The translations under genes and the position numbers were made by a program. This document shows positions 1 through 32,000 of a stretch of 32,000 bases of DNA, one piece after another. This DNA is from Candidatus Saccharimonadota bacterium (lineage in GTDB: Bacteria > Patescibacteriota > Patescibacteriia > 2-12-FULL-60-25). Under the pieces are notes generated by a model that did not search any database, had not been told where the DNA came from, and saw nothing but the letters and a program-made list of their open reading frames with translations. The stretch covers positions 90,001-122,000 of the forward strand of contig JALHOH010000002.1 in the NCBI GenBank assembly GCA_022843095.1. The letters run 5' to 3'. Each line of letters begins with the position of its first letter. Position 1 is the first letter of the stretch.

Positions 1-459
1 GACGCGGACGTCGTCGGAGCGGATCTCTCGCGAAAGGCGCTTGCCGTCGCGGAAACGCGAGCCAAGCGGCTGGGCGTTCCGTTTCTTCCCATGACCGCGG
101 ACCTCGCGCATCTCCCATCGACGGAAGCACAATTCGACTCGATTGTGTGCACGTTCGTGGGATGCACGCTGGACGATCCGCGCGCGGTCTATCGTGAGTT
201 TGCTCGTGTGATCCGGCGGTCCTCCGAGGGCGCCGCATCCGGCAAAGGAGGCTTGCTCATGCTCGAGCACGTTCGTGTTGATAACAGCACCGCCTTCCGC
301 GTGTTCAGCAAGGTGATCGCCCCCTTGTCACGACGGCTGTTGCACTGCGATCCGAATCGCAACACCATGCAGATGGTCGAAGAAGCGGGATTTCGCATCA
401 CGGACACCCAAGCCTTTCTCGGTGGGATGTTCGTGGGGTTCCGCGCCGTTCCCATCTGA
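1..459 (+). CDS. Class I SAM-dependent methyltransferase, 5' end cut by window edge
   Basis: Frame 1 is open from base 1 (DADVVGADLSRKALAVAETRAKRLGVPF... precedes the listed Met at 91). The translation shows methyltransferase-type motifs (FDSIVCTFVGCTL, GGLLMLEH). Stop at 457-459 is followed by a hairpin terminator. Confidence 0.7.
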   Translation, partial: DADVVGADLSRKALAVAETRAKRLGVPFLPMTADLAHLPSTEAQFDSIVCTFVGCTLDDPRAVYREFARVIRRSSEGAASGKGGLLMLEHVRVDNSTAFRVFSKVIAPLSRRLLHCDPNRNTMQMVEEAGFRITDTQAFLGGMFVGFRAVPI

Positions 460-463
460 CCCA

Positions 464-487
464 ACACCACAGAAGTGGTGTTTTTTT
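464..487 (+). terminator. Rho-independent terminator after the methyltransferase gene
   Basis: Stem acaccac (464-470) / gtggtgt (475-481) with 4-nt loop agaa, followed by a T-run at 482-487. Confidence 0.65.
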
Positions 488-529
488 ATGGCTGACAAAC
501 AGAGGAGTATTCGTTACAGTGCTGGGAGT

Positions 530-1438
530 ATGCAAAAAATAATCCCGCATCTGTGGTTTGATACGCAGGCAAAGGAAGCTGCGACGTTTTATACGACGGT
601 TTTTCCAGGGGCCAAGATTCTTTCTTCTACCCTCCTGTCCGGCACGCCATCGGGGAATGTAGAGATCGTTAATTTTGAGGTGTACGGCTTGCGGTTCGGC
701 TCCATCTCGGCGGGGCCGTTTTTTAAGATCAATCCCTCCATTTCGTTCATGATCAACTTTGATCCGTCCAAACAGGCGGATGCGGGAGAGGAGTTGGACC
801 GCGTGTGGAAGGCGCTTTCGGAAGGGGGAACGGTACGCATGCCTATTGGGGAGTATCCGTTTAGTAAGCGGTATGGGTGGATCGAGGATCGGTTCGGGGT
901 GAACTGGCAACTTATTTTGACCGATCCTGCGGGCGAGCCACGACCCAAGCTCATGCCCGCGCTTCTCTTTACCCAGTCTCTGGCTGGAAAAGCGGAGGAG
1001 GCGACGAACTACTATCTTTCCGTGTTCAAAGGGGGAAAACGAGGGAATCTCGCGCGGTATCCGGCGGGGATGGAACCGGACAAAGAGGGGACCATCATGT
1101 TCACGGATGTTGAGCTTGCGGGCCAATGGTTTGTGGCCATGGATAGCGCACAGAAACACGATTTTCTCTTCAATGAAGCGGTGTCGCTCATGGTAGAATG
1201 CGAGACGCAGGAGGAGATCGATTATTACTGGGAAAAATTGAGCGCCGTCCCTGAGGCGGAGCAATGCGGATGGCTGAAAGATCAGTTTGGGATTTCTTGG
1301 CAGATTGTGCCGTCGGACATGGATGCCATGATGTCCAAGGGGACGCCAGAACAGCGTGCACGGGTGACGCACGCGTTTCTGCAGATGAAAAAGTTTGACC
1401 TGGCAACGTTACGCCGGGCGTATGAAGGTGCGATGTAA
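530..1438 (+). CDS. Two-domain VOC/PhnB-like protein (3-demethylubiquinone-9 3-methyltransferase-domain family, glyoxalase fold)
   Basis: MQKIIPHLWFDTQAKEAATFY... is the typical N-terminus of this family. A second copy (KLMPALLFTQSLAGKAEEATNYY...CGWLKDQFGISWQI) shows tandem domains. ATG at 530 follows GGGAG. Earlier in-frame starts at 422 and 488 lie inside or directly after the upstream terminator. Confidence 0.7.
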   Translation: MQKIIPHLWFDTQAKEAATFYTTVFPGAKILSSTLLSGTPSGNVEIVNFEVYGLRFGSISAGPFFKINPSISFMINFDPSKQADAGEELDRVWKALSEGGTVRMPIGEYPFSKRYGWIEDRFGVNWQLILTDPAGEPRPKLMPALLFTQSLAGKAEEATNYYLSVFKGGKRGNLARYPAGMEPDKEGTIMFTDVELAGQWFVAMDSAQKHDFLFNEAVSLMVECETQEEIDYYWEKLSAVPEAEQCGWLKDQFGISWQIVPSDMDAMMSKGTPEQRARVTHAFLQMKKFDLATLRRAYEGAM

Positions 1439-1443
1439 GACGT

Positions 1444-1908
1444 ATGAATAAAATGAAAATGTTGGTTTCAACGGTGATTCAGGCAACGCCGGAACGGGTC
1501 TGGCAGATCATGCTGGATGATGCGACGTATCGAGTTTGGACGTCGGCGTTTTATCCAGGGTCCTACTTCAAAGGCGAATGGAAGGCGGGAACGATCATCT
1601 ATTTTTTGGGCCCCAATCCAGAGGGTACCGGGGAGGGTGGGATGGTGACTGAAGTCAAGGAAGTGCGACCGTTTGAGTTTGTTTCGCTGATGCATCTGGG
1701 CATCATGAAAGATGGGGTCGAAGATCGAGAGAGTCCGGAGGCAAAGGCATGGGCAGGATCGTATGAAAACTACACCTTCACTCCAAAAAACGGCGGAACC
1801 GAGGTGACGGTGGAAATGGATATTTTGGAAGATTTTAAAGGGGTTTTCACTTCCATGTGGGTAAAAGGGTTGGAACGCGTGAAGGCATTGGCAGAAGCAA
1901 GTGCCTAA
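1444..1908 (+). CDS. SRPBCC (AHSA1/START-like) domain protein
   Basis: 154 aa with the pattern VIQATPERVWQIMLD...YRVW... and a C-terminal amphipathic helix, typical of Activator-of-Hsp90-ATPase-homologue/SRPBCC proteins. It lies 5 nt after the upstream stop. Confidence 0.6.
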   Translation: MNKMKMLVSTVIQATPERVWQIMLDDATYRVWTSAFYPGSYFKGEWKAGTIIYFLGPNPEGTGEGGMVTEVKEVRPFEFVSLMHLGIMKDGVEDRESPEAKAWAGSYENYTFTPKNGGTEVTVEMDILEDFKGVFTSMWVKGLERVKALAEASA

Positions 1909-1911
1909 CCC

Positions 1912-1940
1912 TTGCTTTTTTTCCAAAAATAGGGTAGATT
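1912..1940 (+). promoter_or_regulatory. Sigma70-like promoter (TTGCTT - 17 nt - TAGATT), 9 nt upstream of ATG 1950
   Basis: -35-like TTGCTT at 1912-1917, a 17-nt spacer, and -10-like TAGATT at 1935-1940. The start codon at 1950 has no Shine-Dalgarno sequence. Confidence 0.35.
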
Positions 1941-1949
1941 TCATCAACT

Positions 1950-2534
1950 ATGCCTTACGAACGCCGTGAAACGAATGTGTGGTCCAGCCGTGGTGGGAAG
2001 AAGTTTGGGGGGAAATTTGGAGAATCGTCTCGTGAATTCGGCGGACCAAAGCGGTTTCATGGTGGTCGTGACGACCGTCGCGGCGGCTTCGAAAAGCGTG
2101 GAGGGTTTGGCGGTGGGTTTGGTGGCGGACGCGGTGGCTTCCAGGATCGCCCGATGTTTGACGCCACCTGCGTCGAATGCGGAAACGACTGCAAAGTGCC
2201 GTTTCGCCCGAATGGCTCAAAGCCGGTGTACTGCTCCAACTGCTTCCGCAAAGACGGAGCCCCTCAGGGAGACATGGCCCCGCGCGCCCCGCGTGAATCC
2301 GGATCCTCGGATCGTGGCGGTATGGAACGCGAATTGAAGGCCATGGCGGCCAAGATCGATCGGATCCTGTCCATCCTGGAAGAAGCAGCGTTCGAAGTGG
2401 ATGAGGAAGAGATGGACGCAGCGGCTATGATGGACGAAGTCACGGAAGCACCGAAGGAAGAAGTGACGCCAGAGCCAGAGCCGAAAGCAGAAGCAAAACC
2501 GAAGAAGCGCGCCTCAAAGAAGAAGAGCGCGTAA
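1950..2534 (+). CDS. CxxC-x17-CxxC zinc-ribbon protein with RGG/Gly-Arg-rich N-terminus and acidic/Lys-rich tail
   Basis: CVECGNDCKVPFRPNGSKPVYCSNCF gives exactly CxxC-(17)-CxxC. It is preceded by GGFGGGFGGGRGGF repeats and followed by an acidic stretch and a KKRASKKKSA tail. This matches the CxxC-x17-CxxC domain family as I recall it (TIGR04272-type). Confidence 0.75.
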   Translation: MPYERRETNVWSSRGGKKFGGKFGESSREFGGPKRFHGGRDDRRGGFEKRGGFGGGFGGGRGGFQDRPMFDATCVECGNDCKVPFRPNGSKPVYCSNCFRKDGAPQGDMAPRAPRESGSSDRGGMERELKAMAAKIDRILSILEEAAFEVDEEEMDAAAMMDEVTEAPKEEVTPEPEPKAEAKPKKRASKKKSA

Positions 2535-2540
2535 TCACAT

Positions 2541-2563
2541 CCCCGGCCAAGCGCCGGGGTTTG
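2541..2563 (+). terminator. Rho-independent terminator for the CxxC gene
   Basis: Stem ccccggc (2541-2547) / gccgggg (2553-2559), loop caagc, then tttgtg. Confidence 0.55.
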
Positions 2564-2566
2564 TGT

Positions 2567-2596
2567 ATAAAAAACGCTCCAACGAGGTGGAGCGTT
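2567..2596 (-). terminator. Rho-independent terminator for the minus-strand peroxidase-like gene
   Basis: On the minus strand: aacgctcc-acctcgtt-ggagcgtt, followed by a T-run (complement of the A-run 2569-2574). It lies immediately downstream of the stop at 2603-2605. Confidence 0.55.
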
Positions 2597-2602
2597 GCGT
2601 CG

Positions 2603-4003
2603 TTATGGGACGACGGCGTATTCGACGCGGAACGCGTACCGCATGTAGCGGACGATGTCCACGGATTCTTGCGGTGAGATGTTCATGCCGGCTTCCATGT
2701 CCAGCAGGAATGCGGCGAGAGGGGCGTTTCCTTGCGCTTGGGCCGTGAGGGCAGCGCCATGGAGATTCGCCCGAACGCCCGGGAGGAATCGATCGCGGTA
2801 GTGCGCGACGACGTCATCCAGTGAGTGCGCGCTGTTGTCGTGGAAGAACGCGCCGGTCCTTGATCCTGTCCCATGCAGGGACGGGATGCGGTGGAAGACC
2901 GATGGTTGAGGCATCGCGCCGATCGCCGTCAGGATGCACGGAACGGGTGAGATGCATGGATTTGCTCCAGCAACCTGCCCGGTCGGATCTTGGACGATGA
3001 GCGCGCCTGGATCTGCCGCGGTGACACGGATCGGCGCTCCAGCAGGAGCAACGACGGTCCCCGGCGGGATCGGAAGGGGCGACCCGGGTGGCACTACGAG
3101 CGCCTGGAGCAGGCGGATTTCGTAGGTGCGTGCCGGAAGGCCGTTCGCGTTCACCTCAGAGGTGCCATTGCCTGCAAAGGCGAGGTTCGGCGGATCTCCG
3201 GGGTTGAACAGGTTGGTGCGGTTGCGCATCGGACCCGAGTGACAGGCGGCGCAGACGCCTCCGTGTTCCGGATCAGATCCGGAAATGGGTTTGTCTACGA
3301 AGAACTGTCGACCACGACGCAGCGAAGCGGCATAGTCTTCCGGAAGTCCTGATCGAACCTCTGGGAGCGGAGGCGGCTGCGAGGCATTCGCCGCGTATGC
3401 GGCTGTGCTTCGCGAGGTGAACAGGTGTGACTGGAACGCAGCCATCGCTTGTCCTTCAGCGGCTGTTGGCGCGCGACCGGCTGCATGCTGTGCCACCGCA
3501 GACCCCGCCTGATGCGCCAGATCCGATCCCTCTCTTCCGTCCCACATCAGTGCGTGCAAGGAGGAATCGAGGGAGGTTGGAACGGCGCGGAACAGGCGCG
3601 TGGAACGTGCGGTCGGTGATCCGACGATTTGCACGTTCGCGGGGAGTTGGACATCGACGGCAATCAGGCCGTGGTTGACCAACCGGGTATACGCAACCCC
3701 ATCTCCCTCGTCGCTGTTCAGCGGGTTGAAGAGCGGGTGCGTTGGGTGGGTGAGCCGGAGGCGTTGGACGTCTTCAGGCCGAAGCATGAAGTCGGTGAGC
3801 GGGTTGTGGCAGTGCGCACACACCACTCCGTTGCCGCCGAACGTCTCGTGCGTGTAGAGACGGGCGCCCGCACCGAATTGTTCGGGGTTGGACGGCCGAC
3901 GCACCACGACCTCAGAGACTTCTTGAGAAGAACCGGACTGCGACACGCAGCCCAGCAGAATGGACATGAGGATGACGGATAGAAACCGCAAGGCCGGTTT
4001 CAT
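2603..4003 (-). CDS. Di-haem cytochrome c peroxidase/MauG-superfamily lipoprotein (paralogue 1)
   Basis: N-terminus MKPALRFLSVILMSILLGC has a signal peptide plus an LLGC lipobox. Two CxxCH haem-binding motifs (CAHCH, CAACH) lie about 190 aa apart. The C-terminal FFHDNSAHSLDDVVAHY resembles the conserved CCP-family distal motif. Confidence 0.7.
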   Translation of the reverse strand: MKPALRFLSVILMSILLGCVSQSGSSQEVSEVVVRRPSNPEQFGAGARLYTHETFGGNGVVCAHCHNPLTDFMLRPEDVQRLRLTHPTHPLFNPLNSDEGDGVAYTRLVNHGLIAVDVQLPANVQIVGSPTARSTRLFRAVPTSLDSSLHALMWDGREGSDLAHQAGSAVAQHAAGRAPTAAEGQAMAAFQSHLFTSRSTAAYAANASQPPPLPEVRSGLPEDYAASLRRGRQFFVDKPISGSDPEHGGVCAACHSGPMRNRTNLFNPGDPPNLAFAGNGTSEVNANGLPARTYEIRLLQALVVPPGSPLPIPPGTVVAPAGAPIRVTAADPGALIVQDPTGQVAGANPCISPVPCILTAIGAMPQPSVFHRIPSLHGTGSRTGAFFHDNSAHSLDDVVAHYRDRFLPGVRANLHGAALTAQAQGNAPLAAFLLDMEAGMNISPQESVDIVRYMRYAFRVEYAVVP

Positions 4004-4146
4004 CGTTCCCTGTCTTTCTTTTGGGTTCGAAATTCAGACCAAATGTCCCCCCGAACCATTCGAGAGGACGCCGCCACTTTAACGAGCACGTGATGACGTC
4101 GTCAACAAAAATCCCGCCGGATCAGAGAGATCTGGCGGGACGGGTG

Positions 4147-5856
4147 TCAATGCGACGGGTTCGCGAAGGCGATGTGGCCGACGAAGTACGCCTTCATGTC
4201 GTCCATGTCGCCCTGTGTCACGTCGAACCGTGCCGCGATGTCAGGCAGGCCGGCGAACAGCAGGCGGTCGCGCGTCTGGTGGAAGAACACCAGGTAGTGC
4301 GCGAACACGTCATCGATCGTCCGAGCCGAGTTGTCGTGGAAGAAGCGGGGATTGCGCCCCGTCCCCCAGAGCGGCGGCGTCCGAATCGTCGACTGGCCCT
4401 GAGGGATGGGACCGAGGTCGCCGTCCCCATCGTCGTCGAAGTCGAACACCGGGTTCAGGATGCACACGAGGATCGAATCCCCGCAGAGCGACCCCGTGAG
4501 CATGGCGCGACCCAGGTCATGGGTGCGCACAACGCGACGGGGCGATCCGGGCGGATCGAACGGCTCTCGCACCCGAAAGGTGAACTCGGGGAGCGCGTTC
4601 GGGTTCCGCTCCGTCGTCCCGTTGTTCGAGAGGAACAGGTTGATCGCCCCGGTGAGCGGGTTGATGCTCGGGGCGAAGTTGAAGGGCGACTGCTGGTTCA
4701 GCATCGGCCCCGTGTGACAATCCGCGCAGCGACCGCGCGGACCATCGACGTAGAACTCGCGTCCGCGGATCTCCGCCGGCGTATTGCCAGGGGGGAGCGT
4801 GGGCGCCGGCCCTCCCTGCGCGAAGGTGCGCAGGGTGTGGCTCGTAAAGAGCGTCCGCTGGAACGCCGCGATGTTCGCGGCCTCCGCGGTGGTGAACTGT
4901 CGGCTCGTCGCCGACGGTTGGTTGTGCGTCGTGACGGCCCCCGGAGCCTGCGCCTCGAGGGACGGCTCGCGCGCGTCCATCATGAGGTTCGGCTCCAGCA
5001 ACGCGGTGTTGCGCACCGTCGGCGAACCGCGGCGCACCCACACCTTGCACCGCCCGTCCGGGAGCAACTCGCTCGAGGGCGCAGCAGGCGTCCCGCATCC
5101 GTCCACCGAGATGTTCGGCGGCAGGATGAACGGGATGTTGAACGTCGCGGTCGTCCGCAGCTTCGTGTACGTCGTACCCCCAGGGGTATCGGCGTCCACA
5201 CTACGGAAGAGCGGATCGCTCGTCCCGAAGAGGTCCCAGCGCGCCTGCACGGCGTCCACGCCGATCGAGAAGTGCTGGAGCCCCATGTGGCAGGTGTTGC
5301 ACGCCCGCCCGTTCGTGCCGAAATCGTTGTTGAAGAACAATGCCGCCCCATTCAGCACGCTCGGCCCGTGCGAAAGAGCACGCGTGACCTCGGGGAGGTC
5401 ACGTTGGGAAAGGCGCGCGGTCACAGGGGAAACCCCCTGGATCGCCTCCGCCGCGCGGGTCTCCGGGCGCGGAGTCGGCAGCATGCGCCGCTCCTGCTGG
5501 ACCGCGCGCTCCGTCTGGCTCTGAAGGCGCAGGGCGGCCTCGCGAGGCAGGTCGGTGTTCGTGGACGCCGGCGTCTCCGGGGTCCGCGTCGTCACCTCCG
5601 AGCCCTGCAGAGCCGTGCGCTGCCAGGCGGCCTGCACGAACCGCGACAGCGGCTCCCGCTGGCCGTTCGCCCACGCCTGCCGAAGCGGCAGCGTCTGGGT
5701 CGTCACCTCCCGCACCCGACCGTCGTCCGCCCGCACCGGCATCGGCCGAGACGGGGTCTCGGAAGGCGTCGGTGCCGCGCAGGCAGAGGCCATCAGGCCA
5801 AACAGCGCCATCAAAACCAGAGGGAGTCTTCCTCGTACGTCGCGGATGGGCATCAT
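4147..5856 (-). CDS. Di-haem cytochrome c peroxidase/MauG-superfamily lipoprotein (paralogue 2)
   Basis: Signal peptide with ...LMASAC. CNTCH and CADCH have the same spacing as the neighbour, and FFHDNSARTIDDVFAHY is shared with it. The start is chosen at the ATGATG (5856) 10 nt after AGGAGG on the minus strand; the track start at 5865 is only 1 nt from the SD. Confidence 0.7.
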   Translation of the reverse strand: MMPIRDVRGRLPLVLMALFGLMASACAAPTPSETPSRPMPVRADDGRVREVTTQTLPLRQAWANGQREPLSRFVQAAWQRTALQGSEVTTRTPETPASTNTDLPREAALRLQSQTERAVQQERRMLPTPRPETRAAEAIQGVSPVTARLSQRDLPEVTRALSHGPSVLNGAALFFNNDFGTNGRACNTCHMGLQHFSIGVDAVQARWDLFGTSDPLFRSVDADTPGGTTYTKLRTTATFNIPFILPPNISVDGCGTPAAPSSELLPDGRCKVWVRRGSPTVRNTALLEPNLMMDAREPSLEAQAPGAVTTHNQPSATSRQFTTAEAANIAAFQRTLFTSHTLRTFAQGGPAPTLPPGNTPAEIRGREFYVDGPRGRCADCHTGPMLNQQSPFNFAPSINPLTGAINLFLSNNGTTERNPNALPEFTFRVREPFDPPGSPRRVVRTHDLGRAMLTGSLCGDSILVCILNPVFDFDDDGDGDLGPIPQGQSTIRTPPLWGTGRNPRFFHDNSARTIDDVFAHYLVFFHQTRDRLLFAGLPDIAARFDVTQGDMDDMKAYFVGHIAFANPSH

Positions 5857-5962
5857 GGTTCCCATCCCTCCTTACATGCGCCTTTGCCGCCTCACCATTG
5901 AAACGGGAAAGGCTGACGGAGCGTACGGGGTTTTTTGCTGACTGACAAGGGTGACCAGTGAC

Positions 5963-5991
5963 TTGAGCAAGTCTACTTCTCCGCGTAGCAT
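5963..5991 (+). promoter_or_regulatory. Sigma70-like promoter (TTGAGC - 17 nt - TAGCAT) placing the TSS at or next to ATG 5998 (leaderless)
   Basis: -35-like TTGAGC at 5963-5968, a 17-nt spacer, and -10-like TAGCAT at 5986-5991. The ATG at 5998 is 6 nt after the hexamer and has no SD. Confidence 0.4.
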
Positions 5992-5997
5992 GCGTGC

Positions 5998-6915
5998 ATG
6001 ATGATCAAAAAACAGATTTTACAAGGCGAGCTTGCGGATTTGGCGTTGTACCAGGCGTTGCGCACGCGGGCCGGGGGAGATCTCGCCAAGGTGTTGGACG
6101 GGTTTATCGAAACGGAAACGCGACATGTGGCCTATTGGCGTCGCGCTTTGCATGATCAAGAAACACGTCTTGGGGCACTAGGTCGTCTTCGCAACGGCGT
6201 TATTCGTGCCGCGGTGTTTGTGTTTGGAGATCGTGCCGCGTTTTTGTTGTTGGAGGCGGTAGAAACGCATGGGATTCAGCAATACCTTGCGCTTTGGGAG
6301 ACCACCACGGATCCGGAACTGCGTGAAGGGCTACGCACAATTTTAACCGAGGAATTGCTGCATGAAGATGAAGCTGCGACGCAAGGGGAGCGCGCCATTC
6401 GTCCAGATGCCATCCGGAACGCCTTTCTTGGATTCAATGATGGGTCGGTGGAGATTTTGGGGGCGGTAAATGGGCTCTATGCCGCGCTTCAGGATCCGTC
6501 GCTCGTCGCGGTTTCTGCGCTGACGGTTTCCGTAGCCGGAGCCGTGTCGATGGCGGCCGGTGCCTACCTAGGGGCGCACGCAGAGGCGGAACTGGCGCAA
6601 AAAGAATCGGCGAAACAGCGTTTTCTGGATCAGGATGACCGCGCGCCGATCGTTGCGTCTCCGTGGCGTGCCGCTGCATTGGTCGGGACGGCGTATTTGG
6701 TCGGGGCGTCTGTGCCGGTGTTGCCCTTTCTGGTTGGCGCAACACATCCCTGGATCTCCATTCTTTGTTCCGGCGCGCTCATCTTGTGCGTCTCGGCGCT
6801 TCTCGCGTTTTTGTCCGGGATGTCGCTTGCTCGTCGCGTCACGCTCAACATGGGGGTGATTGTCTGTTCGGTCCTCATCTCCTATGGGATTGGCCGGTTG
6901 TTAGAAGGGGTGTAA
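5998..6915 (+). CDS. Ferritin-like (rubrerythrin/ERFE-type) domain fused to a VIT1/CCC1-family iron/manganese transporter
   Basis: The N-terminal four-helix-type region has ExxH-like motifs (ETETRHVAYW, EELLHEDE). It is followed by FLGFNDGSVEILGAVNGL and multiple hydrophobic helices typical of VIT1/CCC1. Confidence 0.75.
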   Translation: MMIKKQILQGELADLALYQALRTRAGGDLAKVLDGFIETETRHVAYWRRALHDQETRLGALGRLRNGVIRAAVFVFGDRAAFLLLEAVETHGIQQYLALWETTTDPELREGLRTILTEELLHEDEAATQGERAIRPDAIRNAFLGFNDGSVEILGAVNGLYAALQDPSLVAVSALTVSVAGAVSMAAGAYLGAHAEAELAQKESAKQRFLDQDDRAPIVASPWRAAALVGTAYLVGASVPVLPFLVGATHPWISILCSGALILCVSALLAFLSGMSLARRVTLNMGVIVCSVLISYGIGRLLEGV

Positions 6916-6927
6916 TGTAGCGACCAT

Positions 6928-7788
6928 ATGCCAGGAGAAGGCTTGAGTAATATCCAGATCGACGGGGAAAAACTGCTCGCAATCCAAGACGTTCTTGGGA
7001 TGGAAGCCGCGCGGACGAAGGCGCTCGAATCCAGCGGGAAAGCGTTTGGATTGCTTTCGTCGCTGCTTTCGCGCCCGAAGCAGGAGGACATGGCGATCAC
7101 GTACGAAGAAAAGCGCTACGAAGCGTTTTGGCATGTGCTTGGGGTCTCGCGGTTTGAGTACAAACGCCGAAAGGCCTACAAGATTCCTGTGGAATCCATG
7201 GTCCGTGAAGTGGAGTTGCTGGGACAGGCGTTTCCTGTCGCGCCTCAAGCGAAAGCCTTTGACGTGGAGGGTATCGAGCGGTGTTTGGAGGAATATCGTG
7301 AAGAATCGTTGATCAACGCACACACCTCACAACCGGGAGACTTTGCCAAGTACCTCGCCTTGCCCGCAACGACGATTCTTTCGACGGATGAACTTACCGC
7401 GGACGGAACACCGATTGCCGCCATGGAGGCAAAGCCGGCTTTTTTAGTGCGGAAGACCGTGAACGCGCTCATCAAGCCCATCCAGGCGGATCAAATTTTG
7501 GACGAACAGATCGCGATTACGGCGCTCGCCCTGTATTTTATCCCCGTGTACACGTTTGAATTGCATTGGACCGTCAAAGACAAGCGCGTGACCATCTCGT
7601 TTGATGGAGCGACGGGGGAACAGCGGGCGCAGGCGAATCGTATCACGGATAAATTGCGCAATTCGTTCACCAGTGATGAGTTGTTTGAGTTTGGCAAAGA
7701 GGTGGCGAACTTTGTCCCAGGGGGCGGTCTCGCGATGATGGCTGGACGCAAGGCTATTCAGCTGTACGAGGGAAATAACAAGGAATAG
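6928..7788 (+). CDS. Hypothetical protein (no family recognised)
   Basis: 286-aa ORF with balanced composition, a clean stop followed by a strong hairpin terminator, and only short opposite-strand ORFs. Confidence 0.55.
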   Translation: MPGEGLSNIQIDGEKLLAIQDVLGMEAARTKALESSGKAFGLLSSLLSRPKQEDMAITYEEKRYEAFWHVLGVSRFEYKRRKAYKIPVESMVREVELLGQAFPVAPQAKAFDVEGIERCLEEYREESLINAHTSQPGDFAKYLALPATTILSTDELTADGTPIAAMEAKPAFLVRKTVNALIKPIQADQILDEQIAITALALYFIPVYTFELHWTVKDKRVTISFDGATGEQRAQANRITDKLRNSFTSDELFEFGKEVANFVPGGGLAMMAGRKAIQLYEGNNKE

Positions 7789-7793
7789 AAAAA

Positions 7794-7818
7794 ACACGGA
7801 ACAGATGTTCCGTGTTTT
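7794..7818. terminator. Bidirectional hairpin terminator between convergent genes
   Basis: Stem acacggaac (7794-7802) / gttccgtgt (7807-7815), loop agat. It is flanked by an A-run (7789-7793) and a T-run (7815-7818), and sits between the stops at 7788 (+) and 7821 (-). Confidence 0.65.
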
Positions 7819-7820
7819 GG

Positions 7821-8465
7821 TTAGGCCGTTGTGCGTTTTGGAGCACGGACGACCTGCCAGAGATGACCGACCAACGATCCCCCCGCGAGCACAAGCGCTA
7901 GTTTGAACGAGGTGATGGCGATCACGGGGAGTGAGAGGATCGTTCCCATGATTCCGATGGTTTGCGCCCAGGTTTTTGCGGCGCCAATTCCATTCGACTT
8001 GTTCGCGTCCGGAAGATGGCGGCCCAGACGTGCGGCGAGCCACCGCTTGAGCGGGCGTACCAGGACGAGCAAGAGTTCGCCCACGATCATTCCCCAAAGA
8101 AAGAGGGGCGCGACCTGCGTACGAAGTCCGAGCAAAAGCGTTCCCAGGATGTAGACCTTGTCCGAAACGGCGTCAAAGAACGCGCCGGACTCCGAGGTCT
8201 CTTCACGCGCCCGCGCAAGCGGTCCGTCCAGGATATCGCAGCAAGACGACGCGAGGGTCATAGCGAACGCCGCGGGAGCACAGGGGATGAATACCAGAAA
8301 GGCGATGGTCGGTAGGACCAGGACGCCTCGCATGAGCGTGAACAGGTTTGGCGACATCCATTCGGGGATGCGCCGAATCACTCCGCGCAGGAACCGATCA
8401 AACGGATTGCTTGGCACGGAAACACCTCCTGCGTAGCGAGTGCCACGCGAAGGAAAGCTCATCAC
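7821..8465 (-). CDS. CDP-alcohol phosphatidyltransferase family protein
   Basis: The signature D-G-x2-A-R-x8-G-x3-D-x3-D is present as DILDGPLARAREETSESGAFFDAVSDK. The protein is multi-TM. The start is GTG 8465 or ATG 8462. Confidence 0.75.
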   Translation of the reverse strand: MMSFPSRGTRYAGGVSVPSNPFDRFLRGVIRRIPEWMSPNLFTLMRGVLVLPTIAFLVFIPCAPAAFAMTLASSCCDILDGPLARAREETSESGAFFDAVSDKVYILGTLLLGLRTQVAPLFLWGMIVGELLLVLVRPLKRWLAARLGRHLPDANKSNGIGAAKTWAQTIGIMGTILSLPVIAITSFKLALVLAGGSLVGHLWQVVRAPKRTTA

Positions 8466-8485
8466 GAAGTTGCGGATCGGACAAG

Positions 8486-8932
8486 TCAGGACACCTCGAG
8501 GATTTCGTACGTCACGGGTCCTGCAGGCGCTTCGATTACCACCTGTTCGCCCGCCGCACGTCCGAGCAGGGCTTTCCCAAGGGGAGAAACATGCGAAATG
8601 CGTCCTTTGGCAGGATCGGATTCCAGCGAGCCAAGGATTTCGTAGGTACGGCTTTTGCCGTTTGCATGCACACGAACAACGCTCCCGATCCGGGCACGGC
8701 CAGTCGTATTTTCGGTGCGTTCAATGGGGATGGCGTGTTTGATGCGCTCTTTTAATCCAAATAATCGTCCGTCGATGCGAGAGAGACGTGCCTTTGCGTC
8801 TTGGTATTCCGCGTTTTCAGAAAAATCACCCAGGGTAAGCGCATGACTTAAATCCGCCACGATTTTTGGACGTTCCTCGGTTTCTAAGCGCCGGACCGTT
8901 TGTTGCAACCGTTCGATGGCCTCCGCGGTCAT
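8486..8932 (-). CDS. greA: Transcription elongation factor GreA
   Basis: MTAEAIERLQQTVRRLETEERPKIVADLSHALTLGDFSENAEYQDAKARL... plus the C-terminal globular domain (ISHVSPLGKALLGRAAGEQVVIEAPAG) is classic GreA. GAGGAGG lies 8 nt upstream of ATG 8932. The longer track ORF (to 9349) overlaps the upstream gene and is rejected. Confidence 0.85.
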   Translation of the reverse strand: MTAEAIERLQQTVRRLETEERPKIVADLSHALTLGDFSENAEYQDAKARLSRIDGRLFGLKERIKHAIPIERTENTTGRARIGSVVRVHANGKSRTYEILGSLESDPAKGRISHVSPLGKALLGRAAGEQVVIEAPAGPVTYEILEVS

Positions 8933-8999
8933 GTAGCGGTCCTCCTCGCGAGGGTTGAGTCCAAGTTTTTGATGTCGACGTTGCGGGAGTTGCATAAGG

Positions 9000-10244
9000 C
9001 TAGGTGCGTTCGGCGAGTGTGGTACCGGCAAGGAAGCCGGTCGCCCACGAAGCTTGGAGATTGAATCCGCCGGTAAAGCCGTCGACGTCCAGGATCTCGC
9101 CGGCAAAGAAGAGATTTGGGCAAAGACGTGATTCCATGGTGGAAGGGTTGACTTCAGTGGTCGGAATTCCGCCCGCCGTGACGAATTCATCGCCGGCGCC
9201 ACGCTGGATCGCCTGAAGCGGGACGGCGGTGAGCCAGGAAGCGATCGCGCGCCACATGTGCAACGAGACATCCGCCACACGATGGTCCGAGGCGATGTGC
9301 GTTTCACGGCAGGCGAGTTCCGCGAACGAGCGGGGAACATGGTGCGCAAGCAGGGTCAGGATCGAGCGCTTGGGAGCATCCGCGACTTCCGTTCGGAATA
9401 GGCGTACAAGATCTTCTGCCGTTTGGTCCGGAAAGAGATTGATCACAAGTCGCAGCGGATGTGTCGCATCATAGAGAACAAATGCGACTTTTCCAGATAA
9501 GGCAAACACGGCAGGACCGGTGACGCCCTTGTGCGTAAAGAGGATGGGTCCCGTGTGCGCAGGGGCAGTTGGCGCATCCGGCGCCTGGATCGTGACACGC
9601 GCAAACGACACGCCAGCGACCTCTTTTGGCCACGATTCTTTTGTGAAAAAAGCGTTCAAGCTGGGGGCGAGCGGAGTTAATCCATGCCCCAGGGATTGCG
9701 CAAACGCATACCCATCGCCGGTGGATCCTGTGTGCCGATACGCCTGTCCACCGGTTGTGAGAATCACTGCATCCACCAAGACGGGGGTTGGGTTGTTTTT
9801 AAGACGAATCCGAAAACGGTCGCCGTCGCGTTCCACGCCTTCCACAGACTGCTTGAGACGCACGTCCACCTGATGCGTCCGAAAGATGCGTGTAAACACC
9901 CCCACCACGTCATGCCCATCGTTGGAGACGGGAAAGACACGAAGGTCTTCTTCGATCTTGAGAGGGACGCCATGCGCTTCAAACCAGGCGTACACCTGAG
10001 CGGGGGGAAAGCGGTGCATGGCTTTTGCAAGAAACTTGCCACCGCGTGGGTAATACGTCAGAACGGTGCGAACATCTTGGATCCCGGTGGTGACGTTACA
10101 GCGTCCGCCTCCGGAAATGAGCACTTTCTTCCCGATTCCATCGTTTTTTTCAAACACCACCACGCGTGCATCCGGGCGGTGTTCCAGTAGGGTCGCGGCG
10201 GCCATGAGTCCGGCGGCTCCCGCTCCAATAATCCCAACGGTCAT
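9000..10244 (-). CDS. HI0933/BaiN-like NAD(P)/FAD-dependent flavoprotein (aminoacetone-oxidase-family)
   Basis: The Rossmann motif [13 protein letters not shown], followed by [14 protein letters not shown] and the C-terminal [18 protein letters not shown], is typical of the HI0933-like family. Confidence 0.8.
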
Positions 10245-10295
10245 GCGGGTTTTGTAGCATGGCGGGGCCCAAGTAGGCTACACTTCTTGCGAGCT

Positions 10296-10781
10296 ATGTC
10301 ATCAGTTTCTCCTTCTGTTGCGACGTTTGGTGCTGGATGCTTTTGGGGTGTCGAGGAGGTGTATCGGCAGCTGCCCGGTGTCTTGTCGACCGCCGTTGGA
10401 TACATGGGAGGCACCAAAGCGCATCCAACCTACGAAGACGTGTGTACAGATAAGACCGGTCATGCCGAGGTGGTACAGGTGACGTATGACCCTTCCGTCA
10501 TAGCGTATGACCGCTTGCTTGAAATCTTTTGGGCAAATCATAACCCGACGCAGGTGAATCGCCAGGGACCGGATGTGGGGACTCAGTATCGGAGCGTCAT
10601 CTTTTTTCACGATGAAGCGCAGCGGATCGCGGCAGAGACGTCAAAGCAAGCGCTTGCGTCTTCCGGGAAATGGAAGGCGCCCATTGCAACGCACATCGTC
10701 CCGGCAACGACTTTTTGGCCGGCGGAGGAGTATCATCAACAGTATTTGGCAAAGCGTGGGATGTCATCCTGCCACCTCTAA
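10296..10781 (+). CDS. msrA: Peptide-methionine (S)-S-oxide reductase MsrA
   Basis: Active-site GCFWG ([15 protein letters not shown]), plus [11 protein letters not shown] and the EYHQQYL motifs. ATG at 10296; the track start at 10287 is a TTG. Confidence 0.9.
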
Positions 10782-10786
10782 GAGAT

Positions 10787-11521
10787 ATGGGAAAAGCGGA
10801 TATTTCCATCAGGACAGCGGAGGAGGCGCTTCGGGCGTTGCGTCGGCAGGCCGATCCTGTGCGCGCCAAGGCGACGCAACGATTTTTTAAGACCGGAAAA
10901 GGGGAGTATGGCGAAGGGGATCGGTTTTTGGGAGTCACGATGCCCCGGATTCGTGCGCTTGTGCGTGAACTGCGCGGATGTCCCGCGTCGGTGCTTACGG
11001 TCCTCGCCACCTCTCCTTGGCATGAGGCGCGCATGCTTTCGCTCTGCGTCCTTGCGGAGAAAAGTTTGCGCGCGGATGAGCAAACGCAGGAGGAGATCGC
11101 AACGATGTATCTGGACTTGGTAAAGCGAGGGTTTGTGAATAATTGGGATTTGGTGGATGTGACGGCGCATAAAATTGTGGGGCCCGTGGCGTTGCGTCGA
11201 GGTCCGTCCCTGCTTGCGCGTCTTGCTCGTTCGCGTGCGCTTTGGGAACGACGCGTGAGTATCATCGCCACATTTGCGCATATTCGGGTTCATAAATTAG
11301 ATGTGCCGCTACAGATCGCCGAACTCCTTCTTCAGGATCGTGAAGATCTGATTCACAAGGCGGTAGGATGGGTATTGCGCGAGGTTGGGAAGCGGGACGG
11401 AAAGATGCTGCGACAGTTTTTATCGACACGCTACAGGACCATGCCACGAACCATGCTCCGCTACGCCATCGAACGGTTTCCAAAGGATGAATATCGAAGG
11501 TATTTGAACGGCACTCATTAA
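10787..11521 (+). CDS. DNA alkylation repair protein (AlkD-like HEAT-repeat family)
   Basis: ADPVRAKATQRFFKTGKGEYGEGDRFLGVTMPRIRALV...WHEARMLSL...VNNWDLVD...WERRVSII matches the AlkD/DNA-alkylation-repair family pattern. ATG at 10787 is 5 nt after the msrA stop. Confidence 0.7.
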   Translation: MGKADISIRTAEEALRALRRQADPVRAKATQRFFKTGKGEYGEGDRFLGVTMPRIRALVRELRGCPASVLTVLATSPWHEARMLSLCVLAEKSLRADEQTQEEIATMYLDLVKRGFVNNWDLVDVTAHKIVGPVALRRGPSLLARLARSRALWERRVSIIATFAHIRVHKLDVPLQIAELLLQDREDLIHKAVGWVLREVGKRDGKMLRQFLSTRYRTMPRTMLRYAIERFPKDEYRRYLNGTH

Positions 11522-11546
11522 GACAGGCCGTCGCTTCTTTGATACG

Positions 11547-11978
11547 ATGCATGCACCTATGTTCGACCCCACGCGCCCACTTCCGGAACGATCAGAGCAA
11601 GATTGGAGCCAAACACTTACGCCCGAGCAGTATCATGTGATGCGGGAACGGGGGACGGAGCCCGCGTTTACCGGGAAATATTGGAATGAACATCGTGCAG
11701 GGATGTATCGCTGTGCGGCGTGTGGAGCGGAATTGTTTTCGTCAGAAACGAAGTTTGATTCCGGGACGGGTTGGCCGAGTTTTACTGAGCCTGCAAACCG
11801 TGCACACGTTGAGCTTGTGGAAGATCGTTCGCATGGGATGGTGCGGACGGAGGTACGTTGCAAAGCGTGCGGTTCCCATTTGGGCCATGTGTTTCCAGAT
11901 GGTCCAGGGCCATCTGGGACGCGTTTTTGCATCAATTCTTGCGCGTTATCGCTGGATCCTGGCAAGGCGCAGGATTGA
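11547..11978 (+). CDS. msrB: Peptide-methionine (R)-S-oxide reductase MsrB
   Basis: Two CxxC pairs (CAACGAELF, CKACGSHLGHVF), GWPSF, and the catalytic RFCINS motif. The start is either ATG 11547 or, if the TGaTACGAT element at 11540-11548 is the -10 box, ATG 11559. Confidence 0.9.
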   Translation: MHAPMFDPTRPLPERSEQDWSQTLTPEQYHVMRERGTEPAFTGKYWNEHRAGMYRCAACGAELFSSETKFDSGTGWPSFTEPANRAHVELVEDRSHGMVRTEVRCKACGSHLGHVFPDGPGPSGTRFCINSCALSLDPGKAQD

Positions 11979-12014
11979 CAAAAAGGCCATTTTTTGGATA
12001 ACTAACACCCGGAG

Positions 12015-12380
12015 GTGTTCGTGAACCATACACTCAAAATCGTGTTCGAACAGGCGACCGGGATCACGCTGGATGCGTCGGTCCTCGAGCTCTTGATCCG
12101 CAACTGCATTCGGTTGCTGGCGGATCGTGCTCAGGAGCTGGTGTTTTCGGAAGCTACGCCAGAATCGAACGAGTGCACCCTGCATCTGCAGACGCGGTTT
12201 CAGATCGGTTCCGTGCAGTATCAGCGCGGGTATAAGTTTGCCGGTCGACTCGACATTCAGGGTCGATCCGGCACGTTCCGCATCATTCTGTTGAACGCGT
12301 TGGACATGCCCCCTGGCGATCCGTTCTGGAAGGTGTTGGATTCGCGTCCGGGAGAGAAATACAAATCCAAGCAGAACTGA
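12015..12380 (+). CDS. Hypothetical small protein
   Basis: GGAGG at 11011-type spacing (12011-12015) lies just before the GTG codons at 12015/12021. The composition is protein-like, unlike the Arg-rich opposite-strand ORF 11946..12398. No family recognised. Confidence 0.45.
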   Translation: MFVNHTLKIVFEQATGITLDASVLELLIRNCIRLLADRAQELVFSEATPESNECTLHLQTRFQIGSVQYQRGYKFAGRLDIQGRSGTFRIILLNALDMPPGDPFWKVLDSRPGEKYKSKQN

Positions 12381-12383
12381 GCG

Positions 12384-12411
12384 TTGACGCCCGAACAAAA
12401 CCGGGTATCAT
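12384..12411 (+). promoter_or_regulatory. Sigma70-like promoter (TTGACG - 16 nt - TATCAT)
   Basis: -35 TTGACG at 12384-12389, a 16-nt spacer, and -10 TATCAT at 12406-12411. The downstream leader carries AGGAGG at 12445-12450. Confidence 0.45.
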
Positions 12412-12450
12412 CCAAAATCTAGGGGGAGAGATCCTTTTTCACGGTAGGAG

Positions 12451-13107
12451 GTGAATGTGGTGGAAAAAAGTGTGTTGCAAGGTGGTCCCGGACGAAGTCC
12501 AAAGGCGGAAGACGATTCCTGGGGGGTCAGCGACGATGCGCCGGCCACGTCCGAAGTCGTTCCTCCGCGGACGAGCGGGATCCAGACGACGAGCGGAGGT
12601 GTTCTGGCTGCTGAGCCGGAGTTCCCCGATGTTCCGACGGAGATCGGGAAGATTCCTGAGGCGCTGCTTCAGGCGCGGCTCGCAAAGTCGCCGTCTGAAC
12701 TGCCCGTTCCGACGGCGTTCGCTACGGATGATGGAGAGACGACGCGCGTGTACGGCCGTGGGATGGCTGCGTGGGCTTCGCCCGCGCCGTCTGAGCCGCC
12801 GCCCGCAGCTTCGAGCGAATCTCCAGAGAAACCTGCGGAAGAGGCGCCGATTACAACTCCGCCTCGTCTGCGTCCGTCCAAGGTGGACAGTACGCTCGCG
12901 TTCAAGGATCCGGACCTGCTGAAGAAGCTCCGCGAGATGGGAAAAGACCCGGAAACGCTGGGCGTGCCACGTGTTTCCACTGCCTCGAAAGAGGCGTCCG
13001 TGACGCAGACGTCCGCTTCAACGAGCCAGGAACTTGTTCCTGTCCGTTCATCGATGCCATGGTATCGCACATTCGTTCAGTGGCTCCTCCGTTTGTTCGG
13101 CCGCTGA
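12451..13107 (+). CDS. Hypothetical low-complexity (Pro/Ser/Glu/Ala-rich, probably disordered) protein with a hydrophobic/aromatic C-terminal tail
   Basis: AGGAGG SD, with GTG starts at 12451/12457/12460 in the same frame. It ends ...MPWYRTFVQWLLRLFGR and is followed by a 10-bp-stem terminator. The overlapping frame (12455..12922) is Arg-rich and is rejected. Confidence 0.5.
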   Translation: MNVVEKSVLQGGPGRSPKAEDDSWGVSDDAPATSEVVPPRTSGIQTTSGGVLAAEPEFPDVPTEIGKIPEALLQARLAKSPSELPVPTAFATDDGETTRVYGRGMAAWASPAPSEPPPAASSESPEKPAEEAPITTPPRLRPSKVDSTLAFKDPDLLKKLREMGKDPETLGVPRVSTASKEASVTQTSASTSQELVPVRSSMPWYRTFVQWLLRLFGR

Positions 13108-13114
13108 CTTCTCC

Positions 13115-13143
13115 ACACCCCTCGATCTTTCGGGGGGTGTTTT
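13115..13143 (+). terminator. Rho-independent terminator
   Basis: Stem 13115-13124 (acacccctcg) pairs with 13131-13140 (cggggggtgt) around the 6-nt loop atcttt. A T-run follows at 13140-13143. Confidence 0.65.
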
Positions 13144-13163
13144 GCATCGCCTATACTAGAAGC

Positions 13164-13625
13164 ATGCCTACAACTTCTTTGCATCAGGTCGACGAAGGGA
13201 TTATCAGCTGGTCTGCGCGTATTGCTCCGTTTGCGCAACGCGTTTCGATCGCTATCGTGTACGTGTGGTTTGGATTGCTCAAGGTGTTTGGTGTTTCACC
13301 CGCCTTTGGAATTGTCGCAATGCAGTTAAAAGCGCTGTTTCCCATGGTTCCCGCCGTTCCATTCGTGGTTGGTCTCGGGGTATTTGAAGCCTTTATTGGT
13401 GGTGCGATTTTAGTGCGTCGGTTAGATCGGCTGACGGTGGCGCTGCTTGCGTTGCATTTGGTGGCGATTTTAATCCCGGTGCTTGTCCTGCCAAACGTCA
13501 CGTGGTCTGGACCGATGATCCCCACATTGGAAGGGCAATACGTACTAAAGAATGTGTTGATTGCGGCGATTGCCTTGACCGTTGCTGCACAAGTGCGTCC
13601 GCTTTCGGTATCCTCTAAGGCATAA
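13164..13625 (+). CDS. DUF417 (YkgB-like) family membrane protein
   Basis: RVSIAIVYVWFGLLKVFGVSP closely resembles the E. coli YkgB segment RLSIAIVFMWIGLLKF as I recall it, and the C-terminal YVLKNVLIAAIAL resembles its LVLKDTLMLAGAV. About four hydrophobic helices. TATACT at 13152-13157 lies 6 nt before the ATG. Confidence 0.55.
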   Translation: MPTTSLHQVDEGIISWSARIAPFAQRVSIAIVYVWFGLLKVFGVSPAFGIVAMQLKALFPMVPAVPFVVGLGVFEAFIGGAILVRRLDRLTVALLALHLVAILIPVLVLPNVTWSGPMIPTLEGQYVLKNVLIAAIALTVAAQVRPLSVSSKA

Positions 13626-13654
13626 GTCGTCTCATGCCGTGAATCTCATCCGCT

Positions 13655-14089
13655 ATGTTTGGAAATGCGAAACCGGAATCGCCAACGATGCGTCCTTCTT
13701 CCTCGGGTGCACCGAGTGCGGTCACTGTGATTGCTCAAGGGGTGAAATTGGAGGGAGAGTTTGCGAGCCAGGGGGATGTGGTCGTGGATGGAGAAGTGCA
13801 CGGAACGCTGTCTGCCGGGGGAAAATTGACGGTTGGCGCGGAGGCAAAGATCATCGCGGATGTGAGTGTCGGGGAGGCAGTGATTGCGGGGATGGTGCAG
13901 GGGAATGTCGTCGTCTCACGTCGACTGGAATTGAAGTCTACGGCGCGTATCACCGGTGATCTTTCCGCGGAATCACTTTCGGTGGAAGCGGGCGCTGTGC
14001 TTTCTGGGCGTGTTGTTTCTGGATCGAAAGCGTCTCAAGAGAGCGCTCGACCTAAATCACCTGGAGCAACGCGAACGACGGGCGCATAA
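13655..14089 (+). CDS. Bactofilin (polymer-forming cytoskeletal protein)
   Basis: The repetitive beta-helix pattern VIAQGVKLEGEFASQGDVVVDGEVHGTLSAGGKLTVGAEAKIIADVSVGEAVIAGMVQGNVV...ITGDL...LSVEAGAVLSGRV is typical of the bactofilin (DUF583) domain, with disordered termini. Confidence 0.8.
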   Translation: MFGNAKPESPTMRPSSSGAPSAVTVIAQGVKLEGEFASQGDVVVDGEVHGTLSAGGKLTVGAEAKIIADVSVGEAVIAGMVQGNVVVSRRLELKSTARITGDLSAESLSVEAGAVLSGRVVSGSKASQESARPKSPGATRTTGA

Positions 14090-14100
14090 TTTGAATCCGT

Positions 14101-14856
14101 GTGAACCGATCCTTCGCCTACATCTACGACGATTTCTTGGCGGACACGCGGTTTGAGCGTCCCTTGGCGGCTGTGGAGGCGGAGCTTTCTCGTCTTGGAA
14201 TCAATGGTCGGACGGTACGCATGGGGATGTTTCGTGATCCTCGTGATCTGACGTCCGATTTGGTGCGCGGGGGCGTGAACACGGTGGTTGTTATCGGAAA
14301 CGATCAGACGCTTCTCCACGTCCTGTGGTTTTTGGCGCCGCTTGGGGTTTGTATTGGGTATATTCCCATGGCGCCGTCTCATGCGATCGCGGATCTGTTG
14401 CGTATTCCAAAAGGTGCTGCCGCCGTGGATGTGATAGGGGCGCGTTATATCGAGGCGTTGGACGTCGGCATGTTGGATGGTCAGGCGTTTTTGACGGAAG
14501 TCGTGATTCCGGATGGGCGTGCGCGGTTGACTATTGGGACGTATGCCTTATCGCCGGTAGATGCCGGGGGGATGGCGATCCGCAACATTGGTTCTTTGGA
14601 CCAGGGGGTTTCGGAAGACGCACGTGATGGCCAACTTATCGCCGTCATTCAAAGCGAAGGAAAAAAAACCGGGAGTTGGCCGTGGGCAAAACGGGCGTAT
14701 CATGAGACGCGTGTGCCGTTTACCGCGGCAACGCTGGCAGTGGAAAAAACATCGTGCGCGTATATTGATGGGAGAAAGATCCCCGGAAAAACGTATGCGT
14801 TGGAAGTGTCTCCCGGAATGTTAAAGGTGATTACGGGGCGACTACGAAAAAAATGA
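14101..14856 (+). CDS. Diacylglycerol/lipid kinase catalytic-domain-like protein with a degenerate nucleotide-binding motif
   Basis: The overall layout matches the DAGK_cat/YegS type (N-terminal FAYIYD..., VVVIGNDQTLLHVL where kinases have GGDGT). GTG start at 14101. The family assignment is tentative. Confidence 0.4.
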   Translation: MNRSFAYIYDDFLADTRFERPLAAVEAELSRLGINGRTVRMGMFRDPRDLTSDLVRGGVNTVVVIGNDQTLLHVLWFLAPLGVCIGYIPMAPSHAIADLLRIPKGAAAVDVIGARYIEALDVGMLDGQAFLTEVVIPDGRARLTIGTYALSPVDAGGMAIRNIGSLDQGVSEDARDGQLIAVIQSEGKKTGSWPWAKRAYHETRVPFTAATLAVEKTSCAYIDGRKIPGKTYALEVSPGMLKVITGRLRKK

Positions 14857-14864
14857 AGGGGAGC

Positions 14865-14892
14865 AAAAAAACACCTATGCAGGTGTTTTTTT
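14865..14892. terminator. Bidirectional hairpin terminator (serves the + strand CDS and the minus-strand tRNA-Leu)
   Basis: A-run 14865-14871, stem acacct (14871-14876) / aggtgt (14881-14886), loop atgc, and T-run 14886-14892. Confidence 0.65.
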
Positions 14893-14896
14893 GTGA

Positions 14897-14983
14897 TGGT
14901 GGGCGGGGAGAGACTCGAACTCTCATGACCTTGCGGTCGCCAGCCCCTCAAGCTGGTGTGTCTACCAGTTCCACCACTCGCCC
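14897..14983 (-). tRNA. tRNA-Leu (anticodon GAG), type II with long variable arm, CCA encoded
   Basis: Reverse complement: GGGCGAG-TG-GTG-GAACTGGTAGA-CAC-A-CCAGC-TTGAGGG-GCTGG-CGACCGCAAGGTCAT-GAGAG-TTCGAGT-CTCTC-CCCGCCC-A-CCA (87 nt). The anticodon loop is TT-GAG-GG. There is one A6:C67 mismatch in the acceptor stem. Confidence 0.85.
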
Positions 14984-15180
14984 TTCCTTGGCCTTGCGAC
15001 GCTCTGGTCGCGGCCTGCGCGTACCCCATTTGCTCCAGCGGCCTCCGCAACCGGGGGCCCCAGAAGAAATGAAAAGCAGCGGGGAAAGAATATCGGACGT
15101 GATTTGAGTTGGCAAGAGGCGGGTTTCTTGGATTGACAAATACCAAAAATTTTGAGCAGGGTATCGGCGGAGGTCATGCC

Positions 15181-16176
15181 ATGGAAGACAGAGAAGCGGA
15201 GATTGAGGTGCTGGTTCAGTCCTGGAACGCCTTGGCGCGCATTGTCCCGGATGAACAAGGGATCGATGCCCGGATGGTGCAAGAAATTATTGATGCATCA
15301 TCCGAGCACAGGAAGGAGGCGATCGCACGCATCACGGACAACGAGGAGACGCAAGCATTGCTTGCGGATGCCCCGGAGAGGGCGGTGACCCAGGAGGAAG
15401 TGGATGCGGAGTATCAGGAAGATCTTGTGTATGAAGGACGCGATCAGATCATCCAGGATTTCGTGGCGCTGGATGCGGTGGATGCGCTGATGCCTTTGAT
15501 CCTTGCGGTGGAGGATGATGGTGAGCGACGTGGATATGTGCATACCCTGCTGAAAACGCTAGCGTCTTCTGGAAAGTATTCGGAGGGAAAGCGTCTCCTC
15601 CGAACTATCTTCCCTGATGATTGGATGGGCGAAATCGAGGGATGGGTCGTGTTGGCTCGTGCGCACCATGATCCGTTCGATCGCGATGAGCTCTGGAAGC
15701 ACATTCAGAAGATTCCGAATGGTGAGTTCAGGATTGATCTCTCTGCGCTGGATTTGGCGTTGGGCCTTTGGCGCGTGGATCGCGCACGCACGGAGATCCT
15801 TGCCTTTGCGACCAAGCTGGCAGAGCAGTTGAGCCACCCAGAGGGAGAGGTTCATTCCCGCTATCTGCGCGCGCGAGCGCTTCGCACGATTGGCTTTGCT
15901 ACGAATCTCCCGGACGCATACATTCGTGCGTATACGGTGCTCGTTGGATTCGAGGAGCCGACCGACGTGCATCGGGTGGAACTGAATACGCGAGGGGTTG
16001 CGATTGAGTACCATAAGTCTTACATCGGAATCGTGGACGAGGAAGAGCCGGATCGTCCGCCCTTGAGCACGCGAGACATCAGAACGATTCTGAAAGCCAT
16101 TCGTCTCATGAATCCGCGCTGGGAAGACGCGCTGAGGCAGAAACTGAAGGAACTCATTCCGGGGATCCACATCTGA
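15181..16176 (+). CDS. Hypothetical protein (helical, acidic; no family recognised)
   Basis: GGAGG at 15169-15173 lies 7 nt before ATG 15181. The 331-aa ORF ends at a strong terminator. The opposite-strand ORF 15559..16170 is Arg-rich antisense noise. Confidence 0.55.
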   Translation: MEDREAEIEVLVQSWNALARIVPDEQGIDARMVQEIIDASSEHRKEAIARITDNEETQALLADAPERAVTQEEVDAEYQEDLVYEGRDQIIQDFVALDAVDALMPLILAVEDDGERRGYVHTLLKTLASSGKYSEGKRLLRTIFPDDWMGEIEGWVVLARAHHDPFDRDELWKHIQKIPNGEFRIDLSALDLALGLWRVDRARTEILAFATKLAEQLSHPEGEVHSRYLRARALRTIGFATNLPDAYIRAYTVLVGFEEPTDVHRVELNTRGVAIEYHKSYIGIVDEEEPDRPPLSTRDIRTILKAIRLMNPRWEDALRQKLKELIPGIHI

Positions 16177-16181
16177 CGTCT

Positions 16182-16211
16182 ACCTCATCGATACACGATG
16201 AGGTTTTTTTG
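16182..16211 (+). terminator. Rho-independent terminator
   Basis: Stem acctcatcg (16182-16190) / cgatgaggt (16196-16204), loop ataca, and T-run 16205-16211. Confidence 0.7.
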
Positions 16212-16226
16212 TTGTGTCATCCTCGT

Positions 16227-16260
16227 AAAATCAAATACCCAGGTCATTCAACCTGGGTAT
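16227..16260 (-). terminator. Hairpin terminator downstream of tRNA-Val (minus strand)
   Basis: 10-bp stem 16235-16244 / 16251-16260 with a 6-nt loop. On the minus strand it is followed by ttgatttt. Confidence 0.5.
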
Positions 16261-16266
16261 CCGACG

Positions 16267-16343
16267 TGGTGGACGCTGAGGGGATCGAACCCCCGGCCTT
16301 CTCGGTGTAAACGAGACGCTCTAACCAGCTGAGCTAAGCGTCC
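16267..16343 (-). tRNA. tRNA-Val (anticodon TAC), CCA encoded
   Basis: Reverse complement: GGACGCT-TA-GCTC-AGCTGGTTA-GAGC-G-TCTCG-TTTACAC-CGAGA-AGGCC-GGGGG-TTCGATC-CCCTC-AGCGTCC-A-CCA (77 nt). The anticodon loop is TT-TAC-AC. Confidence 0.9.
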
Positions 16344-16397
16344 ATCGGTGGCCGTATCTTTTCATATCGGACGCAAAGGCTCAAGGGTGCGCAGGTA

Positions 16398-16406
16398 TGG
16401 TATACT
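16398..16406 (+). promoter_or_regulatory. Extended -10-like element TGgTATACT, 10 nt upstream of ATG 16417
   Basis: TG at 16398-16399 and hexamer TATACT at 16401-16406. There is no SD before the ATG. Confidence 0.35.
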
Positions 16407-16416
16407 TCCATCATCG

Positions 16417-17541
16417 ATGCGGTTATTTTCCTGCACCCGTCGTGTTTGGCGCGTCGTCCCATTGGTTTGGGCGGTTGTTTGTACGTTTTTGATCGGATGG
16501 CGGTTGACCGGTGATTCCTACGCAGCCATGCAAAATTATTTGGTGATCGTTGGGCAAACAAAGCCAAGTGCAGCAACAAACGTTCTGTTTTCGTTTAAGC
16601 CAAATACCACGACAACCGGTGGGATGCAGGTTCGCCTTTCGTTCCATCCGAGTTTTACGCTTCCGGTCGCGGCGGCAACGTCGGATGTTGTGTTTACCAT
16701 CGATTCGGTGACGCAGACCGTGGGGTTGATCCAAACGACGGCGACGCATGGTCTTGCGCGCAGTGGAAACGCGTATGTATTTACCGTGGCTTCCGGGACG
16801 ACGATCGGCGCAGCATCGTCCGTCCGCATGATCGTTGGGCGCGATGGGACGCTGACAAATCCGCCCAGCGTTGGAACATACGGGGTTGGGACGCAAATCA
16901 CGACCATGGGGGGTTCGACGGTAAATAGTCATGCTAGCAATATCGCGATCGTCGACGCCGTGGCATTTTCGGCATTTGTGAGCTCCACTTCGCCGTCGTA
17001 TGTGATCCGCTGGGCGACGCCGGAATTGCGCGTAGGAGCAACGGAGACCAACGATGACGCGCGGTTTTTTGTGACGGCGCGTACGTCGATCGACACGGAT
17101 AACGTCATCCAGTACACGGACGCGCAACTTGCGACGACCAGTAACGACGGGACCTACTACACGACCACCACCATGACGGGATTGTCCTCGGGAACCTATG
17201 ATGTGGGGATCAAGACGCACCAGCATCTCACAAAATTAATCCAGGACGTGACGCTTACCGCCGGGACGACAACGGTGTTGAACTTCACGAATGAGACGAA
17301 TACCTCCACAAAAGGGTCAGAACGGCTGCTCGCCGGAGATATTAGCGGGTTAGGAAACTCTACGACGACGCTTGGGGATGATGTGATCAATGCGGTGGAC
17401 ATCAGTATTCTGGTGAATGATCTGGACGATGATGACCTGACGGGGAATGTGCTGCGACCGAACCTGAATCAAGACGTGGTGGTGAACGCCGTGGATCTGA
17501 GTATTCTCATTAAAAATCTTGACCTCGAAGGGGAACGCTAA
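16417..17541 (+). CDS. Secreted beta-rich protein with a C-terminal dockerin-like double EF-hand module
   Basis: Signal/anchor MRLFSCTRRVWRVVPLVWAVVCTFLIGW...SYA. The N-terminal domain resembles that of the three paralogues downstream. The C-terminus GDISGLG...DDVINAVDISILVNDL / NLNQDVVVNAVDLSILIKNL fits the dockerin Ca-binding repeat pattern (D/N-x-N-x-D-x3-N-x2-D-x3-L). The stop TAA overlaps the next ATG (TAATG). Confidence 0.6.
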   Translation: MRLFSCTRRVWRVVPLVWAVVCTFLIGWRLTGDSYAAMQNYLVIVGQTKPSAATNVLFSFKPNTTTTGGMQVRLSFHPSFTLPVAAATSDVVFTIDSVTQTVGLIQTTATHGLARSGNAYVFTVASGTTIGAASSVRMIVGRDGTLTNPPSVGTYGVGTQITTMGGSTVNSHASNIAIVDAVAFSAFVSSTSPSYVIRWATPELRVGATETNDDARFFVTARTSIDTDNVIQYTDAQLATTSNDGTYYTTTTMTGLSSGTYDVGIKTHQHLTKLIQDVTLTAGTTTVLNFTNETNTSTKGSERLLAGDISGLGNSTTTLGDDVINAVDISILVNDLDDDDLTGNVLRPNLNQDVVVNAVDLSILIKNLDLEGER

Positions 17542-20168
17542 TGCCTATGCGACGCTTTTTTGCCTGGTACGCCGTTTTGCTGGGGATCGTGGCCCCGCTT
17601 GGGTTCGCATCCGCCGGTTCTCCTTCCGGAGCGGATTGGTTTCAGTTGCTCGCGAGCCCGTTTACCGGGGGCGATAACACGGGGGACGGGGGAACGGGTC
17701 TTGCGGCGGACCTGAACTACTACTACGTGGGGCAATCGTTTACGGCGACCATGCAGATCAATGTCGGGACGCCGGCCGGATCGAATGCGGCGAACATTTG
17801 GATCGATTACGCCACGACCACGGTCAGCTCGTCCAATATTGCGACGGGGTCGTTTTTTCCCAACTGGAGCAACCAAAATATTTTGACGGACATCGGTCGC
17901 GTGCGTTCCACGGGGTATCGCACGTCGGGCTATTCGACCGGTCTTGGGACGTTTGGGACGGTGCAGTTTCAGGCGTTGCGTCCAACCGCGGCGAACTATG
18001 GGACTTCCGCGTCGACGACGTTGAATATCAACGAAGGAACAATTGGAGCGACAACGGAAAGCAATATCGCAAACGACGGGACGGATCTGCTGGACGATGA
18101 AGAGGACTTCACGATGTTTATTTGGGCAGATCGACGCAAGCCGTTCGGGGAGGCCAACACCCCACCGAATGCGGCGACGGCGGTTGTGATCGATCAGGAC
18201 TTCTTGTTCCGTCTGTTTGATACGCGTGATGGGGAGGGTGGATCGACCTCGACCGCGCATACGGCGGGTGGGGTGGGTACTGGGGTCAACACGACGCGTC
18301 CGCCGGGGGCGATCACGTTTAACGATGGTGGTGGCGCGGTGAGTTATGTGGGATATGACACCTATTCGTGCAGTGGGACCTGGAGCACGAACATCTGTAA
18401 CGTCACGGTGAATCCGCCAAGCCCGTCGGGGATTTCTGGTGATACGCGCAATTGGAAGTACGCGACGACCTACACCGTCACGGTGAGTGGTTTTCGTGAT
18501 AACGCCTCGTCCTCGCAGGACCAGCTTGGCGATCCGAATGGACCCAACACGATGGACACCAAAATCTGGACCTTCACGACCGAGGCGGACACGGTAAAGC
18601 CACAGGTGACATTTGAATCGCCAACGCGATCTTCTTCGGGAAATGCGACCAATACGAACCTCATCATCGATGTGCAGGATCGAAAAACCTATCCAAGTGG
18701 TCCTTCGGGGTCAGGGGTTGTGACGACGACCTGTTCTTTCAATGTCTCTTCGCCTTCGTTTACGCTTGCTACGTTTACCTCTGCGTCGGCAGAAGTGACG
18801 GCGACGCCCATAGATTACGGCGTACGTTACACCATTAATCCGGCCACGAACTTTGGCCAGAATGAAACGGTCACCGTGTCGGCGTATAACTGCGCGGATG
18901 TCGCCGGGAACGTGATGGTGACGGACACCTGGACCTTTGGAACATCTGACACAAATCCGCCGTTTGTCATCAATCGATTCCCGTCTGAAGATGGAATTGC
19001 CTCGTCTACGACAAATGTGATTTTTACGATCAAAGACCTGGAAACCTCGATCGATCTTGCCAACACCGTCATCTATGTAAACGGGGTGTATTACACAAAC
19101 GCAGGGGGAGCGGGTCAGGTCACCACGAATGGCACGCGGATCACGTTTACGACCAGCTCGAATTTTAATGGAGGAAACTATGGTGGAGACACCACCGCTG
19201 TCTCTGGCGCCGCGAATGAAAAAACGTTTTCACTTGATCCACAAGCGGCATTTGGCGCCGGTGAAGCGGTCGCGGTGCTGATTTACTCCCGGGATGCCTC
19301 CGGAAACCTGATGGAACGCGTGGTGTACGCGTTTGGCGTGGATGGTGCGAGTTGCAGCGGATCCTGTCCGAGCGGCGCTTCATTTTGCGGATCAAATACG
19401 ACGTTCAGCGGGGGGCAATGCGTCGGAACGGGGGGAGGGTCTGGGACGGCGACCGGAGGCGGTGGTGGGGTTGCTCATACCGTGATCGCAATCAATGAAC
19501 CTACCGTGAACGTGGCGCAAATCGACGAACAGTCCGTAGTCGTGACCTGGACTTCGACGGTGCCGGGGTCGGGCCGCGTCGTGTACGATGTTGTATCCCC
19601 AACCAAGATGGAAGGTCCGTATCTGGGCTATCGCTTTAGCACGGCGGAAGAAATTCGAAACGGATTAGTGCACTCGGTCGTGGTGCCACGTCTTGCACCG
19701 GGTCAATTGTATTTTTTCCGTCCGATTACGAAGGCGAACGGGATCGAGGTGTACGGTCCAGAGATCAAGATGGCGCCACGATTTAAAACAGAAGTGCTGC
19801 GAGAAGAGATCATCACGGAAAAAACACGAACGGAAACCATCACAAAAGTGGTGACCACGACGGTTCCGCTTGTGTGCCCTACACCGGCTGCATCCACCCC
19901 TCGACCGGCGCTTTCTCGTCCGACGCGTCCTGCGACTCCCGCAGCGACCGTGCCACGTCCCGTGACTCCGACCGCGCCGCCGTCACTTGTTCCAGGGGCT
20001 GTGCTTCCGGGGGGAGCGGGGGAGAATGTTCCGGTGCCGACGCGTACCGGTGGAACAGAGGCGCCTGCTTCGCGACTCCGCATTGATCGGATCCAGCGGA
20101 ATGGGGATGCATTGCTTATTCGCGGACGTGGTGTGCCGGGCTCGTTAATCCGTCTAGAAGTGTTCTAA
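17541..20168 (+). CDS. Large secreted multidomain surface protein: cohesin-like N-terminal domain, several SbsA/Big_5-type Ig-like domains, Cys/Gly-rich linker, FN3-like domain, Pro-rich stalk
   Basis: - Signal peptide: MPMRRFFAWYAVLLGIVAPLGFASA.
- Cohesin-like segment: VGQSFTATMQINVGTPAGSNAANIWIDYATTTV...GLGTFGTVQFQAL.
- Ig-like domains: repeated DTVKPQV/DTNPPFV openings.
- FN3-like segment: VVVTWTSTVPGSGRVVYD...LAPGQLYFFRPIT.
- Pro-rich run: PTPAASTPRPALSRPTRPATPAATVPRPVTPTAPPS. Confidence 0.65.
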   Translation: MPMRRFFAWYAVLLGIVAPLGFASAGSPSGADWFQLLASPFTGGDNTGDGGTGLAADLNYYYVGQSFTATMQINVGTPAGSNAANIWIDYATTTVSSSNIATGSFFPNWSNQNILTDIGRVRSTGYRTSGYSTGLGTFGTVQFQALRPTAANYGTSASTTLNINEGTIGATTESNIANDGTDLLDDEEDFTMFIWADRRKPFGEANTPPNAATAVVIDQDFLFRLFDTRDGEGGSTSTAHTAGGVGTGVNTTRPPGAITFNDGGGAVSYVGYDTYSCSGTWSTNICNVTVNPPSPSGISGDTRNWKYATTYTVTVSGFRDNASSSQDQLGDPNGPNTMDTKIWTFTTEADTVKPQVTFESPTRSSSGNATNTNLIIDVQDRKTYPSGPSGSGVVTTTCSFNVSSPSFTLATFTSASAEVTATPIDYGVRYTINPATNFGQNETVTVSAYNCADVAGNVMVTDTWTFGTSDTNPPFVINRFPSEDGIASSTTNVIFTIKDLETSIDLANTVIYVNGVYYTNAGGAGQVTTNGTRITFTTSSNFNGGNYGGDTTAVSGAANEKTFSLDPQAAFGAGEAVAVLIYSRDASGNLMERVVYAFGVDGASCSGSCPSGASFCGSNTTFSGGQCVGTGGGSGTATGGGGGVAHTVIAINEPTVNVAQIDEQSVVVTWTSTVPGSGRVVYDVVSPTKMEGPYLGYRFSTAEEIRNGLVHSVVVPRLAPGQLYFFRPITKANGIEVYGPEIKMAPRFKTEVLREEIITEKTRTETITKVVTTTVPLVCPTPAASTPRPALSRPTRPATPAATVPRPVTPTAPPSLVPGAVLPGGAGENVPVPTRTGGTEAPASRLRIDRIQRNGDALLIRGRGVPGSLIRLEVF

Positions 20169-20173
20169 TCGTT

Positions 20174-21223
20174 ATGGCCATGCAAGACCAACTCGTCCCG
20201 ACCACCGGGGGAAATACGCAAGCCCAGACCGATGGTCAGTGGCAATACGTCGTCGATCCAAAAACGCTTCCGCCCGGCTATCACACGGTACAGGCGACGG
20301 ATGATCAGGGCGGAACGTATGAAGCGGGGCTCTATATTGAGCCGGCGCAACCTACCACTGATGCGCCGCCTTTGTTTGTGGTGCAGGAGTCGGTCTCTAT
20401 TGTGGATCGGGTAAAAACGGTGATTCCGGAGGCGGGTGCTTGGGCCGTGCTGGCGTTATTTGTGGTGGTGTTGTGCCTTGCTGCGATCGGTGTGCGTCAG
20501 GTGTGGCGCGCACGACGTCATGCAGCCGTGGAGACCACGACTTCCTATCCGTTGAAGTGGAAATTGGCGTTTGGTGGGATTGCGGGATTGGTCGCGATCG
20601 CCATCGGGATCATCGTGTGGTCGTCACGAACCCCGAATACGTTTACGCCGATGGTGAATCGCGTCCGTTCGACGCTTGGAACGGCGGAAACTGCGCCGCG
20701 TGAGGTTGCTGTTTCTGGACGATTCGTGGATCCGCGAAATCCTGCGCAATCCGTGGTTGGGATCGACCTTGTTTCTGGCGACACGGCCATTCGTACTCAA
20801 GAAGGCGGTCGGTTTCAGTTTGAAGCGGTATCGGAAGAAACGGGGATCCGCCTCACGCATCCATCACTCATGCGCGCGTTCGTGTGGGTTCCAGTCGCGC
20901 GTGTAGAGAATAGCGAAGTCCCATTTGATCCCTCTCTTTTGAATGCGATTGTGACACGTGCTGATGCTGAAGCGCGTGGAGATCAGGCGCGTGTGCAGAC
21001 GTTGTTTGTAGAAGGCGTCCAGGCACCCTCCGCGGTGTTCACGGCCGCTGATACATTGCGTCAGGAAATTGCATTCCATCGTTTATTGCGTGTTGATGCG
21101 GCCACGGATGCGACCGGAAAAGCGCAGTGGGATCAGGTGATTCGGATGGAGCTTGCGCGGCCGAATGCGGCGGCGTCTTGGGATCTTGTCTATGCCTCTG
21201 ATGGCTGGCGGTTTATCCGCTAA
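20174..21223 (+). CDS. Membrane protein (two TM helices) with an Ig-like N-terminal fragment and a carboxypeptidase-regulatory-like beta-sandwich; possibly the detached C-terminal part of the upstream gene
   Basis: There is no signal peptide and no SD. The N-terminus ...TDGQWQYVVDPKTLPPGYHTVQATDDQGGTYEAGLYIE looks like the second half of an Ig-like domain. TM segments are AWAVLALFVVVLCLAAIGV and LAFGGIAGLVAIAIGIIVW. The segment VSGRFVD...GGRFQFEAV resembles the CarboxypepD_reg pattern (weak). Confidence 0.5.
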   Translation: MAMQDQLVPTTGGNTQAQTDGQWQYVVDPKTLPPGYHTVQATDDQGGTYEAGLYIEPAQPTTDAPPLFVVQESVSIVDRVKTVIPEAGAWAVLALFVVVLCLAAIGVRQVWRARRHAAVETTTSYPLKWKLAFGGIAGLVAIAIGIIVWSSRTPNTFTPMVNRVRSTLGTAETAPREVAVSGRFVDPRNPAQSVVGIDLVSGDTAIRTQEGGRFQFEAVSEETGIRLTHPSLMRAFVWVPVARVENSEVPFDPSLLNAIVTRADAEARGDQARVQTLFVEGVQAPSAVFTAADTLRQEIAFHRLLRVDAATDATGKAQWDQVIRMELARPNAAASWDLVYASDGWRFIR

Positions 21224-22121
21224 TCAACGAACCGGAGCGGCGGCGATCATTGCCGCCCTTGTGCTTTGTGTTGTGTTTTTTCTGGCGACGCGCGGAGAAT
21301 CTCCGCACACACCATCCCCGGAGGCGATCGCGGATCAGGGATTTGCGCCGTCTGACCTTCCGTTGGAACAGCGGTGTCGGCCGCCGTCTCGTAAGGATGC
21401 CCGTTGGTGGGAAGATGCTGCCAAGATGGCCGCGTTTTATGGGGGCGTTCCAGAGCCAACCGTGGATTGTGACAACGACGGGGCGATTGGACTTGCGGAT
21501 GTGGGCCTTTTAGCTGCCCGCAGCATTGGCGCGATTGCGAACGCACCCTCGACGGATCCGGAAGGGGAAAAAATTGAAGGGCTTCGTGGAATGGTTGATG
21601 GTGTGCCGCATGTAGATATTTTAGCGCCGCAGCTCACGGGAGGTGTCCAAGTCTATCTGCGTGTTCCAGAGGGAACGTCCATCGCATGGATGACCGAAGA
21701 GGGGAACTGGATTCAACCGCCGCGGGTGCAGAGTGGATTTTTGCATGGTGTTTGGATGCGACGTGGCCGCGAGATGCGTACGCCGCTCGTCCGGATCCGT
21801 TTGCCGGAGACATCGATGGTTGCCTTGCAACCGACACTTGGGATGCAGGGGAGTGGATTGGATGATCCACGGCGAGTCGTGGGTCTTCGGTATCTTGAAC
21901 GCGTAGCGACACTGTCCCCGTTACCCACATCAAGGAAGATCGAAGCGCACATATTCGAGATTGAAACCGTGTTAGGCTCCCAGCGTGTGTGGATCGGGGA
22001 CGCGGGGGGTCGCGCGGTGGATTCCGCGGGATTTCTGGTGGATGGAACGTGGGTACCGGGCACCATTCTTGCGCTCCCGCCTTTGCCGGCACGGTCTGTT
22101 GAATTTCGTCTGACGCCTTAA
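21192..22121 (+). CDS. N-terminally membrane-anchored hypothetical protein with one dockerin/EF-hand-like motif
   Basis: TM segment GAAAIIAALVLCVVFFLA, and motif VDCDNDGAIGLADVGLLAARSI. The start is uncertain (21153 non-ATG, ATG 21192 or ATG 21201). It overlaps the end of the previous gene. Confidence 0.45.
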   Translation: MPLMAGGLSANQRTGAAAIIAALVLCVVFFLATRGESPHTPSPEAIADQGFAPSDLPLEQRCRPPSRKDARWWEDAAKMAAFYGGVPEPTVDCDNDGAIGLADVGLLAARSIGAIANAPSTDPEGEKIEGLRGMVDGVPHVDILAPQLTGGVQVYLRVPEGTSIAWMTEEGNWIQPPRVQSGFLHGVWMRRGREMRTPLVRIRLPETSMVALQPTLGMQGSGLDDPRRVVGLRYLERVATLSPLPTSRKIEAHIFEIETVLGSQRVWIGDAGGRAVDSAGFLVDGTWVPGTILALPPLPARSVEFRLTP

Positions 22122-22142
22122 CGTTTCATTGTTCTGGAGGCA

Positions 22143-22151
22143 TGGTACAAT
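22143..22151 (+). promoter_or_regulatory. Extended -10-like element TGgTACAAT, 9 nt upstream of ATG 22161 (leaderless candidate)
   Basis: TG at 22143-22144 and hexamer TACAAT at 22146-22151. There is no SD. Confidence 0.4.
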
Positions 22152-22160
22152 CCGAGTACC

Positions 22161-22688
22161 ATGCAGGTTGATCGTCAGCACCTCCTCCCGTTTATCGTCG
22201 TCGGTACGGCGCTTGTTGGAATGGGTCAGGGGATGCCTTCTGCGCCTGTTCGTGTGCAGGCAGATGTTCGGCAAGCGCAGCTCGGTGCATCTGAGGCGCG
22301 TATCGATGTCACGAATGATGGGTGGGCGATGACGCTGACGCTTGTGAACACCGGAGCGCTGGAAACCAGCTCAACCGTTGTGAGTATCGCGTTGCCAGAT
22401 GGGTATCGCTACGGTGGTTCCTCACAAGAGGATGGGGTTGTCCGGACGGAAGGGAGGACCTATGGCACGGATGTGTTGTGGAACGTGACAACTGTTCAGC
22501 CTTCGTCGACGATGCGCGCCGTTTTTTATCTTCGTCGTACACCCGGTCAGACCAGGAGAAGTTCGATTGGTATCTCCATCGTGCCCCGATTTGGAAGAAC
22601 GGTGTATGCGCGTGTGACACCACCTGCGCACCCCGCATTTCCTCCAGAATCACGAGCCTCTTGGTGGTCTCGTTGGTTCGGTTGGTAG
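22161..22688 (+). CDS. Small secreted protein with a DUF11/CARDB-like beta-sandwich and a Trp-rich C-terminal tail
   Basis: Signal peptide ...LLPFIVVGTALVGMG...VRVQA. The segment IDVTNDGWAMTLTLVNTGALETSSTVVSIALPDGYRY fits the V-x-N-x-G pattern of CARDB/DUF11-type domains. It ends SRASWWSRWFGW. Confidence 0.5.
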   Translation: MQVDRQHLLPFIVVGTALVGMGQGMPSAPVRVQADVRQAQLGASEARIDVTNDGWAMTLTLVNTGALETSSTVVSIALPDGYRYGGSSQEDGVVRTEGRTYGTDVLWNVTTVQPSSTMRAVFYLRRTPGQTRRSSIGISIVPRFGRTVYARVTPPAHPAFPPESRASWWSRWFGW

Positions 22689-22737
22689 TCGTGTCGATTT
22701 CTTATCCACACAACGTGAAGCACTCACGTTGTTTGTG

Positions 22738-22746
22738 TGTTATACT
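22738..22746 (+). promoter_or_regulatory. Extended -10-like element TGtTATACT upstream of paralogue A
   Basis: TG at 22738-22739 and hexamer TATACT at 22741-22746. The first ATG in frame is at 22791. Confidence 0.3.
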
Positions 22747-22790
22747 CTGGTCATCTAATCCTTATTTTTGCGACATTGCTCCATGAGCAT

Positions 22791-24146
22791 ATGCCAGAGC
22801 TAACGCGTGTGGCGGGGGCAGCAAAGTCCAACCGGTTTACAACCGCATTGTACTTTTTGCTGTTCGCCGCTTTGTTCGTGTTCGGTGCTTGGATGTTCCA
22901 GCGCCCGGTGAACGCCGGTGCGTTGACGAGCGTTCAGATCATTCTTTCGAAGACGGCTCCGTCTTCGACACAGACCAACATTGAATACAGTTTCTACGTC
23001 ACAACGACGATGAACGGTACGGGATGTTCTTCTGCGACGTCGGAAGACTCCTGTTTCCGTCTGCGGCTTTCCTTGCCAGCCACGTCGACAGCGGGTTACG
23101 GCTACCAATCTGCATTCGCTGTGACGTCCACCATCGCGACGTCATCCAACCCAAGCGCATGTGCGGGTGCGAACTCAGATGTGTGTGTGAAAGCGGATGG
23201 GTATAACTTCGATGACTTGGTCGTGACGCAGGTCGTGACCAGCACGCAGTCTTCTGCCGCAACGGCAGATTACCCGGATCGCATTGATGTCTACCTTGGT
23301 TCCACCACGTCGGTGACGACCGGTACGCGCATCCGTGTGTTCTTCTACAATGGTGTCTTTACGACGCCAGGGTTTAAGCCGGGTCATGTGGAAGGGTATG
23401 CGGACATTCATGGGTTGGGTATCACCACCATGCGCTGTCCAAACTTTGACGGATCTCAGTGTCAGGGAACGGAAGCGACCTACGACACCGGTTCCTCCAA
23501 CGTCGCCATTCAAGAAGCCACAACCTTTACCGCCACGGTCAATGAATCCATGACCTTCACGGTGAACGCCGTGGATGCAGGAACATCGATCGGGACGGGT
23601 GCTCCAATCGTGACCAACATTGGTTCCACGACGACCTCCTGCCCGTTTGGCACTCTCTCACCGTTTGTTCCAAAGATCTGCGCCCAGCGCGTGGAATGGA
23701 TCACCTCCGCCGCAGGTGGAGCCGGGGTCTACGTGGTGCAAAACGGGAACATGTCCACCTCGACCTACGATATCGATCAATTCAAGGATGGAACGCGTCT
23801 TACGCCGGGAACCGCAGCAGACTGGACCTCTCCAACGGGCAACCCGGGAGATGAAAACTCATGGGGTCACCTGGGTTACACGGGAACCTCGACGGATGCG
23901 GCAGTCACCGGTGCAGGAAACTTCAGCTCTGGGGAACGGTATGCCGGTATCTTGACCCGCCCAGGGTTGCAGGCAAATCCGGATTTGATCTTCGCCAGCA
24001 ACTCGAACGCGTTGATCGCCTCGACGGCTGCTGCGAACTCGACGGAAGTGCACGCCTACTCGGTCTACAAGATCGAAGTGTCCTCACTGCAGGAATCCGG
24101 AACGTACTCGAATGAAATTCAGTATCAGATTGTGGCAAGCTACTAA
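22791..24146 (+). CDS. Secreted Cys-paired beta-rich surface protein, paralogue A (C-terminal half WxL-domain-like by pattern; family unassigned)
   Basis: Signal anchor ...ALYFLLFAALFVFGAWMFQRPVNA, then GALTSVQIILSKTAPSSTQTN. Eight Cys occur in four close pairs. The C-terminus is ...LQESGTYSNEIQYQIVASY. It is paralogous to 25189..26541 and 26563..27903. Confidence 0.7.
   Translation: MPELTRVAGAAKSNRFTTALYFLLFAALFVFGAWMFQRPVNAGALTSVQIILSKTAPSSTQTNIEYSFYVTTTMNGTGCSSATSEDSCFRLRLSLPATSTAGYGYQSAFAVTSTIATSSNPSACAGANSDVCVKADGYNFDDLVVTQVVTSTQSSAATADYPDRIDVYLGSTTSVTTGTRIRVFFYNGVFTTPGFKPGHVEGYADIHGLGITTMRCPNFDGSQCQGTEATYDTGSSNVAIQEATTFTATVNESMTFTVNAVDAGTSIGTGAPIVTNIGSTTTSCPFGTLSPFVPKICAQRVEWITSAAGGAGVYVVQNGNMSTSTYDIDQFKDGTRLTPGTAADWTSPTGNPGDENSWGHLGYTGTSTDAAVTGAGNFSSGERYAGILTRPGLQANPDLIFASNSNALIASTAAANSTEVHAYSVYKIEVSSLQESGTYSNEIQYQIVASY
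23346..23410 (+). repeat. 65-nt block perfectly identical to 25735-25799 (paralogue A vs B)
   Basis: Compared by eye: tacaatggtgtctttacgacgccagggtttaagccgggtcatgtggaagggtatgcggacattca occurs in both copies. The flanks are diverged. Confidence 0.9.
23481..23686 (+). repeat. 206-nt block matching 25876-26081 with 4 mismatches (includes a 128-nt perfect run 23526-23653 = 25921-26048)
   Basis: Hand alignment of the two paralogues at a constant offset of 2395 nt. The mismatches are at 23503, 23525, 23654 and 23659. Sequence is diverged immediately upstream and downstream of the block. Confidence 0.85.
24045..24146 (+). repeat. 102-nt block perfectly identical to 26440-26541 (3' ends of paralogues A and B including the TAA stop)
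   Basis: Hand alignment shows the copies are identical from gaagtgcacgcc... to ...gcaagctactaa. Sequences diverge directly before the block and directly after the stop codon. Confidence 0.9.
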
Positions 24147-24182
24147 TTCACCTTCAACAATACATCTACTATTCGGAGGAAT

Positions 24183-25127
24183 ATGTACCTGTCACAACGT
24201 CTAAAACATGCGGTCATCGGAGGCGTCGCTTCCACGGTCGCATTTACGGGGCTCGTCGCCGCACCGGCGGCGGCCCTCGCGGCGGAAGGAACAACGATCG
24301 CGCCGCTGAATACCGTCTTAAACCAGGAACCTGGAACGAACACGGCATTCAAAATTCAGGTGATGAATGGAGGATCGACGGCGCAAACCTATACGATGGA
24401 AGTGTATAGCTTCATGCCGACGAACGATGAAGGTGGAGTGGTTCACTTCCCTTCACAGAAGGATGATCTGAGTGGATGGGTGACGGTGAATCCACGTACG
24501 GTCACGGTCGAACCGGGCCGCACGGCGGATGTCACGGCACAGGTCCGCGTCCCGACAACCGCACGTCCTGGTGGTCACTACGCAACAGTGTTCGCCTCAA
24601 CGCGTGGAACGAAGCCGGGAACGTCCGGAATGGCGATCGGGTACGGTGTCGGTTCCAACTTGTTGGTCAATGTGAAGGGGGATGTGGTGGAGAGCGCGCA
24701 GGTGTTGGACTTCTCCATGCCGAACGCACGTGTCGTGCCTGGAGAACCGCTCTACTTCAATGCACGCGTTCGCAACAAGGGGAACACCCACGTCATGCCA
24801 AAGGGCATGGTGGAAATCTTCCGCGGGGACATCAAGATGGATGAAATCAAGTTGAATGAAGGGGCGGGGTACATCTTGCCGGACAGCGCGCGCAAATTCA
24901 TGGCGATGTCCAACAAGACCCTGACTCCGGGGCAATACACGGCAAAATTGACGCTCAGCATCGGCGAAGGAAAGTACTTGCCGGTGGATCCGATCAACTT
25001 CGTGGTGATCGGGGAAACGTCTCTTGCCGCGATCGTGGCAACGATTCTCGGGATCTTCGTCCTGATTCTCCTCGCCGCGCTCATGGTCAACCGAAAGCCA
25101 GCGGAAGCCGGAAACGGTCGCCGCTAA
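24183..25127 (+). CDS. Secreted tandem Ig-like (DUF916/DUF3324-like, CscA-like architecture) protein with C-terminal TM anchor and basic tail
   Basis: - GGAGG at 24175-24179.
- Signal peptide: ...LVAAPAAALA.
- First module: FKIQVMNGGSTAQTYTMEVYSF...GWVTVNPRTVTVEPGRTADVTAQVRVPTTARPGGHY.
- Second module: LYFNARVRNKGNTHVMPKG...LTPGQYTAKLTL.
- C-terminal anchor: AAIVATILGIFVLILLAALMV followed by NRKPAEAGNGRR. Confidence 0.55.
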   Translation: MYLSQRLKHAVIGGVASTVAFTGLVAAPAAALAAEGTTIAPLNTVLNQEPGTNTAFKIQVMNGGSTAQTYTMEVYSFMPTNDEGGVVHFPSQKDDLSGWVTVNPRTVTVEPGRTADVTAQVRVPTTARPGGHYATVFASTRGTKPGTSGMAIGYGVGSNLLVNVKGDVVESAQVLDFSMPNARVVPGEPLYFNARVRNKGNTHVMPKGMVEIFRGDIKMDEIKLNEGAGYILPDSARKFMAMSNKTLTPGQYTAKLTLSIGEGKYLPVDPINFVVIGETSLAAIVATILGIFVLILLAALMVNRKPAEAGNGRR

Positions 25128-25138
25128 TCGGCAAAAAA

Positions 25139-25165
25139 ACACCTCTCAATCGAGAGGTGTTTTTT
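25139..25165 (+). terminator. Rho-independent terminator
   Basis: Stem acacctctc (25139-25147) / gagaggtgt (25152-25160), loop aatc, and T-run 25160-25165. An A-run lies upstream. Confidence 0.7.
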
Positions 25166-25166
25166 A

Positions 25167-25175
25167 TGCTAGAAT
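25167..25175 (+). promoter_or_regulatory. Extended -10-like element TGcTAGAAT, 13 nt upstream of ATG 25189
   Basis: TG at 25167-25168 and hexamer TAGAAT at 25170-25175. It overlaps the track start ATG 25174, which favours ATG 25189 as the true start. Confidence 0.4.
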
Positions 25176-25188
25176 GGGTTCAAGATTT

Positions 25189-26541
25189 ATGATCTCCTTT
25201 GCAAAACAGGTTTCCACGTTCATCTATTTCGCGGTATTCATCGCGCTGTTCATTTGTTTCGCTTGGTTATTCCAGCGTCCGGCGAATGCGGGTGCATTGA
25301 CGAATGTGCAAATCATTCTGTCGAAGACGGCGCCTTCATCGACTCAGACGAATATTGAATACCTGTTCCACGTGACCTCGACGATGGACGCGACCAACTG
25401 TACGGCGACGTCCACGCAATCCTGTTTCCGGTTTCGGTTGAATTTTCCGACGACGTCTACGGCAGGGTATGGATGGGGATCCGCGTTTCGCGTGACCTCG
25501 ACCATTGCGACCTCGACGAATCCGGATGCCTGTTCTGGCGCAAACTCAGACGTGTGTGTGAGTGCGTCAGGGACGGGAGGGATCGTGTTTAATTCCAATG
25601 ATTTGGTGGTGGTTCGAGTGGTGACGAGTACGCAGAACGGCACGGGCGCGACACGGGACTATCCGAACCGCATGGATGTCTACGTTGGATCCGTGACCAG
25701 CGTGACCACTGGAACGCAGATTGCGATTCGTTTTTACAATGGTGTCTTTACGACGCCAGGGTTTAAGCCGGGTCATGTGGAAGGGTATGCGGACATTCAC
25801 GGGCTTACGGTTTCGACTGCAAAATGTCGGCAATTTGATGTGTTTCAGAACGGCTGTTTCTTTGACAATATCGATTACGACACCGGTTCCTCCAACGTTG
25901 CCATTCAAGAAGCCACAACATTTACCGCCACGGTCAATGAATCCATGACCTTCACGGTGAACGCCGTGGATGCAGGAACATCGATCGGGACGGGTGCTCC
26001 AATCGTGACCAACATTGGTTCCACGACGACCTCCTGCCCGTTTGGCACGCTCTCTCCGTTTGTTCCAAAGATCTGCGCCCAACGTGTAGAGTGGGTGACT
26101 TCTGCGGCGGGCGGTGCAGGGGTGTATGTGGTACAGGATGGGAACATGTCCACCTCGACCTACGATATCGATCAATTCAAGGATGGATCGCGTCTTTCTC
26201 CGACCAGCGCGGTGAATTGGGCCTCTCCAACGGGCAACCCGGGAGATGAAAACACCTGGGGTCACCTGGGCTACACGGGGACCTCCACCGATGCGGCGGT
26301 GACCGGCGCGTCACTCTTCGCCTCAGGGGAAAACTACGCGGGGCTCCTGACGCGCCCGGGACTGCAAGCGAACTTGGACACGATTATTACAGGGAACTTG
26401 AACGGTCAGATCGCCTATACCTCAGCGCCTAACGCATCAGAAGTGCACGCCTACTCGGTCTACAAGATCGAAGTGTCCTCACTGCAGGAATCCGGAACGT
26501 ACTCGAATGAAATTCAGTATCAGATTGTGGCAAGCTACTAA
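25189..26541 (+). CDS. Secreted Cys-paired beta-rich surface protein, paralogue B
   Basis: MISFAKQVSTFIYFAVFIALFICFAWLFQRPANA, then GALTNVQIILSKTAPSSTQTN. It has the same four Cys pairs and the same C-terminus as paralogue A, including a 102-nt identical 3' end. Confidence 0.7.
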   Translation: MISFAKQVSTFIYFAVFIALFICFAWLFQRPANAGALTNVQIILSKTAPSSTQTNIEYLFHVTSTMDATNCTATSTQSCFRFRLNFPTTSTAGYGWGSAFRVTSTIATSTNPDACSGANSDVCVSASGTGGIVFNSNDLVVVRVVTSTQNGTGATRDYPNRMDVYVGSVTSVTTGTQIAIRFYNGVFTTPGFKPGHVEGYADIHGLTVSTAKCRQFDVFQNGCFFDNIDYDTGSSNVAIQEATTFTATVNESMTFTVNAVDAGTSIGTGAPIVTNIGSTTTSCPFGTLSPFVPKICAQRVEWVTSAAGGAGVYVVQDGNMSTSTYDIDQFKDGSRLSPTSAVNWASPTGNPGDENTWGHLGYTGTSTDAAVTGASLFASGENYAGLLTRPGLQANLDTIITGNLNGQIAYTSAPNASEVHAYSVYKIEVSSLQESGTYSNEIQYQIVASY

Positions 26542-26562
26542 GCGCAACTTTCTTAATCGTGT

Positions 26563-27903
26563 ATGAAGCATTCCGTATTCGAGCGGTTCACGCAGGCATT
26601 ACTTGCTTGCGTGTTTCTCTTCGTCATTGGTTTTGTTTGGCATTCCGTGACAACGCCTGTGCGTGCAGGAACGCTTTCTAATGTCCAGGCAATTCTGTCG
26701 AAAACATCTCCATCGACCACGCAGACCAACATGCAGTTCATTTTTACGGTGACATCGACCATGTCGAATGCGAACTGCGACTTTAACGCGATTGGTGAAA
26801 CCTGTTTTCGCATTCGATTAGCCATGCCAGTCACAAGTACGGCGGGATATGGATGGGGATCCGCCTTCCAGGTCGCGCCGATGGCAACGTCTACTAACTA
26901 TCAAGATTGTAATGGATCAAACGCGGACGTGTGTGTTCATGCGAGTGGGACGGGGTATCTCATGGGGCACCTCGCCGTTCTTGCAGTCGTCACCTCCTCG
27001 AATCCTGCGAATGGATCGACGGCGGTCTATCCGGATACGCTTGATATCTATATTGGTTCAGGGACAACGGTATATGCGGGAACGCAGATCTACCTCTGGT
27101 TCTATAATGGGAAGTTTACTACCCCGGGATTTAAGCCAGGACACCAAACAGGAGAGATTGATTTTCACGGGATTGGGATCGAAACTTCAAAATGTCGAAA
27201 CTGGAACGGCTCCACCTGCGTGGAAAGTGTGGACTATGACAATGCCGTTGGCGTTGTCACGATCATGGATCCGGTGACGTTTTCCGCGAGCGTTGATGAG
27301 TCCTTGCAGTTCATCGTTCGCTCTGTTGCAACAGGGACGATTATTGGAACGTATGAGCAGTTGAATCCGACGATGGGGTCTGCGACGTCATCCTGTGCAT
27401 TTGGAACGCTTGCGCCGTTTGTTCCGAAAACCTGCGCGCATCGGCTGGAGTGGCTCACTTCGGCACAAGGAGGTGCGGCCGTGTATGTCGTGCAAGATGC
27501 GAACCTACGCGATGGACAGGCGGATATCGATCAATTCAATAATGGACTACGCCTCCATCCCGGAGCTGCTGTTCCTTGGGTGTCGCCCTCTGCGGATCCG
27601 AGCAGTGAATCAACGTGGGGACATTTAGGATATGCAGCAACGTCGACGGATGCGGCGGTCACGTCCTATGGCGCATTTCAAACGGGACCGAATTTTGGAG
27701 GTATTTTAGTGCGTCCGGATTTGCAGACGCGTCCCAGTGATATTTTCCCTGCGCCGAATAAAAACGCATCGATTGCGTACACAACTGGGCCGAATACCTC
27801 CCTTGTACACGCCTATGTAGTGTATCGGGTAGAGATCAGTCCGTTGCAAGAAGCAGGGGACTATCAAAACGAAATTCAGTATCAGATTGTAGCTCAGTAC
27901 TGA
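26563..27903 (+). CDS. Secreted Cys-paired beta-rich surface protein, paralogue C (more diverged)
   Basis: MKHSVFERFTQALLACVFLFVIGFVWHSVTTPVRA, then GTLSNVQAILSKTSPSTTQTN. The Cys pairs are conserved and the C-terminus is ...LQEAGDYQNEIQYQIVAQY. It starts 21 nt after the paralogue B stop. Confidence 0.7.
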   Translation: MKHSVFERFTQALLACVFLFVIGFVWHSVTTPVRAGTLSNVQAILSKTSPSTTQTNMQFIFTVTSTMSNANCDFNAIGETCFRIRLAMPVTSTAGYGWGSAFQVAPMATSTNYQDCNGSNADVCVHASGTGYLMGHLAVLAVVTSSNPANGSTAVYPDTLDIYIGSGTTVYAGTQIYLWFYNGKFTTPGFKPGHQTGEIDFHGIGIETSKCRNWNGSTCVESVDYDNAVGVVTIMDPVTFSASVDESLQFIVRSVATGTIIGTYEQLNPTMGSATSSCAFGTLAPFVPKTCAHRLEWLTSAQGGAAVYVVQDANLRDGQADIDQFNNGLRLHPGAAVPWVSPSADPSSESTWGHLGYAATSTDAAVTSYGAFQTGPNFGGILVRPDLQTRPSDIFPAPNKNASIAYTTGPNTSLVHAYVVYRVEISPLQEAGDYQNEIQYQIVAQY

Positions 27904-27907
27904 GCCA

Positions 27908-27936
27908 AATCCCCTCGGAGATTCCGAGGGGATTTT
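27908..27936 (+). terminator. Rho-independent terminator
   Basis: 11-bp stem aatcccctcgg (27908-27918) / ccgaggggatt (27924-27934), loop agatt, followed by tt. Confidence 0.6.
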
Positions 27937-27937
27937 G

Positions 27938-27946
27938 TGCTATCAT
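27938..27946 (+). promoter_or_regulatory. Extended -10-like element TGcTATCAT, 13 nt upstream of ATG 27960
   Basis: TG at 27938-27939 and hexamer TATCAT at 27941-27946. It overlaps the track start ATG 27945. Confidence 0.35.
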
Positions 27947-27959
27947 GCATAGAGCGCCC

Positions 27960-29402
27960 ATGTTATTTGGCAAACGGCGTTTATTGAAGCGTTTGGAGCG
28001 TGAGCATGCGCACATGCTCAGAGATTTGCATACCTGGATGACGAAGGAGGAAGAGCGTGCGCGTCTAGAGCCGGAACTCAAGCAACATCAGTCGAATATT
28101 ACGGCGTTGTATCGGATGCTCGCGCCGCACGATTCCTTGGATTGGACGGCCTTTTTTATCCGGACGGGGTTGGCGATTTTGATTTTTTTCCTGCTCATCG
28201 CGCCACCGTATACGTTCTACGCGCAGCAGCAGTTTTTGAATCCGATTGTGCCGGTCACCGTCATGGGAAAGGAATATATGCAGGTGACGGCGTTTGTCCC
28301 GGAAACACCCGTTGTCGCGGATGACTGGGCCTCGTTTGAAGAGGCGGATCGTCCAGAGCCGGTTCGTTTGGAGTCGCTTGCGACTCATGAGGGGCGGATC
28401 GTCGGGTTTGTGCAGCAGCCGGATTATCCATATGTGGTGTTGTGGACGGCGCCGGATGCGCAGCGACACACGCTCTTTTTACGGACGTATACCAACATCG
28501 TCGAAAAAATGGGGGTCCAAACGCGTCCGCTGCTGCAAGACGCGGTCTATCAGGGGATCGCGACGATGCGCTGGAACGGAACAGAGTCGGTTTTGGCTTA
28601 CGCGACGGATGAGCGAACCATTCGTTTGCAGCGCTTTGATAAACAATGGAACAAGCTTGGCGAACCGGCTGAGGTCACGCTTGCGTTCAAGGATGAATCC
28701 ATCGATGGGTTTACGGTGAGCTGGGCACGCGACACGTGGATTTTGGGAACCGTGATCGATCCGCCAGGAGGGGGCTCAACGCTGGCGCACCGTGACCCCG
28801 TGTTGCGGCAGTTCGATGCATCATTGCAAAAGAAACAGGAAATGCGACTGACCACGGATAACGTCCATGGAGGAGCGTATCCTCAGGTGGTTGCGGATGA
28901 GGACGCGGCGAATCCAGGAGGATGGTTGGTGTTTCAGCCCACAAGCGATGTCTTGAAGAAAGCACGTGCAGAAATTGGGGATGCGTTGCAAGCCTGGAAA
29001 GTCGATGCGAAAGGTGAGGTTATTGCCCGTCGGCGTCTCACAACCCCGGGGATGCGTCATCACTTCATGACGTCAGACGTGGCTGTGGAAGACATGTATT
29101 ATGTTTTGACGCATCAGCAGCAGGTACCGCCCTGGTATAAGGCAGACACGGGGTATGTGTCGTCTACGGGGCGTGCGATTATTCTTGCGTACGACAAAAC
29201 ATTGCAGCGTGCGACGGGGTTTGTGTGGGTACGAGATGTTCCGCCCGTGACAAACCCGTTGGAGCGACGGGGTGTTTCCCATGCCCGCTTTCTGAAAAAA
29301 GGAAACGTCGTGTTTACCGTCTACGACTATCTCATGGCAGAAGATCCGGAAACGGGAAAGCCGCGTCGAGACATCATGCTGGGCAAGGTCGTCACCGAGT
29401 AG
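27960..29402 (+). CDS. Single-pass membrane protein with a basic/coiled N-terminal cytoplasmic segment and a large beta-rich ectodomain (no family recognised)
   Basis: TM segment FFIRTGLAILIFFLLIAPPYTF comes after a charged helix (LKRLEREHAHMLRDLHTWMTKEEERARLEPELKQ). About 390 aa of ectodomain contain repeated aromatic/Gly beta-strand-like segments. The start is ATG 27960 (or 27945). Confidence 0.5.
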   Translation: MLFGKRRLLKRLEREHAHMLRDLHTWMTKEEERARLEPELKQHQSNITALYRMLAPHDSLDWTAFFIRTGLAILIFFLLIAPPYTFYAQQQFLNPIVPVTVMGKEYMQVTAFVPETPVVADDWASFEEADRPEPVRLESLATHEGRIVGFVQQPDYPYVVLWTAPDAQRHTLFLRTYTNIVEKMGVQTRPLLQDAVYQGIATMRWNGTESVLAYATDERTIRLQRFDKQWNKLGEPAEVTLAFKDESIDGFTVSWARDTWILGTVIDPPGGGSTLAHRDPVLRQFDASLQKKQEMRLTTDNVHGGAYPQVVADEDAANPGGWLVFQPTSDVLKKARAEIGDALQAWKVDAKGEVIARRRLTTPGMRHHFMTSDVAVEDMYYVLTHQQQVPPWYKADTGYVSSTGRAIILAYDKTLQRATGFVWVRDVPPVTNPLERRGVSHARFLKKGNVVFTVYDYLMAEDPETGKPRRDIMLGKVVTE

Positions 29403-29449
29403 GGGGACATTGACTTTTTTGCGTTTTTCGCACAGGATTTTGCATTCCT

Positions 29450-31021
29450 ATGGACGCATTCTCCGCCGGCAAGGTTGATGCACTCGTGCAGGCGCTTGCG
29501 CCGCAGTCCCTGCCGGATGTTCCCGAGGGGATGCGACTGAATGTCCACACCACTATCAGTAAAGTGGCGGTGTTGTACGAAAAAATTCGGAATGCCATCG
29601 ATTATAAAGATGATCACTTGCTGCGTAAGGCGGCAATTTTGCGTATCATCAAGCGCCAACTCACGTACACCTCTAAATCGGATGAGATCGCGCGAAACTT
29701 GGTGCGCGAGTTAATCGCGGCGCGCTATTTACCAAACAATACCTTGCCAGAATCGGTGGTGCAGGACGTGCAGGGGATTTTGGAAAAATTTTTGATGATG
29801 CGACGGGAACGGGTGGGACGCGAGCGTCATCAGACATGGCTCCTGGGGATCACGGCGGCAGAATTGGAGGAGCTCATGACGGATCATCGTCGTGAAAAAG
29901 GCTTGCTTCAATTCCTATTCGAACAACTTGGCGATAAGATCACGCTTTCTGGTGCAGAGATGGAAGAAACCGAACGTCGATTGCAGGTGTACATCGCCTG
30001 TCATCGCGCGTTGTTTAAGGCGGATGATGAGATGTTGTCGTACAAGCTCGTTCGCGCCTACTACCGGTCTTGGATGCAGCCAGAAACTTGGGGGGCGCAC
30101 CATCGCGAAATGGCGTTGCAGATGGTAGGGATCCACGAAACGATCCTGCGCCAGCTCAAGCATCCCTACGCGCAAAAGTTCAGTACGGCTGTGAAACCCT
30201 GGGCGACCTCATTGCGTGTGCTTGTAGAGGCGCTAGATGAAAAGCCGGAAGATGCACGTGTGCTGCTTGGCAAGCCAGAGTCGCTGCTTGCTGCGGTGAC
30301 GCGCGTTTCGGAACGCAATTATCAAGAGGCGAAGCAAAAATTGAAGCGCGGGATGGTGCGCGCCATGATCTATTTGTTTATCACAAAGACGTTGTTTGCG
30401 ATCGCGATCGAGATGCCATTCGAGCAGATTGTCTATAAGCACATCGACCGGTTCGCGTTGCTGGTAAATATTCTGTTTCCGCCGATTTTAATGTGGATCG
30501 TGGCATCCCTCATCCGCGTTCCGGGAAAAGATAACACCGAACGGATTGCGCAGGGGGTAAACGAACTGCTGACGGCAGAAGGCCCTCTTGGACGCGAAAT
30601 CAAAATCGTTCCAAAGCGTCGTGGATTGTCCGGATTCTTTTTCCAATTCATTTACGCCTTCACGTTCGCCTTATCCTTTGGTTTGGTCATTTGGGGGTTG
30701 TGGGCGCTCAAGTTTACGGCCGTTTCCATGGGGATTTTTCTGTTCTTTTTGTGCGTTGTGAGTTTTTTTGCCTTCCGTTTGCGCGTTTCCGCTCGTGAAT
30801 ATGTGATTGTGGAAAAAACAGCCTCCACCGGCGCCTTGATGGTCGATTTTTTCGCGCTTCCTATTCTACGCGCCGGACAATGGCTTTCGAACTCGATTTC
30901 TCGCATCAACGTGTTTATTTTTATCTTCGATTTTATCATCGAAGCCCCACTCAAATTGTTCCTTAATATCCTGGAAGAATGGTTCGCGTTCATGAAGGAG
31001 CGCAAGGAAGAGCTGCAATAA
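29450..31021 (+). CDS. Polytopic membrane protein with a ~330-aa helical N-terminal soluble domain (no family confidently recognised)
   Basis: 523-aa ORF. The C-terminal third has several hydrophobic helices (MIYLFITKTLFAIAI, LLVNILFPPILMWIVASLI, FFFQFIYAFTFALSFGLVIWGLWAL, AVSMGIFLFFLCVVSFFAF, VFIFIFDFII). TTGACT at 29410-29415 is a possible -35. Confidence 0.55.
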   Translation: MDAFSAGKVDALVQALAPQSLPDVPEGMRLNVHTTISKVAVLYEKIRNAIDYKDDHLLRKAAILRIIKRQLTYTSKSDEIARNLVRELIAARYLPNNTLPESVVQDVQGILEKFLMMRRERVGRERHQTWLLGITAAELEELMTDHRREKGLLQFLFEQLGDKITLSGAEMEETERRLQVYIACHRALFKADDEMLSYKLVRAYYRSWMQPETWGAHHREMALQMVGIHETILRQLKHPYAQKFSTAVKPWATSLRVLVEALDEKPEDARVLLGKPESLLAAVTRVSERNYQEAKQKLKRGMVRAMIYLFITKTLFAIAIEMPFEQIVYKHIDRFALLVNILFPPILMWIVASLIRVPGKDNTERIAQGVNELLTAEGPLGREIKIVPKRRGLSGFFFQFIYAFTFALSFGLVIWGLWALKFTAVSMGIFLFFLCVVSFFAFRLRVSAREYVIVEKTASTGALMVDFFALPILRAGQWLSNSISRINVFIFIFDFIIEAPLKLFLNILEEWFAFMKERKEELQ

Positions 31022-31030
31022 CCGCCGTTC

Positions 31031-31747
31031 GTGCGGTATGCTAAGGTCATGACCTGGCCTTCTCGCGCAACGTGGCTGCGTATCATCGTCGGCGTGTTGT
31101 GGATGACGCTGATTGTGTGGACGTACGAAATCTTGCGGCATCTAGGGGTGCCGATCCGACTGTTACCGCATTTTTTGCGCACAGAACTGCAGCACGCTGG
31201 ACTCTTTGCGCCGGGGATGCTGGTCGTCGCGTATGTGGCGGCGACCGTCATCCCGTTTCCGACCGCCGCGCTTGCGGTGATCGCTGGGACGGTATTTGGT
31301 CCGGTGTGGGGGAGCCTTGTCGCGCTCATCGGGCTGAATGTGGCTTCTGCGGTCAGTTTTTACATCGGGCGTTTTTTTGGTCGGCATTTCGTGAGTACGC
31401 ATGAACACGGGTGGATCAAACGGCTGGATGACCTTATGGCAGAGCAAGGAGCGCTCCTGGTCCTGCTGATGCGCCTGGTGTTTATGCCGTTTGATTACGT
31501 GAGTCTTGGATCAGGCATGACGCGCATTTCTTTTCGCCAGTACATGTTGGGAACGGTGCTGGGGTCGTTGCCGAACACGATCACGTTTGTTGTGCTGGGC
31601 GATGCATTCGCCGACCCGCGGACCTGGATCTTTTTTGTCATTCTCCTTGCCGTCACATTCGTCCTGGCTGGGGTCGCGTTTCATTCCCCCTGGGCAAAAT
31701 CCCATATTTTTCGTAAAACGAAGGAAAGTCCTTTTGAGCAAACCTGA
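31031..31747 (+). CDS. TVP38/TMEM64 (DedA/SNARE-associated) family membrane protein
   Basis: The segment [46 protein letters not shown], followed by additional TM helices, is typical of the family. The start is GTG 31031 or ATG 31049. Confidence 0.7.
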
Positions 31748-31752
31748 TCTCC

Positions 31753-32000
31753 ATGTTTACCCTCCATTCCACTTCGTCCAAAAGCGCCGCCCGTCGTGGT
31801 GCGCTTGCGACTCCGCACGGCACCTTGCAGACGCCGTTTTTTATGCCGATCGCCACAAAAGGCGCGGTCAAAACCCTGTCGTCGTTTGATGTGGAACGGC
31901 TTGGATCACCCATTCTGCTTTCCAATACGTACCATCTTTGGTTGCGACCTGGGATGGAGGTCATGCAAGCCATGGGCGGATTGCATCGGTTGATGGAGTG
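31753..32000 (+). CDS. tgt: tRNA-guanine transglycosylase (queuine tRNA-ribosyltransferase), 3' end cut by window edge
   Basis: This ORF is not in the track because it has no stop inside the window. Frame 1 from ATG 31753 translates as [82 protein letters not shown], the canonical Tgt N-terminus (ARxG.L.T.HG...TP.FMP..T.G.VK...[12 protein letters not shown]). Confidence 0.85.

Follow-up and report, generated by a model that had tools for sequence, protein, structure and literature searches.

A probable divergent Pam-type pilus operon with lineage-specific putative anchoring proteins in a CPR (Patescibacteria) genome

We analysed a 32,000-nucleotide stretch of DNA (the window) from a CPR (Patescibacteria) genome whose nearest relatives are Ca. 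Uhrbacteria MAGs. A cluster of ten genes in this window, designated G1 to G10 (Table 1), is probably a divergent Pam-type pilus operon, a reading to which we give a probability of about three in four. The core of the cluster consists of three presumed strand-swapping pilins and a membrane-anchored putative helper, and lineage-specific putative anchoring proteins are grouped around it. The sequence-only reading of this DNA had taken the cluster for an uncharacterised system of orphan proteins. Neither term could be kept: a profile search with the three paralogues (G6, G8 and G9) returned 768 cluster representatives at E<=1e-3, relatives of the G7 family number 225 in GTDB species genomes, homology to Pam pilins runs through the whole length of the paralogues, and G7 probably corresponds to the PamC/PamD chaperones. 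Because the cluster can be placed with confidence in a described system, its claim to novelty is greatly weakened. That system is itself very recent and lineage-restricted, and the present locus is a divergent form of it that has additional parts.

The ten ORFs follow one another between positions 16417 and 29402 and are tightly spaced. G1 and G2 overlap in a TAATG at 17539-17543, a 5-nt gap separates G2 from G3, G3 and G4 overlap by 32 nt, and gaps of 36 nt and 21 nt lie ahead of G7 and G9, respectively. The ORF list showed that the same-strand cluster is real and that each of these spacings had been quoted exactly. Upstream, the cluster is bounded by a terminator-like hairpin (16182-16204) and a minus-strand tRNA-Val gene (16267-16343). 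A search for conserved synteny had been proposed as a check, and all ten genes were indeed found to co-occur, with their relative order kept, in two other genomes, a Ca. Uhrbacteria MAG (locus L003) and an ENA assembly (L004); the homologues are 25-63% identical to the window proteins, and in both loci the G4 and G5 homologues are separated by two additional genes. Judged from sequence, the ten ORFs are real genes. The true start of G6 is probably the ATG at 22791.

Table 1. Genes of the cluster and the split domain at the G2/G3 junction (window coordinates).
Feature	Position	Strand	Description
G1	16417-17541	+	Signal peptide, Pam-pilin N-terminal domain, second beta region, dockerin-like tail
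G2	17541-20168	+	875-aa secreted scaffold: cohesin-like N-terminal domain, Ig/FN3-like domains
G2/G3 junction	20100-20340	+	One Ig-like domain, apparently split: G2 C-terminus and G3 N-terminus
G3	20174-21223	+	Two-TM protein; N-terminus of ~85 aa is the rest of the split Ig; ~200-aa C-terminal domain after the second TM
G4	21192-22121	+	N-terminal anchor (TM 14-32), dockerin/EF-hand-type module, C-terminal beta domain
G5	22161-22688	+	Small secreted Ig-like protein; DUF11-like
G6	22737-24146	+	Pam-type pilin paralogue: signal peptide, N-terminal beta-sandwich, linker (donor) strand, C-terminal acceptor domain
G7	24183-25127	+	Signal peptide, two Ig-like domains, C-terminal TM helix (284-302)
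G8	25174-26541	+	Pam-type pilin paralogue
G9	26563-27903	+	Pam-type pilin paralogue; most divergent of the three
G10	27945-29402	+	Type II membrane protein: cytoplasmic N-terminus, TM ~68-90, ~395-aa external domain

A hydrophobicity scan found signal-peptide-like N-termini, in which a hydrophobic segment is followed by an AxA-type site, in G1, G2 (segment at residues 6-24), G6, G7, G8 and G9, and N-terminal TM anchors in G4 and G10. The proposal that all products carry secretion or anchoring signals thus holds as far as a hydrophobic segment is present in all ten; the N-terminus of G5 looks signal-like by eye and fell below the threshold of the scan. In Pfam and NCBIfam scans of the ten proteins we found no enzyme, ATPase, sortase, secretin or usher, as had been stated earlier, and no glycoside hydrolase, carbohydrate-binding module or SLH domain. 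The picture of a self-contained locus for cell-surface assembly or adhesion, made up only of secreted and anchored beta-rich proteins and matching no classical pilus, S-layer or cellulosome locus, was borne out. A type IV pilus was rejected: the N-termini of the pilins are ordinary Sec signals with AxA sites instead of a prepilin leader, in agreement with the earlier remark that no pilin-type N-terminus is present, and no ATPase was found with Pfam or NCBIfam. A sortase-dependent Gram-positive pilus was rejected as well, since no sortase was found and the pilins, which end in ...IVASY or ...IVAQY, have neither an LPXTG sorting signal nor a TM tail.

The Pam pilus is a donor-strand-exchange pilus of CPR bacteria that works without an usher or an ATPase; cryo-EM structures of its pilin filaments from Ca. 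Mycosynbacter amalyticus (Saccharimonadia) were presented in a 2026 preprint (bioRxiv 10.64898/2026.03.03.709456). Its parts are the pilins PamA, PamB and PamE, the anchored chaperones PamC and PamD, the tip PamT and the anchor PamR (bioRxiv 10.64898/2026.03.03.709456; NF058581, NF058579). The Pam pilins have two and three pairs of Cys, their conservation is concentrated in the linker and the C-terminal domain, and the linker between the domains is the donor strand (bioRxiv 10.64898/2026.03.03.709456).

The window pilins resemble them in being several paralogous, Sec-exported two-domain proteins with paired Cys and a conserved linker and C-terminal domain. In G8, the reference for our alignments, the signal peptide comprises residues 1-39, the N-terminal domain ~40-244, the linker ~245-264 and the C-terminal domain ~265-455, and the nearly invariant columns of the family concentrate in the last two regions. 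G6 and G9 are 77% and 53% identical to G8 and each of the three has four close Cys pairs, which confirms the earlier description of three Cys-paired paralogues. G6 matched the pilin-family HMM over its full length (E 4e-84). The AF2 model of G8, computed from a 127-sequence alignment, has two beta domains (pLDDT 87.7); compared by Foldseek with a PDB set that was without the PamA and PamB structures (25PZ/25QA), it gave only weak matches to two-domain Ig adhesins (TM <= 0.25 over the full length).

The homology to Pam pilins extends over the full length of the proteins. When an alignment of G6, G8, G9 and two relatives was compared by hhalign with 15 pilins of Saccharibacteria, of which at least four pass the NCBIfam model NF058581, the match (99.1%, E 1.2e-18, 315 columns) ran colinearly from the start of the mature protein to its final residue. 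In Saccharimonadales loci that we reached through G7 homologues, four genes adjoining the G7-like gene scored 182.7, 147.3, 84.5 and 58.3 bits against NF058581 (cut-off 55), and three of these four sit immediately upstream of the G7-like gene. The window pilins themselves remain below this cut-off: G9 matched the model (CPR_Pam_pilin_C) at residues 404-446 with 17.3 bits (E 0.004), and G6 and G8 gave no match in the NCBIfam scan. A homologue of G8 (P0005) aligned to the whole profile with 33.3 bits (E 4e-8), likewise below 55, and 80 of the 127 members of the pilin family matched NF058581 at E<1e-3, with a best E of 5e-13.

Further likenesses to the Pam system are the adjoining G7, which like PamC and PamD combines two beta domains with a TM helix at the C-terminus, the lack of usher, ATPase, sortase and retraction machinery, and the CPR host. 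There are also differences. The preprint highlights the classes Saccharimonadia and Microgenomatia (bioRxiv 10.64898/2026.03.03.709456), whereas the window comes from an Uhrbacteria-like lineage outside them. No filament has so far been seen in any Uhrbacteria-like organism. M. amalyticus has two chaperones as well as PamR, whereas the window has a single chaperone-like gene and no protein of the PamR type (N-terminal strand, two FnIII domains and a TM helix). According to the pilin HMM, the C-terminal pilin domain is matched by no window protein besides G6, G8 and G9, so a PamT-like tip pilin consisting of this domain only is not found in the window, and NCBIfam gave no match to NF058579. The small protein G5 was considered as a PamT-type tip pilin and rejected, as it has no match to the pilin C-terminal domain. 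The window has the additional genes G2-G5 and G10, and G1, with its pilin N-terminal domain and dockerin-like tail, would stand in for PamR. Among the flanking ORFs scanned (all but those at 10.2-13.6 kb and two downstream), there were no ATP-synthase genes.

The presumed helper of the pilins is G7. In 67 of 80 loci, spread over CPR lineages, a G7-family gene has a pilin-family gene as its same-strand neighbour, and these neighbours include pilins that pass NF058581; G7 is therefore a candidate for a membrane-anchored chaperone of the PamC/PamD type. It is likened to these proteins by architecture and gene neighbourhood, and the label 'chaperone' draws on the structure predictions of the preprint and on the analogy with WxLIP. 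In Pfam, G7 passes the gathering threshold (GA) for fn3_5, and it matches WxLIP_PGBD with 21.8 bits (GA 27.3). As a family, G7 aligned by hhalign over both domains with six Firmicutes WxLIP sequences (98.7%, E 2.7e-16), and its best match in the PDB was EfmWxLIP1 (E 3.4e-5); at the level of sequence profiles, the G7 family is thus homologous to Firmicutes WxLIP. This homology was not part of the preprint (bioRxiv 10.64898/2026.03.03.709456).

WxLIP, composed of DUF916, DUF3324 and a TM helix, occurs together with small and large WxL proteins in Enterococcus, Lactobacillales and Listeria (PMC10599100; PDB 9i25, 9i1y). AF2 predictions indicate that a hairpin of WxLIP completes the beta-sandwich of the WxL protein, and WxL proteins are described as peptidoglycan-bound monomers and not as filaments (PMC10599100). 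It is conceivable, though we consider it unlikely, that the window encodes a display of this kind that does not polymerise, in which G7 would be a permanent anchor holding G6, G8 and G9 singly, by strand complementation, as monomeric adhesins. WxLIP is the nearest relative of G7 both among solved structures and in profile comparisons, and the two share the C-terminal TM helix and, at superfamily level, both domains; the order pilin-G7-pilin mirrors that of small WxL, WxLIP and large WxL (PMC10599100), with the partner genes on both sides; both envelopes are of the monoderm type; and the window has no tip pilin. On the other hand, G7 alone does not reach the GA of WxLIP_PGBD, and its partners are Pam pilins, not WxL-domain proteins: none of the 127 members of the pilin family matched Pfam WxL at E<=0.01, and the hhalign comparison of the family profile with WxL domains was not significant (5.6%), although its best local match paired the last two strands of each, which are equivalent. 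The paralogues are instead full-length homologues of proteins that form filaments in cryo-EM, and they keep the linker which is the donor strand there. Donor-only subunits, of which G1 appears to be one (see below), make sense only where strands are passed between subunits, and this too counts against a monomeric display of the WxL kind.

Chaperone-usher pili (Pap/Fim) work by the principle proposed for the Pam pilus: subunits with incomplete Ig-like folds, a chaperone that caps the groove, and donor-strand exchange, with acceptor-only subunits at the tip and donor-only subunits that end growth (bioRxiv 10.64898/2026.03.03.709456). They differ from the present locus in that the window has no usher and no outer membrane is involved. 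Moreover, the window pilins have an additional N-terminal domain, and the strand they would donate is an internal linker rather than an N-terminal extension. The chaperone candidate is anchored in the membrane and has no detectable sequence relation to FimC, YadV, SfmC, ElfD and YcbF; the sequence-profile comparison of the G7 family with these five PapD-like chaperones of E. coli by hhalign was not significant (7.9%, E 0.0044). With no usher family found, a chaperone-usher pilus was rejected.

Residues 17-191 of G1 matched positions 20-194 of the 376 of the pilin-family HMM (E 1.3e-19), with no match to the C-terminal domain. By its domain content G1 is a 'donor-only' pilin, having the N-terminal domain and no C-terminal acceptor domain, and it is possibly a functional substitute for PamR. 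In L003 and L004 its homologues occupy the matching position. Other loci, too, encode donor-only proteins downstream of the chaperone gene; some of these are of ~1100-1290 aa and others, as in L007 and L062, are short and have a dockerin-like end. Most of the large ones have two hydrophobic, TM-like segments near the C-terminus, and the only one scanned, from L013, contains FN3 and CarboxypepD_reg domains.

The C-terminal 123 aa of G1 matched positions 6-56 of the 57 of Pfam Dockerin_1 (E 0.021; 15.5 bits, GA 22.9), and residues 62-171 of G2 matched positions 11-128 of the 139 of Pfam Cohesin (E 0.002; 18.8 bits, GA 24.1). Both scores are sub-threshold, and so are the FN3 and Pur_ac_phosph_N matches of G2; the Big_5 domain that had been assigned was not found by Pfam in G2 itself. 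The domain labels given earlier to FN3, DUF11, cohesin (G2) and dockerin (G1) therefore describe likenesses below threshold, and a dockerin passes GA only in the homologues of G4. Other features of G2 are segments rich in Cys and Gly, a Pro-rich stalk and, at the C-terminus, the initial strands of an Ig domain; the protein is 62-63% identical to its L003 and L004 homologues and gave no PDB sequence matches. In locus L062, the gene after a G1-type gene encodes a G2-like protein of 1540 aa with two TM segments.

The Ig domain that appears to be divided between G2 and G3 is split at the identical place in three genomes (the window, L003 and L004), while the offset from stop to ATG and the frame differ (TAA+5 nt in the window, TAA+1 nt in L003 and L004). 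When G2 and G3 were fused artificially, the sequences aligned across the junction to Pfam Big_6 and Big_13 (E 0.002-0.04); the N-termini of G3 alone did not align to these families. The TM segments of G3, at residues 89-107 and 131-149, enclose a positively charged loop, and its C-terminal domain has no Pfam match. Homologues of G3 were found in L003 and L004, and we propose G3 as the membrane anchor of G2. A donor-only G1 with a dockerin-like tail, followed by the cohesin-like G2 and the split-Ig G3, suggests a modular anchor for the base of the pilus, a model that goes beyond the preprint (bioRxiv 10.64898/2026.03.03.709456).

The same domains could be read as a scaffold of the cellulosome or S-layer type, in which G2 is a scaffoldin that displays two dockerin proteins, G1 and G4, with G6, G8 and G9 as unrelated cargo or lattice proteins. 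For G1 and G2, the dockerin-like tail and the cohesin-like head cover most of the respective Pfam profiles, albeit below threshold, and the G4 homologues exceed the GA of Dockerin_1. We nevertheless regard this explanation as very improbable, because enzymes and carbohydrate-binding modules as well as SLH domains are missing from the ten proteins, the pair of pilin and G7 is the sole broadly conserved part of the cluster with G1-G5 confined to close relatives, and G1 itself bears a pilin N-terminal domain. Given this domain in G1, a cohesin-dockerin contact would more probably assist the pilus than constitute the chief function of the locus. If it exists, it would serve to anchor the pilus base and not to organise enzymes.

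Starting from the homologies, domain content, gene neighbourhoods and hydrophobic segments that we observed, we infer that G6, G8 and G9 polymerise; the literature sources are PamA and PamB for filament formation and strand exchange (bioRxiv 10.64898/2026.03.03.709456) and WxLIP for strand insertion (PMC10599100). In the proposed Pam-type pathway, the three pilins would be exported by Sec and their signal peptides cut after the AxA-type sites. G7, anchored in the cytoplasmic membrane through its C-terminal helix, would cap each newly exported pilin by placing a strand of its own in the groove, and the linker strand of the next pilin would displace it by donor-strand exchange, so that a thin linear filament could grow from its base without usher, ATPase or sortase. 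Having no acceptor domain, G1 could donate a strand and not accept one, and would end growth. Its dockerin-like tail may dock on the cohesin-like head of G2, whose Pro-rich stalk would span the wall and whose last strands would complete the half Ig at the external N-terminus of G3, fixing the base of the pilus to the membrane.

The remaining proteins, G4, G5 and G10, are presumably lineage-specific accessory surface proteins. G4 itself has no Pfam match; it aligns to its L003 and L004 homologues across their dockerin segment, and these scored above the GA of Dockerin_1, 22.9 bits (L003:4187-5260, 23.7 bits; L004:4075-5148, 29.5 bits). G5, with homologues only in L003 and L004, matched DUF11 below GA (E 0.0025, 18.5 bits). 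G10 gave no Pfam, NCBIfam or PDB sequence matches; its homologues adjoin pilin and G7 genes in L003, L004, L006 and L007, and it is a conserved accessory gene of this sub-clade.

Ten ORFs in a row, all on the + strand, were found at positions 16417-29402 of the window, and their products are called G1-G10 here. The sequence-only reading had reported such a ten-ORF cluster, and the ORF list confirmed it; each of the gaps and overlaps it gave between neighbouring ORFs was exact. Homologues of all ten genes, with 25-63% amino-acid identity, stand in the same relative order in JAIOPK010000006.1, from a Ca. Uhrbacteria MAG (locus L003/L005), and in L004, a locus from an ENA assembly, so that the synteny which that reading had suggested looking for is kept in both; two additional genes lie there between the homologues of G4 and G5. 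Because the order is conserved, the ten ORFs are, judged from sequence, real genes.

Positions of the cluster ORFs and tRNA genes in the window
Feature	Positions	Strand	Remark
G1	16417-17541	+	
G2	17541-20168	+	
G3	20174-21223	+	
G4	21192-22121	+	
G5	22161-22688	+	
G6	22737-24146	+	
G7	24183-25127	+	
G8	25174-26541	+	
G9	26563-27903	+	
G10	27945-29402	+	
tRNA-Leu(GAG)	14897-14983	-	just upstream of cluster
tRNA-Val(TAC)	16267-16343	-	just upstream of cluster

The upstream boundary is marked by a terminator-like hairpin (16182-16204) and the tRNA-Val gene. Rfam and tRNA scans of the window found two tRNAs and nothing else, and a promoter scan returned fewer sites than in shuffled controls. The ORF alternatives at 14700-15146 (-) and 16348 (a GTG start of G1), which overlap or abut the tRNA genes, are probably not real. 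Another terminator-like hairpin (22710-22732) is located between G5 and G6, where the accessory genes meet the pilin/chaperone core, and could give the two halves of the cluster different expression levels.

A hydrophobicity scan detected a signal-like N-terminus followed by an AxA-type site in G1, G2, G6, G7, G8 and G9 (RPANA|GALT in G8), N-terminal TM anchors in G4 and G10, two TM segments in G3, both internal, and an extra TM segment at the C-terminus of G7 (284-302). The N-terminal hydrophobic stretch of G5 is weaker; it is under the scan threshold and signal-like by eye only. Pfam and NCBIfam scans of the cluster proteins gave no enzyme, ATPase, sortase, secretin or usher, in agreement with the sequence-only reading.

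G6, G8 and G9 are paralogues (identity to G8, 77% for G6 and 53% for G9) with four close Cys pairs each. The sole informative family match among them was that of the G9 C-terminus to NCBIfam NF058581 ("CPR_Pam_pilin_C, Pam pilus system pilin subunit"), at 17.3 bits and E 0.004 against a cut-off of 55; it was by this sub-cut-off match that the HMM searches proposed earlier led to the Pam pilus system. In Ca. Mycosynbacter amalyticus (Saccharimonadia), cryo-EM of thin filaments identified the pilins PamA and PamB, which carry paired cysteines and undergo donor-strand exchange, the groove of the next subunit being filled by the linker of one subunit (bioRxiv 10.64898/2026.03.03.709456). The same preprint describes PamC and PamD, which each have a C-terminal TM helix and are predicted to be chaperones of the PapD/FimC type, a third pilin, PamE, a tip subunit, PamT, that consists of the C-terminal domain only, and PamR, in which an extra N-terminal strand accompanies a TM helix and two FnIII domains; usher, ATPase and retraction machinery were not identified, homologues were reported in CPR only, chiefly in Saccharimonadia and Microgenomatia, and there is no mention of WxL, DUF916 or dockerin.

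Word-seeded homologue searches returned few relatives (5, 9 and 18 matches, the five being those of the pilin paralogues), and no M. amalyticus proteins were among these. One of the five, the G8 homologue P0005, shares 32% identity with G8 along 92% of its length and aligns to the entire NF058581 profile (33.3 bits, E 4e-8). In an exhaustive search with the profile of alignment A1 (G6, G8, G9 and two relatives), 768 cluster representatives were found at E<=1e-3, 356 of them at E<=1e-10, and the paralogues are thus not the orphans they had been taken for. NF058581 was matched at E<1e-3 by 80 of 127 pilin-family members. In addition, Saccharimonadales loci were retrieved through the G7 gene, a route independent of the pilins; genes beside the G7-like gene exceed the NF058581 cut-off there (182.7, 147.3, 84.5 and 58.3 bits) and in three cases stand immediately upstream of it. 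When A1 was compared with an alignment of 15 such Saccharibacteria pilins (A5), the profiles matched with 99.1% probability (E 1.2e-18), and the match is colinear along 315 columns that begin at the mature N-terminus and reach the final aromatic residue.

The structure of G8 was predicted with AlphaFold2. An alignment of 5 sequences gave an unusable model (pLDDT 46.7) and one of 127 sequences a confident model (pLDDT 87.7), in which a signal helix precedes two beta-rich domains, one N-terminal (about 43-244) and one C-terminal (about 258-455). Foldseek, which the sequence-only reading had also suggested, was not diagnostic for G8: the only PDB structures matched, with low TM-scores, were integrin legs, the TasA fibre and two-domain Ig adhesins of a generic kind. 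Almost every nearly invariant column of the pilin family falls within the linker and C-terminal domain, and in the Pam pilins conservation is likewise concentrated in these parts (bioRxiv 10.64898/2026.03.03.709456). Searches of the PDB with the A5 profile and that of A2, the source of the pilin-family HMM, gave noise only, and PamA/PamB entries are therefore absent from both libraries searched; the G8 sequence matched no PDB chain. We conclude that G6, G8 and G9 are divergent Pam-type pilins; all three fall short of the curated NF058581 cut-off, and current NCBIfam Pam models overlook such divergent members in annotation.

The G6 and G8 genes are 92-97% identical in DNA at 23343-23414/25732-25803 and 23481-23780/25876-26175. 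These stretches encode the C-terminal domain and flank the G7 gene, and the N-terminal parts are more diverged, which suggests that a recent duplication or gene conversion affected the acceptor domain only. L003 also encodes, at 11087-14077, a 996-aa protein made of DUF7948, a beta-propeller (SBBP repeats) and a C-terminal Pam-pilin module, which makes it a candidate fusion of adhesin and pilin; both L003 and L004 encode a 561-562-aa protein that contains a pilin module. Neither protein has a counterpart in the window.

In G7 a signal peptide is followed by two Ig-like domains and, at the C-terminus, by a TM helix. When GTDB species genomes were scanned with alignment A3, 225 relatives of G7 were found, and the record titles of the best 80 name Uhrbacteria, Saccharibacteria, WWE3, Gracilibacteria, Peribacteria, Berkelbacteria, Falkowbacteria and Parcubacteria. 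In 67 of these 80 loci a pilin-family gene adjoins the G7-like gene on the same strand, its end usually within ~100 nt of the G7-like start; the remaining 13 are mostly short contigs or lineages which we take to recode UGA, where ORF calls consequently break. Since the two genes adjoin in 67 of the 80 loci, G7 is the conserved partner of the pilins, and it corresponds to PamC/PamD in position and architecture. The window and the 80 loci indicate that the usher-less Pam-type module of pilin and anchored helper spans lineages well beyond the two reported classes; it is present in loci titled Uhrbacteria, WWE3, Berkelbacteria, Falkowbacteria and Parcubacteria, and those titled Gracilibacteria and Peribacteria have the helper gene only.

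Some loci carry other labels. L071, an Acidimicrobiales-labelled MAG (162-kb contig, 58% GC), has two G7-like and two pilin-family genes at 9950-14100; L010 (Methylomirabilis) has a G7-like gene with adjoining pilin-family genes, and L029 (Pirellulales), a 3.5-kb contig, has a G7-like gene alone. Unless these contigs were mis-binned, the system is not confined to CPR, contrary to the preprint. Several further loci are titled 'uncultured Gammaproteobacteria', which looks like a placeholder label.

A PapD-like nature of G7 found no support by sequence: profile comparison of its family with five E. coli chaperones (FimC, YadV, SfmC, ElfD and YcbF) detected no relation (7.9%, E 0.0044). In Pfam, G7 matched fn3_5 just over threshold and WxLIP_PGBD (DUF916) just under it. 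The best PDB match of the G7 family was E. faecium WxLIP1 (9i25, 9i1y; E 3.4e-5), and against six plasmid-borne WxLIP proteins the profile comparison gave 98.7% (E 2.7e-16) over both domains. The WxL clusters of Firmicutes encode WxLIP as their DUF916-DUF3324-TM protein (PMC10599100); strand insertion by WxLIP, like Pam filament formation, is taken from the cited papers. The plasmid WxL loci have the gene order small WxL, WxLIP, large WxL, the same layout as pilin-G7-pilin in the window. This homology goes, at the level of sequence comparison, beyond what the Pam preprint describes, and ties the helper to WxLIP of Enterococcus, Listeria and lactobacilli, giving both fields a testable common mechanism. 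It was also considered that the pilin C-terminal domain might itself be a WxL domain, which is unsupported: the Pfam WxL family was matched by 0 of the 127 pilin-family members, and hhalign gave 5.6%, aligning only the last two strands at equivalent C-terminal positions. A non-polymerising, WxL-like display complex instead of a pilus seems rather unlikely to us, as it is hard to reconcile with full-length homology to pilins that form filaments and with subunits that could only donate a strand.

G1 is such a donor-only protein. It matches the pilin profile in the N-terminal domain only (HMM positions 20-194 of 376, E 1.3e-19), with no C-terminal-domain match, and its tail aligns to positions 6-56 of 57 of Pfam Dockerin_1 at a sub-threshold 15.5 bits. 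Similarly, residues 62-171 of G2 align to positions 11-128 of 139 of Pfam Cohesin at 18.8 bits, also sub-threshold; both alignments cover most of the respective profile. A cellulosome- or S-layer-like scaffold is very unlikely, with no enzymes or SLH domains and with broad conservation limited to the pilin and G7 pair. Homologues of G1-G5 were found in two close relatives only (L003 and L004), those of G10 in L006 and L007 as well; the cluster therefore consists of a widely conserved core (pilins and G7) and a lineage-specific accessory set.

In other loci, donor-only proteins are common directly downstream of the chaperone gene. Many are of ~1100-1290 aa, most of these with two hydrophobic TM-like segments near the C-terminus, and the one scanned with Pfam (L013) has FN3 and CarboxypepD_reg domains. 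A few are short with a dockerin-like end (L007, L062); in L062 the gene after the short one encodes a G2-related protein (E 1e-14) of 1540 aa, with two TM segments and CarboxypepD_reg domains. Profiles of G2 and G10 had no matches among PDB sequences.

An Ig-like domain is divided at 20100-20340, its first strands ending G2 (stop 20166-20168) and the remainder beginning G3 (ATG 20174). Alignments to Big_6 and Big_13 that span the junction are obtained with artificial G2-G3 fusions and not with the N-termini of G3 alone. L004 (about 3100-3160) and L003 (about 3230-3260) have the split at the same position, and the stop-to-ATG offset and frame relation differ among the three genomes, which excludes a sequencing error or a programmed frameshift at a conserved site. 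This points to a translationally coupled pair whose Ig domain would be completed in trans; by the positive-inside rule, the charged inter-TM loop would place the G3 half-domain outside the cell. In L003 the G2 homologue was called at only 546 aa because its reading frame changes mid-gene (about 2560-2760), a frameshift, assembly error or pseudogene.

These architectures suggest a series of pilus-base anchors, in which many lineages would have one long anchored donor-only protein, L062 two pieces and the window three (G1, G2 and G3), the modular split candidates going beyond the Pam description. As for the other accessory proteins, G4 is anchored at its N-terminus and has homologues that pass Dockerin_1, and G10 is a type II membrane protein whose external domain is large. 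G5 is a small protein with a sub-threshold match to DUF11. It was considered as a PamT-like tip and rejected, since no part of it matches the pilin C-terminal domain.

The locus, from a lineage near Ca. Uhrbacteria, is thus a divergent Pam variant. It differs from the Pam system of M. amalyticus in pilins that lie under the curated threshold, in one helper gene where that operon has PamC and PamD, in lacking PamT and PamR, and in an additional accessory module. The earlier interpretation is supported in part; the claim of an uncharacterised system did not hold, this kind being already known from the 2026 preprint and the new NCBIfam models.

From the homologies, architectures and gene neighbourhoods observed in this analysis we infer polymerisation of G6, G8 and G9, a chaperone role for G7 and an anchor formed by G1, G2 and G3. 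The pilins would be exported by Sec; G7, held by its C-terminal helix, would cap the open groove of the pilin C-terminal domain until displaced by the linker of the next pilin, so that the filament would grow at its base. G1 would end growth because it can donate but not accept a strand, and would link the filament to the envelope via G2 and G3.

A wider reading, to which we give a probability of about 0.35, is that Pam pili and Firmicutes WxL clusters are two branches of one ancient family, with a modular G1-G2-G3 anchor in addition. The family may comprise surface systems of bacteria without an outer membrane, whose common core would be a membrane-anchored WxLIP-type protein that completes its partner's open beta-sandwich. 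In the Uhrbacteria-like branch, the donor-only pilin G1 may join the wall-spanning scaffold G2 through a dockerin-cohesin-like contact, and G2 may be locked to the two-TM G3 through trans-completion of the split Ig domain. If true, no pilus described so far would have such an anchor. CPR bacteria account for a large part of bacterial diversity and are mostly attached to other cells; to our knowledge, their means of reaching and holding hosts are largely unknown, and the locus offers concrete candidates for pilus termination and for fixing a pilus to a cell without an outer membrane.

Two further features of the window were noted. A 523-aa multi-TM protein (29450-31021, +) starts 47 nt past G10 on the same strand, with no counterpart beside the cluster in L003 or L004. 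The neighbouring ORFs 2603-4003 (-) and 4147-5865 (-), in the part of the window with the highest GC (64-68%), each weakly match the di-haem cytochrome c peroxidase/MauG family, whose genes are unusual for a reduced CPR genome.

Follow-up and report, generated by a model that had tools for sequence, protein, structure and literature searches.

Three closely similar secreted proteins are encoded around a single tandem-Ig protein in the window (the whole 32,000-nucleotide stretch of DNA analysed here, whose host is an uncultured CPR (Patescibacteria) bacterium), which raises the question of what kind of surface structure, if any, these four proteins form together. The first-pass annotation had compared the arrangement with the Csc loci of Firmicutes, i.e., with WxL proteins accompanying a DUF916/DUF3324 protein. 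Translation of the open reading frames placed all four genes on the + strand in the order that it had described (Table 1), and the flanking proteins A, B and C are indeed paralogues: A and B share 76-77% identity, and C is 53% identical to either of them (BLASTP, E about 1e-150 or lower), far beyond chance. We think it likely that this operon of an Uhrbacteria-related CPR bacterium encodes a divergent pilus of the Pam type, with assembly by chaperone-assisted donor-strand exchange.

Table 1. Genes and sequence features of the locus (positions in the window; aa, amino acids; NTD and CTD, N- and C-terminal domain)
Feature	Position	Strand	Remarks
First operon gene	16348..17541	+	Paralogue-type NTD and linker strand (16939-16989), without acceptor CTD
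Dockerin-like repeats (two) in the C-terminus of its product	17335-17520		
Secreted multi-Ig/FnIII-like protein	17541-20168	+	875 aa
Membrane protein	20174-21223	+	349 aa
Protein with dockerin-like segment	21153-22121	+	322 aa
Secreted DUF11-like single-Ig protein	22161-22688	+	175 aa
Paralogue A, pilin-like	22737/22791..24146	+	469 aa from GTG 22737; first-pass ATG 22791
Equivalent in A of the C linker and first CTD strand	23499-23573		
Perfect 128-nt A/B identity	A 23526..23653; B copy 25921-26048	+	Nucleotide comparison
Middle protein, two-Ig, chaperone-like, membrane-anchored	24183..25127	+	314 aa; remote homologue of WxLIP/DUF916-type proteins, PapD-like fold
Low-confidence loop and following conserved strand of the middle protein	24606..24680	+	GTKPGTSGMAIGYGVGSNLLVNVKG, residues 142-166
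C-terminal transmembrane helix and basic tail of the middle protein	25020..25124	+	TM helix at residues 280-302 (model helix 278-302); tail NRKPAEAGNGRR
Paralogue B, pilin-like	25174/25189..26541	+	455 aa; NCBI start probably 25189
Equivalent in B of the C linker and first CTD strand	25894-25968		
Paralogue C, pilin-like	26563..27903	+	446 aa
Inter-domain linker and first CTD strand of C	27253..27327	+	VVTIMDPVTFSASVDESLQFIVRSV; conserved
Protein with N-terminal membrane segment	27945..29402	+	485 aa

The signal peptides of the three paralogues terminate in VNA (in A), ANA and VRA, each followed by G, and in the mature part of A a linker lies between the N-terminal beta-sandwich and the C-terminal domain. 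In C, for which AlphaFold2 gave a model of mean pLDDT 87.5, the NTD has nine strands (residues 35-234, strands from 39), and a conserved linker without a pairing partner (235-247) leads to the CTD (248-446); the protein has four Cys pairs. With its alternating V238/F240/A242/V244, the linker is a candidate donated strand. Per-column conservation among 50 family members was highest in this linker (alternating V-x-F-x-A-x-V), in the CTD core and in the C-terminal strands, and a conserved aromatic residue forms the C-terminal end of all 50 proteins. The 128-nt identity between A and B sits in a segment of ~180 nt (~98% identical) that extends over the linker into the beginning of the CTD and is probably the trace of gene conversion. 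The best Foldseek matches of the C model were strand-complemented subunits of chaperone-usher pili (FimH with the FimG strand, CsuE, CfaB-CfaB and CupB6), at low TM-scores (0.15-0.25) for the full-length pilin model.

The C-terminal halves of the paralogues had been likened to WxL domains. All of the motifs on which this was based (MTFTVNAVD, SCPFGTLSPFVPKIC, RVEWITSAAGGAGVYVVQ and VYKIEVSSLQESGTYSNEIQYQIVASY) were found in A in the given order, and the literal WxL triplets are missing, as had been stated, but the WxL identity itself was not supported. PF13731 matched none of the three paralogues at E<=1 and none of 50 family members at E<=0.1, genuine Paenibacillus WxL domains reached only 0.4% (single sequence) and 0.2% (4-sequence profile) against the paralogues in hhalign, and no WxL chain occurred among the best 50 Foldseek PDB matches of the full-length C model, although 9i25 was in the searched library. 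By none of these tests are the neighbours of the middle protein WxL proteins, and the architecture of the CPR Pam pilins fits them better.

[quoted passage not shown] The same two-domain layout, behind a signal-peptide-like N-terminus, is present in the AlphaFold2 model of C, which also resembles the Pam pilins in its paired cysteines. Against the NCBIfam model of the Pam pilin C-terminus (NF058581, CPR_Pam_pilin_C), C scored 17.3 bits (E 0.0039) and A and B gave no match at E<=1, whereas 47/67 and 39/50 members of the pilin family matched it (best E 3.5e-10, 16 to about 37 bits), several of them along positions 3-148 of 148 and ending at the protein C-terminus; all of these matches lie below the curated cut-off of 55 bits. 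At the level of sequence, the paralogue CTD is a remote homologue of this model, which is also the only route by which Pam homology was seen. A two-domain PapD/FimC-like protein with a C-terminal transmembrane helix is encoded beside the pilins, as in the Pam system, and both systems belong to CPR hosts and lack an usher. However, the two differ in several respects: three tandem paralogues surround one chaperone gene here, the lineage is Uhrbacteria-related instead of Saccharimonadia or Microgenomatia, the ATP-synthase neighbourhood was not seen in the window, and there are extra genes (one for the NTD-plus-linker protein that carries the dockerin-like repeats, another for the 485-aa membrane protein). 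Equivalents of PamT (a tip pilin consisting of the CTD alone), of PamR (an RbmA-like membrane anchor) and of PamE were not recognised in the window either; the CTD is found only in A, B and C, the middle protein is the sole two-Ig TM protein, and NF058579 was unmatched by the operon proteins.

The earlier description of the middle protein (signal peptide, tandem Ig-like domains, membrane helix at the C-terminus, short basic tail) was correct, since both the protein sequence and the AlphaFold2 model (mean pLDDT 77, core 85-95) agree with it: the hydrophobic N-terminus ends in AALA before AEG, and two beta-sandwich domains occupy residues 38-140 and 155-275. A C-terminal hydrophobic anchor was present in 44 of the 48 members of its family. 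The fold is chaperone-like: Foldseek ranked a WxLIP bound to WxL first (9i25_C, E 4.6e-12), nearly tied with CfaA and CsuC (1.3e-11 each) and followed by DraB, EcpB, SafB and FimC, and the model superposes on all six of these proteins of chaperone-usher pili. By analogy with the WxLIP hairpin (PMC10599100), the segment GTKPGTSGMAIGYGVGSNLLVNVKG is a candidate for the F1-G1 loop and the G1 donor strand. One relative of the middle protein was named 'P pilus assembly chaperone PapD' by JGI.

The middle protein had been called CscA-like (DUF916+DUF3324), and of this the DUF916 part was upheld. PF06030 (DUF916/WxLIP_PGBD) matched the middle protein below the gathering score (21.8 vs 27.3 bits, E 2e-4), and it matched 6/9 and 22/48 CPR family members (best E 2.5e-9). 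In the PDB, the only significant match of the chaperone-family profile was WxLIP1 of E. faecium (9i25_C and 9i1y_A, E about 6e-6, hmmsearch), and hhalign of this family against three annotated DUF916 proteins gave 97.4-98.6% (E 1e-11 to 9e-16) over 220-230 columns and both domains (96.3% for the middle protein alone). Because controls (shuffled, reversed and other Ig-like sequences) stayed at most at 1.8%, this match goes beyond generic Ig similarity, and the middle protein is remotely homologous to WxLIP proteins of the DUF916 type. The DUF3324 part was not supported: PF11797 (DUF3324/HBD), expected for the second domain, had no sequence match in the middle protein or in 57 relatives. Direct reading of the translation also showed that the NQIDKxxxYFDLK motif of WxLIP is missing.

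These results bear on an explanation that we regard as unlikely but that has to be weighed, namely that the locus encodes a static complex of the WxL/WxLIP (Csc) type, in which the inserted strand of the middle protein would hold the paralogues permanently, as displayed adhesins and not as filament subunits. WxLIP is the closest solved protein by sequence, the alignment with DUF916 extends over both domains, and the top structural match is a WxLIP-WxL complex. The middle protein shares with the WxLIP of Bacillota Csc clusters the signal peptide, the order of the two Ig-like domains and the TM helix at the C-terminus, and it is located among secreted client genes as in the usual combination of one WxLIP and at least two clients. 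The WxL sandwich is predicted to receive a completing strand from WxLIP (PMC10599100), and strand complementation of a client would be common to both. It also counts against the pilus that the role described for WxLIP is to anchor WxL stably at the surface and not to act as an assembly chaperone. The C-terminal motif of the paralogues (AGxYxxxhxYxh...-COOH) also echoes WxL C-termini. On the other hand, the clients here have two domains and a donor-type linker and are devoid of any WxL signal (Pfam, hhalign, Foldseek), the host is a CPR bacterium, and the middle protein departs from WxLIP in the two features named above, PF11797 and the NQIDKxxxYFDLK motif. Furthermore, a static complex gives no role to the conserved alternating-hydrophobic linker strand, the model matched by the paralogue CTD is that of a polymerising pilin, and the operon holds an NTD-plus-linker protein that lacks a CTD.

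The pilin family comprises 1752 representative clusters at E<=1e-3. Among 47 related loci, which were collected via the paralogue CTD alone and are almost all titled as CPR/Patescibacteria-type MAGs (in line with the placement outside Firmicutes that had been suggested), 35 have a gene of the chaperone-like family nearby and on the same strand. In relatives the CTD also follows different N-terminal parts, for instance in a fusion protein of 996 aa that matches lectin domains faintly; such an architecture is typical of pilus tip adhesins. A mere neighbourhood in one operon, in which the paralogues would be secreted beta-sandwich adhesins or envelope proteins unrelated to the Ig-like membrane protein and no strand complementation would occur, is quite improbable. 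Ig-like domains do yield many weak matches around the locus (fn3_5, NPCBM_assoc, choice_anch_T, integrin legs), of which only the generic fn3_5 reached a curated family threshold, but the strong and specific co-occurrence in 35 of the 47 independent loci, the controls of the DUF916 match and the focus of conservation on the linker and C-terminal strand speak against this.

A syntenic operon is present in two Uhrbacteria-type genomes. Homologues of the four genes that precede paralogue A occur in the same order in two related loci (L001 and L002), and homologues of the 485-aa protein adjoin pilin and chaperone genes in these two and in a third (L003). Regarding the suggested link to cohesin/dockerin modules, dockerin-like repeats are discernible by eye in the first operon gene, but Pfam gave no match to such modules in the window proteins, and the L002 homologue of the 322-aa protein showed only a faint precomputed Dockerin_1 match; this part of the earlier description therefore stands weakly. 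Among the operon proteins scanned, no sortase, SipW-like peptidase or other family was assigned. Other monoderm filament types (sortase-assembled or TasA-like fibres), suggested by weak Foldseek matches of the pilin model to TasA (8aur, TMt 0.37), RrgA and SpaD, are very improbable, because the paralogues have a conserved aromatic residue at their C-terminus and neither LPXTG nor a C-terminal membrane anchor, those peptidases were not assigned, and what is conserved instead is a gene for a dedicated two-Ig chaperone-like protein.

The proposed Pam-type pilus shares with chaperone-usher pili, above all those of the archaic (Csu) and alternative (CFA/I) classes, the match of its pilin model to strand-complemented FimH, CsuE and CfaB, and a C-terminal strand ending in a conserved aromatic residue. 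In contrast to these pili, there is no outer membrane, and a Pfam scan of the operon proteins gave no usher-like match; the chaperone is membrane-anchored, the pilins are two-domain proteins, and the donor strand would come from an internal linker instead of an N-terminal extension. With PapD-family chaperones the middle protein shares the fold only, as the chaperone-family profile found no sequence-level match to them in the PDB. We suggest that A, B and C are pilins exported by Sec, and that the two-Ig protein, tethered by its C-terminal helix at the outer face of the cytoplasmic membrane, may act as a PapD/WxLIP-like chaperone whose own strand would cap the presumably incomplete CTD of a pilin until it is replaced by the NTD-CTD linker strand of the next one. 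Such donor-strand exchange would produce a linear filament, stabilised by NTD contacts and four disulfides per subunit. The product of the first operon gene, a candidate strand-donating terminator or anchor, would be a donor but not an acceptor and could cap or anchor the proximal end, because it has the NTD and linker but lacks the acceptor domain. Three pilins and a membrane-anchored chaperone would most likely build a thin surface filament in this CPR bacterium, and the link to WxLIP is a new element of this locus.

The four genes most likely encode a Pam-type pilus that is assembled without an usher, with A, B and C (three paralogous secreted proteins) as candidate pilins and the two-Ig middle protein between A and B as their putative chaperone; polymerisation and chaperone function are what we infer from the comparisons below. 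The kind of system is already known from the 2026 preprint in which Pam pili of CPR bacteria were first described (bioRxiv 10.64898/2026.03.03.709456) and from NCBIfam models of June 2026. The window locus lies under every curated threshold and was compared with Pam through the NCBIfam model and the description in the preprint, which does not highlight the lineage of the window; its operon composition also differs.

All four ORFs were present exactly where the first-pass annotation had placed them, and the paralogy of A, B and C was borne out (76-77% identity between A and B, 53% for A-C and B-C; BLASTP E ~1e-150 or lower). They belong to a tightly packed plus-strand operon spanning 16348 to at least 29402, with two tRNA genes on the opposite strand at its upstream edge; Rfam found nothing in the window besides these two tRNAs, and promoter and terminator scans gave counts at chance level. 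A and B are perfectly identical over 128 nt, surrounded by a tract of ~180 nt with ~98% identity (background 50-88%) that covers the linker, a conserved strand between the N-terminal (NTD) and C-terminal (CTD) domains, and the first CTD strands, which looks like gene conversion keeping donor and acceptor region identical. Elsewhere in the window, two paralogous ORFs with two CxxCH haem-binding motifs each look, by eye, like di-haem peroxidases; they lie in an island of 64-68% GC (~55% elsewhere), which is unexpected in a CPR genome and may have been acquired horizontally.

Coordinates of the features discussed, as positions in the window
Feature	Position	Strand	Product or remark
Haem ORF 1	2603-4003	-	two CxxCH motifs
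Haem ORF 2	4147-5865	-	two CxxCH motifs
Both haem ORFs together, within the GC-rich island	2603-5865		
First operon gene	16348-17541	+	
Linker strand of first operon gene	16939-16989	+	NIAIVDAVAFSAFVSST
Dockerin-like repeats of first operon gene	17335-17520	+	two repeats
A	22737/22791..24146	+	469 aa ORF
Perfect A/B identity, in A	23526-23653	+	128 nt
Middle protein	24183..25127	+	314 aa ORF
B	25174..26541	+	455 aa ORF
Perfect A/B identity, in B	25921-26048	+	128 nt
C	26563..27903	+	446 aa ORF
485-aa protein	27945-29402	+	N-terminal membrane segment

Pfam showed no match for A, B or C. In NCBIfam, the last 43 residues of C weakly matched NF058581 (CPR_Pam_pilin_C), a model matched by 47/67 and 39/50 family members (best E 3.5e-10) at 16-37 bits against a curated cut-off of 55 bits; several members aligned to positions 3-148 of 148, stopping at the protein C-terminus. 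AlphaFold2 modelled C (pLDDT 87.5) with nine NTD strands, an unpaired, highly conserved linker (235-247) showing the alternating pattern V-x-F-x-A-x-V, and a beta domain at the C-terminus. The most conserved parts are the linker, the core of the CTD and the C-terminal strands, the cysteines fall into four pairs, and the C-terminal residue is a conserved aromatic in all 50 family members examined (e.g., ...TLTYIATPTF-COOH). The best Foldseek matches of C, a two-domain query with low TM-scores, were chaperone-usher subunits complemented by a strand (FimH with the FimG strand, CsuE, CfaB-CfaB and CupB6). Among relatives, the CTD is also preceded by different N-terminal parts, an arrangement like that of tip adhesins, and one such fusion of 996 aa has faint lectin-domain matches. 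Under the mechanism that we propose, the pilins would be exported by Sec, a membrane-tethered WxLIP/PapD-like chaperone would cap the pilin CTD, and the conserved linker of the following pilin would then take the place of the chaperone strand. The product of the first operon gene has an NTD and linker in common with the paralogues (hhalign 95%, E 3.5e-8) and lacks the CTD acceptor domain, so that it could donate a strand but not accept one, making it a candidate terminator or anchor; at its C-terminus are two dockerin-like repeats, for which Pfam gave no confirmation of a dockerin.

The middle protein has the layout described in the first-pass annotation: a signal-peptide-like N-terminus, two beta-sandwich domains (38-140 and 155-275; AlphaFold2 mean pLDDT 77, core 85-95), a C-terminal helix (278-302) and a basic tail, and 44/48 members of its family carry a C-terminal hydrophobic anchor. 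Its proposed likeness to DUF916, the domain of WxL-interacting proteins (WxLIP), held: despite a sub-threshold match of the middle protein itself to PF06030 (DUF916/WxLIP_PGBD), several independent tests agree. PF06030 was matched by 22/48 CPR relatives (best E 2.5e-9); the family profile had Enterococcus faecium WxLIP1 (9i25_C, 9i1y_A) as its sole significant matches among PDB sequences (E ~6e-6); and hhalign against three annotated DUF916 proteins gave 97.4-98.6% over 220-230 columns and both domains (96.3% for the window protein alone), with shuffled, reversed and other Ig-like controls at ≤1.8%. PF11797 (DUF3324) was unmatched, and the WxLIP N-terminal motif was not found in the middle protein. 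The main rival to a pilus is a static WxL/WxLIP-like display complex. The top Foldseek match of the middle protein is a WxLIP bound to WxL (9i25_C, 4.6e-12), with the chaperones CfaA and CsuC almost level, DraB, EcpB, SafB and FimC next, and RbmA at a lower score; a literature search found no paper on the 9i25 structure. In the WxLIP paper (PMC10599100), a WxLIP strand is predicted to complete the WxL sandwich, which amounts to chaperone-like strand complementation.

That the paralogues are themselves WxL proteins, as suggested in the first-pass annotation, was rejected after Pfam, hhalign and Foldseek all came out negative: PF13731 was unmatched in the three paralogues and 50 family proteins, hhalign of the paralogue family gave a probability of 0.4% against one WxL protein and 0.2% against a four-sequence WxL profile, and the top 50 Foldseek matches of C held no WxL chain, although the library contains 9i25. 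The genuine WxL domains for hhalign came from Paenibacillus plasmids, which carry compact clusters of a DUF916 protein, a small WxL protein and a large WxL-ending protein (loci L050, 5788-10621, and L052, 1179-6591), and whose WxL domains have a C-terminus devoid of literal WxL triplets (FTYTATSGI). All motifs quoted in the first-pass annotation were found, and the C-terminal echo between WxL domains (...AGTYKSVFTYTATSGI-COOH) and the paralogue family (...AGDYTNTLTYIATPTF-COOH) is visible by eye but lacks statistical support. Neighbours of DUF916 genes in Streptomyces were neither WxL-like nor pilin-like.

The closest relatives, L001 (a Candidatus Uhrbacteria MAG) and L002 (an ENA MAG), both possess a syntenic operon, in which nearly every gene of the window operon has its homologue. 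The 485-aa protein has no family match; we regard it as a conserved partner because in L001, L002 and L003 its homologues adjoin the genes for pilins and chaperone. Among 1.84 billion representatives, the paralogue profile recovered 1752 clusters at E≤1e-3 and 279 at E≤1e-30, and a scan of species-representative genomes with the CTD alone retrieved 47 loci, nearly all titled Falkowbacteria, Paceibacteria, Parcubacteria, Kaiserbacteria, Nomurabacteria, Harrisonbacteria, Saccharibacteria or Patescibacteria and two 'Gammaproteobacteria'; 35 of the 47 have one to three middle-protein-family genes nearby on the same strand. L003 (CAZHKL010000005.1), the nearest full-length relative of the window paralogues, and L004 (CAYUCS010000003.1) are titled 'uncultured Gammaproteobacteria' and bear this otherwise CPR-type pilin family, so that either the records are mistitled or the family extends outside CPR; Pfam matches of the neighbouring genes gave no guide to the taxonomy. 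Directly upstream of the pilin-chaperone-pilin trio of L003 are two glycosyltransferases and a Wzy_C/O-antigen-ligase-like protein (284-5494), which may be a pilin glycosylation module, since PamA is reported to be O-glycosylated. The window has a single chaperone-family gene; seven loci (L016, L021, L024, L029, L034, L038 and L042) have three different ones around the pilins (~300, 360 and 430-570 aa), which may divide the tasks of chaperone and anchor among them in the way of PamC, PamD and PamR.

Most CPR bacteria are uncultured episymbionts, dependent on surface filaments for reaching their hosts. The pilins described here reveal a far larger and more divergent family of Pam design (~1750 representative clusters), found in Uhrbacteria, Falkowbacteria, Paceibacteria, Kaiserbacteria and other lineages, which the curated Pam models miss and current annotation therefore overlooks. 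Homology between chaperone and WxLIP is absent from the Pam preprint, and the available text of the WxLIP paper makes no mention of Pam or CPR pili. It is possible, if rather unlikely, that the membrane-anchored Pam-like chaperones of CPR are true homologues of the WxLIP of Bacillota and Actinomycetota. Pam-type pili and WxL/Csc clusters would in that case be two offshoots of a single ancient chaperone-subunit system, working without an usher in single-membrane bacteria; strand complementation would serve to chaperone WxL proteins and perhaps to polymerise them, and the resemblance of WxL domains and pilin CTD in the C-terminal pattern 'AGxYxxxhxYxh...-COOH' would be a relic of common ancestry. 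The most interesting lead is the link between chaperone and Gram-positive WxLIP, which is drawn by sequence, profile and structure; it suggests that Pam and WxL, until now treated as separate subjects, share an origin and a mechanism, a proposal that can be tested.
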